Source: Nemertoderma westbladi (taxonomy: Eukaryota > Animalia > Xenacoelomorpha). Taken from it: DNA of 64,000 bases. Position 1 is the stretch's first letter, and the number at the start of each line of letters is the position of its first letter. The position numbers and the translations under genes are program-made. The stretch is from the NCBI GenBank assembly GCA_032718475.1, contig JAUCBJ010004577.1, positions 1 through 64,000 on the forward strand, written 5' to 3'. The notes beneath the pieces are model-generated. The model worked only from the letters and a program-made list of their open reading frames with translations, did not search any database and was not told the DNA's origin. Shown in pieces: positions 1-64,000 of this stretch.

Positions 1-523
1 TCATTAGTTAGATTAGGTAACAGTTTATACTTTCGATAATTCAAGCAGTTTCCGGTACAGCAGTATCTATCCAAAATGCCGGTGTTTCTGGCTTAGACAG
101 CAATAACAACAAAGTAACAAGAAAAAACAGTAAGACTGAACACTCTCCTTATGATCGGCAGGAAAGCTACACGTCGACAGGAAAAACCGCCCTGATTGGC
201 CCAAGCCAAACAAAGAACCACGCGTCCAATGGCTGTTTCCATGTCAGCAACCAGCTGCTAGATGTCGTAATATGAATCATCACGGCTAAGCTGTGAAAGG
301 TGGTTGGTGCATTACAAGTTTTTTGTCTTACCATGTCCGCTAAAACACGTATATAGCAGAATGATTTTTATGTCCGTTAAAACACCTGTAAAGGTACCTT
401 GCGGGCGAGGGGAATATATATACAGTTAGGAAACCCTTTTTAGAGTATTCCAGCGCCTGGGGGGGAACTGGCCAGCAAAGGCAAACGTATCAGTTATCCC
501 ACAAAAGCTTTTACATCAATTAA

Positions 524-663
524 GACAATAAGTAGTGAAATGTTGTTCAGCGGTCAAAGTGTAGTTGTAGGTATTTAATTTCGCGTTCCATAATGTTGAT
601 AATAGGCTAATATTTCGAATATCGCACACTGAATCGTTCCCAACTTTTTTAAACAACTAGATA
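524..663 (+). repeat. Dispersed repeat, about 140 bp; inverted copy at 7365-7507
   Basis: GACAATAAGTAGTGAAATGTTGTTCAGC.GTCAAAGTGTAGTTGT.GGTATTTAATTTCGCGTTCCATAATGTTGATAATAGGCTAATATTTCGAATATCGCAC matches the reverse complement of 7365-7507 with few differences. Confidence 0.9.
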
Positions 664-1499
664 ATAATTTATAAATAGTCGCGTTTACAATTTTCCAATA
701 CATGCAAGTGGTTTGAAGCCTTTGGTGGTTATACAAACAAACATACATACACCCCCGTCTAACTACCCCGTCTAAAGATAGTTTCGTTAAAACGACCCCC
801 AGTCTACATGGGTTACCTTTTCTATTTCGATGCTCTCTATAATGGGGATTATAGACCATAATGTCCTAAAATAGCACGGCAACGAGACAGTAGGACCAAT
901 ACTGTAATATTTCGCAATGACATAGATCGTGCTTTGATAATGCAATGCCACAGAGTTGAATAAAAGGCCACAACAATGTCACACATTATGGTCACAAGGG
1001 CACATATGACGCCATGTATTCTAGTCTAGCGGCAACAAAGCACAGGGGATTATTTTTAAAAAACAGCTGTAAGATCATGTTGTAGGTCAATGCTATTGTG
1101 TTGTGGTCAGCAAACACGGGGAAGGCATAACAGCTGCACAAATTATTGGTCTCCCTCCTTTGATATTTTTAGAAACAAACATTTTCGCGTCTTCGAATCT
1201 ACAAAAACTATCCAGCAGATTTTTTAAATTATCAATTTTTACCAAATTATTTAAATTAATTAAAATTCGGAAGAATATTAAAAAAAGTTTTTCTGACAAA
1301 AAGAACTGGAGAAATTTTCCAAAACCTTCAAACGATAAATTATCGAATTTGGATAAAAAACAAACTGACGGAGCTGTAGTATTGTGAAAAACGGAAAAGT
1401 GTAATTCCAAGATAATTCCTTTAAAAAATATGCGTGAAGTACAATAAAATATTGAAAATATTGTTGAAGAAATAAAATATACAGAAGTGGTAAGTTGAG

Positions 1500-1525
1500 A
1501 GGGGGGGGGGGGGGGGGGGGGGGGG
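1500..1525. repeat. Poly-G run (poly-C runs also near 2855, 11118 and 16780)
   Basis: Homopolymer seen directly. Confidence 0.9.
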
Positions 1526-2549
1526 CACTAGGATAACAGGTACAACCAGATGGGGTCAGATATCTAAATTCTCAATTTAGGGAAAGGAGCAGGTTACACT
1601 GGCACGTTATTTTAACCAAAACAATAAACTTGTTCGCGCTTTTAGACCTTTAGCAGTTTAACCTGCCAATTTTAGTTGTCCTTTTGTTTATAAATCGACT
1701 TTAGCCTATATCAATTATTTAGTGTACTGAAGTTACATCCGCCGAAGCCAGTCTGTGCGCGATCATTCACCCACAGTTAAGGGAGACTGGATTCGGATGC
1801 CTTGAAAGTTATTGCGGTGCAGACCTACTGTATTATTCGATTGATCGTTACTATATAATCTCTGACAAATATATTTACTTTCGGGGAAATATTAACAGTT
1901 CCTTTAGGACGTGGCGCTTTAAGTATAAAAACAGAGTTATGACTTATACTAATCACAACTAGATGGCTACTGAGTTTCGTAAATATCGCATTCTTTAGGA
2001 GATGCTTTATTATCTGTCACACTACTGCACACGACTTCACACAACTTCACACTACTGCACACTGATCTGCCGACCGTCACTGAATTTGATCATATATAAG
2101 GAAGATCGCAACTGACACTTGTAGGGATTATGAAATAGCATTTAATTCACACACAAAAACCACTATAATGTAAGTCGCAGTTGCTACCGGTAACCTGTTC
2201 CTCACACCTTCAGTAATCAAGAAGATTGGGGGTTTTATGAGTATTCATCGGTATTATCCAAATATATCAGCAATATATATCCATATAACAACAATTAATA
2301 ACATAAGTCAATAATGCGGTGAACAATCAGTATGTGTTACGTAATGCAAAGACCGTGAATGAGTATGGATTAATGTGTTATGATAATAGATTTACGTTCT
2401 TATAATCAAAGCCATCAGATGTTTAGGCCAAAGTCTGAAACTTCCAAAACAGAAGTACAGAAGAATTCCAAGCCGGTTCTGAGGCTCAGAAAGGTAAACA
2501 AAGACCGTAATGCATTGCGCGGTTTTCCATAGGCCTCTGTCAGAAATAA

Positions 2550-2760
2550 AGTGAAAATCGCTCTGATTGGCTGACTAGGCAGAACAAAGAAAAGTTCCAC
2601 GTTTACAGGAAACCAGCTGACAGATTTCGTCATCTGAGCTCCAGTCTTTTAGAGTATTATGCGCATTGCGGCACAAATGACTTGTTATGTCCGTTAAAGC
2701 ACCTATACTGCGCATTGCGGGGAAAAATGACTCGTTATGTCCGCAAAAGCTTTTACAAAA
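2550..2760 (+). repeat. Old dispersed repeat related to about 180-515
   Basis: Shared blocks GAAAA.CGC.CTGATTGGC, TATGTCCGTTAAA.CACCT, CTTTTAGAGTATT and CAAAAGCTTTTACA. Confidence 0.5.
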
Positions 2761-3059
2761 CTAAACACAATAGAACAGGTTACAGTTTTATTTTTGAGAG
2801 TAATCAGCTGTTATTTGCGTCGAATTTCCCCTGGAGAGGGATGAATTTTTATTGCCCCCCCCCCCCCCCATCATTGCATTTCCTATATCAGTTTAAATGT
2901 TTGGTCAATCTAGGCTGTCTGTCTTTTTAATGTTTGACGGACAAACAGATACTCGGAAAGACAGCGATAACTCGAAAACTAAAAGAGATCTCGCTAAGAC
3001 GTTTTAAGATTTGTATTCCTTATTAAATTCTGCATCAGATGAAATAAAGAACAAAATAT

Positions 3060-3125
3060 CCATGAGATTCCACGATAAGATCCGTTAGGTCGCCCTTCTT
3101 GTGAACGGGGGACCAACATATTCGG
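3060..3125 (-). mobile_element. Tiny LINE RT remnant downstream of the SAR1 stop
   Basis: PVHKKGDLTD followed, after a frameshift, by YRGISW: the conserved P..KKGD....YRGISL block at the start of LINE RT domains. Confidence 0.55.
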
Positions 3126-3479
3126 CTGATATTCTTTTTCTTATGGTGCGCTCTTTGTGGGTGGATGATGGGGCGATTGGTTGACATGATGCCAAAACAA
3201 AAGAAATAGTTAAACATAAATTATTCATTCTTATGAAACCTTAACAACACAAAAGAAAAACCAAACATACTGAACAAAATGGATTAAATAACGAATATTA
3301 TTATTAACAATAGTTACCAATAGAGTTATAATGTAATCGATTAAAATTGCCAATAATATAATATTATATTATCTTTGGTTTCCTGGTGCGACGGTGCAGA
3401 AATTAATAGAAGCATTGCTCTGATTGGTGGAGAGCTGAGATGTCATAAGTCGTGGTAGAATGTTCTAGAAGGTTGGCAC

Positions 3480-3593
3480 TTAGTTAATAAACTGCGCCAG
3501 CCATCGGAAACCCTCCCCATAGCCTTGGCGCTTTAACACGCTACACATAAACACCTCTACAGGGCGTTGGGAGGAGTCCATTTTTTGCACACC
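3480..3593 (-). CDS. SAR1: SAR1 last coding exon ([28 protein letters not shown])
   Basis: ttttcag|GGT GTG CAA ... ATT AAC TAA; conserved Sar1 C-terminus. Too short to appear in the ORF track. Confidence 0.96.
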
Positions 3594-6500
3594 CTGAAAA
3601 AATGACAATTAAAAATAAATTAAACCTTTCCAGTCGTCTTTCCGGTTACTCCCACCCCACTATGTACATCTGTTACCTACCGGTTGTCAGGTTAGTCCCA
3701 CTAACCTTTCCGTTTGTTTATTCCCACTATCTTTTCCGGTTGTCCGGTTACTCCCACTAACCTTTCCGGTTGTCCGGATATTCCCACTAACCTTTCCTGT
3801 TATTCCCACTAACCTTTCCGGATGTCCGGTTACTCCCACTAACCTTTCCGGTTGTCCGGATATTCCCACTAACCTTTCCTGTTATTCCCACTAACCTTTC
3901 CGGATGTCCGGTTACTCCCACTAACCTTTCCGGTTGTCCGGATATTCCCACTATCTTTTCCGGTTGTCCGGTTACTCCCACTAACCTTTCCGGTTGTCCG
4001 GATATTCCCACTAACCTTTCCTGTTATTCCCACTAACCTTTCCGGATGTCCGGTTACTCCCACTAACCTTTCCGGTTGTCCGGATATTCCCACTAACCTT
4101 TCCGGTTGTCCGTTAATTCCAACTAACCTTTCCGGTTGTCCGGTTATTCCCACTAACCTTTCCTGTTATTCCCACTAACCTTTCCGGATGTCCGGTTACT
4201 CCCACTAACCTTTCCGGTTGTCCGGATATTCCCACTAACCTTTCCGGTTGTCAGTTAATTCCAACTAACCTTTCCGGTTGTCCGGTTATTCCCATTAACC
4301 TTTCCTGTTATTCCCACTAACCTTTCCGGTTGTCCGGTATTAGAACTAACCTTTCCGGTTGTCCGGTTATTCCCATTAACCTTTCGTGCTATTCCCACTA
4401 ACCTTTACGCTTGTCCGGTTATTCCCACTCCCCTTTCCGGTTATCCGGTTATTCCCACTAACCTTTCCGGTTGTCCGGTTATTCCCATTAACCTTTCGTG
4501 CTATTCCCACTAACCTTTCCGGTTGTCCGGATATTCCCACTAACCTTTCCTGTTATTCCCACTAACTAACATTTCCGGATGTCCGGTAATTCCCATTAAC
4601 CTTTCCAAATGTCCAGTTATTCCCATTAACCTTTCGTGCTATTCCCACTAACCTTTCCGGTTCTCCGGATATTCCCACTAACCTTTCCTGTTATTCCCAC
4701 TAACTAACATTTCCGGATGTCCGGTAATTCCCATTAACCTTTCCAAATGTCCAGTTATTCCCATTAACCTTTCGTGCTATTCCCACTAACCTTTCCGGTT
4801 GTCCGGATATTCCCACTAACCTTTCCTGTTATTCCCACTAACTAACATTTCCGGATGTCCGGTAATTCCCATTAACCTTTCGTGCTATTCCCACTAACCT
4901 TTACGGTTGTCCGGTTATTCCCACTCACCTTTCCGGTTGTCCGGTTATTCCCACTAACCTTTCCAGTTGTCCGGTAATTCCAACTAACCTTTCCGGTTGT
5001 CCGGTTATTCCCATTAACCTTTCGTGCTATTCCCACTAATCTTTCCGGTTGTCCGGATATTCCCATTAACCTTTCGTGCTATTCCCGGTTGTCCGCCTGT
5101 TATTCCCACTAACTAACATTTCCGGATGTCCGGTTATTCCCATTAACCTTTCCTGTTATTCCCACTAACCTTTCCGGTTGTCCGGTAATTAGAACTAACC
5201 TTTCCGGTTGTCCGGTTATTCCCATTAACCTTTCGTGCTATTCCCACTAACCTTTACGGTTGTCCGGTTATTCCCACTCCCCTTTCCGGTTATCCGGTTA
5301 TTCCCACTAACCTTTCCGGTTGTCCGGTTATTCCCATTAACCTTACGTGCTATTCCCACTAACCTTTCCGGTTGTCCGGATATTCCCACTAACCTTTCCT
5401 GTTATTCCCACTAACTAACATTTCCGGATGTCCGGTAATTCCCATTAACCTTTCCAAATGTCCAGTTATTCCCATTAACCTTTCGTGCTATTCCCACTAA
5501 CCTTTCCGGTTGTCCGGATATTCCCACTAACCTTTCCTGTTATTCCCACTAACTAACATTTCCGGATGTCCGGTAATTCCCATTAACCTTTCCAAATGTC
5601 CAGTTATTCCCATTAACCTTTCGTGCTATTCCCACTAACCTTTCCGGTTGTCCGGATATTCCCACTAACCTTTCCTGTTATTCCCACTAACTAACATTTC
5701 CGGATGTCCGGTAATTCCCATTAACCTTTCGTGCTATTCCCACTAACCTTTACGGTTGTCCGATTGTTCCCACTCACCTTTCCGGTTGTCCGGTTATTCC
5801 CACTAACATTTCCGGTTGTCCGGTTATTCCCACTCACCTTTCCGGTTGTCCGGTTATTCCCACTAACCTTTCCGTTTGTCCAGTTATTCCCACTACCTTT
5901 CCGGTTGTCCGGTTATTCCCACTCACCTTTCCGGTTGTCCGGTTATTCCCACTCACCTTTCCGGTTGTCCGGTTATTCCCACTAACCTTTCCGTTTGTCC
6001 GGTTATTCCCACGAACCTTTCCGGTTGTCCGGTGATTCCCACTCACCTTTCCGGTTGTCCGGTTATTCCCACTAACCTTTCCGTTTGTCCGGTTATTCCC
6101 ACTAACCTTTCCGTTTGTCCGGTTATTCCCACTCACCTTTCCGGTTGTCCGGTTATTCCCACTAACCTTTCCGTTTGTCCGGTTATTCCCACTAATCTTT
6201 CCGGTTGTCCGGTGATTCCCACTCACCTTTCCGGTTGTCCGGTTATTCCCACTAACCTTTCCGTTTGTCCGGTTATTCCCACTAACCTTTCCGTTTGTCC
6301 GGTTATTCCCACTAACATTTCCGGTTGTCCGGTTATTCCCACTCACCTTTCCGGTTGTCCGGTTATTCCCACTAACCTTTCCGTTTGTCCAGTTATTCCC
6401 ACTACCTTTCCGGTTGTCCGGTTATTCCCACTCACCTTTCCGGTTGTCCGGTTATTCCCACTCACCTTTCCGGTTGTCCGGTTATTCCCACTCACCTTTC

Positions 6501-9500
6501 CGGTTGTCCGGTTATTCCCACTAACCTTTCCGTTTGTCCGGTTATTCCCACTAACCTTTCCGGTTGTCCGGTGATTCCCGCTCGCCTTTCCGGTTGTCCG
6601 GTTATTCCCACTAACCTTTCCGTTTGTCCGGTTATTCCCACTAACCTTTCCGGTTGTCCGGTGATTCCCACTCGCTTTTCCGGTTGTCCGGTTATTCCCA
6701 CTAACCTTTACGTTTGTCCAGTTATTCCCACTACCTTTCCGGTTGTCCGGTTATTCCCACTCACCTTTCCGGTTGTCCGGTTATTCCCACTCACCTTTCC
6801 GGTTGTCCGGTTATTCCCACTAACCTTTCCGTTTGTCCGGTTATTTCCACTAACCTTTCCGGTTGTCCGGTTCTGTATGTTCAATATGTATTTTATATCA
6901 TCCTCACCGGGCGCTCCCGGCTTATCAATCTTATTCCCTAAGACTAGCACTGGTGCGTCAGAAACCTGTTCGTCGCTCAATAAAGATTCCAACTCTTGCT
7001 GTTAAACAATAAAAATTATTAAAAGAAAAGGGAAGTAAATAACTATATTAACTATCGACATATATATTTAATAGTTGTGTGTAAAGAATGATTTGTTACA
7101 CGAACGAGCTTAGTGAGTGAAAATACACATACGAGAATCCAAATACTGTCAAGCACTTACCAACAAGTATTTCGGTATCTTTATTGCATAATAACGAACC
7201 TGCCTATTAATAGGCCAGGGTAGTTCTTGTCAAGAGTTGAGCCGTTCAAAAACACGATGTGGTTATATATGTATGTATGTATATATTATATGTATAACCA
7301 TCCAATATCTCAAAAATTCAAGCAGGTACGCAAAAATTGTAAACCCGACTAGTTATCAATTAGTATCTAGTTGTTGAATAGAAAAGTTGGGAACGATTTG
7401 GTGTGCGATATTCGAAATATTAGCCTATTATCAACATTATGGAACGCGAAATTAAATACCCACAACTACACTTTGACAGCTGAACAACATTTCACTACTT
7501 ATTGTCAATTGGAGTTACGTATATTAATTATATCGTTAATTATTGTTCTATCTGTATTCAGTCAGTTAGTCTAATATCAAGCAGTACATCATTTATATAT
7601 CGTATGTATCTATATAGGGCCTATTGTCATCGTTATAATACTGTCATCAACTCAGGTTAAGCTCAATTGTAATGCGAAGGCTTAGTAGGGTTTGTATATC
7701 TGGGACGTTTACAACAGCTGTCGATTAAACTAACAAAACCAGAAAACTGAACCCAGGGTGCCAGCCGGGTACCAACGGCTGTTGGGTAGGGAACATTTCA
7801 CAAACTTTCATAGGGAGGCTTGTACATGTACATTATATTGGTTGCTCCGATGTTTTTATTAGGCTAACTGAGAATGTATCAGGTATAAATAATTAGGGAC
7901 AGGATACGATAGGAAAATGGATTTTCGTATTTCGTATCGCAGTATTTTATTCGTATCGAATTTCGTATTGTATCATATCGTATTCGTATCTGATTATTTT
8001 GAAAATATTAATGGTTTCAACAGTCAAACCAGAGATCACACCATGACCTACTATAAAGTATAATAAAAAGATTTTTTCTTAATATTGGTGTATAAATTAG
8101 CTTGAAGTTTACAGTTTTTATTATGTCAATAAAATGTGTAAGACAGTAGGAACGTTAATCTCATTGTAATTAACCGTAAAATAAAGATAAAAAGACCACT
8201 GAAATATAATATAAATAAAATAAACTTGCGAGGAGAATTCTAATCGCGCCTACAAGGCATTGATGTAATGATAGTGAGAGTTTAATAGAAATAAAACAGT
8301 TTTATTCTAGTTTGTTTGACTTCGAAATTGAAATTTTTAATTTTATTCCATATCGGTAAATCAAATTGAAAATTATTCCATAAATAACGGCAGTATGTAG
8401 GCCTAGCTAGGTACATCAGTACAGTGTGCATAAAGTATGGCATGGTAATATGGTAACGTCTACTATTGGGTCGGGTTGCATAACGTCCTTTGATTTTTTA
8501 TGGATGTTGTAGCCGGTAGACACACTATATTGATGTAGTAAGCATACCGTAGTGGACTGAAACATTGAAATAAAAAATATTTGCCTATTCTATAGATATT
8601 TATATGATTTTCTAAATGTAATTAAATAAAGTAACTAAATAAAGTACGATACGAAAAAAATACGAAACTTTTTTCGCATCGTATCGTATTTTCTCATAAT
8701 TGCATTCGTATCGTGAAAAATTGGTTAGTATCGTATCGTATCGTATCGTATCCTGTCGCTGTAAATAATTCGTGTTCTTTACTTTATTTATCTAATACAG
8801 AAAGACCCCTCCGCAGAATAAACTGCACTTTGGGGCCGTTTCCCAGGTTGCGGATAAGGATAACATTTCAAACATCGCACTAATTGTGATTGTGATTTGT
8901 TTGCCTAGGCCACTGTGTATTACATTAGATGGGGGGCAGTTTGTTTGGTTGATGCAAGTCATTCTTGGTTTACATCTTCCAATCACATCTGTTTCTTTGA
9001 GTGTCTGTGTAAGACAGGATCTTTTAAAGCCATCTTGATGGCGTTCTAGTTGTAACAATAACAATACGATCGCGTATAAAAAACAAATAAATCAAATATG
9101 TTGTTGTTGTTATTGAAAGTGTTAGACAATATAACTTCTTCCTAACTGCATTACTTTGTGCTGCAGTGGGTTTGGCTACAGCGGCCCGTTGGTGACTCAC
9201 CCTGGCTTCCGCGTAACGATCCTTATCGGTAACGTCCACTAGGAATACAACACCGTCGACAGCAGGAAAGTAATCCCTCCAGACTCTCCGCGCCTGTTCG
9301 TGGCCCCCCAAATCGAACGTTGTGAATCTCATTCCTCCCATTTGCAGTTCCTCGGAAGCTAAACAAACACATTTACATTTATGTCCAGTGTAGTTCAATT
9401 AGCTCGATTCACGATTTGTTAAACAATGTATTATAGTAATTATTAACACTTACTTGGATGTAGGGTAGGGACATGTTGGGCCAGGCGATCATCCTTTAAC

Positions 9501-10731
9501 ATATGAAGCAACGTTGTTTTCCCTGCGTTATCTAACCCGAGGAACACCAACTTCCCACTCTTTCGCATCAAACCTAAGATTCAACATAACAAACAACTGG
9601 TTGATTATTGTGCGTGTGGTTATATAATAAAAATAGGCCACCATTTTTTTATTAGCTAATAGCAAAATATATACAATTTTATAGATAGCTTTTGCTAATT
9701 TTTTATGTTCTTATTCTAGAAAATGTAATTTTTTTTCAGAAATACCGAAAATGCTTTTTAGAAAAATCAAATGAAATCTGGGACTACAGTTATAAGTCAA
9801 GTGTCAGAAATTGTGAAAAAGATTTCAGCTTCACTTTGCAATTTCCTTATATATTCCCTTATAAGTTTCTCAAGATCTACTCGGTGTATTTGTATGTTGT
9901 ATGGTATGTTTGAAAGATCTTTTAAATCACTACATTATAAATAACTGCTGACGCATTTATGTGCCGCCGAAAGCTACTGTGAAAAATAGTTAAAAAATAG
10001 AAAAGTAGACAAATTGTATACCGGTACTTTGAGTGAATTTATTTATTTAGGTATTGAATAATGGAATCTAGAACATCTTTATTTAATCGTATTGACATCT
10101 TTTTGGTTCCATTCGATAGCTGAGAAGTTCAACTCGTCTACAAATAATATGGCAATATAAAATTAAATTCAAGAATGCTTCGAAGCAGTTATTAATATAC
10201 CTTGTGTATACCTTGTTTATACTGTATGTGTATGTGTGTGTATACTTTTGATATCGAATTTAATGGTAAAAAAAGTAAGACAATAATGTAGACCACATTA
10301 GAACTCATTACAGAAAAAGGTAAATTAATCCAGAATTCTAGAATACTGAAAATGACCCAGGGGTGTTGGCGCAGTTCGGCAGGTGGTGTAGTACTAACAG
10401 TAGTATGCTCCATACACCATAGATACTGTTTCTGTGTTGGCGTTGGGTAAAGGTACACTTTTTATGTTAAGTTTGCCTCTTATTTGTTGCTTAGTAACGT
10501 CAGCTGCTGCGGGTATTGTTTAACATTATCTGAATTTTTGTAAAGTTTTTACTTTCCTTGTAAATAAATGAGACTCATATATTAGGTATTATTACTCCAC
10601 TATTCGGATTAATTTTTGTATCCCCATTTTATATTTTGACTTCGTTGTCTGAATACCGTACCACGGCGGCCAAATGATCTAAACTCACCTAAAGCTTGCA
10701 AAGTTCCGCAAAACCAATTCCATAAGAACAT
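3480..10731 (-). CDS. SAR1: SAR1 small GTPase (COPII), spliced gene: join(10731..10689, 9573..9454, 9358..9201, 6998..6855, 3593..3480), 192 aa
   Basis: Assembled translation [96 protein letters not shown]...[27 protein letters not shown]...[43 protein letters not shown]. It has G1 GLDNAGKT, G3 DLGGH, G4 NKID and the Sar1 C-terminal signature. All four introns are GT-AG with compatible phases. Confidence 0.97.
3624..6872 (-). repeat. 30-bp tandem array filling SAR1 intron 4; unit (minus) AACCGGACAACCGGAAAG|GT(T/G)AGTGGGAAT = last 18 nt of exon 4 plus first 12 nt of the intron; roughly 100 units including shortened variants
   Basis: Periodicity is directly visible. The first unit overlaps the exon (AAC CGG ACA ACC GGA AAG = NRTTGK). 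The array is homogeneous near 6850 and increasingly degenerate toward 3624. Confidence 0.97.
6855..6998 (-). CDS. SAR1: SAR1 coding exon 4 (NKID motif, ends NRTTGK)
   Basis: aacag|CAA GAG TTG ... ACC GGA AAG|gttagt. The 3' boundary is ambiguous because in-frame repeat donors follow at 6824, 6794, 6764 and 6734. Confidence 0.93.
7365..7507 (-). repeat. Dispersed repeat copy (inverse of 524-663) in SAR1 intron 3
   Basis: Reverse-complement match to 524-663. Confidence 0.9.
7894..8761. mobile_element. hAT-type MITE in SAR1 intron 3
   Basis: TIRs TAGGGACAGGATACGATA / TATCGTATCCTGTCGCTG. Perfect 8-bp TSD TAAATAAT (7886-7893, 8762-8769). Subterminal TCGTA repeats at both ends. Confidence 0.9.
9201..9358 (-). 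CDS. SAR1: SAR1 coding exon 3 ([12 protein letters not shown])
   Basis: tttag|CT TCC GAG GAA ... GCC AGG|gtgagt; lies within track ORF 9024..9398. Confidence 0.97.
9454..9573 (-). CDS. SAR1: SAR1 coding exon 2 (P-loop GLDNAGKTT)
   Basis: cttag|GT TTG ATG CGA ... CAT CCA A|gtaagt; 120 nt. Confidence 0.97.
10689..10731 (-). CDS. SAR1: SAR1 coding exon 1 ([16 protein letters not shown]-terminal amphipathic helix)
   Basis: ATG at 10731; ends TTA G|gtgagt (phase 1), matching the phase of exon 2. The MFLWxWF start is typical of Sar1. Confidence 0.9.
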
Positions 10732-12341
10732 GTCGAATGATATGGTACCGGTACCTTACACAAGTTACCAATGTTAGTGGAACCGGGGTTTCAGGTTTAT
10801 CTGTTTATATGAACAAATGTTTCAGTATTTAGACTGGTAACACGGTTTTGGTTGTGGCATCACGAGAAGACAATCGAGGCGTTATAATTTGTAGAAGTTA
10901 ATCAATCGATAAATGGTTGCAATTAATTAATAATTAATATACAACCTGCCAATTACCAATGCGCAAACGAACAAAACAGACAACACCACGGGATGCGACA
11001 ATGCGACATAAATGTTATATGTTATACCAAAGAAATACCGGTAATACTAAAACCTACTGGTATGATTGTATGACATTTGATATTAGATAATTTTTCACTC
11101 CCCATACAAAATCCCACCCCCCCCCCCCCCCCCCCCGGTTAAAATTCCCTAGTGAAATCTCATTCCAACTCCAGGGGGGTATTTTCCAAAGTGTATTTGA
11201 AGCTTAACCCCCTCCAGTAAAAACTCACCCAGATGCACTGTGCAAATCCATCCCCGGTTATATTTCCCTAGTGTATTCTCACTCCGGGTGTATCAGCACG
11301 TAAATTACGTACCGTAATAAATAGTAATGTAGAACCCTTCGAGCAGCACGTAAGTTACATGTAGTAACTGTAGACACTGTATAGCCCTTCGCGCAGAACG
11401 CGAGTTGCATGAAATAAATATACAACATTGGCCCTTCCCGCAGGGGTGCGGGTCGATTCGCCCCTCGACCTTTTCGCCCCAAGTCGATTCGATCCACATT
11501 TTAGGGGCATATGGACCTGGGGCTAATCGACTTGGACAGTTGACTGATTCGCACCACCTTCCATGTCCATTCGCCCCAGATCATATTATTGAATGTTTTA
11601 CTAATATTCTTATTAGGTACAATATTAGAAAGTGCAGAAGTCAGGAAGTACCATAGATGATTGGATGACCAGAGGTTCACCATATCAATTTGTTTGACAT
11701 CTAATTCATTATGTATGCTTCTAGGTCCCGCGGGTTCGAACCCTTGCCGAGCCACAAGAGTTGCCTATGAGAGTTGTCACTGTTGCATGTGAGTCACGTG
11801 ATTCAATAAATTGAAGCTTAAATGGAAAGTAGACAGAAAAAACATTTGGATTTGCTTGATTTAGGCCTACCTTATCAATTTGTTTCACATTATAAGATCT
11901 TGAGAAAATATTACGCGTAATCGAGGTTCAAAAGTGTTTGTAACATGAAGTACCGTGTTCAAATCCCACTCGCCGACATACTTTTTTGTAATGACATTTT
12001 TAGCACTCAATCTGGACAAAATGTCAATTATTACCTTAAATTTGCTGATTTGGTAAATATGCCTAGCCTATAAAACAATTGGATTGTATTGATTTTATAT
12101 TTTTTCCGGCCAAAAAAGTAAATATAAATATTTGTGGTGGAATTTCTTAAATTGTATTAAATGTGTTGAAAGAGCATCGACGTAGAAAGTGTTTGCAAGT
12201 AATTTGAGCAAAATCCAATCATACACTCAAAACAAAAGTTATTGCAACTTTAGTGTCTGGAAGGCGAACTCCAAAACGGAACTCAATATCCAATATTGGT
12301 TTATGTATAGTTATTAGTTAGGCTGTTAAGCGGAGGTAGAA

Positions 12342-14026
12342 TAAAACGTCTGTCCTTATCTGATCTGATCTGATCTGACAGCATCTGATCCTATAACCAA
12401 TCAGGAGAAAGAGATATAATATTTACCTAACTGTCTGTTAGGTAAATAGCCAATAGCTGAATAGGGGATCACGTTTCAGGTTGCCTGTTACGTATCAGTA
12501 TCATCATATGAAGTAGCAGTACAGGCATATCGGTATGCATCTAAATGCACAAAGGCATGTTATTATATATTAAAAATGCGATATACAGTAGGATGAAGGA
12601 TGGTGGGTATGAAAGTTGTGTGATTGTCCCAACAAGATGGATAATTTCAGATGTAAACAACTTTCGTAGATTTAGTCTGTTAGTTGGTGTTGAAATATTA
12701 AACTTTTATTAAAAACAATACAGCATTTGCTGCAATATTTTTCTCGTAAATCTTTCTTGTTAATAGTTATCATTATTAATAGTTAAAGTTAATTATATTA
12801 ATTATAATTAATATTATTAATTAAGTACGGTAATGATTCTTATTAATATATTACATTTAAAATATGTATGAAATTTAAGAAATTTATTAATTTTACTATT
12901 TATTAAAGAATAGGGGAAGGTGGATGGGAATGTGGGAATTTATAAACACTTATTACCTTCCAATTGAAGGAAAAGAGCAGGTTACAGCGGCTGTAATTTC
13001 TAACCAAAACAATAAACGACGTTGTTACCTACAAATTGGGAAAGGAGCAGGTTACCGAGACAGGGTTTTCTAACCAAAACAATAAACGATTTTGTTACCT
13101 ACCAATTGAGGGAAAGTAGAATATGTTACCGCGGCGGCTTGTTTACACAGTTACACCGGTCACCTTCTTACTAACCGTCCTACTGACTGATCAATAGATC
13201 ATCCCCCTCAAAAAATAAAGGACATCGCGCACGCGCATAAAACACTTAATAAAGACAAATTTAATAAAAAATATCGACCGAAAAATGAAATCCTTGTATT
13301 CTTCACATGGGCGAAGAATACCAGACTTTCTGCCGTTTTATTTTACTTTGCAGTTACCCCTATGTGAAGAATACCAGGTTTTCACCAAAAACACAGGTTA
13401 CACTGAATATAACCAAAACAATAAACGAATTAGTATATGTGCAGGTTATAAGACATAAATAAGCTCTATAATACACTCAATAAAGATAAATTAAAAAAGA
13501 ATTAAAACCTTCAAATATAAAATTCCAATAAAAGTCAACCGAAAAGTGAAATCCTGGTATGCTTCACATGGGCGGTATTCTTCACATGGACCGACACCAA
13601 AATTTGGCACCAGCCGCTAAAAACAAATTTAAAATTTCTAGCTTATTTTATTTGAATTCCTTATAGTTAGTTTCAGTTAGTATTTTAGTTAGTATCGTTA
13701 GTTTCAGAGAGGGAAGTATTATATTGACACCCCCCGGGTTTAAGGGGAATACCGGGGAAACTTCACATGCTGACATAGGCAGAAAGTCCAGTACTCATTT
13801 AGCTACCATTTAAGGATGCAAGGCAGAGATGCCTCGCTAAACCCTTCAAAACATTCGTGCCGAAACGAACACTACCTTGGCCCCATGCCGGGGTTGAACC
13901 CACAACCTCCGAGAGATGTGAATTCAATATAACCACTACACCAAGGTGCGCTCTGAACCAAGGTGGAACAAGTGTCAGATACCGTCAGATCAGATCAGAT
14001 CAGATCAGATAAGGACAGACGTTTTA
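12342..14026. mobile_element. Non-autonomous TIR-bounded DNA element, about 1.7 kb, carrying internal repeats and a SINE
   Basis: About 45-bp inverted repeats TAAAACGTCTGTCCTTATCTGATCTGATCTGATCTGAC.G.ATCTGA at both ends; no ORF; superfamily unclear. Confidence 0.75.
13735..13946 (-). mobile_element. tRNA-derived SINE copy
   Basis: Minus-strand A box TGGTGTAGTGG and B box GGTTCAACCCC. The body GTACTCATTTAG..ACCATTTAAGGAT.CAAGG is shared with about 47265-47345. Confidence 0.65.
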
Positions 14027-14499
14027 GCCATCCTATGTTAAGCGGCTCTCTAGTTACGTAATAAATATTCGAAAACAGTAAACTATTTAACATTCAGTAA
14101 GGCAGCATCAGGAAATGAAGAGTTCAATAATTTGAATCGCAATAACTATGGGCTGATTGGAGCAATTGAGTAGGGGCCTAAAACACTACAGTTCACTTAT
14201 AATTTTAACACTATATCGCTCTATATTTTATTTAAGAATTGAGTAATAAAAAGTAGGCCTACCAATCAGCCAATTTAAGAATAAAATTACGTATTATATA
14301 AAACTGTAAAAAACGGGGGAAAACGTAGACTGGTAGAACGTTTTTTTCTTTCAATATTCTCTCGACCTTTTATTAACATCGGTTACGGTCAGTAAATAAA
14401 ATAATGTACCTCGAGAATAGTGAAAAAAAGTTCTACTTTTACCCATGTACAGACTGACAGATGTAATAAATAATTATTACATTCAGAGTAATATTGGTA

Positions 14500-15430
14500 A
14501 TTTACATAGTGGACTGTCACTCTGTCACTGTCAGGCGCTCAGGCCCAGGCCTATGTAATAAAATCAGACAATAATAAAGGATTACGAAACAATCAGACAA
14601 TGTTAATCACTTACTCAACAATGTTAGATGGACCGGGTCCCACAAATACCGTCTGACCGTCGTTTTTACAGTAGTACCGGTACCGTAGCCGATTTTATTT
14701 TTTTAGTCAGTTAGGCCCTAGTAAACTGGTAAAAGCTGAATTTTAGCTGTAGCTATACCGGTCTGCCGGTCCGGTAGCTGTATAGGCCTAGTCGATTTTC
14801 CCCTTCCTTTTCAGCAGCGTTTAGTACCGGTACCTAACTGCCTAAAAACTGAATTTTTTGACAAATTTTTACATTCAGACATTTAAAATTAAATATTGTG
14901 ACTTTAGCTGTTTGGTGGCACTTTAGTATCAAATCTTTCAATATTCGGTAGGTAGGTCTACGCCTACGGTACCGGTAGGTACCGAATTTGCCGAATTTTT
15001 TTTTCAAATTCGGTTCGGTTTCCTGGTTTCGGTTGGAAAAATTTTAAATTCGGCCGATTCATATACTGTCAGACTGTATGTAGTACAGTGTACACTACCG
15101 GTCACCGGTAGTACTGTAGTATATTATATATATAGGGCCTATAGCTGTATAGTACCGGTACCGGTAGTACAGTAGGCAGGTCTGCAGGTAGGCCTAATAC
15201 AATACCGGTAGGGCGGTAGGTACGGTAGGCCTACTGACTAACTAAGGTAGATTGATTATATTGTACCTGCATGTCAAAATGTCAGATGTTTAATGTTACG
15301 GTATGTTAACTAGCAACCAGAGCAACAACTAAGCACAGAAGCACAGAAGCAAGTCTCATCTCATACCACTTTCTGCCTGTCAGCCTGTAGCAGTAGCTGT
15401 ACCGGCACTACGGTATTGTATCGGTGCGGT
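14500..15430. promoter_or_regulatory. Candidate promoter / 5' non-coding exon region of SAR1
   Basis: Locally CpG-rich with many TACCGGTA, GGTACC and TAGGCCTA palindromes. A minus-strand donor-like GA|GTAAGTG lies near 14616. This is inference only. Confidence 0.3.
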
Positions 15431-15894
15431 ACTTCAGTACTTAGGCTGTAAGATGTATGCCTATTGCTGTATTGCAGTATTGATTGTGAGCAGCTGAGCA
15501 GTGCTGCAGTACAAGTTTAGTTAAGAGTCAATAGGGCTGTTTCAGTATGTGCTGACGTGTCACCATGTCAGTCAGGGTAGTGTTACTAGTGTTATATTTT
15601 TCGCACGGACATTACCTATCTGCCTATCTGTCAATTATGTCACTGGAATATACTGTACGTATATGTATATGTACGTATGTATATGTGTAGGGCCTGTGAA
15701 GCGGTTAACCAGTTAATTCAAATTAACCGGTTAGAAATTGATTAACCGGTTAACCGGCTTAATGTCCCATTTTCAGGTTTACAGGTTCTGTTACCAGTTT
15801 TATTACCTGTGTGTTACCATATTAATGTGTATTTCCCATATTGCGATGTTTCAGAAATTCATTCTGTACTGTATGCAGCTGTAGGACTACAGTA

Positions 15895-16408
15895 CACAAG
15901 CCGTTCCGTACAGGAATATTGATCCGTGAATAACCAATCAGCTCACAGATCAACATTCCTGTTTTCATCATGAATTTTGATCCATTCAGAAGGAGTTGTC
16001 CCCCACTTAAAGGCCATGATGATACACCACAGGAGCGGCGAGCGGCAGCGGCCGATGTGAGCGGCGACTTTTAGTATGAATCACCAGAGGAGCCGCGAGC
16101 GGCAACAGCCATTTGTGGTGTATCATCACCCATAGAAAATAATGTATATGTTATATTTTTTAAAAAAGTGGCCGCTCACCGCTCCTGTGGTGTATCGGCC
16201 TTAATATTACTAGCAGGTTACAGAGGCGCGTTCAGGGAACCAAAACAATATAACGAAAGTTAACACATGTTACAATATTATGTAGGTCTTTATAATTGGG
16301 TCTTGTGTCTTTGGAAATATCAACAATTCCTGCATGAAAACAGCTGATTGAGTGAGTGAGCTGATTGGTTAATTCAAGCATCAATATTCCTGTACGAAAC
16401 GGCTTCTC
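15895..16408. mobile_element. Long-TIR MITE (middle element), TA flanks
   Basis: About 70-bp imperfect inverted repeats AAGCCGTT(C/T)CGTACAGGAATATTGAT..TGAA.TAACCAATCAGCTCAC. Confidence 0.75.
16011..16200. mobile_element. TTAA-flanked MITE (Kolobok/piggyBac-type; inner element)
   Basis: TTAA|AGGCC..GATACACCACAGGAGCGGCGAGCGGC and GCCGCTCACCGCTCCTGTGGTGTATCGGCC|TTAA. Confidence 0.8.
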
Positions 16409-18499
16409 TACAGTACAGTATACATACACTACAGTAGTACTGGGCAGGCCATGACTGGTGGCTCTATCACAATAGAGGAATAGAGGCACTTAACAGTACA
16501 GCAAGTAGGGAGGGATACCTCTTAGCTTAGCTTACATAATAAATATACATACCGGTACTGTAGCTTAAGTTTGGGGGACTGTCAGCGATAAAACTTTCAG
16601 TTTCATAGTATGTACCGTAATATGTATGTTGCTGTTGCACCATTAGGTTGTAGGTCTAGGTAGGTTTCTACTTTTTAACCGGTTAATTGGCAATGGTTAA
16701 CCTGTTGATGGAAAAATGAATCGCTTTAGGCCCTACTGTAGTGTTGTAAATCAGGTATTGTACTTGCCCCAGTGCCCCACCCCCCCCCCCCCCCCCCAAA
16801 TTTTTATACAATAATCCTAATGAGATTCCATGAAAATTGAAACGGAGATTACTGTAGTTTCACTTCCCTCCTCCTTTCTGGGTGAGCCAGAATATTCACT
16901 TTCATTATTTGGCTATTAGCTATGTACAAGCGTTTGAAAAAGGTGTCTCCGTCGATATTGTACCATTGTTACACCGCAGTTACTGTATTCTTCAACCTTA
17001 GCCTTATTATAGTGATTTGTTGGTATGCTGTTAGAAAGCTGGCCATGCAAGGACTCAAAATATGTAACACAATCTGAATCTTCTCCTAAAATAGCGGATA
17101 TATGAGCGTTCAAAAGTTACATGGTTTTGCACTGCAAAAGGCTATTTTACTCTATTTAATAAATGTAGGACTAAACCATATTTTGGAACATTTTGATTAT
17201 CCAATACGTAGGTGGGCAACAATACCATACCTCTTAAATAATAATAATATTACGTAGCTCTAATCATACATAAACAAAATGTTCCAGAATAAGTCTTAAT
17301 TTATTAAATATAATTGCCTCGCGCAAGTGCATAACAAATAATTTAAACTGACAATCCTAATAAAAATGGTGATTTATAGAATTGTTAGACAATAATTATT
17401 CAAAATTGTCATTATACATATTACCCTGGCAACGGGAATGTAAGAAATTCAAATGTAAAATATTTTATTCTTTAAACTTTTATTCCCTTTACGCACCTAC
17501 CAAATCTCAAGAACAAAATCCATTGTCGTCTTGAAATACAGGCGTGCAAAGTTTGGTCTTTGCACCCGGTCACCTCGACAACAACAAGATAAAAATTCCA
17601 GAAAGACATTTTATTACATGTCTATTAACCCTCGTCATCATATCCACCTAACAAAAGTAGCATAAAAGAAGTTTCTAAGGAAATATTATGAAAATAGTGC
17701 CATAAATAGGGAAAAGATCGACCTCAGAATTTCAGCAATCCGCTCCCTGAATGACCTGTTATGGTTCACCTTGATAACCATGCAACATTTGAAGACAAAC
17801 GCTCATATCTTACAGTAGTAGGGGAGATTGTTATAAAATCAGTCAAATTGTGATACAAGCATTCAATTTGTGACGAACGTTCGTTTGGGGTCACTTTGCA
17901 GGTGCGGGCTCAAGTACACGTTTCCCATGGCGACCAGTACTTAATAAGAGACTTATAACCCTTACCTGTGGTGGAGGTTCCCAGAAAATGATTTACATAT
18001 TGCACTACATTTCGATAAATATATGTTGAATATATTATAATTTTCATATAATTTGTTTGTTTCCATGGCAACTGAGATAAATACAACTTTAAAATTTTTA
18101 ATCCACCTGAATCGTGATATATTAGTTAAATATAACTGGGTTTGCTTTTGTGTGTTCTTGTTTATAATTACAGTTCCAATCCAGATGGATGTTGTGTTTT
18201 CTTAAATGTGTATTTTAATGTACCTGTAGCCATAGCAACCATATCCATCATTTTTTACATGGAAATAACTTTATTTTGTGGCTTGAATTTTATATATTCG
18301 CAATCGCAATCAATTCGTATAAAATATTCATGACGATCATTGTTCGTAGTGATTCTAGAAATCTTATAATTGCGTTGTTGCCATTGCAACTAGGGTAAAC
18401 ATGATCACAGTACATAGTAAGTGTCTATAGTTCTGCTACATGATGAGGTTCAACTCAATCCAACTCAGCAACTTCAAAGGCAAATAAACACACAGCATT

Positions 18500-21105
18500 T
18501 ATTGAAAGGAGGCTTAGTCTATGGAAAAAGGGGGATATTAGCCAGCTATTGAAAGAGTCCAGGCACATACAGAGTAAATTATTATCCTCTAAAAGATACC
18601 GATTATGGTAATGAAAGGAAAACTTTCTGCAGCACTAAAGTTCCTAGAATCTGAAAGCCCAGGTGGAGTTCTTCCACTAAATAACAATATTATAAACGAA
18701 CTGAAGAAAAAGCATCCGGACCCTCCTGGTGAAATACAAGATGATAGATAGGCCTCATGCCTACCTTACTGCAGGGGCCAGTGGACAGTATTCCATACTG
18801 TTTATTTAGCCAAATAACTGAACAGACACTAGACAGTTCTTAATGCAGCTCTCGATATGTAGGGATCGGTAGGACCCTCTGGGATGGATGCAGAACTCTA
18901 CCAAATAATTTTGTGTTCAAAACAGTTCAGCGGCGTTGGAAAGGAACTGCGAGAGAAAAACGCCAGTGTCCTTTAAGATGCGTCTCAAGAAAGTCATGGG
19001 CTGTCCACCATGCTTATTCACTCCATGAGGCTGCCAAAGTACAAGATTATGCACTGGCTGGTCCTCACGGCGAAAGCAATGTCCAGCAAAGCGGAGGCGA
19101 TTTTGTTCTAGTGTCAAGCTTGGGGGAACCAATGAGACACCTCCAATGTTATATAGTGTCAGGTTGGAGATGTGTGCATTGTACTTGACACAATGAACCC
19201 GGCGTAGCATTCTTGTGAATGTGCCATCCAGAGATATGGTGTCCTCAGCAGTTAGAGCCCAGCATGGACTCCCATAGAGGAGTACTGGAACTACTGCTGC
19301 TCTAAATAATCGACCTTAAGTTTCCGATTAATTCTCGGTGACTTCCAAATCCTGGAAAGCCTATTCAAGGCTGCCCATGCCTTTCCCTTACGTATTCGAA
19401 GGTCCTCACCTGACTTCAGGATCCATGATCCCAGGTAACAGAAGTCGTCCACATGCTCAAGCATACCATCTTTTGAGCTTATGCTCATCCGATCAGAGAC
19501 TTGCTGAGGACTTTCAAAGTTAACTGTCAAAATTTTGGTCTTTCTGGAGTTAATAAAAAGACCAACACTAGAAGCAGCATGTTCTAATGAGCTGAGGAGC
19601 CGTTGGGCTCCCTTTAGTGATTCTGAGAGTACTCCTAAGTCATCAACAAAGTCTAGATCAGTTAGGTACTTGGCAGGATTTCCTCGACTTCTGGGGCCAG
19701 TAGGTGGAGTTATCATCACCCCATCATCATTATGATGATCTAAGGACATGCGTAGAACATAGTCAACAACAATTATGAACAAGAATGGTGCAAGTGTGTC
19801 TCCCTGGAGAACGCCCCATAACACTTCAAATGGTTCTGTGTCACCGTCAACAGTAGACACAAATGTTGTCGAACCATCGTATACTGATCTGATTGCTGCA
19901 ATAATTTCATCAGGAATCCTATATAATGAAAGTATGCTGAACATACGTGAGCGAGAGACTGAATCAAAGGCCTTGAAGAAGTCAACAAAGATAACAGCCA
20001 GATGCCTGTCTTTCTTTTTTGATAACTCTTCAATTATCCTTCTAAGTGCCAAAATGGGCTCCATGGTCCCACGACCTTTACGGAACCCATTCTGATTTCC
20101 ACGGAGCAGTCTCTCAACATCAATACAATGCATCGATGAAAATTACAGAACCTCTAGTTAAGCTCATTGTGGATCAGGTTTCAATGATACAAAATCCAGC
20201 CAATTACAAAATGAATGAAAAGCAACTAAAAGTCGATTATGTACAGAATAAAACGTGAGTTCTTAAATAACAGCTAGCTGTAGTGTTTCAAATTATACCT
20301 GAAAGTTTAAAACCCTTCATAAAACAGACAACGGAGCCAGATACTGATCGCATTACCTTTTAAAGAACAAGGATTTGATTTGAATAAACAGCAATTTCGT
20401 GATGCCATTTCCCTTTGCCTAAGATATAACTTTCCATTGGATCGATTACCAAGTATGTGCGTCTGCAGTGAACAGTTCAATGGATTACATGCTCAATCGT
20501 GAAAGAAGGGAGGTTTCGTTGCCAGGCGACACGACAATGTAAGGGACCTATTGGTTAAACTCCTGAACAAAGTCTGCCTAACTGTCTAATCAGAACCCCA
20601 TCTATTACCCATTGGAGGGGAGATGCTGGATCTAAAGTCGGCTAACCCAAAAGACGATGCACACCTAGACATAAAGGCAAGCGACTTTTGGGAGAGAGGA
20701 CAAACTGCTTTCTGGGATATTAGTGTTACTCACGTAAATGCCCAATCAAATGCAAAGCGATCCACTGAGAGAAATTTAACGAACTCGAACTAATGAAGAA
20801 GCGGGAGTGTTTACAGCGTGTAATTGACGTGGAACATGCGACTTTCAACACCCTTATTCTCGGGACGAATGGTGGGTTGGAGTGTAGTGCATTTATAAGC
20901 GAGCTCTCTAATATACGTTGGCTGAGCAAAAGGGGGAGCCGTATCCTAAAGTAATTACATATGTACGAACAAAGCTACAGTTTGAAATTCTCAGATCGGC
21001 TTTAATGTGTATGCGTGGCTCCAGAACACCATGGAGAGCAAACGTCCAGAATGTCACGGACTGTGCGATGGATTTTGAACTGAACATGAGTAAAGCAGGC
21101 ATAGT
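18500..21105 (+). mobile_element. Decayed CRE-clade-like (restriction-like endonuclease) non-LTR retrotransposon, in two parts (about 18500-18960 and 20120-21105)
   Basis: Broken-frame translation gives MKGKLSAALKFLE..GGVLPLN..LKKKHP and GSVGPSGMDA..ILCSKQF in the left part. The right part gives YNASMKITEPL, EQGFDLNKQQFRDAI, the knuckle CVC..H..(C)KKGG, RHDNVRD, EPHLLP, LDIKA..FW..AFWDI and EILRSALMCMRGSR. Several stops and frameshifts. Confidence 0.82.
18960..20120 (-). pseudogene. RTE-clade LINE reverse transcriptase fragment (5' truncated, frameshift near 19310)
   Basis: QNGFRKGRGT, FVDFFKAFDSV, GVLQGDTLAPFLF, DLDFVDDL (YADD box), FCYLGS, then the RTE-type C-terminus RLRFAGHCFR...LVLWQP; track ORFs 19291..20133 and 18917..19210. 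Confidence 0.9.
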
Positions 21106-21151
21106 AATCAGGCGTTGCCAGGTAGCGACATTTTATTCAATGTGTATTCTC

Positions 21152-21497
21152 AGAGGAGTACTGGAACTACTGCTGCTCTAAATAATCGGACCTTAAGTTT
21201 CCGAAGTATTCTGTGTGACTTCCAAATCCAGGGCAGCCCATTCAATGCTGCCCATACCTTCCCTTTTATCCGAAGGTCTTCACATCACCTCCAGATTCAT
21301 GATCCCAGGTAGCAGAAGTCGTCCACATGATCAAGCAAACCATCCTTTGAGCTTATGCTCATACGATCGGACATTTCCTGAGAACATTCAAAGTTAATTG
21401 TCAAAATAGTGGTCTTCTTGGAGTTAATAAAAAGACTAACACTAGAAGCAGCCTGGGCCAATGTGCTGAGAAGCCGGTGGGATCCCTGAGCTATTCA
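21152..21497 (-). mobile_element. Second, diverged fragment of the same RTE family
   Basis: Clear nucleotide similarity to about 19276-19630 (AGAGGAGTACTGGAACTACTGCTGCTCTAAATAATCG... GATCCCAGGTA.CAGAAGTCGTCCACATG). Confidence 0.9.
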
Positions 21498-23076
21498 ACG
21501 TGGGCCTTCTAACCATTGGGGCGTTCAGCTTTAGATTCTTCCTTAACCTTGGCGTTGGTTGGCTTTTCAACCCAACGGGCTGATTGTCTGCTGTAATCGA
21601 CACAATTGATGGCAACATTATATATTTTTATTTCTACATTGTAATATATTAATATTGAAATAGACAGACTATTAGACCGGAGATAGATGGGCTTACCGGA
21701 CGGTCAGATGTGCAGACATCCGGACATTGAGACTGATAGATCGGACGTCCGGGCTACTCTTTTTGAGGGTTTAACCAATCAGCAGTTACCAAGTCTGACG
21801 CTAGGGTTATCATTTTTCGGGGGAAATCTACTCATGTTTAATCCTTCCGTGTTGAAAACTCACGCGAAGAAGAACTTATTAAACGAAAAATACTGATAAA
21901 TTAACCGGTGGCTATCGTATTTATTATAAACCAACCAGTAACGCAACTGATAAATTAAAATAGTAGTAAATAGAAACAGTTTAATATAACTCGTATCACA
22001 CAAGAGACGTCAACTAATATATATAGGATAATATGAATTATAATAATAGTAAGTAATATTTCTTGTACTTTATCCCATAATAAATAAACCTAGCATCGTA
22101 AAATTAAAAGGTTTTTTTTATTAGGTTTAACGAACCTAAATTCCTAGGTTATATACAACCATATATATATCCAAAGCACAGCAGTTCGAGTAGATAACAT
22201 CGGATAATTACCCAAAGGTTCTGTACAAGCGCGAGAGATATCTCAATTACTCGAGATAATGCCGTCTCTTAACCAATTTGGTTTCTTGGCTAAGTTCCTA
22301 TCAAAATCAGGGAAAATCATTACAGCAGAAGGGAATTAAAAAATAGTAGCGGCGTTGTTCAACCTTTGATAAAACCACAAACAACAAAATCTTGTTAATT
22401 GTTTATGATGGAGTGAATGTTAATTAATTTTCATCGTAAATAACATTCCAGGTGGATTTAAAACAATTCGGTCCCGAAACCGAAACCATGGGAACGACTT
22501 TTCTGGGATCGAATTGACCTGCTTCCAATACAAATCGCCGGGGTTTAAATAAAATGTAGTTAAACCTCATATTATTTGGGATAAAAACAATAATTTATCA
22601 AAACGTTTACGGGCAATAAATTATTTATAACAATTCGATTATCTTCCAGGTTTAAAACGAATCAATTGGATGAATTTGAGCCGCTCAAAGATTTTGAAAG
22701 TGAAACAATATTATTCCTCCGGTTTTATCCTAATATGAACAATAATTGCGGATTCGCAAACAACGCAACATTGAATGAAAACCAGATAAAACTAATTGAA
22801 GAAAAACTTGTGGCGAAAATAAATCAGTTTTTTCTTGAAATTTGGATGGAAGTTTTACACCAATTTTGTTACAATAATTGCATAACAAATCGGGACATTA
22901 GCCTTTTTATAAATTTAGTACCACCAATAACAAGAAATTAGACTTATATAAATAACCCAGTAACCAATGAGATCGCCGTGTTACGTTCGAGACGGGTGAG
23001 TAATCGCTGAGTCATCAACCAATCAAAGTCCACAATGTCTTCTCGCTGTCTGTAGACCGGCGTCTGCCGTGCTCGA

Positions 23077-23246
23077 TCAGACTTTGCTGTTGATCTTCTT
23101 TAGGTCGAGACTGTTGAGATTTACAGCAACGCGCTCGCGTGGGGCCGATTTCGCAGATTCGAAACAGAAACGTTTGAAATCCTCCAACTCCCGTTCAAAC
23201 TCGTCGTCTGGGTCGATGCCGTCGTTGCGAGGGAGAAAAACCTCAT
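23077..23246 (-). CDS. FAM193A: FAM193 last exon (FAM193 C-terminal domain)
   Basis: ccctgtag|AT GAG GTT TTT CTC CCT ... AAA GTC TGA; encodes EVFLPRNDGIDPDDEFERELEDFKRFCFESAKS. Confidence 0.92.
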
Positions 23247-26200
23247 CTACAGGGAATAAAGTAGAGTTAGAAGTAAACAACTGAATCAAGTGCAGTAAGT
23301 TATGGGGCTGTTCTGTTTGATTGGTTGTTATGTGAGTGCTTGCTAATTTTGGCCAGTATTAAATGCACTAAATCAACAATCACTCAATGTAACTTAGTAG
23401 TTTACATTTAAATATTAGAAGCACGCCGGTAGCTTTATGTACTCTCAGACTCTAACCAACTTACCTAATGAGTGATTGTTCAGTTGTTTGTAGTGACTGA
23501 CGTAATAATGAAAGTATGCAGGAATGTACTTAATAATAAATATAATAAATAAATATAATACAATACAATATGATGTCGGTCGGTCGGTCGGTCGGTCGGT
23601 CGGTCGGTCGGTCGGTCGGTCGGTCGGTCGGTCGGTCGGTCGGTCGGTCGGTCGGTCGGTCGGTCGGTCGGTCGGTCGGTCGGTCGGTCGGCGACCAGGC
23701 GACATCATTGGATGTTCAGAAAATGATTGCTTGTGATTTTACTCTCATGTAATAAACAAGTAAATAAAGTAGGGTTAAAAGAAAACAAGTTAATAAAGTA
23801 GGGTTAGAGGTAAACAAGTAAATAAAGTAGGGTTAAAAGTAAACAAGTAAATAAAGTAGGGTTGGAAGTAAACAAGTAAATAAAGTAGGGTTAAAAGTAA
23901 ACAAGTAAATAAAGTAGGGTTGGAAGTAAACAAGTAAATAAAGTAGAGTTGGAAGTAAACAAGTAAATAAAGTCGGGTTGGAAGTAAACAAGTAAATAAA
24001 GTAGAGTTGGAAGTAAACAAGTAAATAAAGTCGGGTTGGAAGTAAACAAGTAAATAAAGTAGGGTTAGAGGTAAACGAGTAAATAAAGTAGGGTTAGAGG
24101 TAAACGGGTAAATAAAGTAGGGTTAAAAGTAAACAAGTAAATAAAGTAGGGTTGGAAGTAAACAAGTAAATAAAGTAGGGTTAAAAGTAAACAAGTAAAT
24201 AAAGTAGGGTTGGAAGTAAACAAGTAAATAAAATAAAGTAGGGTTAAAAGTAAACAAGTAAATAAAGTAGGGTTAGAGGTAAACAAGTAAATAAAGTAGG
24301 GTTAAAAGTAAACAAGTAAATAAAGTAGGGTTGGAAGTAAACAAGTAAATAAAGTAGGGTTAAAAGTAAACAAGTAAATAAAGTAGGGTTGGAAGTAAAC
24401 AAGTAAATAAAGTAGAGTTGGAAGTAAACAAGTAAATAAAGTCGGGTTGGAAGTAAACAAGTAAATAAAGTAGGGTTAGAGGTAAACGAGTAAATAAAGT
24501 AGGGTTAGAGGTAAACGGGTAAATAAAGTAGGGTTAAAAGTAAACAAGTAAAAAAAGTAGGGTTAGAGGAAAACAATTAAATAAAGAGGGTTAGAACTAA
24601 ACAAGTAAATAAAGTAGGGCTAGAACTAAACAAGTAAGTAAAGTAGGGTTAGAGGTAAACAAGGAAATAAAGTAGGGTTGGAAGTAAACAAGTAAATAAA
24701 GCAGGGTTAGAGGTAAACAAGTAAATAAAGTAGGGTTAGAGGTAAACAAGTAAATAAAGAGGGTTAGAACTAAAGAAGTAAATAAAGTAGGGTTATAGGT
24801 AAACAAGTAAATAAAGTAGGGTTAGAGGTAAACAAGTAAATAAAGTAGAGTTAGAACTAAACAAGTAATAAAGTAGGGTTAAAAGTAAACAAGTAAATAA
24901 AGTAGGGTTAGAGGAAAACAAGTAAATAAAGAGGGTTAGAACTAAACAAGTAAATAAAGTAGGGCTAGAACTAAACAAGTAAATAAAGTAGGGTTAGAGG
25001 TAAACAAGGAAATAAAGTAGGGTTGGAAGTAAATAAGTAAATAAAGTAAGGTTAGAGGTAAACAAGTAAATAAAGTAGGGTTGGAAGTAAACACGTAAAT
25101 AAAGTAGGGTTAAAAGTAAACAAGTAAATAAAGTAGGGTTAGAAGTAAACAAGTAAATAAAGTAGGGTTAGAGGTAAACGAGTAGATAAAGTAGGGCTGG
25201 AGGTAAACAAGTAAATAAAGTAGGGTTAAAAGTAAACAAGTAAATAAAGTAGGGTTAGAGGAAAACAAGTAAATAAAGAGGGTTAGAACTAAACAAGAAA
25301 ATAAAGTAGGGCTAGAACTAAACAAGTAAATAAAGTAGGGTTAGAGGTAAACAAGGAAATAAAGTAGGGTTGGAAGTAAATAAGTAAATAAAGTAGGGTT
25401 AGAGGTAAACAAGTAAATAAAGTAGGGTTGGAAGTAAACAAGTAAATAAAGTAGGGTTAAAAGTAAACAAGTAAATAAAGTAGGGTTAGAAGTAAACAAG
25501 TAAATAAAGTAGGGTTAGAGGTAAACGAGTAGATAAAGTAGGGCTGGAGGTAAACAAGTAAATAAAGTAGAGTTAGAAGTAAACAAGTAAAAAAATAGAG
25601 AATGGTTAGAACTAAATAAGTAAATAAAGTAGGGTTAGAGGTAAACAAGTAAATAAAGTAGGGTTAGAACTAAACAAGTAAATAAAGTAGGGTTAGAGGT
25701 AAACAAGTAAATAAAGTAGGGTTAGAGGTAAACAAGTAAATAAAGTAGGGTTAGAGGTAAACAAGTAAATAAAGTAGGGTTAGAGGTAAACAAGTAAATA
25801 AAGTAGGGTTAGAACTAAACAAGTAAATAAAGTAGGGTTAGAGGTAAACAAGTAAATATATTAATTTAATTGCGCCATGGTACTGGCATTATGGTAGATA
25901 AAAACGGTATTTAATTAAATCAAATAAATAAGTAAAAACGTTAAAGAGTTAAAAGAGTTCGGTAAATTACGTATCATTAGAGGCCCAGGAGGTTAGCGTT
26001 CGCGAGTTTTCCTTGCATGTTAGTAGGTGGTATAGTGGGGCCGGGTCTCCGCACAGCAGACATACACAGCTCTCCAGGTTGGGGGCATGAAATTTATCTG
26101 TCGCACAGATCTTATGATGAAATCCGTGGACCGATACCCGTGTTGTTACGTGCCGACCGGATTGGTTAGGTTCTGTCCATTTTCGGTTCTGGAATGCCGG

Positions 26201-29200
26201 GCTGCTCCAGAACTCGACCGGAATTTCCGACTTCTTGGTTACGATATCTGCTCTATATTCCATCAAGGCAGCCGTATCGTTTAGGTGCAGATTACAAATG
26301 ATGTCCTCGACTAGAGTGTTCTCCCCGCACAAAGCTATCACAAGGCGATTCAATGTGCTTTTGTGTACGCCCAAGGTTTTCTTTAGGTAATTAGTCTTTA
26401 CTCTGTCAATTGTATGGAGGTTCGCGGTAGTCAGATGAGGCCAGATTAGATGTAGGTTGTACGTTATTATGGGTCGTATCTTTATGTTGAATACTTTTAT
26501 AGCGGTCGCCAGAGAAAGATAACGCGGGTTTGTAATGTTGTGGATAGACATTATAGATTTACAACAGATATTTGTAATGTGTGTCGAAAAGGATAACGTT
26601 GGCTGGAAAGTAACACCCAAATATGTGTAAGCGTTTCGGATTATAACAGGTTGCTGGTTGTAATAAAACTCATCTGCTTTACAAAGTTTACCTCCCCGTC
26701 GAAACTTGATCACGGCAGTTTTCTTTAAATTGACTGTGAGACCATTCAGAGCCGCCCACTCTGATAGAGCATTGAGGCCGGCTTGTAGACCTTCCCTGGT
26801 GTGTGAGTAAAACAGTAGATCGTCGGCAAACAGTAATATTACTAAAATGGCAGCCCGCTTGAGCGCATCTACCAGATCCGCAATGTATAGTATAAATAAA
26901 TAAGGACTGAGTGTATCACCCTGTAATAGGCCGATCAGCTGGCTTATTGGTTTGGTTTTACGCAACCCATCGAAGACTTGTATGTAATTGGTCGATAGTA
27001 GTATTTCTATAAATCGCAGCATTCTTCCTTTGAGCCCAAATAAACGGCGCAGTTTCTCGATGAGTTTAGGTCTTGGAACGGAATCGAATGCTTTCTTGAA
27101 ATCCACAAAGCATGCGTACAGGGGTCTCCTTGGTTGGTCGAGGTTACAGTTTATATCATGGAGCAATTGTTCAATGGGTTGTGCCGTAGATCTTCCCGGT
27201 AGGAAACCAAATTGTTCTCTGGGTATCAGGTGGCTGAAGGCGGCACGTAAGCGGCGAGCTACGAGACCAGTTAAGACCTTGTACGCATTGCACAACAACG
27301 CAATGCCTCGGTAGTTATCTGGTTCGTTACGTGGTCCTTTACCTTTGTACAACACCTTACATATACAAGATTTCCACGTAGATACAATGCGCATAGAAAT
27401 GAAGCATATGTTGAATAACGTTACCCAAAAGTAGAGAGTTAGCGGGAGTGCGGCTTTCAGTAATTCGTATGGGAGGCGGTCGGGTCCCCCGGACTTCCGA
27501 CTTGGTTTCTTCATAAACTCTTCCTCCACTTCCTCGGGAGTAAAAGGAGCATTATATGGAAGATCCTCTCCTTCACCGACGGTAGTGTATGGGACTGATT
27601 GCGATGGAGGTTCGGTAGGTGGGGTGGCTGTTGATAGTAGGTCACTGAAGTGTTTTTCCCATGCTGCCAGTGGGACTGGGCAAGGTGGTTCCGCTCTGCG
27701 TTGCTGCCACCATTTATAAGGCTCGGATTCGGCTCGAGCTATCAGTTTTTCTTCTTGGAGTTTTAGGTAGGCTGCGTGTTTTCCCTTCAGTAGGTTTTTG
27801 TATAATCGTTTCGTGCTACAAAGTAGTTCGCGTTCAGCTGGATCAACTTTGGCCCTATGGTGAAGCGTTATTACTTCTTGACGTCGTTTGTAACATTCCT
27901 CATCAAACCAGGGGTTTGATTCCTTAGAAAATATGATTGGTACGGCTGAATCTTTAATTGCCTCTGCAATATTTAAGTAGGCTGCGTCAATATCCTGCTC
28001 AAATTCCAAGAAGTTGAATGCGTTGTATAACCTAGGGTCCGCTTCCAGATTGTTTAAGTTGAGTTCTCTCTTAGTTTTTCTTTGAGAATCTTCCTTGGTC
28101 GTAGATTGTTGGTTGCTAAGGTCGTTTAGCTCCCATTCCATTCTAAGTGGTATGTGTTTCCTTAATCCATTTATCGGGTAGTCTATTGAGGAAACCTTAA
28201 CATTTGCAAATATTAAATCTATAAGACTAGAACCATTATGGCAGTAATAAGTTGGTTGAGTTAAATCATTCTGCAGTTCCAGTCCATAGTGACTTTCTTC
28301 CATGAGATATTGGAGACAATCCGCTTTGCAATTCTGTTTGTCCATTCTGGCGTTAAAATCACCGCCTAATATAATTGGTCCGTTGTAACCAGCGGGAACT
28401 GATTCGATCGCCTTATAAACGCCGTCCACTAACTCATCGCTACTAGTGTCGGGGTCGAAATAACAGCAGATAAAAACTCCAACATCTGAATTAATTGTTA
28501 CAAATGATCCTGATTTACTAACTAATTCCGGGTTCAGGTGAGGTTTAGCTGCAACTGTTATTCCCTCCATTGGTCTTCCCCTTCCTGCGGGTTTAGTCGC
28601 CTCCGTGCTCCAAGTATAGTACCCCGGTAGATCGGGTTCCTTAGTTGCGAAAGTCTCTGTTAATAGTAGGATATCAGGCCCGGACAATAAATCGTCAGAG
28701 GATAACTCAAGTACAGATTTCAGTCCTTCTATGTTCCACAGCAGGGTTGAAACGGTTAACGGTGTGGAGTGGCTATTTTGTCACGTACCAACAGTTGGTT
28801 GCGACCCAGCGACGGGCGCGTTGTTTGCGGACGGCTGGTCACGGCGCTTTAGCCCAAAGCGCTCGCGTTCGTCGTTTGACATCTTGTAGTTCTTTATGGT
28901 GATTCCGTCTCCCCAGATGTCCGGGTCCATCAGGGTTTCCCGGTGAGTCTGGCGCAGACGAGGTGGAAGGTGGCGTACCGCGAATCTGGATGATAAGCCA
29001 CGGGAAACACGTCTTCGATGGGAAGCTTCTCGCTTTTTAGGTAGTTGATAACGTCCTCACAGGTGGTGGTTGCTTCAAGGCGACCGAGACATATGTGTGC
29101 CTTCCTCGTCGCAGCGGGTGCGAGGGTCTGTCCCGGGGTAGCCGCCACTGCTCGTAAAGGCCCGCCAACCTTGCGACCGCGAGCGATAGAAGGCTGTGCT

Positions 29201-32200
29201 GGCGGAGCCTGTGGCCGAGTAGTCGCGGGTGGGAGAGTGGCACCTGAACAGGGAGGCCCGGTAGCGGTTACTACGGTTGCCGGGTTTCCGTTCCGAGTGA
29301 CGCTGCTATAACGCCGGCGGATTGGTCGATCTCCACCCGGAGTTGGATCGCGAGCATGACGAACTTCCTTTATCAGTTCATCCTTCGCATTGATGAGTTT
29401 CTGTTGGCAGTCGGCAAGTTTACCCCAGACTGGGGGTAACGAGGCGAGGTTCGAAGTGTACATAGAGTTCATCGCGAGGAGGTGTGTCATTAAGAGTTTT
29501 TCGTCCTCGTTTGATACACTCTTCTTTTGTTTTACTTTCGCGAATAAGGAGATAATATTCTCTTGGTGTTTCAAGAAGTCGTCGGCTGGAAGATCACCCA
29601 TTATAATAATACAATAATAAATCAATTAACCAATAGTAACGAGCAGATAATTAAAGAATCAAGCGCAGGATGGCAATGGCACTTTCACAAAAAAATCAAG
29701 TAAATAAGTATCAACAAGTAAATAAAGTAGGGTTAGAGGTAAACAAGTAAATAAAGTAGGGTTAGAACTACTAAACAAGTAAATAAAGTCGGGTTAGAGG
29801 TAAACAAGTAAATAAAGTAGGGTTAGAGGTAAACAAGTAAATAAAGTAGGGCTAGAAGTAAACAAGTAAATAAAGTAGGGTTAGAGGTAAACAAGTAAAT
29901 AAAGTAGGGTTAAAAGTAAACAAGTAAATAAAGTAGGGTTGGAAGTAAACAAGTAAATAAAGTAGGGTTAGAGGTAAACAATTAAATAAAGTAGGGTTAA
30001 AAGTAAACAAGTAAATAAAGTAGGGTTAGAGGAAAACGAGTAAATAAAGTAGGGTTAGAGGTAAACAAGTAAATAAAGTAGGGCTAGAAGTAAACAAGTA
30101 AATAAAGTAGGGTTAGAGGTAAACAAGTAAATAAAGTAGGGTTAGAGGTAAACAAGTAAATAAAGTAGGGTTAGAGGTAAACAAGTAAATAAAGTAGGGT
30201 TAGAGGTAAACAATTAAATAAAGTAGGGTTAAAAGTAAACAAGTAAATAAAGTAGGGTTAGAGGAAAACGAGTAAATAAAGTAGGGTTAGAGGTAAACAA
30301 GTAAATAAAGTAGGGTTAGAGGTAAACAATTAAATAAAGTAGGGTTAAAAGTAAACAAGTAAATAAAGTAGGGTTAGAGGAAAACGAGTTAATAAAGTAG
30401 GGTTAGAACTAAACAAGTAAATAAAGTAGGGTTAAAAGTAAACAAGTAAATAAAGTAGGGTTAGAACTAAACAAGTAAATAAAGTAGGGTTAGAGGTAAA
30501 CAAGTAAATAAAGTAGGGTTAGAACTAAACAAGTAAATAAAGTAGGGTTAGAGGTAAACAAGTAAATAAAGTAGGGTTAGAGGTAAACAAGTAAATAAAG
30601 TAGGGTTAGAGGTAAACAATTAAATAAAGTAGGGTTAAAAGTAAACAAGTAAATAAAGTAGGGTTAGAGGAAAACGAGTAAATAAAGTAGGGTTAGAGGT
30701 AAACAAGTAAATAAAGTAGGGCTAGAAGTAAACAAGTAAATAAAGTAGGGTTAGAGGTAAACAAGTAAATAAAGTAGGGTTAGAGGTAAACAAGTAAATA
30801 AAGTAGGGCTAGAAGTAAACAAGTAAATAAAGTAGGGTTGGAAGTAAAAAAGTAAATAAAGTAGGGTTAGAGGTAAACAAGTAAATAAAGTAGGGTTAGA
30901 GGTAAACAAGTAAATAAAGAGGGTTAGAACTAAACAAGTAAATAAAGTAGGGTTATAGGTAAACAAGTAAATAAAGTAGGGTTAGAGGTAAACAAGTAAA
31001 TAAAGTAGAGTTAGAACTAAACAAGTAAATAAAGTAGGGTTGGAAGTAAACAAGTAAATAAAGTAGGGTTAGAACTAAACAAGTAAATAAAGTAGGGTTA
31101 GAGGTAAACAAGTAAATAAAGTAGGGTTAGAACTAAACAAGTAAATAAAGTAGGGTTATAGGTAAACAAGTAAATAAAGTAGGGTTAGAGGTAAACAAGT
31201 AAAAAAAGTAGGGTTAGAAGTAAACAAGTAAATAAAGTAGGGTTAAAAGTAAACAAGTAAATAAAGTAGGGTTAAGAGTAAACAAGTAAATAAAGTAGGG
31301 TTAGAGGTAAACAAGTAAATAAAGTAGGGTTAGAGGAAAACGAGTAAATAAAGTAGGGTTAGAGGTAAACAAGTAAATAAAGAGGGTTAAAAGTAAACAA
31401 GTAAATAAAGTAGGGTTAAGAGTAAACAAGTAAATAAAGTAGGGTTGGAAGTAAACAAGTAAATAAAGTAGGGTTAGAGGTAAACAAGTAAATAAAGTAG
31501 GGTTAGAGGTAAACAAGTAAATAAAGAGGGTTAGAACTAAACAAGTAAATAAAGTAGGGTTATAGGTAAACAAGTAAATAAAGTAGGGTTAAAAGTAAAC
31601 AAGTAAATAAAGTAGGGTTAAGAGTAAACAAGTAAATAAATTAGGGTTGGAAGTAAACAAGTAAATAAAGTAGGCTTAGAGGTAAACAAGTAAATAAAGT
31701 AGGGTTAGAGGTAAACAAGTAAATAAAGTAGGGTTAGAGGTAAACGAGTAAATAAAGTAGGGTTATAGGTAAACAAGTAAATAAAGTAGGGTTAAAAGTA
31801 AACAAGTAAATAAAGTAGGGTTACGAGTAAACAAGTAAATAAAGTATGGTTAGAGGTAAACAAGTAAATAAAGTAGGGTTAGAAGTAAACAAGTAAATAA
31901 AGTAGGGTTAAAAGTAAACAAGTAAATAAAGTAGGGTTAGAGGTAAACAAGTAAATAAAGAGGGTTAGAACTAAACAAGTAAATAAAGTAGGGTTATAGG
32001 TATACAAGTAAATAAAGTAGGGTAAGAGGTAAACAAGTAAATAAAGTAGAGTTAGAACTAAACAAGTAAATAAAGTAGGGTTGGAAGTAAACAAGTAAAT
32101 AAAGTAGGGTTAAAAGTAAACAAGTAAATAAAGTAGAGTTGGAAGTAAACAAGTAAATAAAGTAGCGTTAGAGGTAAACAAGTAAATAAAGTAGGGTTGG

Positions 32201-35200
32201 AAGTAAACAAGTAAATAAAGTATAGCGTTAAAAGTAAACAAGTAAATAAAGTAGGGTTAGAACTAAACAAGTAAATAAAGTAGGGTTAGAGGTAAACAAG
32301 TAAATAAAGTAGGGTTAGAGGTAAACAAGTAAATAAAGTAGGGTTAGAGGTAAACAAGTAAATAAAGTAGGGTTAGAGGAAAACGAGTACATAAAGTAGG
32401 GTTAGAACTAAACAAATAAATAAAGTAGGGCCAGAAGTAAACAAGTAAATAAAGTAGGGTTAGAGGTAAACAAGTAAATAAAGTAGGGTTAGAGGTAAAC
32501 AAGTAAATAAAGTAGGGTTAGAGGAAAACGAGTAAATAAAGTAGGGTTAGAGGTAAACAAGTAAATAAAGTAGGGCTAGAAGTAAACAAGTAAATAAAGT
32601 AGAGTTAGAGGTAAACAAGTAAATAAAGTAGGGTTAGAGGTAAACAAGTAAATAAAGTAGGGTTAGAGGAAAACGAGTAAATAAAGTAGGGTTAGAGGTA
32701 AACAAGTAAATAAAGTAGGGTTAGAGGTAAACAAGTAAATAAAGTAGGGTTAGAGGTAAACAAGTAAATAAAGTAGGGTTAGAGGTAAACAAGTAAATAA
32801 AGTAGGGTTAGAGGAAAACGAGTAAATAAAGTAGGGTTAGAGGTAAACAAGTAAATAAAGTAGGGCTAGAAGTAAACAAGTAAATAAAGTAGGGTTAGAG
32901 GTAAACAAGTAAATAAAGTAGGGTTAGAGGTAAACAAGTAAATAAAGAGGGTTAGAACTAAACAAGTAAATAAAGTAGGGCTAGAACTAAACAAGTAAAT
33001 AAAGTAGGGTTAGAGGTAAACAAGGAAATAAAGTAGGGTTGGAAGTAAATAAGTAAATAAAGTAGGGTTAGAGGTAAACAAGTAAATAAAGTAGGGTTGG
33101 AAGTAAACAAGTAAATAAAGTAGGGTTAGAGGTAAACAAGTAAATAAAGTAGGGTTAGAACTAAACAAGTAAATAAAGTAGGGCTAGAAGTAAACAAGTA
33201 AATAAAGTAGGGTTAGAACTAAACAAGTAAATAAAGTAGGGCTAGAAGTAAACAAGTAAATAGAGTAGGGTTAGAGGTAAACAAGTAAATAAAGTAGGGT
33301 TAGAGGAAAACGAGTAAATAAAGTAGGGTTAGAGGTAAACAAGTAAATAAAGAGGGTTAGAACTAAACAAGTAAATAAAGTAGGGTTATAGGTAAACAAG
33401 TAAATAAAGTAGGGTTAGAGGTAAACAAGTAAAAAAAGTAGGGTTAGAAGTAAACAAGTAAATAAAGTAGGGTTAAAAGTAAACAAGTAAATAAAGTAGG
33501 GTTAAGAGTAAACAAGTAATTAAAGTAGGGTTGGAAGTAAACAAGTAAATTAAAGTAGGGTTAGAGGTAAACAAGTAAATAAAGTAGGGTTAGAGGTAAA
33601 CAAGTAAATAAAGAGGGTTAAAAGTAAACAAGTAAATAAAGTAGGGTTAAGAGTAAACAAGTAAATAAAGTAGGGTTGGAAGTAAACAAGTAAATAAAGT
33701 AGGGTTAGAGGTAAACAAGTAAATAAAGTAGGGTTAGAGGTAAACAAGTAAATAAAGAGGGTTAGAACTAAACAAGTAAATAAAGTAGGGTTATAGGTAA
33801 ACAAGTAAATAAAGTAGGGTTAAAAGTAAACAAGTAAATAAAGTAGGGTTAAGAGTAAACAAGTAAATAAATTAGGGTTGGAAGTAAACAAGTAAATAAA
33901 GTAGGCTTAGAGGTAAACAAGTAAATAAAGTAGGGTTAGAGGTAAACAAGTAAATAAAGTAGGGTTAGAGGTAAACGAGTAAATAAAGTAGGGTTATAGG
34001 TAAACAAGTAAATAAAGTAGGGTTAAAAGTAAACAAGTAAATAAAGTAGGGTTACGAGTAAACAAGTAAATAAAGTATGGTTAGAGGTAAACAAGTAAAT
34101 AAAGTAGGGTTAGAAGTAAACAAGTAAATAAAGTAGGGTTAAAAGTAAACAAGTAAATAAAGTAGGGTTAGAGGTAAACAAGTAAATAAAGAGGGTTAGA
34201 ACTAAACAAGTAAATAAAGTAGGGTTATAGGTATACAAGTAAATAAAGTAGGGTAAGAGGTAAACAAGTAAATAAAGTAGAGTTAGAACTAAACAAGTAA
34301 ATAAAGTAGGGTTGGAAGTAAACAAGTAAATAAAGTAGGGTTAAAAGTAAACAAGTAAATAAAGTAGAGTTGGAAGTAAACAAGTAAATAAAGTAGCGTT
34401 AGAGGTAAACAAGTAAATAAAGTAGGGTTGGAAGTAAACAAGTAAATAAAGTATAGCGTTAAAAGTAAACAAGTAAATAAAGTAGGGTTAGAACTAAACA
34501 AGTAAATAAAGTAGGGTTAGAACTAAACAAGTAAATAAAGTAGGGTTAGAGGTAAACAAGTAAATAAAGTAGGGTTAGAGGTAAACAAGTAAATAAAGTA
34601 GGGTTAGAGGAAAACGAGTACATAAAGTAGGGTTAGAACTAAACAAATAAATAAAGTAGGGCCAGAAGTAAACAAGTAAATAAAGTAGGGTTAGAGGTAA
34701 ACAAGTAAATAAAGTAGGGTTAGAGGTAAACAAGTAAATAAAGTAGGGTTAGAGGAAAACGAGTAAATAAAGTAGGGTTAGAGGTAAACAAGTAAATAAA
34801 GTAGGGCTAGAAGTAAACAAGTAAATAAAGTAGAGTTAGAGGTAAACAAGTAAATAAAGTAGGGTTAGAGGTAAACAAGTAAATAAAGTAGGGTTAGAGG
34901 AAAACGAGTAAATAAAGTAGGGTTAGAGGTAAACAAGTAAATAAAGTAGGGTTAGAGGTAAACAAGTAAATAAAGTAGGGTTAGAGGTAAACAAGTAAAT
35001 AAAGTAGGGTTAGAGGTAAACAAGTAAATATAGTAGGGTTAGAGGAAAACGAGTAAATAAAGTAGGGTTAGAGGTAAACAAGTAAATAAAGTAGGGCTAG
35101 AAGTAAACAAGTAAATAAAGTAGGGTTAGAGGTAAACAAGTAAATAAAGTAGGGTTAGAGGTAAACAAGTAAATAAAGAGGGTTAGAACTAAACAAGTAA

Positions 35201-38200
35201 ATAAAGTAGGGCTAGAACTAAACAAGTAAATAAAGTAGGGTTAGAGGTAAACAAGGAAATAAAGTAGGGTTGGAAGTAAATAAGTAAATAAAGTAGGGTT
35301 AGAGGTAAACAAGTAAATAAAGTAGGGTTGGAAGTAAACAAGTAAATAAAGTAGGGTTAGAGGTAAACAAGTAAATAAAGTAGGGTTAGAACTAAACAAG
35401 TAAATAAAGTAGGGTTAGAGGTAAACAAGTAAATAAAGTAGGGTTAGAGGTAAACAAGTAAATAAAGTAGGGTTAGAACTAAACAAGTAAATAAAGTCGG
35501 GTTAGAGGTAAACAAGTAAATAAAGTAGGGTTAGAGGTAAACAAGTAAATAAAGTAGGGCTAGAAGTAAACAAGTAAATAAAGTAGGGTTAGAGGTAAAC
35601 AAGTAAATAAAGTAGGGTTAAAAGTAAACAAGTAAATAAAGTAGGGTTGGAAGTAAACAAGTAAATAAAGTAGCGTTAGAGGTAAACAAGTAAATAAAGT
35701 AGGGTTAAAAGTAAACAAGTTAATAAAGTAGGGTTAGAGGTAAACAAGTAAATAAAGTAGGGTTAGAGGTAAACAATTAAATAAAGTAGGGTTAAAAGTA
35801 AACAAGTAAATAAAGTAGGGTTAGAGGAAAACGAGTAAATAAAGTAGGGTTAGAGGTAAACAAGTAAATAAAGTAGGGCTAGAAGTAAACAAGTAAATAA
35901 AGTAGGGTTAGAGGTAAACAAGTAAATAAAGTAGGGTTAGAGGTAAACAAGTAAATAAAGTAGGGTTAGAGGTAAACAAGTAAATAAAGAGGGTTAGAAC
36001 TAAACAAGTAAATAAAGTAGGGTTATAGGTAAACAAGTAAATAAAGTAGGGTTAGAGGTAAACAAGTAAATAAAGTAGAGTTAGAACTAAACAAGTAAAT
36101 AAAGTAGGGTTAGAAGTAAACAAGTAAATAAAGTAGGGTTAAAAGTAAACAAGTAAATAAAGTAGGGTTAAAAGTAAACAAGTAAATAAAGTAGGGTTAG
36201 AAGTAAACAAGTAAATAAAGTAGGGTTAGAGGTAAACAAGTAAATAAAGTAGGGTTAGAGGTAAACGAGTAAATAAAGTAGGGTTAGAACTAAACAAGTA
36301 AATAAAGTAGGGTTAGAAGTAAACAAGTAAAAAAATAAAGACGGATTAGAACTAAACAAATAAATAAAGTAGGGCCAGAAGTAAACAAGTAAATAAAGTA
36401 GGGTTAAAAGTAAACAAGTAAATAAAGTAGGGTTAAAAGTAAACAAGTAAATAAAGTAGGGTTAAAAGTAAACAAGTAAATAAAGTAGGGTTAGAAGTAA
36501 ACAAGTAAATAAAGTAGGGTTAGAAGTAAACAAGTAAATAAAGTAGGGTTAAAAGTAAACAAGTAAATAAAGTAGGGTTAAAAGTAAACAAGTAAATAAA
36601 GTAGGGTTAGAAGTAAACAAGTAAATAAAGTAGGGTTAGAGGTAAACAAGTAAATAAAGTAGGGTTAGAGGTAAACGAGTAAATAAAGTAGGGTTAGAAC
36701 TAAACAAGTAAATAAAGTAGGGTTAGAGGTAAACAAGTAAATAAAGTAGGGTTAGAGGTAAACAAGTAAATAAAGAGGGTTAGAACTAAACAAGTAAATA
36801 AAGTAGGGTTATAGGTAAACAAGTAAATAAAGTAGGGTTAGAGGTAAACAAGTAAATAAAGTAGAGTTAGAACTAAACAAGTAAATAAAGTAGGGTTAGA
36901 AGTAAACAAGTAAATAAAGTAGGGTTAAAAGTAAACAAGTAAATAAAGTAGGGTTAAAAGTAAACAAGTAAATAAAGTAGGGTTAGAAGTAAACAAGTAA
37001 ATAAAGTAGGGTTAGAAGTAAACAAGTAAATAAAGTAGGGTTAAAAGTAAACAAGTAAATAAAGTAGGGTTAAAAGTAAATAAGTAAATAAAGTAGGGTT
37101 AGAAGTAAACAAGTAAATAAAGTAGGGTTAGAGGTAAACAAGTAAATAAAGTAGGGTTAGAGGTAAACGAGTAAATAAAGTAGGGTTAGAACTAAACAAG
37201 TAAATAAAGTAGGGTTAGAGGTAAACAAGTAAATAAAGTAGGGTTAGAGGTAAACGAGTAAATAAAGAGGGTTAGAACTAAACAAGTAAATAAAGTAGGG
37301 TTATAGGTAAACAAGTAAATAAAGTAGGGTTAGAGGTAAACAAGTAAATAAAGTAGAGTTAGAACTAAACAAGTAAATAAAGTAGGGTTAGAAGTAAACA
37401 AGTAAATAAAGTAGGGTTAAAAGTAAACAAGTAAATAAAGTAGGGTTAAAAGTAAACAAGTAAATAAAGTAGGGTTAGAAGTAAACAAGTAAATAAAGTA
37501 GGGTTAGAGGTAAACAAGTAAATAAAGTAGGGTTAGAGGTAAACGAGTAAATAAAGTAGGGTTAGAACTAAACAAGTAAATAAAGTAGGGTTAGAAGTAA
37601 ACAAGTAAATAAAGTAGGGTTAAAAGTAAACAAGTAAATAAAGTAGGGTTAGAAGTAAACAAGTAAAAAAATAGAGACGGGTTAGAACTAAACAAATAAA
37701 TAAAGTAGGGCTAGAACTAAACAAGTAAGTAAAGTAGGGTTAGAACTAAACAAGTAAATAAAGTAGGGCTAGAGGTAAACAAGTAAATAAAGTAGAGTTA
37801 GAACTAAACAAGTAAATAAAGTAGGGTTATAGGTAAACAAGTAAATAAAGTAGGGTTAGAGGTAAACAAGTAAATAAAGTAGAGTTAGAACTAAACAAGT
37901 AAATAAAGTAGGGTTAGAACTAAACAAATAAATAAAGTTGGGTTGGAAGTAAACAAGTAAGTAAAGTAGGGTTAGAACTAAACAAGTAAATAAAGTAGGG
38001 TTAGAACTAAACAAATAAATAAAGTAGGGCCAGAAGTAAACAAGTAAATAAAGTAGGGTTAGAAGTAAACAAGTAAATAAAGTAGGGTTAGAGGTAAACA
38101 AGTAAATAAAGTAGAGTTAGAACTAAACAAGTAAATAAAGTAGGGTTAGAAGTAAACAAGTAAATAAAGTAGGGTTAAAAGTAAACAAGTAAATAAAGTA

Positions 38201-41200
38201 GGGTTAGAAGTAAACAAGTAAATAAAGTAGGGTTAGAAGTAAACAAGTAAATAAAGTAGGGTTAGAAGTAAACAAGTAAATAAAATAGGGTTAGAAGTAA
38301 ACAAGTAAATATAGTAGGGTTAAAAGTAAACAAGTAAATAAAGTAGGGTTAAAAGTAAACAAGTAAATAAAGTAGGGTTAGAAGTAAACAAGTAAATAAA
38401 GTAGGGTTAAAAGTAAACAAGTAAATAAAGTAGGGTTGGAAGTAAACAAGTAAATAAAGTAGGGTTAGAAGTAAACAAGTAAATAAAGTAGGGTTAGAAG
38501 TAAACAAGTAAATAAAGTAGGGTTAGAACTAAACAAGTAAATAAAATAGGGTTAGAAGTAAACAAGTAAATATAGTAGGGTTAAAAGTAAACAAGTAAAT
38601 AAAGTAGGGTTAGAAGTAAACAAGTAAATAAAGTAGGGTTAAAAGTAAACAAGTAAATAAAGTAGGGTTAAAAGTAAACAAGTAAATAAAGTAGGGTTGG
38701 AAGTAAACAAGTAAATAAAGTAGGGTTAGAAGTAAACAAGTAAATAAAGTAGGGTTAGAAGTAAACAAGTAAATAAAGTAGGGTTAGAGGTAAACAAGTA
38801 AATAAAGTAGAGTTAGAACTAAACAAGTAAATAAAGTAGGGTTAGAAGTAAACAAGTAAATAAAGTAGGGTTAAAAGTAAACAAGTAAATAAAGTAGGGT
38901 TAGAAGTAAACAAGTAAATAAAGTAGGGTTAGAAGTAAACAAGTAAATAAAGTAGGGTTAGAACTAAACAAGTAAATAAAATAGGGTTAGAAGTAAACAA
39001 GTAAATATAGTAGGGTTAAAAGTAAACAAGTAAATAAAGTAGGGTTAAAAGTAAACAAGTAAATAAAGTAGGGTTAGAAGTAAACAAGTAAATAAAGTAG
39101 GGTTAAAAGTAAACAAGTAAATAAAGTAGGGTTAAAAGTAAACAAGTAAATAAAGTAGGGTTAGAGGTAAACAAGTAAATAAAGTAGGGTTGGAAGTAAA
39201 CAAGTAAATAAAGTAGGGTTAGAGGTAAACAAGTAAATAAAGTAGGGTTGGAAGTAAACAAGTAAATAAAGTAGGGTTAGAACTAAACAAGTAAATAAAA
39301 TAGGGTTAGAAGTAAACAAGTAAATATAGTAGGGTTAAAAGTAAACAAGTAAATAAAGTAGGGTTAAAAGTAAACAAGTAAATAAAGTAGGGTTAGAAGT
39401 AAACAAGTAAATATAGTAGGGTTAAAAGTAAACAAGTAAATAAAGTAGGGTTAAAAGTAAACAAGTAAATAAAGTAGGGTTAGAAGTAAACAAGTAAATA
39501 AAGTAGGGTTAAAAGTAAACAAGTAAATAAAGTAGGGTTAAAAGTAAACAAGTAAATAAAGTAGGGTTAGAGGTAAACAAGTAAATAAAGTAGGGTTGGA
39601 AGTAAACAAGTAAATAAAGTAGGGTTAGAAGTAAACAAGTAAATAAAGTAGGGTTAGAGGTAAACGAGTAAATAAAGTAGGGTTAGAAGTAAACAAGTAA
39701 AAAAATAGAGACGGGTTAGAACTAAACAAATAAATAAAGTAGGGCTAGAGGTAAACAAGTAAATAAAGTAGGGTTAGAACTAAACAAATAAATAAAGTAG
39801 GGTTGGAAGTAAACAAGTAAGTAAAGTAGGGTTAGAACTAAACAAGTAAATAAAGTAGGGTTAGAACTAAACAAATAAATAAAGTAGGGCCAGAAGTAAA
39901 CAAGTAAATAAAGTAGGGTTAGAAGTAAACAAGTAAATAAAGTAGGGTTAGAGGTAAACAAGTAAATAAAGTAGAGTTAGAACTAAACAAGTAAATAAAG
40001 TAGGGTTAGAAGTAAACAAGTAAATAAAGTAGGGTTAAAAGTAAACAAGTAAATAAAGTAGGGTTAGAAGTAAACAAGTAAATAAAGTAGGGTTAGAAGT
40101 AAACAAGTAAATAAAGTAGGGTTAGAACTAAACAAGTAAATAAAGTAGGGTTAGAAGTAAACAAGTAAATAAAGTAGGGTTAAAAGTAAACAAGTAAATA
40201 AAGTAGGGTTAAAAGTAAACAAGTAAATAAAGTAGGGTTAAAAGTAAACAAGTAAATAAAGTAGGGTTAGAAGTAAACAAGTAAAAAAATAGAGACGGGT
40301 TAGAACTAAACAAATAAATAAAGTAGGGCTAGAACTAAACAAGTAAGTAAAGTAGGGTTAGAACTAAACAAGTAAATAAAGTAGGGTTAAAAGTAAACAA
40401 GTAAATAAAGTAGGGTTAAAAGTAAACAAGTAAATAAAGTAGGGTTAAAAGTAAACAAGTAAATAAAGTAGGGTTAGAAGTAAACAAGTAAAAAAATAGA
40501 GACGGGTTAGAACTAAACAAATAAATAAAGTAGGGCTAGAACTAAACAAGTAAGTAAAGTAGGGTTAGAACTAAACAAATAAATAAAGTAGGGCCAGAAG
40601 TAAACAAGTAAATAAAGTAGGGTTAGAAGTAAACAAGTAAATAAAGTAGGGTTAGAAGTAAACAAGTAAATAAAGTAGGGTTAGAGGTAAACAAGTAAAT
40701 AAATTAGGGTTAAAAGTAAACAAGTAAATAAAGTAGGGTTAGAGGTAAACGAGTAGATAAAGTAGGGCTGGAGGTAAACAAGTAAATAAAGTAGGGCTAG
40801 AAGTAAACAAGTAAATAAAGTAGGGTTAGAACTAAACAAGTAAATAAAGTAGGGCTAGAAGTAAACAAGTAAATAAATTAGGGTTAGAAGTAAACAAGTA
40901 AATAAAGTAGGGTTAGAGGTAAACAAGTAAATAAAGTAGGGTTAGAGGTAAACGAGTAAATAAAGTAGAGTTAGAACTAAACAAGTAAATAAAGTAGGGT
41001 TAGAGGTAAACGAGTAAATAAAGTAGGGTTGGAAGTAAACAAGTAAATAAAGTAGGGTTAGAACTAAACAAGTAAATAAAGTAGGGTTAGAAGTAAACAA
41101 GTAAATAAAGTAGGGTTAAAAGTAAACAAGTAAATAAAGTAGGGTTAGAAGTAAACAAGTAAAAAAATAGAGAAGGGTTAGAGGAAAACGAGTAAATAAA

Positions 41201-44200
41201 GTAGGGTTAGAACTAAACAAATAAATAAAGTAGGGCCAGAAGTAAACAAGTAAATAAAGTAGAGTTAGAACAAAACAAGTAAATAAAGTAGGGTTAGAAG
41301 TAAACAAGTAAATAAAGTAGGGTTAGAACTAAACAAGTAAATAAAGTAGGGTTAGAGGTAAACAAGTAAATAAAGTAGGGTTAGAGGTAAACGAGTAAAT
41401 AAAGTAGAGTTAGAACTAAACAAGTAAATAAAGTAGGGTTAGAAGTAAACAAGTAAATAAAGTAGGGTTATAGGTAAACAAGTAAATAAAGTAGAGTTAG
41501 AACTAAACAAGTAAATAAAGTAGGGTTAGAAGTAAACAAGTAAATAAAGTAGGGTTAAAAGTAAACAAGTAAATAAAGTAGGGTTAGAAGTAAACAAGTA
41601 AAAAAATAGAGAACGGTTGGAACTAAACAAATAAATAAAGTAGGGTTGGAAGTAAACAAGTAAATAAAGTAGGGTTAGAGGTAAACAAGTAAATAAAGTA
41701 GTTAGAGGTAAACAAGTAAATAAAGTAGGGCCAGAAGTATACAAGTAAATAAAGTAGAGTTAGAACTAAACAAGTAAATAAAGTAGGGTTAGAGGAAAAC
41801 GAGTAAATAAAGTAGGGTTAGAGGAAAACAAGTAAATAAAGTAGGGCCAGAAGTAAACAAGTAAATAAAGTAGAGTTAGAACTAAACAAGTAAATAAAGT
41901 AGGGTTAGAAGTAAACAAGTAAATAAAGTAGGGTTAGAACTAAACAAGTAAATAAAGTAGGGTTAAAAGTAAACAAGTAAATAAAGTAGGGTTAGAGGTA
42001 AACAAGTAAATAAAGTAGGGCCAGAAGTAAACAAGTAAATAAAGTAGAGTTAGAACTAAACAAGTAAATAAAGTAGGGTTAGAAGTAAACAAGTAAATAA
42101 AGTAGGGCCAGAAGTAAACAAGTAAATAAAGTAGAGTTAGAACTAAACAAGTAAATAAAGTAGGGTTAGAAGTAAACAAGTAAATAAAGTAGGGTTAAAA
42201 GTAAACAAGTAAATAAAGTAGGGTTAGAAGTAAACAAGTAAATAAAGTAGGGTTAGAGGTAAACAAGTAAATAAAGTAGGGTTAGAGGTAAACAAGTAAA
42301 TAAAGTAGGGTTAGTGGTAAACAAGTAAATAAAGAGGGTTAGAGGTAAACAAGTAAATAAAGAGGGTTAGAGGTAAACAAGTAAATAAAGTAGGGTTAGA
42401 GGTAAACAAGTAAATAAAGTAGGGTTAGAGGAAAACGAGTAAATAAAGTAGGGCTAGAAGTAAACAAGTAAATAAAGTAGGGTTAGAGGTAAACAAGTAA
42501 ATAAAGTAGGGTTAGTGGTAAACAAGTAAATAAAGAGGGTTAGAGGTAAACAAGTAAATAAAGTAGGGTTAGAGGTAAACAAGTAAATAAAGTAGGGTTA
42601 GTGGTAAACAAGTAAATAAAGAGGGTTAGAGGTAAACAAGTAAATAAAGTAGGGTTAGTGGTAAACAAGTAAATAAAGAGGGTTAGAGGTAAACAAGTAA
42701 ATAAAGTAGGGTTAGAGGTAAACAAGTAAATAAAGAGGGTTAGAGGTAAACAAGTAAATAAAGAGGGTTAGAGGTAAACAAGTAAATAAAGTAGGGTTAG
42801 AGGTAAACAAGTAAATAAAGTAGGGTTAGAGTAAAACGAGTAAATAAAGTAGGGCTAGAAGTAAACAAGTAAATAAAGTAGGGTTAGAGGTAAACAAGTA
42901 AATAAAGTAGGGTTAGAGGTAAACAAGTAAATAAAGTAGGGTTAGAGGAAAACGAGTACATAAAGTAGGGTTAGAGGTAAACAAGTAAATAAAGTAGGGC
43001 TAGAAGTAAACAAGTAAATAAAGTAGGGCTAGAAGTAAACAAGTAAATAAAGTAGGGTTAGAGGTAAACAAGTAAATAAAGTAGGGTTAGTGGTAAACAA
43101 GTAAATAAAGAGGGTTAGAGGTAAACAAGTAAATAAAGTAGGGTTAGAGGTAAACAAGTAAATAAAGAGGGTTAGAGGTAAACAAGTAAATAAAGTAGGG
43201 TTAGAGGAAAACGAGTAAATAAAGTAGGGTTAGAGGTAAACAAGTAAATAAAGTAGGGCTAGAAGTAAACAAGTAAATAAAGTAGGGCTAGAAGTAAACA
43301 AGTAAATAAAGTAGGGTTAGAGGTAAACAAGTAAATAAAGTAGGGTTAGAGGTAAACAAGTAAATAAAGTAGGGTTAGAGGAAAACGAGTACATAAAGTA
43401 GGGTTAGAACTAAACAAATAAATAAAGTAGGGCCAGAAGTAAACAAGTAAATAAAGTAGGGTTAGAGGTAAACAAGTAAATAAAGTAGGGTTAGAGGAAA
43501 ACAAGTAAATAAAGTAGGGTTAAAAGTAAACAAGGAAATAAAGTAGGGCAAGAGGTAAACAAGTAGATAAAGTAGGGCAAGAGGTAAACAAGTAAATAAA
43601 GTAGGGTTAGAGGTAAACAAGTAAATAAAGTAGGGTTAGAGGTAAACAAGTAAGGTTCGACTTAGAAGTAAACTAATGAAATAAAAACTCTCTATACAAT
43701 AACTCACCGATTCCACCTTTCCCCTTCTTCTTTTTTTCCTTTGATTTACCGCCGCTACTCGGCGTTGCTTTCTTTCCCTGTGTTGGCGTTGCTGTTGTAT
43801 CCACCTTTTTTCCCGGCGTTTTTCCCGTAACGACATCCTTAGCTGGTTTCGTGGTCGACGATTTTCCCGAAGATTTCTTCCCGGTCTCTCCCCACTGCAC
43901 TGACGGATTATCCACGACCATCTGTTTCGCGTTGCGTTGCTGTTTAAAGCCGATTTCGCCAACGGCATTCTGACCCTCGGGTCCCGTATTACTCACTAAA
44001 TCCCCGTTTCGGGCTTCGTATTTAGTCGCGCCTTCTACCGGGTTGTTCTTCTTATCCTTCAGCGTTGGCGTCGGCAATAAACAATTCGTTTTATTCAAAG
44101 AAATTAATGTTTTTCTCGTATCTGCTTTGCTTGTTGTGTTGGTAACAGTTCCGGGACTTTTATTTTCGACTATTTTGGGATTTTTCTTGGCTTTGTGTTG

Positions 44201-47200
44201 TTGGGGTTGAGGTGGGTTTATGGGTTTAGGATTTACAGGAACTGGGGTAGGAGTGTCAACGACAATCTCGCGACTGTCGCTCGCTGCTCGGGATGTTTTA
44301 TGTCGGTCCTTCTTGCCAGATTTGCCGACGGGTTGTGCGACCGATGGCTGATCTCGAGTTTTACTTCCGACCCTGGAAGATTCCGACTTAGTTGAATTTT
44401 CTAGTGACGGCGGTTTCGTTTTTCGATGTGTTTCTGGCGAAATTGCGGGAACATTTGAAGGAGCATCAATCTCGCAAGTACCATTGGTTAAGGTCTATAA
44501 AACGATATTAAACTGTTTGTTTATAATTTAGTAATTAATTATTATAATACTTGGTTTCGTCTTAGTACTGGCTTTTTCTGTTTATAGTTTGTTTATAAGG
44601 GGTTACGACACTATTATATAATTTCAGGTCATTGTTCATAAAATAACACTATATATCGCGTTACGACACGAGATGCATGATGTTGCGACATAGCAAAACT
44701 GCGCCGAATCTAATTATATTTATTTGTGTGGAATTATATTTGTAATTATACACTCATTTAAACTTTCTAGAACAAACAACCCTTTAACACAGCAGAAGCA
44801 ATAATTATCAATGTACCAGAGTTGGGTGGTGGATAATACGCTGGACTGAGGATGGAAGGGTCATTGGTTCGAATCGAATCACAGTGATTTAGTTATTTTG
44901 ATTTAATGTGAGTTCAAATGCACCATGTCCTGTAACATTGTGTCATTATTCAGCGAGATTAACTCCACATAAAAATAAATAAATAATAACATAAGAATCA
45001 CTAACCTTAACAGAGTCTTTTTTCAATTTTGATTTCTCTTTTTTCTTTTCCTTTTTCGCGATTTTTTTCCGCTCTTTTGTTCCGTCGCCTTCGTTTATCC
45101 AACTAAGTAGTTCATCAACATTCCTGGCATCGTTATTATCCAAACCTGAAAACCGTCGGGTTTAATGAATTATGTGTTGGTGTCAAATGTGTTACGACAA
45201 AAGATACACCCAAACTGGGATAGATCAGATACGAGGTTTTATTTTACGACACGAGAACAAATAGTTCGAAATCAGCATATTTTCGGTCGGCATATATCTA
45301 CACAAACAGATTATCATTCAGAATATTTCACCCACCTTTAACTGTTGTAGTTGCCCCGTCTTTGGGCGCAGACCACGTGTTAATTTGCGACAATGGCGGT
45401 GTGCTAGTACCTGTAATATAGACGGTAGATTAGATAGTTAGATTGATTAGATAGTTAGATTGATTAGATAGTTAGACTGATTAGATAGTTAGATTGATTA
45501 GATAGTTAGATTGATTAGATAGTTAGATTGATTAGATAGTTAGATTGATTATATAGTTAGATTGATTAGATAGTTAGATTGATTAGATAGTTAGATTGAG
45601 TATATAGTTAGTTTGATTAGATAGTTAGATTGATTAGATAGTTAGATTGATTAGATAGTTAGATTGATTATATAGTTAGATTGATTAGATAGTTAGATTG
45701 ATTAGATAGTTAGATTGAGTATATAGTTAGTTTGATTAGATAGTTAGACTGATTAGATAGTTAGATTGATTAGATAGTTAGATTGATTAGATAGTTAGAT
45801 TGATTAGATAGTTAGATTGATTAGATAGTTAGATTGAGTATATAGTTAGTTTGATTAGATAGTTAGATTGATTAGATAGTTAGATTGATTAGATAGTTAG
45901 ATTGATTAGATAGTTAGATTGATTAGATAGTTAGATTGATTAGATAGTTAGATTGATTAGATAGTTAGATTGATTAGATAGTTAGATTGATTAGATAGTT
46001 AGATTGAGTATATAGTTAGTTTATTGAAATAATATATAATATATAATTTCTTGTAAATTTGGTTTCAACATTATTATAATAATTCTGACAATTTTCGCCC
46101 ATTGTGACTGGCTGTATGGTATGGGTAGTGGGTGACCACCTAATTTTTGCGGTTTAGTCAAAATTGGGAAAGTGATTGTTTAACAATCAAAACTATTGGT
46201 TTTTGTTAAAGAAGTTTTTAATTTAATAATCTAATGAAATGTTTAGCAATTAACATTTGAGAAGGAGGAATGTTTATAATGCTGCTTAAATGGTATTAAA
46301 ATGGTAAATAAAATAAAAAGAAAGACTAAAAATCATCTAACTAACCTGCGCAATGGCTGATATTGGAATGAGCGTTGTTACTAAGGATACAAGGTGTGCC
46401 AGTACCCCCACCTCCACCAACAACCTCTATACAACCCGCGGAACCACCGTTACCAACCGCAACCGCATCCGGTTGCTTCTTCTGTTTCAACTTCTTCCGT
46501 AGTCGCTCCTTAATCTCGGCGCAGTTCCGCCCCGCGGGGGACTGACTGTTCTGCGAGTGCGCGAAGATCTCGCAGTAGTAGCAGCTGCAGGGCTTCCCGT
46601 TGTCTCGTCGCCACGAGTCGTTGGTAGACTCGCTGTTCGTCTCGCTACTCTCCTCCTCGGAAACCTCGACGGATCCGTCGTCGCTCGATTCGGTCGGAGC
46701 CGGAACGCCGCCCGCCGCTACCCGACATAAACCCCGCGATTTCAGCAGCTCATCCGCGTTGGGGTGACTCAGAAGTTCAGCCACTATCTGTTGGGTTTTA
46801 TTCATCAACTGATCTTCTGCAAAAGCAATAATATTATTAATTTATAAATTGTTAATATTGAATGGGAGAATCTTTTAGGCTCGTTAAGCCAAGGAATGCC
46901 TGTTCACCACCATGGGTGATCTTCCACAGTAAACCCTTCCACTCTGTTTCCCAAGTTGCCTTGGCTCCCATTTATCGACCACTGAAGGATGAAAGCCGGG
47001 GTTGGGCTAGGCTGCAGCATTTAAAGCACTGTGCCCAAACAGTGCTGCCCCATCTAGGGATCGAACCAGGGCTCCCTAATCGGAAGCCCAGTAATGTCAC
47101 CACTAGACCAAGCTGCTGCAAATTGTTTATATTACTATAACAATAATCTTATTTTTAAAATTACATTAAAACCACATAAATAATGAAAAAAGATAATTCG

Positions 47201-47885
47201 GCTGTTAGGACGAGGATTAAGGACAAAGACGGACGACCTATCTCCCCCCCCCCCGGTTATACTCCGGTACTCATTTAGTGACCATTTAAGGATTCAAGGA
47301 AGATGTCTGGCTAGTCCCTTTCGGGGCTTTGACCCACAACCCCCGGACACACAGATGCGAATTTAAGGCGACCAATTAAACCAATAATGTTAGACTCGCA
47401 CAGTTCCACTAATAAGCTAGGGAGACCGCCATGAGTATGGGTGATCTTCCTCAGCAAACACAGGCATTATGTTTCCCAAGTTACAGTAGATTGGTTCCCA
47501 TCGACCAGTCAAGGACTTACTCCTGAGTTGTGACTAACTTGCATTGGGTTGTTTTGGGTTTTTGACTTCGGTTTTGGGTTATTGGTTTGTTGAAGTGGAA
47601 TTGGGGGGATCATGTAGTGATTCATAGCCTTGCGTAATGTAAACCAATGGGTACGAATTATTATCTCAAGAAACACACTGTTACACATTTCTACAGTAGA
47701 AGTGATTCGGATATAATGCAATACTTACTGCTTTCGGTGGCCTTCTTGGCGCCACTGCGTTGGTGAGCGCAACCAGTAGTGGTAGCACAACAATCAGTGG
47801 CGACAGGACACCCGACAACCTGCTTACTAACCACGCCACAACTCGTCGGTGTTTTACCCGCCCCGTGTTGTTTATTGGTAGATGT
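23077..47885 (-). CDS. FAM193A: FAM193 family gene, 3' portion: join(47885..47729, 46816..46346, 45410..45336, 45145..45006, 44494..43708, 23246..23077); 5' exons not located
   Basis: Three FAM193 hallmark blocks occur in the expected order: GKPCSCYYCEIFAH...RNCAEIKERLRKKL, DARNVDELLSWIN, and C-terminal DEVFLP...DDEFERELEDFKRFCFES. Introns are GT-AG with consistent phases (1,1,1,0,1). Probably a single invertebrate orthologue of FAM193A/B. Confidence 0.88.
23281..23752. mobile_element. 472-bp insertion of unknown type, containing (GGTC)n, into the first unit of the 29-bp array
   Basis: Flanked by TAAACAA at 23274-23280 and 23753-23759. Removing it plus one copy of the duplication restores satellite register (GTTAGAAGTAAACAA|GTAAATAAAGTAGGG). 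No terminal repeats recognised. Confidence 0.55.
23575..23691. repeat. (GGTC)n microsatellite, about 29 copies
   Basis: Perfect tetranucleotide run. Confidence 0.99.
23753..25858. repeat. 29-bp satellite, left block (TAAATAAAGTAGGGTTAGAGGTAAACAAG)n, about 72 units, in the last FAM193 intron
   Basis: Direct 29-bp periodicity with variants TTAAAAGT, TTGGAAGT and TTAGAACT. Confidence 0.98.
25967..28780 (-). CDS. LINE ORF2: apurinic-type endonuclease, reverse transcriptase and C-terminal CCHC; the frame is open from 28780 with no ATG before the EN domain
   Basis: EN motifs WNIEGL, LTETF, GGDFNAR, SLIDLIF and H. RT motifs GPD, YRGIAL, QFGF, FVDFKKAFDSV, GLLQGDTLSP, LFADD and YLGV. C-terminal CLLC...HLLTC. 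No stops over 937 codons. Confidence 0.95.
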   Translation of the reverse strand, partial: QNSHSTPLTVSTLLWNIEGLKSVLELSSDDLLSGPDILLLTETFATKEPDLPGYYTWSTEATKPAGRGRPMEGITVAAKPHLNPELVSKSGSFVTINSDVGVFICCYFDPDTSSDELVDGVYKAIESVPAGYNGPIILGGDFNARMDKQNCKADCLQYLMEESHYGLELQNDLTQPTYYCHNGSSLIDLIFANVKVSSIDYPINGLRKHIPLRMEWELNDLSNQQSTTKEDSQRKTKRELNLNNLEADPRLYNAFNFLEFEQDIDAAYLNIAEAIKDSAVPIIFSKESNPWFDEECYKRRQEVITLHHRAKVDPAERELLCSTKRLYKNLLKGKHAAYLKLQEEKLIARAESEPYKWWQQRRAEPPCPVPLAAWEKHFSDLLSTATPPTEPPSQSVPYTTVGEGEDLPYNAPFTPEEVEEEFMKKPSRKSGGPDRLPYELLKAALPLTLYFWVTLFNICFISMRIVSTWKSCICKVLYKGKGPRNEPDNYRGIALLCNAYKVLTGLVARRLRAAFSHLIPREQFGFLPGRSTAQPIEQLLHDINCNLDQPRRPLYACFVDFKKAFDSVPRPKLIEKLRRLFGLKGRMLRFIEILLSTNYIQVFDGLRKTKPISQLIGLLQGDTLSPYLFILYIADLVDALKRAAILVILLFADDLLFYSHTREGLQAGLNALSEWAALNGLTVNLKKTAVIKFRRGGKLCKADEFYYNQQPVIIRNAYTYLGVTFQPTLSFSTHITNICCKSIMSIHNITNPRYLSLATAIKVFNIKIRPIITYNLHLIWPHLTTANLHTIDRVKTNYLKKTLGVHKSTLNRLVIALCGENTLVEDIICNLHLNDTAALMEYRADIVTKKSEIPVEFWSSPAFQNRKWTEPNQSGRHVTTRVSVHGFHHKICATDKFHAPNLESCVCLLCGDPAPLYHLLTCKENSRTLTSWASNDT
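28781..29601 (-). CDS. LINE ORF1 (coiled coil plus RRM-like domain), apparently with a 1-nt frameshift near 28950
   Basis: Track ORF 28930..29625 (probable start MGDLP) has the RRM-like HICLGRLEATTTCEDVINYL...ATFHLV. The expected continuation LMDPDIWGDGITIKNY lies in another frame and ends at TGA 28783-28781. Confidence 0.75.
29713..43652. repeat. 29-bp satellite, right block, about 480 units, with higher-order duplications
   Basis: Same unit as the left block. Rare variants recur at a 2231-bp offset (e.g. GTATAGCGTT near 32220 and 34451; duplicated track ORFs 31879/34110 and 32058/34289). Confidence 0.98.
43708..44494 (-). CDS. FAM193A: FAM193 long low-complexity exon (787 nt)
   Basis: ttttatag|ACC TTA ACC ... 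GGA ATC G|gtgagt; continuous open frame that includes track ORF 43673..44098. G|AT joins to the final exon to give D-EVFLP. Confidence 0.85.
45006..45145 (-). CDS. FAM193A: FAM193 exon (DARNVDELLSWIN plus Lys-rich segment)
   Basis: ttttcag|GT TTG GAT ... GTT AAG|gttagt. Confidence 0.9.
45336..45410 (-). CDS. FAM193A: FAM193 75-nt symmetric exon (GTSTPPLSQINTWSAPKDGATTTVK)
   Basis: tattacag|GT ACT AGC ... GTT AAA G|gtgggt; phase 1-1, open frame, GC-richer than its flanks. Confidence 0.72.
45428..46020. repeat. 17-bp minisatellite (GATTAGATAGTTAGATT)n, about 35 units, abutting a FAM193 3' splice site
   Basis: Direct periodicity. The minus-strand unit AATCTAACTATCTAATC contains CTAAC and CTAAT. 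Confidence 0.97.
46346..46816 (-). CDS. FAM193A: FAM193 exon with CxCxxC(E) motif and coiled coil
   Basis: ttttgcag|AA GAT CAG TTG ... GCA G|gttagt; track ORF 46341..46808. Confidence 0.9.
46910..47116 (-). mobile_element. tRNA-derived SINE copy in a FAM193 intron
   Basis: Minus-strand A box TGGTCTAGTGG and B box GGTTCGATCCC. The body ATGGGTGATCTTCC...TGTTTCCCAAGTT recurs at about 47437-47510. Confidence 0.7.
47240..47510 (-). mobile_element. Fragments of two SINE families
   Basis: 47265-47345 resembles 13790-13905, and 47437-47510 resembles 46911-46990. Confidence 0.55.
47729..47885 (-). CDS. FAM193A: FAM193 internal exon (TSTNKQHGAGKTPTSCG...KKATES)
   Basis: ttccag|ACA ... AGC A|gtaagt; open frame and phase fit the next exon, but there is no conserved motif. 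Confidence 0.65.
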
Positions 47886-48559
47886 CTGGAACATAAATGA
47901 AAATTAGGTTATATAAATAAAAACAAAATATCAACTGAAATACAGATGATAAAATTAAACAGTTAATATCCAATTCATAACGCACCTCAACTATAAGTAC
48001 ATAAATTATTCGATAAAAAGGTATCGGAAACAATCATATCTTATGGGGGGAGCCAAAATTGTGAGCTATCTGTGAATGGTTATAAATTATAAATCCTGTA
48101 TGTTGTGTGTGGGTGGGGTCTGAAGCCAATCAACCTTTTTTTTTTAGAAGAATAATGGTTTTTTCCTGCCAAAAACCTCGAGATGTTAATTTGCTGAGCG
48201 AAAGCTGCGATCAAGGTCGATTAACTATACATCAAGGAGTTATATACGTAATTTTTTTCCACAAAATTTCCTTTTCACCTCCCCTTATTTGCACTTTTGT
48301 AGTTCTAAAACCGCCACATACTTTCGTCACACCCAGTACTGAGTTGGCAGATCCATCCCAATAAATTTATCAACCGATGGTTGTTCCCGGCGTGGCCTAT
48401 AATAATAGGCCTACTTAAATTAAAACTGCAGCACAGCGGAAATGAAACGGATTGCTGACTGCAGAATGCTGTTACAAACAACGTCAAGGTCCATATAAAT
48501 GTTTTGTTTACTCATAATATATCCCATTTGGCAAGACTAATGCCCACAAAGATTGCACC

Positions 48560-49350
48560 ACAAGAAATTATAACAGCAGCTAAAGTTAAGCTAAATATTT
48601 AGCAATAAGAGGTCATAACGAAAAGGGTGGCAACAAAAATGGGAATGAAAAGGTAAAAGTACACTAAGCCCATTGAGGATCTTTGGTGGATCCTTGAAGA
48701 AATGCATAGAAGGAAAGACAGCCTATCGATCCATCATCTTTGTATATTTCTGTAGGTCTTCGATTATGTCTCTTAAAATACGACTTATATACAGTAAGTA
48801 AAATGTTGTAGTACTTAAAAATTTGATGTTATTCGCTGTTTTCAGATCAAGGAGACCAAAGGGCGATATCAGTGGCGGACGATTTGATAGCCTTAGTAAC
48901 TAAACGAACAGATGCTCTAGTATTCGTATGTATCCTAACGGTTTGGTTAGATTCCAGCTTCATCTATCCTAGCCTATTCTCCGTCTTCACGAACTCTAAC
49001 ACAAGACAAACAGGAGTTCTAGAAACATCGATTATATTCGCAAGCGGACCCCACATAGAAACCACAAGTTTTCTTACATAAGATTTCTTCAAGACCTTCG
49101 ATTTCGTCTCTCGACAGCGCATAATGTTTACGATTGTTGATGCCTATTGGATATGATGAGATATTGCTGCAATCAAATCACAGTGATGATTCACCAACAC
49201 TTATCTCTATAACAGATAAATAGAGTCGCATATGAAGTGTCATGTGGTGTCGTCCAAGGTGAGAGTAACACGCTTGCGTCTTACCTTGCGGTGGACTTTA
49301 TGCTGCGAATGTCTCTCAACCAACATAATATAAATGGGGTAGAAATACAG
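48560..49350 (+). mobile_element. Two heavily decayed RTE-family RT remnants (about 48560-48775 and 48850-49350)
   Basis: Remnant translations KPIEDLWWILEEMHRRKD..IIFV.F..FDYVS and DFFKTFDFVSR...EVSCGVVQGESNTLASYLAVDFMLRMSLNQHNINGVEI parallel the 19291..20133 protein (EPILALRRIIEELSKKKD, GVLQGDTLAPFLF..VDYVLRMSLDHHNDDGVMI). Confidence 0.75.
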
Positions 49351-49360
49351 CTAGCAGTGA

Positions 49361-52300
49361 TAGTAGAAGTAAGCGAAAACCAGCAACACACTAGTAGAAG
49401 TAGACGAAAACCAGAAATACACTAGTAGAAGTAGTCGAAAACCAACAATACACTAGTAGAAGTAGACGAAAAGCAACAATACACTAGTAGAAGTAGACGA
49501 AAACCAACAATACACTAGTAGAAGTAAACGAAAATCAGCAATACACTAGTAGAAGTAGACGAAAACCAACAATACACTAGTCGAAGTAGACGAAAACCAA
49601 CAATACACTAGTAGAAGTAGACGAAAACCAACAATACACTAGTAGAAGTAGACGAAAACCAACAATACACTAGTCGAAGTAGACGAAAACCAACAATACA
49701 CTAGTAGAAGTAGACAAAAACCAACAATACACAAGTAGAAGTAGACGAAAACCAACAATATACTAGTAGAAGAAGACGAAAACCAACAATATACTAGTAG
49801 AAGAAGACGAAAACCAACAATACACTAGAAGAAGTAGATAAAAACCAACAATACACTAGAAGAAGTAGATAAAAACCAACAATACACTAGTAGAAGAAGA
49901 CGAAAACCAACAATACACTAGTAGAAGTAGACGAAAACCAACAATACACTAGTAGAAGTAGACGAAAACCAACAATATACTAGTAGAAGTAGACGAAAAC
50001 CAACAATACACTAGTAGAAGTAGACGAAAACCAACAATACACTAGTAGAAGTAGACGAAAACCAACAATACACTAGTAGAAGTAGACGAAAACCAACAAT
50101 ATACTAGTAGAAGTAGACGAAAACCAACAATACACTAGAAGAAGTAGATAAAAACCAACAATACACTAGAAGAAGTAGATAAAAACCAACAATACACTAG
50201 TAGAAGAAGACGAAAACCAACAATACACTAGTAGAAGTAGATAAAAACCAACAATACACTAGAAGAAGTAGATAAAAACCAACAATACACTAGAAGAAGT
50301 AGATGAAAACCAACAATACACTAGAAGAAGTAGATAAAAACCAACAATACACTAGTAGAAGAAGACGAAAACCAACAATACACTAGTAGAAGTAGACGAA
50401 AACCAACAATACACTAGAAGAAGTAGATAAAAACCAACAATACACTAGTAGAAGAAGACGAAAACCAACAATACACTAGTAGAAGTAGACGAAAACCAAC
50501 AATACACTAGTAGAAGTAGACGAAAACCAACAATACACTAGAAGAAGTAGATAAAAACCAACAATACACTAGTAGAAGAAGACGAAAACCAACAATACAC
50601 TAGTAGAAGTAGACGAAAACCAACAATACACTAGAAGAAGTAGATAAAAACCAACAATACACTAGAAGAAGTAGATAAAAACCAACAATACACTAGTAGA
50701 AGAAGACGAAAACCAACAATACACTAGTAGAAGTAGATAAAAACCAACAATACACTAGTAGAAGTAGACGAAAACCAACAATACACTAGAAGAAGTAGAT
50801 AAAAACCAACAATACACTAGAAGAAGTAGATAAAAACCAACAATACACTAGTAGAAGAAGACGAAAACCAACAATACACTAGTAGAAGTAGATAAAAACC
50901 AACAATACACTAGAAGAAGTAGACGAAAACCAACAATACACTAGAAGAAGTAGATAAAAACCAACAATACACTAGTAGAAGAAGACGAAAACCAACAATA
51001 CACTAGTAGAAGTAGATAAAAACCAACAATACACTAGAAGAAGTAGATAAAAACCAACAATACACTAGAAGAAGTAGATAAAAACCAACAATACACTAGT
51101 AGAAGAAGACGAAAACCAACAATACACTAGTAGAAGTAGACGAAAACCAACAATACACTAGTAGAAGTAGACGAAAACCAACAATACACTAGTAGAAGTA
51201 GACGAAAACCAACAATATACTAGTAGAAGAAGACGAAAACCAACAATACACTAGAAGAAGTAGATAAAAACCAACAATACACTAGAAGAAGTAGATAAAA
51301 ACCAACAATACACTAGTAGAAGAAGACGAAAACCAACAATACACTAGTAGAAGTATACGAAAACCAACAATACACTAGTAGAAGTAGACGAAAACCAACA
51401 ATATACTAGTAGAAGTAGATAAAAACCAACAATACACTAGTAGAAGAAGACGAAAACCAACAATACACTAGTAGAAGTATACGAAAACCAACAATACACT
51501 AGTAGAAGTAGACGAAAACCAACAATATACTAGTAGAAGTAGATAAAAACCAACAATACACTAGTAGAAGAAGACGAAAACCAACAATACACTAGTAGAA
51601 GAAGACGAAAACCAACAATACACTAGAAGAAGTAGACGAAAACCAACAATACACTAGTAGAAGAAGACGAAAACCAACAATACACTAGAAGAAGTAGATA
51701 AAAACCAACAATACACTAGTAGAAGAAGACGAAAACCAACAATACACTAGTAGAAGTAGACGAAAACCAACAATACACTAGTAGAAGTAGACGAAAACCA
51801 ACAATATACTAGTAGAAGTAGACGAAAACCAACAATACACTAGTAGAAGAAGACGAAAACCAACAATACACTAGTAGAAGTAGACGAAAACCAACAATAC
51901 ACTAGTAGAAGTAGACGAAAACCAACAATACACTAGTAGAAGAAGACGAAAACCAACAATACACTAGTAGAAGTAGACGAAAACCAACAATACACTAGTA
52001 GAAGTATACGAAAACCAACAATACACTAGTAGAAGTAGACGAAAACCAACAATATACTAGTAGAAGAAGACGAAAACCAACAATACACTAGAAGAAGTAG
52101 ATAAAAACCAACAATACACTAGAAGAAGTAGATAAAAACCAACAATACACTAGTAGAAGAAGACGAAAACCAACAATACACTAGTAGAAGTAGACGAAAA
52201 CCAACAATACACTAGTAGAAGTAGACGAAAACCAACAATACACTAGTAGAAGTAGACGAAAACCAACAATACACTAGTAGAAGTAGACGAAAACCAACAA

Positions 52301-55300
52301 TACACTAGTAGAAGTATACGAAAACCAACAATACACTAGTAGAAGTAGACGAAAACCAACAATACACTAGTAGAAGTAGACGAAAACCAACAATACACTA
52401 GTAGAAGTAGACGAAAACCAACAATATACTAGTAGAAGAAGACGAAAACCAACAATACACTAGAAGAAGTAGATAAAAACCAACAATACACTAGAAGAAG
52501 TAGATAAAAACCAACAATACACTAGTAGAAGAAGACGAAAACCAACAATACACTAGTAGAAGTATACGAAAACCAACAATACACTAGTAGAAGTAGACGA
52601 AAACCAACAATATACTAGTAGAAGTAGATAAAAACCAACAATACACTAGTAGAAGAAGACGAAAACCAACAATACACTAGAAGAAGTAGATAAAAACCAA
52701 CAATACACTAGTAGAAGAAGACGAAAACCAACAATACATTAGTAGAAGAAGACGAAAACCAACAATACACTAGAAGAAGTAGATAAAAACCAACAATACA
52801 CTAGAAGAAGTAGACGAAAACCAACAATACACTAGTAGAAGTAGACGAAAAGCAACAATACACTAGTAGAAGTTGACGAAAACCAACAATACACTAGAAG
52901 AAGTAGATAAAAACCAACAATACACTAGAAGAAGTAGACGAAAACCAACAATACACTAGTAGAAGAAGACGAAAACCAACAATACACTAGTAGAAGAAGA
53001 CGAAAACCAACAATACACTAGAAGAAGTAGATAAAAACCAACAATACACTAGTAGAAGAAGACGAAAACCAACAATACACTAGAAGAAGTAGATAAAAAC
53101 CAACAATACACTAGTAGAAGAAGACGAAAACCAACAATACACTAGTAGAAGAAGACGAAAACCAACAATACACTAGTAGAAGAAGACGAAAACCAACAAT
53201 ACACTAGAAGAAGTAGATAAAAACCAACAATACACTAGTAGAAGAAGACGAAAACCAACAATACACTAGAAGAAGTAGATAAAAACCAACAATACACTAG
53301 TAGAAGAAGACGAAAACCAACAATACACTAGTAGAAGTAGACGAAAACCAACAATACACTAGTAGAAGTAGACGAAAACCAACAATATACTAGTAGAAGT
53401 AGACGAAAACCAACAATACACTAGTAGAAGAAGACGAAAACCAACAATACACTAGAAGAAGTAGATAAAAACCAACAATACACTAGTAGAAGAAGACGAA
53501 AACCAACAATACACTAGTAGAAGTAGACGAAAACCAACAATACACTAGTAGAAGTAGACGAAAACCAACAATATACTAGTAGAAGTAGACGAAAACCAAC
53601 AATACACTAGAAGAAGTAGATAAAAACCAACAATACACTAGTAGAAGAAGACGAAAACCAACAATACACTAGTAGAAGAAGACGAAAACCAACAATACAC
53701 TAGAAGAAGTAGATAAAAACCAACAATACACTAGTAGAAGAAGACGAAAACCAACAATACACTAGTAGAAGAAGACGAAAACCAACAATACACTAGTAGA
53801 AGAAGACGAAAACCAACAATACACTAGTAGAAGTAGACGAAAACCAACAATACACTAGTAGAAGAAGACGAAAACCAACAATACACTAGTAGAAGTAGAC
53901 GAAAACCAACAATACACTAGTAAAAGTAGACGAAAACCAACAATACACTAGTAGAAGTAGACGAAAACCAACAATATACTAGTAGAAGAAGACGAAAACC
54001 AACAATACACTAGAAGAAGTAGATAAAAACCAACAATACACTAGAAGAAGTAGACGAAAACCAACAATACACTAGTAGAAGTAGACGAAAAGCAACAATA
54101 CACTAGTAGAAATAAACGAAAACCAACAATACACTAGTAGAAGTAGACGAAAACCAACAATACACTAGTATAAGTAAACGAAAATCAGCAATACACTAGT
54201 AGAAGTAGACGAAAACCAACAATACACTAGTAGAAGTATACGAAAACCAACAATACACTAGTAGAAGTAGACGAAAACCAGCAATACACTAGTAGAAGTA
54301 GACAAAAACCAACAATACACTAGTAGAAGTAGACGAAAACCAACAATACACTAGTAGAAGTAGACGAAAACCAACAATATACTAGTAGAAGAAGACGAAA
54401 ACCAACAATACACTAGAAGAAGTAGATAAAAACCAACAATACACTAGTAGAAGTAGACGAAAACCAACAATATACTAGTAGAAGAAGACGAAAACCAACA
54501 ATACACTAGAAGAAGTAGATAAAAACCAACAATACACTAGAAGAAGTAGACGAAAACCAACAATACACTAGTAGAAGAAGACGAAAACCAACAATACACT
54601 AGAAGAAGTAGATAAAAACCAACAATACACTAGTAGAAGAAGACGAAAACCAACAATACACTAGTAGAAGTAGACGAAAACCAACAATACACTAGTAGAA
54701 GAAGACGAAAACCAACAATACACTAGAAGAAGTAGATAAAAACCAACAATACACTAGTAGAAGAAGACGAAAACCAACAATACACTAGTAGAAGTAGACG
54801 AAAACCAACAATACACTAGTAGAAGAAGACGAAAACCAACAATACACTAGTAGAAGTAGACGAAAACCAACAATACACTAGTAGAAGTAGACGAAAACCA
54901 ACAATATACTAGTAGAAGTAGACGAAAACCAACAATACACTAGTAGAAGAAGACGAAAACCAACAATACACTAGAAGAAGTAGATAAAAACCAACAATAC
55001 ACTAGTAGAAGAAGACGAAAACCAACAATACACTAGTAGAAGTAGACGAAAACCAACAATACACTAGTAGAAGTAGACGAAAACCAACAATATACTAGTA
55101 GAAGTAGACGAAAACCAACAATACACTAGTAGAAGTAGACGAAAACCAACAATATACTAGTAGAAGTAGACGAAAACCAACAATACACTAGAAGAAGTAG
55201 ATAAAAACCAACAATACACTAGTAGAAGAAGACGAAAACCAACAATACACTAGTAGAAGAAGACGAAAACCAACAATACACTAGTAGAAGAAGACGAAAA

Positions 55301-58300
55301 CCAACAATACACTAGAAGAAGTAGATAAAAACCAACAATACACTAGTAGAAGAAGACGAAAACCAACAATACACTAGAAGAAGTAGATAAAAACCAACAA
55401 TACACTAGTAGAAGAAGACGAAAACCAACAATACACTAGTAGAAGTAGACGAAAACCAACAATACACTAGTAGAAGTAGACGAAAACCAACAATATACTA
55501 GTAGAAGTAGACGAAAACCAACAATACACTAGTAGAAGAAGACGAAAACCAACAATACACTAGTAGAAGTAGACGAAAACCAACAATACACTAGTAGAAG
55601 TAGACGAAAACCAACAATACACTAGTAGAAGAAGACGAAAACCAACAATACACTAGTAAAAGTAGACGAAAACCAACAATACACTAGTAGAAGTAGACGA
55701 AAACCAACAATACACTAGTAGAAGTAGACGAAAACCAACAATATACTAGTAGAAGAAGACGAAAACCAACAATACACTAGAAGAAGTAGACGAAAACCAA
55801 CAATACACTAGTAGAAGAAGACGAAAACCAACAATACACTAGTAGAAGTAGACGAAAACCAACAATACACTAGTAAAAGTAGACGAAAACCAACAATACA
55901 CTAGTAGAAGTAGACGAAAACCAACAATATACTAGTAGAAGAAGACGAAAACCAACAATACACTAGAAGAAGTAGATAAAAACCAACAATACACTAGAAG
56001 AAGTAGACGAAAACCAACAATACACTAGTAGAAGTAGACGAAAAGCAACAATACACTAGTAGAAGTAGACGAAAACCAACAATACACTAGTAGAAGTAGA
56101 CGAAAACCAACAATACACTAGTAGAAGTAGACGAAAACCAACAATACACTAGTAGAAGTAGACGAAAACCAACAATACACTAGTAGAAGTAGACAAAAAC
56201 CAACAATACACTAGTAGAAGTAGACGAAAACCAACAATACACTAGTAGAAGTAGACGAAAACCAACAATACACTAGTAGAAGAAGACGAAAACCAACAAT
56301 ACACTAGTAGAAGTAGACGAAAACCAACAATACACTAGTAGAAGTAGACGAAAACCAACAATACACTAGTAGAAGTAGACGAAAACCAACAATACACTAG
56401 TAGAAGTAGACGAAAACCAACAATACACTAGTAGAAGTAGACGAAAACCAACAATACACTAGTAGAAGTAGACGAAAACCAACAATACACTAGTAGAAGT
56501 AGACGAAAACCAACAATACACTAGTAGAAGTAGACGAAAACCAACAATACACTAGTAGAAGTAGACGAAAACCAACAATACACTAGTAGAAGTAGACGAA
56601 AACCAACAATACACTAGTAGAAGTAGACGAAAACCAACAATACACTAGTAGAAGAAGACGAAAACCAACAATACACTAGTAGAAGTAGACGAAAACCAAC
56701 AATACACTAGTAAAAGTAGACGAAAACCAACAATACACTAGTAGAAGTAGACGAAAACCAACAATATACTAGTAGAAGAAGACGAAAACCAACAATACAC
56801 TAGAAGAAGTAGATAAAAACCAACAATACACTAGTAGAAGTAGACGAAAACCAACAATATACTAGTAGAAGAAGACGAAAACCAACAATACACTAGAAGA
56901 AGTAGATAAAAACCAACAATACACTAGAAGAAGTAGACGAAAACCAACAATACACTAGTAGAAGTAGACGAAAAGCAACAATACACTAGTAGAAGTAGAC
57001 GAAAACCAACAATACACTAGTAGAAGTAGACGAAAACCAACAATACACTAGTAGAAGTAGACGAAAACCAACAATACACTAGTAGAAGTAGACGAAAACC
57101 AACAATACACTAGTAGAAGAAGACGAAAACCAACAATACACTAGTAGAAGTAGACGAAAACCAACAATACACTAGTAAAAGTAGACGAAAACCAACAATA
57201 CACTAGTAGAAGTAGACGAAAACCAACAATATACTAGTAGAAGAAGACGAAAACCAACAATACACTAGAAGAAGTAGATAAAAACCAACAATACACTAGA
57301 AGAAGTAGACGAAAACCAACAATACACTAGTAGAAGTAGACGAAAAGCAACAATACACTAGTAGAAGTAGACGAAAACCAACAATACACTAGTAGAAGTA
57401 GACGAAAACCAACAATACACTAGTAGAAGTAGACGAAAACCAACAATACACTAGTAGAAGAAGACGAAAACCAACAATACACTAGTAGAAGTAGACGAAA
57501 ACCAACAATACACTAGTAAAAGTAGACGAAAACCAACAATATACTAGTAGAAGAAGACGAAAACCAACAATACACTAGAAGAAGTAGATAAAAACCAACA
57601 ATACACTAGTAGAAGAAGACGAAAACCAACAATACACTAGAAGAAGTAGATAAAAACCAACAATACGCTAGAAGAAGTAGATAAAAACCAACAATACACT
57701 AGTAGAAGTAGACGAAAACCAACAATACACTAGTAGAAGAAGACGAAAACCAACAATATACTAGTAGAAGAAGACGAAAACCAACAATACACTAGAAGAA
57801 GTAGATAAAAACCAACAATACACTAGAAGAAGTAGACGAAAACCAACAATACACTAGTAGAAGAAGACGAAAACCAACAATATACTAGTAGAAGAAGACG
57901 AAAACCAACAATACACTAGAAGAAGTAGATAAAAACCAACAATACACTAGTAGAAGAAGACGAAAACCAACAATACACTAGAAGAAGTAGACGAAAACCA
58001 ACAATACACTAGTAGAAGTAGACGAAAACCAACAATATACTAGTAGAAGAAGACGAAAACCAACAATACACTAGAAGAAGTAGACGAAAACCAACAATAC
58101 ACTAGAAGAAGTAGACGAAAACCAACAATACACTAGTAGAAGTAGACGAAAACCAACAATATACTAGTAGAAGAAGACGAAAACCAACAATACACTAGAA
58201 GAAGTAGACGAAAACCAACAATATACTAGTAGAAGTAGACGAAAACCAACAATATACTAGTAGAAGAAGACGAAAACCAACAATATACTAGTAGAAGAAG

Positions 58301-61300
58301 ACGAAAACCAACAATACACTAGAAGAAGTAGACGAAAACCAACAATATACTAGTAGAAGTAGACGAAAACCAACAATACACTAGTAGAAGAAGACGAAAA
58401 CCAACAATACACTAGAAGAAGAAGACGAAAACCAACAATACACTAGAAGAAGTAGATAAAAACCAACAATACACTAGAAGAAGTAGACGAAAACCAACAA
58501 TATACTAGTAGAAGTAGACGAAAACCAACAATACACTAGTAAAAGTAGACGAAAACCAACAATATACTAGTAGAAGAAGACGAAAACCAACAATATACTA
58601 GTAGAAGAAGACGAAAACCAACAATATACTAGTAGAAGTATACGAAAACCAACAATACACTAGTAAAAGTAGACGAAAACCAACAATACACTAGTAGAAG
58701 TAGACGAAAACCAACAATATACTAGTAGAAGAAGACGAAAACCAACAATACACTAGAAGAAGTAGATAAAAACCAACAATACACTAGTAGAAGAAGACGA
58801 AAACCAACAATACACTAGTAGAAGTAGACGAAAACCAACAATACACTAGTAGAAGAAGACGAAAACCAACAATACACTAGTAGAAGTAGACGAAAACCAA
58901 CAATACACTAGTAAAAGTAGACGAAAACCAACAATACACTAGTAGAAGTAGACGAAAACCAACAATATACTAGTAGAAGAAGACGAAAACCAACAATACA
59001 CTAGAAGAAGTAGATAAAAACCAACAATACACTAGAAGAAGTAGACGAAAACCAACAATACACTAGTAGAAGTAGACGAAAACCAACAATACACTAGTAG
59101 AAGAAGACGAAAACCAACAATATACTAGTAGAAGAAGACGAAAACCAACAATATACTAGTAGAAGAAGACGAAAACCAACAATATACTAGTAGAAGTATA
59201 CGAAAACCAACAATACACTAGTAAAAGTAGACGAAAACCAACAATACACTAGTAGAAGTAGACGAAAACCAACAATATACTAGTAGAAGAAGACGAAAAC
59301 CAACAATACACTAGAAGAAGTAGATAAAAACCAACAATACACTAGTAGAAGAAGACGAAAACCAACAATACACTAGTAGAAGTAGACGAAAACCAACAAT
59401 ACACTAGTAGAAGAAGACGAAAACCAACAATACACTAGTAGAAGTAGACGAAAACCAACAATACACTAGTAAAAGTAGACGAAAACCAACAATACACTAG
59501 TAGAAGTAGACGAAAACCAACAATATACTAGTAGAAGAAGACGAAAACCAACAATACACTAGAAGAAGTAGATAAAAACCAACAATACACTAGAAGAAGT
59601 AGACGAAAACCAACAATACACTAGTAGAAGTAGACGAAAACCAACAATACACTAGTAGAAGAAGACGAAAACCAACAATATACTAGTAGAAGAAGACGAA
59701 AACCAACAATACACTAGAAGAAGTAGATAAAAACCAACAATACACTAGTAGAAGAAGACGAAAACCAACAATACACTAGTAGAAGTAGACGAAAACCAAC
59801 AATACACTAGTAAAAGTAGACGAAAACCAACAATACACTAGTAGAAGTAGACGAAAACCAACAATATACTAGTAGAAGAAGACGAAAACCAACAATACAC
59901 TAGAAGAAGTAGATAAAAACCAACAATACACTAGTAGAAGTAGACGAAAACCAACAATACACTAGTAGAAGTAGACGAAAACCAACAATATACTAGTAGA
60001 AGAAGACGAAAACCAACAATACACTAGAAGAAGTAGATAAAAACCAACAATACACTAGTAGAAGTAGACGAAAACCAACAATACACTAGTAGAAGTAGAC
60101 GAAAACCAACAATATACTAGTAGAAGAAGACGAAAACCAACAATACACTAGAAGAAGTAGATAAAAACCAACAATACACTAGTAGAAGAAGACGAAAACC
60201 AACAATACACTAGTAGAAGTAGACGAAAACCAACAATACACTAGTAAAAGTAGACGAAAACCAACAATACACTAGTAGAAGTAGACGAAAACCAACAATA
60301 TACTAGTAGAAGAAGACGAAAACCAACAATACACTAGAAGAAGTAGATAAAAACCAACAATACACTAGAAGAAGTAGACGAAAACCAACAATACACTAGT
60401 AGAAGTAGACGAAAACCAACAATACACTAGTAGAAGTAGACGAAAACCAACAATATACTAGTAGAAGTAGACGAAAACCAACAATACACTAGTAGAAGTA
60501 GACGAAAACCAACAATACACTAGTAGAAGTAGACGAAAACCAACAATACACGAGTAGAAGTAGACGAAAAGCAACAATACACTAGTAGAAGTAGACAAAA
60601 ACCAACAATACACTAGTAGAAGTAGACGAAAAGCAACAATACACTAGTAGAAGAAGACGAAAACCAACAATACACTAGTAGAAGTAGACGAAAACCAACA
60701 ATACACTAGTAGAAGTAGACGAAAACCAACAATACACTAGTAGAAGTAGACGAAAACCAACAATACACTAGTAGAAGAAGACGAAAACCAACAATACACT
60801 AGTAGAAGTAGACGAAAACCAACAATACACTAGTAAAAGTAGACGAAAACCAACAATACACTAGTAGAAGTAGACGAAAACCAACAATATACTAGTAGAA
60901 GAAGACGAAAACCAACAATACACTAGAAGAAGTAGATAAAAACCAACAATACACTAGAAGAAGTAGACGAAAACCAACAATACACTAGTAGAAGTAGACG
61001 AAAAGCAACAATACACTAGTAGAAATAAACGAAAACCAACAATACACTAGTAGAAGTAGACGAAAACCAACAATACACTAGTATAAGTAAACGAAAATCA
61101 GCAATACACTAGTAGAAGTAGACGAAAACCAACAATACACTAGTAGAAGTATACGAAAACCAACAATACACTAGTAGAAGTAGACGAAAACCAGCAATAC
61201 ACTAGTAGAAGTAGACAAAAACCAACAATACACTAGTAGAAGTAGACGAAAACCAACAATACACTAGTAGAAGTAGACGAAAACCAACAATATACTAGTA

Positions 61301-64000
61301 GAAGAAGACGAAAACCAACAATACACTAGAAGAAGTAGATAAAAACCAACAATACACTAGTAGAAGTAGACGAAAACCAACAATATACTAGTAGAAGAAG
61401 ACGAAAACCAACAATACACTAGAAGAAGTAGATAAAAACCAACAATACACTAGAAGAAGTAGACGAAAACCAACAATACACTAGTAGAAGTAGACGAAAA
61501 GCAACAATACACTAGTAGAAGTAGACGAAAACCAACAATACACTAGTAGAAGTAGACGAAAACCAACAATACACTAGTAGAAGTAGACGAAAACCAACAA
61601 TACACAAGTAGAAGTAGACGAAAACCAACAATACACTAGTAGAAGAAGACGAAAACCAACAATACACTAGTAGAAGTAGACGAAAACCAACAATACACTA
61701 GTAAAAGTAGACGAAAACCAACAATACACTAGTAGAAGTAGACGAAAACCAACAATATACTAGTAGAAGAAGACGAAAACCAACAATACACTAGAAGAAG
61801 TAGATAAAAACCAACAATACACTAGAAGAAGTAGACGAAAACCAACAATACACTAGTAGAAGTAGACGAAAAGCAACAATACACTAGTAGAAGTAGACGA
61901 AAACCAACAATACACTAGTAGAAGTAGACGAAAACCAACAATACACTAGTAGAAGTAGACGAAAACCAACAATACACTAGTAGAAGAAGACGAAAACCAA
62001 CAATACACTAGTAGAAGTAGACGAAAACCAACAATACACTAGTAAAAGTAGACGAAAACCAACAATATACTAGTAGAAGAAGACGAAAACCAACAATACA
62101 CTAGAAGAAGTAGATAAAAACCAACAATACACTAGAAGAAGTAGACGAAAACCAACAATACACTAGTAGAAGAAGACGAAAACCAACAATATACTAGTAG
62201 AAGAAGACGAAAACCAACAATACACTAGAAGAAGTAGATAAAAACCAACAATACACTAGTAGAAGAAGACGAAAACCAACAATACACTAGTAGAAGTAGA
62301 CGAAAACCAACAATACACTAGTAAAAGTAGACGAAAACCAACAATACACTAGTAGAAGTAGACGAAAACCAACAATATACTAGTAGAAGAAGACGAAAAC
62401 CAACAATACACTAGAAGAAGTAGATAAAAACCAACAATACACTAGAAGAAGTAGACGAAAACCAACAATACACTAGTAGAAGTAGACGAAAACCAACAAT
62501 ATACTAGTAGAAGAAGACGAAAACCAACAATACACTAGAAGAAGTAGACGAAAACCAACAATATACTAGTAGAAGTAGACGAAAACAAACAATATACTAG
62601 TAGAAGAAGACGAAAACCAACAATATACTAGTAGAAGAAGACGAAAACCAACAATACACTAGAAGAAGTAGACGAAAACCAACAATATACTAGTAGAAGT
62701 AGACGAAAACCAACAATATACTAGTAGAAGAAGACGAAAACCAACAATACACTAGAAGAAGTAGACGAAAACCAACAATACACTAGTAGAAGAAGACGAA
62801 AACCAACAATACACTAGTAGAAGTAGACGAAAACCAACAATACACTAGTAAAAGTAGACGAAAACCAACAATACACTAGTAGAAGTAGACGAAAACCAAC
62901 AATATACTAGTAGAAGAAGACGAAAACCAACAATACACTAGAAGAAGTAGATAAAAACCAACAATACACTAGAAGAAGTAGACGAAAACCAACAATACAC
63001 TAGTAGAAGTAGACGAAAACCAACAATACACTAGTAGAAGAAGACGAAAACCAACAATATACTAGTAGAAGAAGACGAAAACCAACAATACACTAGAAGA
63101 AGTAGATAAAAACCAACAATACACTAGTAGAAGAAGACGAAAACCAACAATACACTAGTAGAAGTAGACGAAAACCAACAATACACTAGTAAAAGTAGAC
63201 GAAAACCAACAATACACTAGTAGAAGTAGACGAAAACCAACAATACACTAGTAGAAGTAGACGAAAACCAACAATATACTAGTAGAAGAAGACGAAAACC
63301 AACAATATACTAGTAGAAGTAGACGAAAACCAACAATATACTAGTAGAAGTAGACGAAAACCAACAATATACTAGTAGAAGAAGACGAAAACCAACAATA
63401 TACTAGTAAAAGTAGACGAAAACCAACAATACACTAGTAGAAGTAGACGAAAACCAACAATACACTAGTAGAAGTAGACGAAAACCAACAATATACTAGT
63501 AGAAGAAGACGAAAACCAACAATATACTAGTAGAAGTAGACGAAAACCAACAATATACTAGTAGAAGTAGACGAAAACCAACAATACACTAGTAGAAGTA
63601 GACGAAAACCAACAATACACTAGTAGAAGTAGACGAAAACCAACAATATACTAGTAGAAGTAGACGAAAACCAACAATATACTAGTAGAAGAAGACGAAA
63701 ACCAACAATACACTAGAAGAAGTAGATAAAAACCAACAATACACTAGTAGAAGTAGACGAAAACCAACAATACACTAGTAGAAGTAGACGAAAACCAACA
63801 ATATACTAGTAGAAGAAGACGAAAACCAACAATACACTAGAAGAAGTAGATAAAAACCAACAATACACTAGTAGAAGTAGACGAAAACCAACAATACACT
63901 AGTAGAAGTAGACGAAAACCAACAATATACTAGTAGAAGAAGACGAAAACCAACAATACACTAGAAGAAGTAGATAAAAACCAACAATACACTAGTAGAA
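49361..64000. repeat. 31-bp satellite (CTAGTAGAAGTAGACGAAAACCAACAATACA)n, about 470 units, runs off the window end
   Basis: Direct periodicity. Main variants are TAGTAGAAGTAGACG, TAGTAGAAGAAGACG and TAGAAGAAGTAGATA. The first two units are degenerate. Confidence 0.99.

Follow-up and report, generated by a model that had tools for sequence, protein, structure and literature searches.

Minisatellites that repeat a splice signal of their own host gene have been described in lancelets and in humans. In amphioxus, "mirage" minisatellites were reported in Adh3, the globins BflGb6 and BflGb9, troponin C and PGBD5 (PMC3087553, PMC3902484, both of which also relay Canestro et al. 2002); their units of 10–160 bp repeat the exon-intron boundary at 5' or 3' ends, with several per gene or genome, and the passages dealing with these genes report no aberrant mRNA. 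In humans, repeats of variable number (VNTRs) occupy junctions in F7 (a 37-mer in IVS7), 6-16, CBS intron 13, LAMIN B2 (LMNB2) and PDGF intron 4, and in the F7 type the most upstream donor is used, sometimes the next two, with the spare sites mostly silent (PMC1557585). The LAMIN B2 repeat covers most of one intron, according to a title cited in that paper. The introns of Drosophila Y-linked genes likewise owe most of their size to tandem repeats that are transcribed and spliced past; they reach hundreds of kb to Mb, and the sections describing them give no sign of satellites made from their own splice signals (PMC11207136). The lancelet and human cases contradict the preliminary description of the locus analyzed here, whose author knew of no described system of this kind.

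We analyzed a 64,000-nt window (forward strand, positions 1..64,000, no N within) of contig JAUCBJ010004577.1 from Nemertoderma westbladi (GCA_032718475.1). Repeat annotation revealed that more than half of the window consists of four long tandem arrays, all of them head-to-tail minisatellites inside genes. The four units are unrelated, each is confined to one intron of the window, and they copy the intron edge of their own host gene tens to hundreds of times (Table 1). Both host genes are encoded on the minus strand, SAR1 with a Pfam Arf match across four exons and FAM193 with FAM193_C, and arrays make up 76% of the FAM193 span. Mirages are so far known from few genes; here four such arrays sit in two genes side by side. 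The host is distinct from amphioxus, with one SAR1 exon 73% identical and a separate position in a SAR1 tree built from 38 rows, namely the window and 37 of 120 homologs. In this tree it comes out as an animal on a long branch close to annelid rows, its placement unsure. Rfam gave no match in the window.

Table 1. Genes, arrays and inserted or adjoining stretches in the window
Feature	Position	Strand	Evidence or remark
SAR1 last coding exon + stop	3480..3593	-	Pfam Arf 146-173; collinear with homologs
SAR1 intron 4, 3,261 nt	3594..6854	-	86 nt remain without array
SAR1 30-mer array, ~111 units, across exon/donor junction	3680..6870	-	repeat annotation
SAR1 coding exon 4	6855..6998	-	Pfam Arf 102-144; last 16 nt = first half of 30-mer unit
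SAR1 coding exon 3	9201..9358	-	Pfam Arf 51-101; 316 homologs
SAR1 short intron, 95 nt, array-free	9453-9359	-	after coding exon 2
SAR1 coding exon 2	9454..9573	-	Pfam Arf profile 12-48; GT-AG ends
SAR1 first coding exon	10689..10731	-	tblastn with homolog N-termini, E 3e-5 to 4e-5, 2/6 queries; spliced frame open
FAM193 last coding exon	23077..23246	-	Pfam FAM193_C E 3.9e-13; 51-57% identity, best seven matches
FAM193 last intron, 20,461 nt	23247..43707	-	88 nt remain without arrays, retrotransposon and 473-nt stretch
Detached 29-mer copy: predicted branch point CTAAC (A at -21) + pyrimidine tract	23255..23280	-	serves acceptor 23247
473-nt stretch between array and working copy	23281..23753	.	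(GTCG)29 microsatellite; one AG|GTAAGT at 23464
29-mer array, acceptor-side block, ~72 units	23754..25858	-	repeat annotation
Non-LTR retrotransposon in array	25859..29712	-	endonuclease + reverse transcriptase, 937-aa open frame; 12-nt target-site duplication
29-mer array, donor-side block, ~480 units	29713..43653	-	consensus: CTAAC + pyrimidine tract, no AG
FAM193 penultimate exon	43708..44494	-	open frame + phase fit; no family match
FAM193 exon	45006..45145	-	blastp E 4e-7 to FAM193 homologs
FAM193 75-nt exon behind 17-mer	45336..45410	-	phase fit between two homology-supported exons; no own homology
17-mer array, 35 units, CTAAC/CTAAT repeated	45427..46021	-	ends 16 nt before acceptor 45411
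FAM193 exon with conserved Cys-rich motif	46346..46816	-	HMMER: 55 matches, several named FAM193A/B
Probable FAM193 exon	47729..47885	-	splice signals + phase only
Probable FAM193 exon	49078..49166	-	splice signals + phase only
Probable FAM193 exon behind 31-mer	49285..49350	-	strong donor, 118-nt intron; homology not significant, E 3.3
31-mer array, at least 472 units, continues past window end	49361..64000	-	ends 10 nt before acceptor 49351

The SAR1 30-mer unit consists of the final 16 nt of the exon and the initial 14 nt of the intron, and its array holds 72 AG|GT[TG]AGT donor copies; the exon end recurs in it 44 times without mismatch. The distal part contains shorter variants of 23, 26 and 29 nt, and degenerate copies continue to ~3625. 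Because the first 16 nt of the unit code for a conserved motif, TTGK (present in 79 of 120 homologs), the direction of copying is fixed here, from exon to array. As in the human VNTRs, the first monomer lies across the exon/donor junction and is followed by identical pseudo-donors; the human repeats have 5–25 copies, against the 72 donor copies of SAR1, and are donor-side only, and their splicing was measured where ours is predicted (PMC1557585, as far as its account extends). To judge from two distant eukaryote loci that share the position of SAR1 intron 4, with introns of 114 and 122 nt and no tandem repeat, this position is old and short elsewhere.

The ~550 copies of the 29-mer in FAM193 include 350 CTAAC. 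The 26-nt branch-point and pyrimidine stretch of the real acceptor recurs in the array once exactly and 82 times with one mismatch; the match ends 8 nt before the exon, so that the unit stops short of the junction. The array starts 54 nt past the donor, and at its other end 473 nt separate it from the working copy. This intervening stretch is probably an insertion, as suggested by a 6-nt duplication at its flanks, and the 88-nt remainder of the intron depends on that reading; if the stretch were original intron, 561 nt would remain. Of the 73 monomers flanking the retrotransposon on one side, 55 belong to types common to the other side, and the array is therefore older than the insertion. Complete decoy acceptors were found in 71 variant copies, 62 of them in the donor-side block, where they become no scarcer close to the donor (9, 14, 9, 8, 8, 6 and 8 per 2 kb, the first at 419 nt); the array thus displays no visible purge of complete acceptors. 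A word-based homolog search with the last exon gave no match, and the exact 29-nt unit was absent from metagenome contigs in an exact-match scan, an uninformative result.

The 17-mer array contains 35 CTAAC and two AG in 595 nt, with no AG in the consensus unit. Close to the acceptor, CTAAC lies at -28 and CTAAT at -20, and the match ends 16 nt before the exon without crossing the exon-intron boundary. The host intron retains 340 nt without the array and hence was not a minimal one. Both the 29-mer and the 17-mer copy a predicted branch point without the junction, and for both the copying may have run in either direction, from signal to array or from an array copy to the signal. The 31-mer array is pyrimidine-rich, with TAG in 468 units on the transcribed strand. 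Exon nt 2-7 open 392 of its 473 units, and one edge unit opens with nt 2-10 (chance ~0.002); this match requires ~10 nt lost from the unit, next to an exon without significant homology, and the 31-mer likely spans the acceptor of that probable exon. For the exons upstream of 46816, neither blastp and tblastn nor a profile built from 24 N-terminal regions gave a significant match. Between 49078 (phase 1) and 47885 (phase 0), the candidates for a linking exon measured 5 nt and 17 nt, neither convincing.

Taken together, these matches support a local origin of the arrays from splice signals. Much of the preliminary description is borne out: the four arrays are present, its sizes for the SAR1 array intron, the last FAM193 intron and the short SAR1 intron agree with Table 1, and the 30-mer (exon end and donor), the 17-mer (predicted branch point) and the 31-mer (pyrimidine tract and TAG) repeat what it had named. 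It had placed the remainders at about 50-100 nt for SAR1, in accordance with our value, and at about 90 nt for FAM193, which holds for an inserted 473-nt stretch. That the 29-mer repeats branch point and pyrimidine tract was likewise correct, but not that its array begins at the signal. The signals had been called functional; homology backs the SAR1 donor and the exons behind the 29-mer acceptor, whereas the branch points are predicted and the 31-mer exon is as described above. As to small introns growing into giant ones, at least one and probably two were inflated, but the 17-mer intron was not minimal, and four array-free intervals measure 0.9–2.2 kb, so that arrays are not the sole route to long introns here.

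Duplicated splice signals occur in all four units, and the arrays are likely a very large version of the tolerated repeat type known from lancelets and humans. They share with mirages the repeated boundary, spanned by the SAR1 30-mer, and variant mosaics with divergent edge units; they differ in copy number (2–7 in globins and PGBD5, against ~111, ~550 and at least 472) and in that the 29-mer and 17-mer stop short of the junction, as far as the mirage accounts describe (PMC3087553, PMC3902484). New here would be arrays of ~14 kb, the share of the FAM193 span and branch-point-only units, although the mirage alignments in PMC3087553 may bear on whether exon sequence is absent from some units in lancelets. 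Our literature search, with subscription papers largely outside its coverage, found no genome-wide survey and no branch-point-only array.

Each of the four large arrays matches a splice signal or lies next to one, compared with none of 12 small repeats, counted within 280 nt of a modelled site with SAR1 5' UTR introns outside the model. Many of the 12 are intergenic or of another class. The excess over chance depends on the null chosen: for four of four, p is ~5e-4 if seeding is per base and ~0.02 per intron (product of per-array values), and p is 3e-3 per base for the three arrays beside better-supported exons. A random unit in a 95-nt intron falls in the signal zone with probability 0.70–0.85, and the pattern is not beyond chance if introns were ~95 nt when seeded. 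Arrays might arise anywhere, in introns then mostly of ~90–120 nt, so that nearly every unit overlaps a signal. The collapse of two host introns to 86 and 88 nt, the array-free introns of 95, 118 and 190 nt and the short orthologous SAR1 introns fit this idea; we nevertheless consider it unlikely, as short introns hold a few percent of the collapsed intron bases in the window and the 17-mer lies in a 340-nt remainder (p 0.21).

The same four-of-four association could reflect mutagenesis coupled to splicing or transcription, in which pausing, R-loops or breaks seed duplications at splice sites, a kind of cause already raised in the preliminary description. Strand asymmetry is strong in three of the four units, and the type recurs in lancelet genes (PMC3087553, PMC3902484) and in humans (PMC1557585). 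We give this explanation little weight, given that none of the 12 small, presumably young repeats lies near a modelled splice site, that the sequence shows no direct evidence for it and that PMC3087553, in its treatment of mirages, calls the generating mechanism unclear. A third possibility, that the motif GTTAG/CTAAC itself drives array growth, with donor GTTAGT and branch point CTAAC being one motif on opposite strands, appears very unlikely. The motif is found in three of the four units versus 3–5% of array-free windows, CTAAC at -12 to -40 occurs in just two of 12 acceptors, both array-bearing, and nine bases of the 29-mer match the common animal telomere repeat; however, the motif was picked post hoc, is missing from the largest array (31-mer) and is not independent of splice-site position, and an array adjoins only one of the three GTTAG donors. 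Pre-existing microhomology was also considered as a seed, but the units were as self-repetitive as ordinary intron windows (weak exception: 17-mer, fractions 0.05–0.09), and such microhomology is therefore not shown.

We favor, with somewhat better than even confidence, the explanation that four unrelated minisatellites were copied from the edges of their host introns, grew by unequal exchange, had their decoys spliced past and survived by being anchored. Each array would likely have started as a 17-41-nt tandem duplication at the intron's edge and grown to 0.6–15 kb, likely by unequal exchange, which nested block duplications (offsets 849, 2,231 and 6,913 nt) and a monomer divergence of 3–9% fit. 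Inflated or misjoined assembly could also lengthen arrays, and exact internal repeats do reach 948 nt; this we regard as the least probable reading, with monomers forming nested mosaics of 8–67 variant types, no N in the window and a retrotransposon with its target-site duplication inside one array. Under the favored explanation, the bias toward splice sites may stem mostly from survival rather than birth, the step of which we are least sure. Where a short intron holds an array attached to a signal in use, the array could not be deleted together with its flanks, and would live long and drift to large size, whereas unanchored repeats would stay small or vanish. This genome is a good place to ask whether minisatellites gather at splice sites by birth or by survival, and the same loci bear on how much intron growth such arrays explain. 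A stronger claim would make intron-edge satellites the main engine of intron gigantism in the lineage: most large introns would have begun at ~90 nt and been enlarged 10- to 200-fold as their donor, acceptor or branch point alone was copied. Such arrays would form a broader class than mirages, arising through a splicing-coupled or GTTAG/CTAAC-dependent mechanism, with one signal picked among hundreds of near-identical ones. We find this claim doubtful.

Splicing past the arrays is predicted in that each repeats one side only of an exon's signals. The spliceosome would choose, in SAR1, the donor nearest the exon and, in FAM193, the acceptor nearest each exon, in line with human F7 and the lancelet mirages. 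When spliced from the first donor, the SAR1 protein aligns collinearly with every one of the 120 homologs, a one-residue gap being the commonest junction state; 68 of the 71 downstream donors run into a stop. Counting against silent decoys, perfect SAR1 donors survive 112–250 nt from the acceptor, a usable short-intron distance, and the complete decoy acceptors of the 29-mer array persist as well. With a perfect donor at the exon end too, SAR1 also offers a natural test of splice-site choice; the donor chosen would separate first-come or exon-definition from intron-definition models. The arrays might instead be functional, as decoys for stepwise (recursive) splicing or for expression tuning, for example through 10-residue in-frame SAR1 extensions or poison isoforms. 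The 30-nt unit and the three downstream donors that stay in frame without a stop, adding 10–30 residues, would suit this, as would the AG|GTAAGT located 218 nt before the last FAM193 acceptor (0.009 expected in 473 nt). We hold it to be highly improbable, as one unit length in three is a multiple of three by chance and spare sites are mostly silent in the known cases, so far as these are reported.

A recursive-splicing ratchet consists of a complete acceptor followed directly by a donor, within an intron. The three FAM193 arrays, of acceptor type, contain no GTRAG/GTTAG donor, and the SAR1 array (30% pyrimidine) contains no complete acceptor, which speaks against the stepwise use that had been proposed earlier. 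No in-frame open exon ends at donor 23464 (five candidates). This site, with its weak tract, is the one ratchet-like candidate and lies outside the arrays.

Of the 33 rows that Tandem Repeats Finder returned for the window, five describe the four large arrays, 14 report sub-periods within these arrays and the other 14 are small repeats elsewhere. Together the large arrays occupy 54% of the window; their share is 44% in the SAR1 coding span and 76% in the FAM193 span. The 30-mer of SAR1 intron 4 joins the exon's last 16 nt to the intron's first 14 nt, and its array holds 72 AG/GT[TG]AGT donors, the real one among them; this bears out the preliminary description of a repeated exon end plus donor. 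It spans the junction, as do the minisatellites called mirages in amphioxus, and by its sequence it is a mirage. The 31-mer array comprises at least 472 units and stops 10 nt short of a TAG at which a probable exon of 66 nt begins. It had been read as pyrimidine tract plus TAG, and 468 AGs do lie on the transcribed strand. Beyond that reading, 392 of 473 monomers start with exon nucleotides 2–7 and one edge unit with nucleotides 2–10 (chance about 0.002); the array likely spans the acceptor and is probably a mirage.

The 29-mer of the last FAM193 intron (about 480 and 72 units on either side of a non-LTR retrotransposon) had been described as repeating a branch point plus tract. The 26 nt at the real acceptor, consisting of CTAAC (predicted branch point, A at -21) and a pyrimidine tract, have one exact and 82 one-mismatch matches in the array and are a copy of its unit. 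That part of the description holds, with the qualification that 473 nt, accompanied by a 6-nt flank duplication, cut the copy off from the array. The 17-mer array (35 units) ends 16 nt before its AG. In contrast to the SAR1 array, the 29-mer and 17-mer do not span a junction, yet they are predicted to work like mirages. Nine plus-strand bases of the 29-mer unit (29713-43653) match the common animal telomere repeat.

Mirages in lancelet were reported as tandem duplications of 5' or 3' intron–exon boundaries in globins and Adh3, with units of 10–160 bp and 3–6 copies in one globin; that report describes splicing as unaffected and the generating mechanism as unclear (PMC3087553). Further mirage genes are PGBD5 and troponin C (PMC3902484), human cases include F7, 6-16, CBS, LAMIN B2 and PDGF (PMC1557585), and giant introns filled with satellites are also on record (PMC11207136). 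Given the lancelet and human repeats, the earlier remark that no such system was known does not hold, and the four arrays are a large, dense form of a known, under-studied repeat type. Neither a genome-wide survey nor a branch-point-only array was found in the literature searched, which left most subscription papers outside.

With per-base placement of units over 11 collapsed introns, a donor or an intron's last 40 nt is overlapped in all four cases with a probability of about 5e-4 (3e-3 for the three arrays beside better-supported exons, 5e-6 with intergenic DNA added), in a window itself selected for its odd look. When the intron was picked first, the probability was 0.34–0.42 per array, or about 0.02 for four; with 95-nt introns it was 0.70–0.85 per array, which is no signal. 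A rival explanation is that short-intron geometry accounts for the location. Of 12 small repeats (the 14 less one poly-G run and a nested row), none comes closer than 280 nt to a modelled splice site, whereas all four large arrays do; many of the small repeats are intergenic, and modelled sites exclude 5' UTR introns. The pattern is probably real locally; its strength depends on the null chosen, and four arrays cannot represent the genome.

Location could also follow from the GTTAG/CTAAC motif common to donor and branch point, which occurs in three of four units against 3–5% of background windows but is missing from the 31-mer, or from splicing-coupled birth of arrays. We favour survival, for which the contrast between large and small repeats is the one line of support: in a short intron, an array tied to a working splice signal would shrink only by exchange within itself, and would thus persist and drift to large size. 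Monomers are 3–9% off consensus and recur in blocks at offsets of up to 6,913 nt. Unequal exchange yields such block-wise recurrence of variant monomers, and the pattern is as expected from it, unlike a simple assembly loop. The SAR1 array evidently derives from the exon, because the copied bases encode TTGK, found in 79 of 120 homologs. Three of 25 metagenome loci carry GT directly after the SAR1 exon 4 equivalent; two have introns of 114 and 122 nt free of tandem repeats, so the intron is older than the array, and at the third a downstream exon was sought and none was found. Direction is fixed for SAR1 only; the 29-mer and 17-mer may be source or product of the signal.

No GTRAG or GTTAG donors were found in the three FAM193 arrays and no complete acceptors in the SAR1 array, which is 30% pyrimidine; therefore no pseudo-exon is framed inside any array, and this is likely how splicing copes. 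AG is absent from the 29-mer and 17-mer consensus; the 31-mer consensus has it, but the branch-like CTTAC found at -20 in its last unit gives way to other sequence in nearly every other unit. Variant 29-mers include 62 + 9 complete decoy acceptors by a filter that passes only 6 of 12 real ones; their even spread counts against neat selection. The first SAR1 donor would be chosen, as in F7 constructs (PMC1557585). Of the downstream donors, 68 of 71 run into a stop and three add 10–30 residues in frame; perfect donors also lie 112–250 nt from the acceptor. The first three spare donors (6764-6854, minus strand) are in frame and stop-free, and leaky use would lengthen the protein by 10, 20 or 30 residues.

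SAR1 intron 4 minus its array leaves 86 nt, partly degenerate copies, and the last FAM193 intron is reduced to 88 nt once the 473-nt stretch, the retrotransposon and the arrays are taken out, close to the remainders first proposed (about 50–100 and 90 nt); the latter becomes 561 nt if the 473-nt stretch is original. The 17-mer's intron leaves 340 nt; where no array is present, introns or intervals are 95, 118, 190, 511, 912, 1,115, 1,192 and 2,202 nt long. We consider it unlikely that these arrays set intron size genome-wide in the lineage.

Both genes in the window lie on the minus strand. The spliced SAR1 protein aligns with all 120 listed homologs (identity up to 78%), with a single one-residue gap at the exon 4/5 junction in most of the 116 alignments covering it; in the tree its long branch falls close to the annelid rows with unsure placement, and the host is an invertebrate other than amphioxus. 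The identity of FAM193 is based on a Pfam FAM193_C match of the last exon, on 55 HMMER hits of exon 46816-46346, with FAM193 names on five clusters (10 proteins looked up, nine among the 55 hits), and on blastp of exon 45145-45006; exons upstream of 46816 are based on splice signals and phase only. A possible 5-nt microexon (47986-47990, minus strand; without homology support) would bridge the phase mismatch between exons 49166-49078 and 47885-47729, with an intron of 100 nt remaining.

Coordinates and properties of features in the window
Feature	Position	Strand	Remarks
SAR1, four exons		minus	Pfam Arf profile covered in order: 12-48, 51-101, 102-144, 146-173
SAR1 first coding exon	10731-10689	minus	
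Non-LTR retrotransposon, near full-length	25859-29712	minus	sense orientation inside 29-mer array
AG/GTAAGT	23464-23465	minus	218 nt before last FAM193 acceptor
(GTCG)29 microsatellite	23570-23708		flanked by 17-nt inverted repeat, inside 473-nt stretch
Interspersed repeats, inverted	517-751 and 7274-7511		83-86% identity across three pairs
Interspersed repeats, direct	19276-19613 and 21152-21487		83-86% identity across three pairs
Interspersed repeats, inverted	15888-15981 and 16319-16415		83-86% identity across three pairs
Perfect inverted repeat, 37 nt, TCAGA units	12342-12378 and 13990-14026		1.6 kb apart, upstream of SAR1

The retrotransposon has a 12-nt target-site duplication, a 5' end resembling the 29-mer unit and an open 937-aa endonuclease/RT frame (nearest relatives 30–38% identical, mostly unnamed). 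Its upstream frame seems interrupted near 28930; a typical C-terminal motif sits in another frame. The AG/GTAAGT is a possible ratchet point or cryptic donor; its tract is weak (53% pyrimidine), as is that of one real acceptor, and a frameshifting exon of 64 nt may lie before the AG/GTAAGT. The interspersed pairs, one copy of which sits in SAR1 intron 3, are probably old mobile elements, and the 37-nt inverted repeat may bound a mobile element holding a 70-mer repeated 2.5 times (12942-13116).

Follow-up and report, generated by a model that had tools for sequence, protein, structure and literature searches.

Probable growth of a 20.4-kb FAM193 intron in Nemertoderma westbladi from copies of its own acceptor-proximal sequence

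Human minisatellites that reiterate a splice donor have been described in F7 IVS7 (a 37-bp VNTR), CBS IVS13, 6-16 intron 2, LAMIN B2 and PDGF intron 4, and in these mostly only the exon-adjacent site is used (PMC1557585). The Drosophila Y genes kl-3 and kl-5 are described as carrying giant satellite-filled introns of hundreds of kb to Mb (PMC11207136; PMC6508621). At the 3' end of introns, expansion of the NARS2 spl-TR is reported to weaken splicing, with the branch site displaced from 35 to 49 nt (PMC10078293). Recursive-splicing ratchet points are presented as a juxtaposed acceptor and donor (PMC8605326), and repeat-RNA sponges of the DM1 CUG/MBNL type as repeat RNA that gathers in foci and depletes a splicing factor (PMC11540926). 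A literature search weighted to open-access papers found no report of a satellite built from a branch point and pyrimidine tract.

The window, which is the whole 64,000-nt stretch of Nemertoderma westbladi DNA analyzed here, is 54% satellite, so local amplification is common in it. Its last FAM193 intron occupies 23247-43707 on the minus strand (20,461 nt, or 20.4 kb as assembled) and is 78% satellite (Table 1). It is likely that this intron grew from one of 66-92 nt by local duplication and neutral expansion into 552 acceptor-proximal 29-nt copies, its spare acceptors being silent without a downstream donor or poly(A) signal.

Table 1. Features of the window discussed in the text, in order of position.
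Feature	Position	Strand	Basis or remark
Sar1 intron 30-mer x 111.5, repeating exon end and donor; 72 AAG/GTNAGT, first at 6854	3680..6872	-	sequence
Last FAM193 exon, coding part, ending at stop codon	23077..23246	-	PF15914, five-exon open frame, X4 record 25
Real 3' splice site: one 26-nt array unit, CTAAC, pyrimidine tract, TAG	23247..23280	-	X4 junction 23246/43708
Composite insertion, 472 bp, flanked by TAAACAA	23281..23752	.	
Array A: 72 full 29-nt units; 36 with CTAAC, 13 with AG, 7 acceptor-like sites	23753..25858	-	
Intact LINE, sense orientation, inside satellite, 3,854 bp	25859..29712	-	12-bp target duplication of array sequence
Array B: 480 full 29-nt units; 314 with CTAAC, 103 with AG, 59 acceptor-like sites, first at 43288	29713..43655	-	
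Unique 5' end of intron: donor GTGAGT at 43707 and decayed partial unit 43659-43673	43654..43707	-	donor backed by X4
Penultimate FAM193 exon, 787 nt	43708..44494	-	X4 contig, open frame
17-mer x 34.8 in upstream FAM193 intron, branch-point-type; 35 CTAAC, 29 CTAAT, 2 AG	45428..46019	-	

The donor and acceptor of this intron are real. A spliced contig (X4 record 25) joins 23246 to 43708 and joins other exons as well, at GT-AG introns. The X4 run is labelled 'DNA?'; because the contig is spliced, it derives from a transcript, if only as a copy of one. The reading frame is open through five exons, and the FAM193_C domain (PF15914), matched in the final exon by profile search (E 3.9e-13, profile positions 2-54 of 58), begins at the splice junction, in agreement with the earlier assignment of this exon to FAM193. 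As a protein query, the last exon gave no match among 14 candidates. The AG at 23281-23282 was rejected as an alternative acceptor: its use would add 34 nt and break the frame, and X4 uses 23247. In a second individual (S2), represented by short contigs, the layout matches at both ends of the intron and the array is present at the donor end. The authentic acceptor is the one used in the main assembled transcript, although contigs lose rare isoforms and low-level use of array acceptors could escape this evidence. The absence of X4 contigs over the acceptor unit or the array edge likewise carries no weight, since contigs drop rare forms, and summed contig depths, which are not copy numbers, were not used for sizing the satellite or the insertion family.

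The acceptor itself contains the repeat unit. A window-wide mismatch search bore out the identity of the acceptor-proximal 26 nt (23255-23280) with an array unit at 25561-25586: the 26-mer occurs in two exact copies in the window, in 82 with one mismatch and in 289 with two; when up to five mismatches are allowed, none lies outside the arrays within the window except the acceptor copy. A single CTRAY occurs in the last 60 nt of the intron, and its A at -21 (window position 23267) is probably the branch point, as had been proposed. Three other FAM193 introns in the window have no CTRAY in their last 60 nt, so the branch motif is loose in this species. The preliminary description was also accurate on the scale of the array (16 kb), which totals 16,049 bp and 552 full 29-nt units. 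Its figure of about 550 branch points stands as a count of units and falls as a count of branch points, with CTAAC in 350 of the 552 and the looser YTRAY in 441.

The majority unit does lack AG on the transcribed strand. The further proposal that the copies stay mostly silent for this reason fails: 116 of the 552 units contain AG (125 AGs), C8>G is the second commonest unit variant (90 copies), and the arrays are dotted with 66 full acceptor look-alikes, beginning 420 nt from the donor. The donor at 43707 bypasses these 66 well-spaced branch-tract-YAG sites in favor of an acceptor 20 kb downstream, which is hard to square with nearest-acceptor choice and fits definition from the downstream exon. 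The intron is thus best regarded as a large natural experiment in acceptor choice, and not as a shown splicing decoy.

None of the 66 sites has a donor-like motif within 300 nt, and two have one within 800 nt. GTRAG is absent from the arrays; on the sense strand of the intron AATAAA is absent, and the three ATTAAA all lie inside the LINE. This lack of a following donor or poly(A) signal is the likely reason for the silence of the spare acceptors. Masking of the sites by RNA structure was rejected for the 291-nt array piece that was folded; this piece is unstructured (MFE -0.7 kcal/mol, z +1.7), so folding does not hide sites within it. No Rfam match was found in 23200-30200.

The edges of the array support the earlier view that it began at the acceptor. 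The 7-bp duplication TAAACAA (23274-23280 and 23753-23759) brackets the 472 bp as had been noted, and the segment between is composite, with dispersed-repeat sequence (about 23299-23538) joined by an A-rich stretch and by a (GTCG)29 microsatellite; that it entered in one event is a proposal and not proven. Sequence of the insertion recurs in X1-X4 in many diverged contigs whose flanks differ, the window holds no second copy of the 472 bp, and a strong donor-like AG/GTAAGT lies on its sense strand at about 23464-23465. At the other end, the partial unit beside the donor (43659-43673) matches at 14 of 15 nt (shuffle p 0.0014); a decayed unit is what local growth should leave at the margin of an array. 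This duplication around a repeat-rich insertion and the decayed copy beside the donor support the reading that the array polymerizes the stretch running from the likely branch point to the confirmed acceptor, and that it most likely began there. The LINE that splits the satellite into arrays A and B was omitted from the preliminary description; it carries ORF1 at about 28930-29601 and ORF2 at 25967-28780 (937 aa stop to stop, with endonuclease and reverse transcriptase).

Collapsing the array and removing the insertions yields an intron of about 92 nt. Of the 62 windows of 29 nt that fit into it, 18 include the branch motif; the short ancestral intron reconstructed in this way would have been the starting point. 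The unit is the acceptor-proximal sequence of an intron whose donor and acceptor are joined in the spliced contig. A 29-nt slippage duplication may have ended 8 nt short of the exon and therefore copied the branch point and pyrimidine tract without the AG. The AG-free consensus would then be inherited from the AG exclusion zone, not produced by later selection. Unequal exchange or slippage would have amplified the unit together with blocks of variants, common AG-creating ones included. The LINE, with its 12-bp duplication, and the 472-bp composite repeat, with its 7-bp duplication, both lie within the array and presumably entered it after this amplification; the 472-bp repeat separated the last unit from the others, and this unit is still the one at work in the acceptor. 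Under exon definition, an exon and a 3' end would follow the last copy only, and the 66 look-alikes would therefore have no partner. Exon definition in N. westbladi is an assumption here; the exon preceding the intron is long, at 787 nt.

Neutral, chance-placed growth does not fully explain why three of the four large arrays lie on splice signals, a share higher than uniform seeding would give. The 29-mer and the 17-mer sit on branch regions and the Sar1 30-mer on a donor (a post hoc observation, n = 4); against uniform seeding over 27-10 kb of non-coding DNA, a rough binomial test gives p 2e-5 to 4e-4. The Sar1 exon search returned 460 matches, the best named being from molluscs and annelids at about 75-85% identity. 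None of 11 small tandem repeats lies on a mapped signal (Fisher p 0.009 against the large arrays), the set coming from 14 TRF rows located elsewhere than in the large arrays, less a poly-G run, a (GTCG)n run and one overlapping row. The 17-mer array stops 17 nt short of an exon whose start at 45410 is confirmed. Once collapsed, its intron is about 360 nt long, and the motif is hit by only 13 of its 342 windows.

These observations favor a supplement to the neutral explanation, not a replacement for it, that we hold possible though doubtful: duplications containing splice signals might be preferentially seeded or amplified, perhaps where breaks linked to transcription or chromatin occur at exon edges, or where the seed has a strong purine/pyrimidine skew. 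Against this, the comparison is post hoc, covers four arrays in one window, picks the signal type per array and depends on what the intron sizes were in the past. For two of the three introns the collapsed length is about 92 and 116 nt, and at such lengths a chance overlap is likely (0.29 and 0.22). The fourth array, a 31-mer, appears to start in a LINE relic, a derivation that is suggestive only (17/27 nt, shuffle p 0.03, with 10 of 237 control windows scoring as high). If the anchoring of three arrays in four held genome-wide, it would indicate an unrecognised route of intron expansion. Splice signals could then be hot spots of satellite birth in this animal, at which duplicates of a branch region or donor multiply into hundreds of copies and polymers of an intron's own signal turn 60-120-nt introns into 3-20-kb ones across the genome, a generalization that we advance tentatively; such arrays would be tolerated because only the exon-touching copy gets read.

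That the 29-mer is instead a dispersed satellite that came from elsewhere, with one copy co-opted as branch point and pyrimidine tract, is very unlikely. Other mobile DNA did enter the last FAM193 intron twice. However, the array as a whole has no flanking duplication, and the decayed unit adjoins the donor. Without the unit the intron would be about 60 nt long and have no other CTRAY near its acceptor. Among the matches listed, the loose ends of contigs matching the 26-mer lead only into array, and both neighboring arrays likewise copy their own local sequence.

Less probable still is the model of the preliminary description, in which the array is retained for its decoys, a field of branch points that binds SF1/U2 and is kept silent through selection against AG. 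Some transient binding is plausible, given the CTAAC units in an unstructured, pyrimidine-rich RNA, and four of the seven AG-creating changes are never seen. Nevertheless, AG-creating variant types are not depleted: 3 of 7 are present against 38 of 80 other types (Fisher p = 1.0), or 3 of 6 against 6 of 22 when only changes to G are counted (p 0.35). Because the units share ancestry, their copy counts are non-independent tests. An AG-free unit is expected by chance, with 79% of unit shuffles lacking AG, and the branch pentamer is less conserved than the remaining unit (mean departures 42 in the CTAAC columns and 24 elsewhere). The pools of U2 and SF1 are large beside the hundreds to thousands of sites that a few nascent transcripts would offer, and on such abundances sequestration by one locus looks unlikely on stoichiometric grounds. 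The functional idea thus fails in the sequence tests, and a decoy or sponge function of the array is not supported.

Least probable is stepwise removal of the intron through AG-bearing units, also raised earlier: acceptor-like sites are distributed over the arrays and ten AG/GT sites lie elsewhere in the intron, one of them the strong donor of the 472-bp insertion, but ratchet points need a juxtaposed acceptor and donor, AGGT does not occur in the 16,049 nt of arrays (where AG is followed by TT, CC or TA), the strong-donor site, at 218 nt from the real acceptor, is weak in its pyrimidine tract (0.53), and none of the ten combines a strong tract with a strong donor.

With its probable local growth from the acceptor, this intron stands beside several known systems. 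Like the ratchet points of recursive splicing, it has acceptor-like sites within a long intron; unlike them, these have no juxtaposed donor in the arrays. As in kl-3 and kl-5, most of its length is satellite, with a transposon insertion, but at 20 kb it falls below the hundreds of kb to Mb of those giant introns, its unit comes from a local splice signal, and it gives no sign of a special expression programme. It shares with the NARS2 spl-TR a tandem repeat in the 3' splice site region; unlike that repeat, the FAM193 array leaves its last copy at the -21 spacing, because each intact unit brings a branch motif with it.

The closest likeness is to the F7 IVS7 type. The FAM193 29-mer is an intronic tandem array in a spliced gene, it has likely grown from the gene's own splice signal (its monomer probably repeating the branch point), and the exon-adjacent copy is the one used in the main assembled transcript. 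The F7 type also varies in copy number between individuals; of the 29-mer array, the short S2 contigs show the donor end. The two differ in the signal copied: the F7 type repeats the donor, with a first monomer that lies across the exon-intron boundary, whereas the 29-mer copies the acceptor side, branch motif and pyrimidine tract, and ends 8 nt before the exon, so that full pseudo-acceptors arise through later point changes only. They also differ in size, with 552 copies over 16 kb against the 5 to about 25 monomers given for the human donor minisatellites. The Sar1 30-mer, whose first monomer would span such a boundary, fits the donor-reiterating type in sequence. The FAM193 29-mer works like the F7 IVS7 family without being a member of it, and is an acceptor-side analogue of the F7 and CBS donor minisatellites.

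Four satellites occupy 34,472 of the 64,000 bases of the window, one of them, a 29-mer, lying in the last FAM193 intron (see table). A profile search detects FAM193_C (E 3.9e-13) in the exon ending at 23246, the match beginning at profile position 2, and the 3' UTR after this exon carries AATAAA at 22122. A 2,885-nt contig from the X4 sequencing data covers 21950-23247 and then carries on with the letters of 43709 onward; on the other side the same contig covers 43703-44496, its loose end reading into the last FAM193 exon. This contig also connects 45145 to 45336 over a GT-AG intron and passes from 45410 into 46346. Although its run is labelled 'DNA?', it represents a transcript after splicing, or else a copy made from such a transcript. 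These junctions therefore define the last intron as 23247-43707 (20,461 nt), the other introns of the gene measuring 190-935 nt. Contigs from a second individual (S2) lead from the exon into a 472-bp segment and, on the donor side, into the array, so this layout is not specific to one assembly, array length being known from the assembly only.

Coordinates of the satellites, the LINE and the FAM193 exons
Feature	Position	Copies	Details
FAM193 exons	46346-46816, 45336-45410, 45006-45145, 43708-44494, 23077-23246		Minus strand; single open frame through to stop
29-mer array A	23753-25858	72 units	
Intact LINE	25859-29712		Sense strand, between arrays A and B; 937-aa endonuclease/reverse transcriptase frame; 12-bp target duplication of array sequence
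29-mer array B	29713-43655	480 units	
17-mer array	45428-46019	34.8	FAM193 intron; 35 CTAAC, 2 AG
Sar1 30-mer array	3680-6872		Intron; unit combines the end of the exon with its donor; 72 donor motifs
31-mer array	49361-64000 (window end), at least 14.6 kb	about 472	Minus strand: pyrimidine run and YAG in almost all units; 468 YAG

Arrays A and B make up 78% of the last intron. The preliminary description claimed that 26 nt near the acceptor recur in the array, and this is borne out: 23255-23280 is identical to 25561-25586. Within the window this 26-mer has 2 exact copies, 82 with one mismatch and 289 with two, and no match at five or fewer mismatches falls outside the arrays, the acceptor copy excepted. 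The claimed spacing also stands, the sole CTRAY of the last 60 nt having its A at -21; judged by sequence, it is a plausible putative branch point. CTRAY is absent from the last 60 nt of three other FAM193 introns.

The LINE between the arrays, missing from that description, is probably young. Close to its 3' end, directly before T/GT-rich array sequence, two ATTAAA form a possible candidate premature poly(A) site. The 472-bp segment that separates the acceptor unit from array A had been called an insertion, and TAAACAA does flank it on both sides; it is likely to be one but is composite, holding dispersed-repeat sequence (present in many diverged contigs with different flanks) and a (GTCG)29 run. 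By eye, a 9-nt inverted repeat lies on either side of this microsatellite (23571-23708; ATGATGTCG ... CGACATCAT). The segment also contains a strong donor-like AG/GTAAGT on the sense strand (23464-23466, 218 nt from the real acceptor), which could end a cryptic exon begun at an upstream AG. On the antisense (plus) strand of both arrays, AATAAA in the consensus unit and a donor-like AG/GTAAAC in many units could be relevant solely for antisense transcripts.

Without both insertions and with one unit kept, the last intron collapses to about 92 nt. The 54 unique nt following the donor include a decayed partial unit (14/15 nt; shuffle p 0.0014), and subtracting this as well gives about 66 nt. The branch motif is contained in 18 of the 62 possible 29-nt windows of the 92-nt intron, so a branch-point polymer at this locus requires no special cause. 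The AG exclusion zone is the interval from branch point to acceptor (PMC10190034), and 79% of shuffles of the T-rich unit lack AG in any case; the AG-free consensus is thus probably inherited. There is good support for both the 29-mer array and its origin at this locus.

The array had also been proposed to carry about 550 decoy branch points, mostly silent for want of an AG, that could sequester SF1/U2 or allow stepwise splicing. CTAAC is kept in 350 of the 552 units and YTRAY in 441, and AG occurs in 116. C8>G (90 copies) ranks second of all unit variants, and A14>G has 47 copies. Of the 7 possible changes that create AG, 3 are seen, and of the 80 remaining changes 38 (Fisher p 1.0); for changes to G alone the figures are 3 of 6 versus 6 of 22 (p 0.35), the units being of common ancestry and the events therefore not independent. 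Departures per column average 42 in the branch pentamer versus 24 in the rest of the unit. The 29-mer units show no sign that AG is selected against or that the branch motif is selected for. Under a simple criterion (a CTRAY placing its A between -18 and -40, AG-free between, at least 60% pyrimidine, YAG) the arrays hold 66 acceptor look-alikes, whose A falls at -24 or -30; the one closest to the donor is 420 nt from it, inside the size range of the gene's other introns. RNA folding predicts a 291-nt piece of array RNA to be unstructured. With AG-bearing units, look-alikes and unstructured RNA, missing AG therefore cannot explain array silence. Recursive splicing requires acceptor and donor juxtaposed (PMC8605326), and the AGGT count in the arrays is 0. 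None of the proposed functions, as decoy, as sponge or in stepwise splicing, is supported.

The spare acceptors are probably silent because, under exon definition, they would have no partner. GTRAG is absent from the arrays, and none of the 66 look-alikes is followed by a donor-like motif within 300 nt; within 800 nt two are, the nearest motif lying at 711 nt. AATAAA is absent from the last intron on its sense strand, where the three ATTAAA lie within the LINE, and the last unit alone is followed by an exon and by a 3' UTR that carries AATAAA. Silence is read here from assembled contigs, with which rare use of array acceptors is compatible.

Each unit of the 17-mer array contains two branch-like motifs; the array stops 17 nt short of the confirmed exon start at 45410, and its intron collapses to about 360 nt. 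The Sar1 intron collapses to about 116 nt; the first four array donors are in frame and stop-free, and donors 2-4, if used, are predicted to extend the protein by 10, 20 or 30 residues near the C-terminus, homology favouring the first. Among named sequences, the closest relatives of this Sar1 come from molluscs and annelids, which points to a probably spiralian animal. The start of the 31-mer array is colinear with the decayed relic of a reverse transcriptase (plus strand, about 48830-49360), which is suggestive of a LINE-seeded satellite. Decayed reverse-transcriptase LINE fragments also lie between Sar1 and FAM193 (minus strand, 18917-20142 and 21297-21494; RVT_1 match 19294-20142). Of the 4 large arrays, 3 coincide with splice signals (rough binomial p 2e-5 to 4e-4), and of 11 small repeats none does (Fisher p 0.009); the association is post hoc with n=4, and two of its three introns probably started out short. 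This is the most interesting lead, and genome-wide seeding of satellites at splice signals is a tentative, rather doubtful extension of it.

No report of a branch-point satellite was found in the literature searched, which lies mostly outside subscription journals. Compared with the 29-mer array, the giant introns of Drosophila are of another size and origin (PMC11207136), and the NARS2 repeat differs in that it increases branch distance (PMC10078293). In human F7, CBS, 6-16, LAMIN B2 and PDGF, minisatellites carry 5 to about 25 repeats of a donor, and the exon-adjacent site is mostly the one used (PMC1557585). The 29-mer works alike but does not belong to that group, being a copy of the acceptor side that does not cross the boundary.
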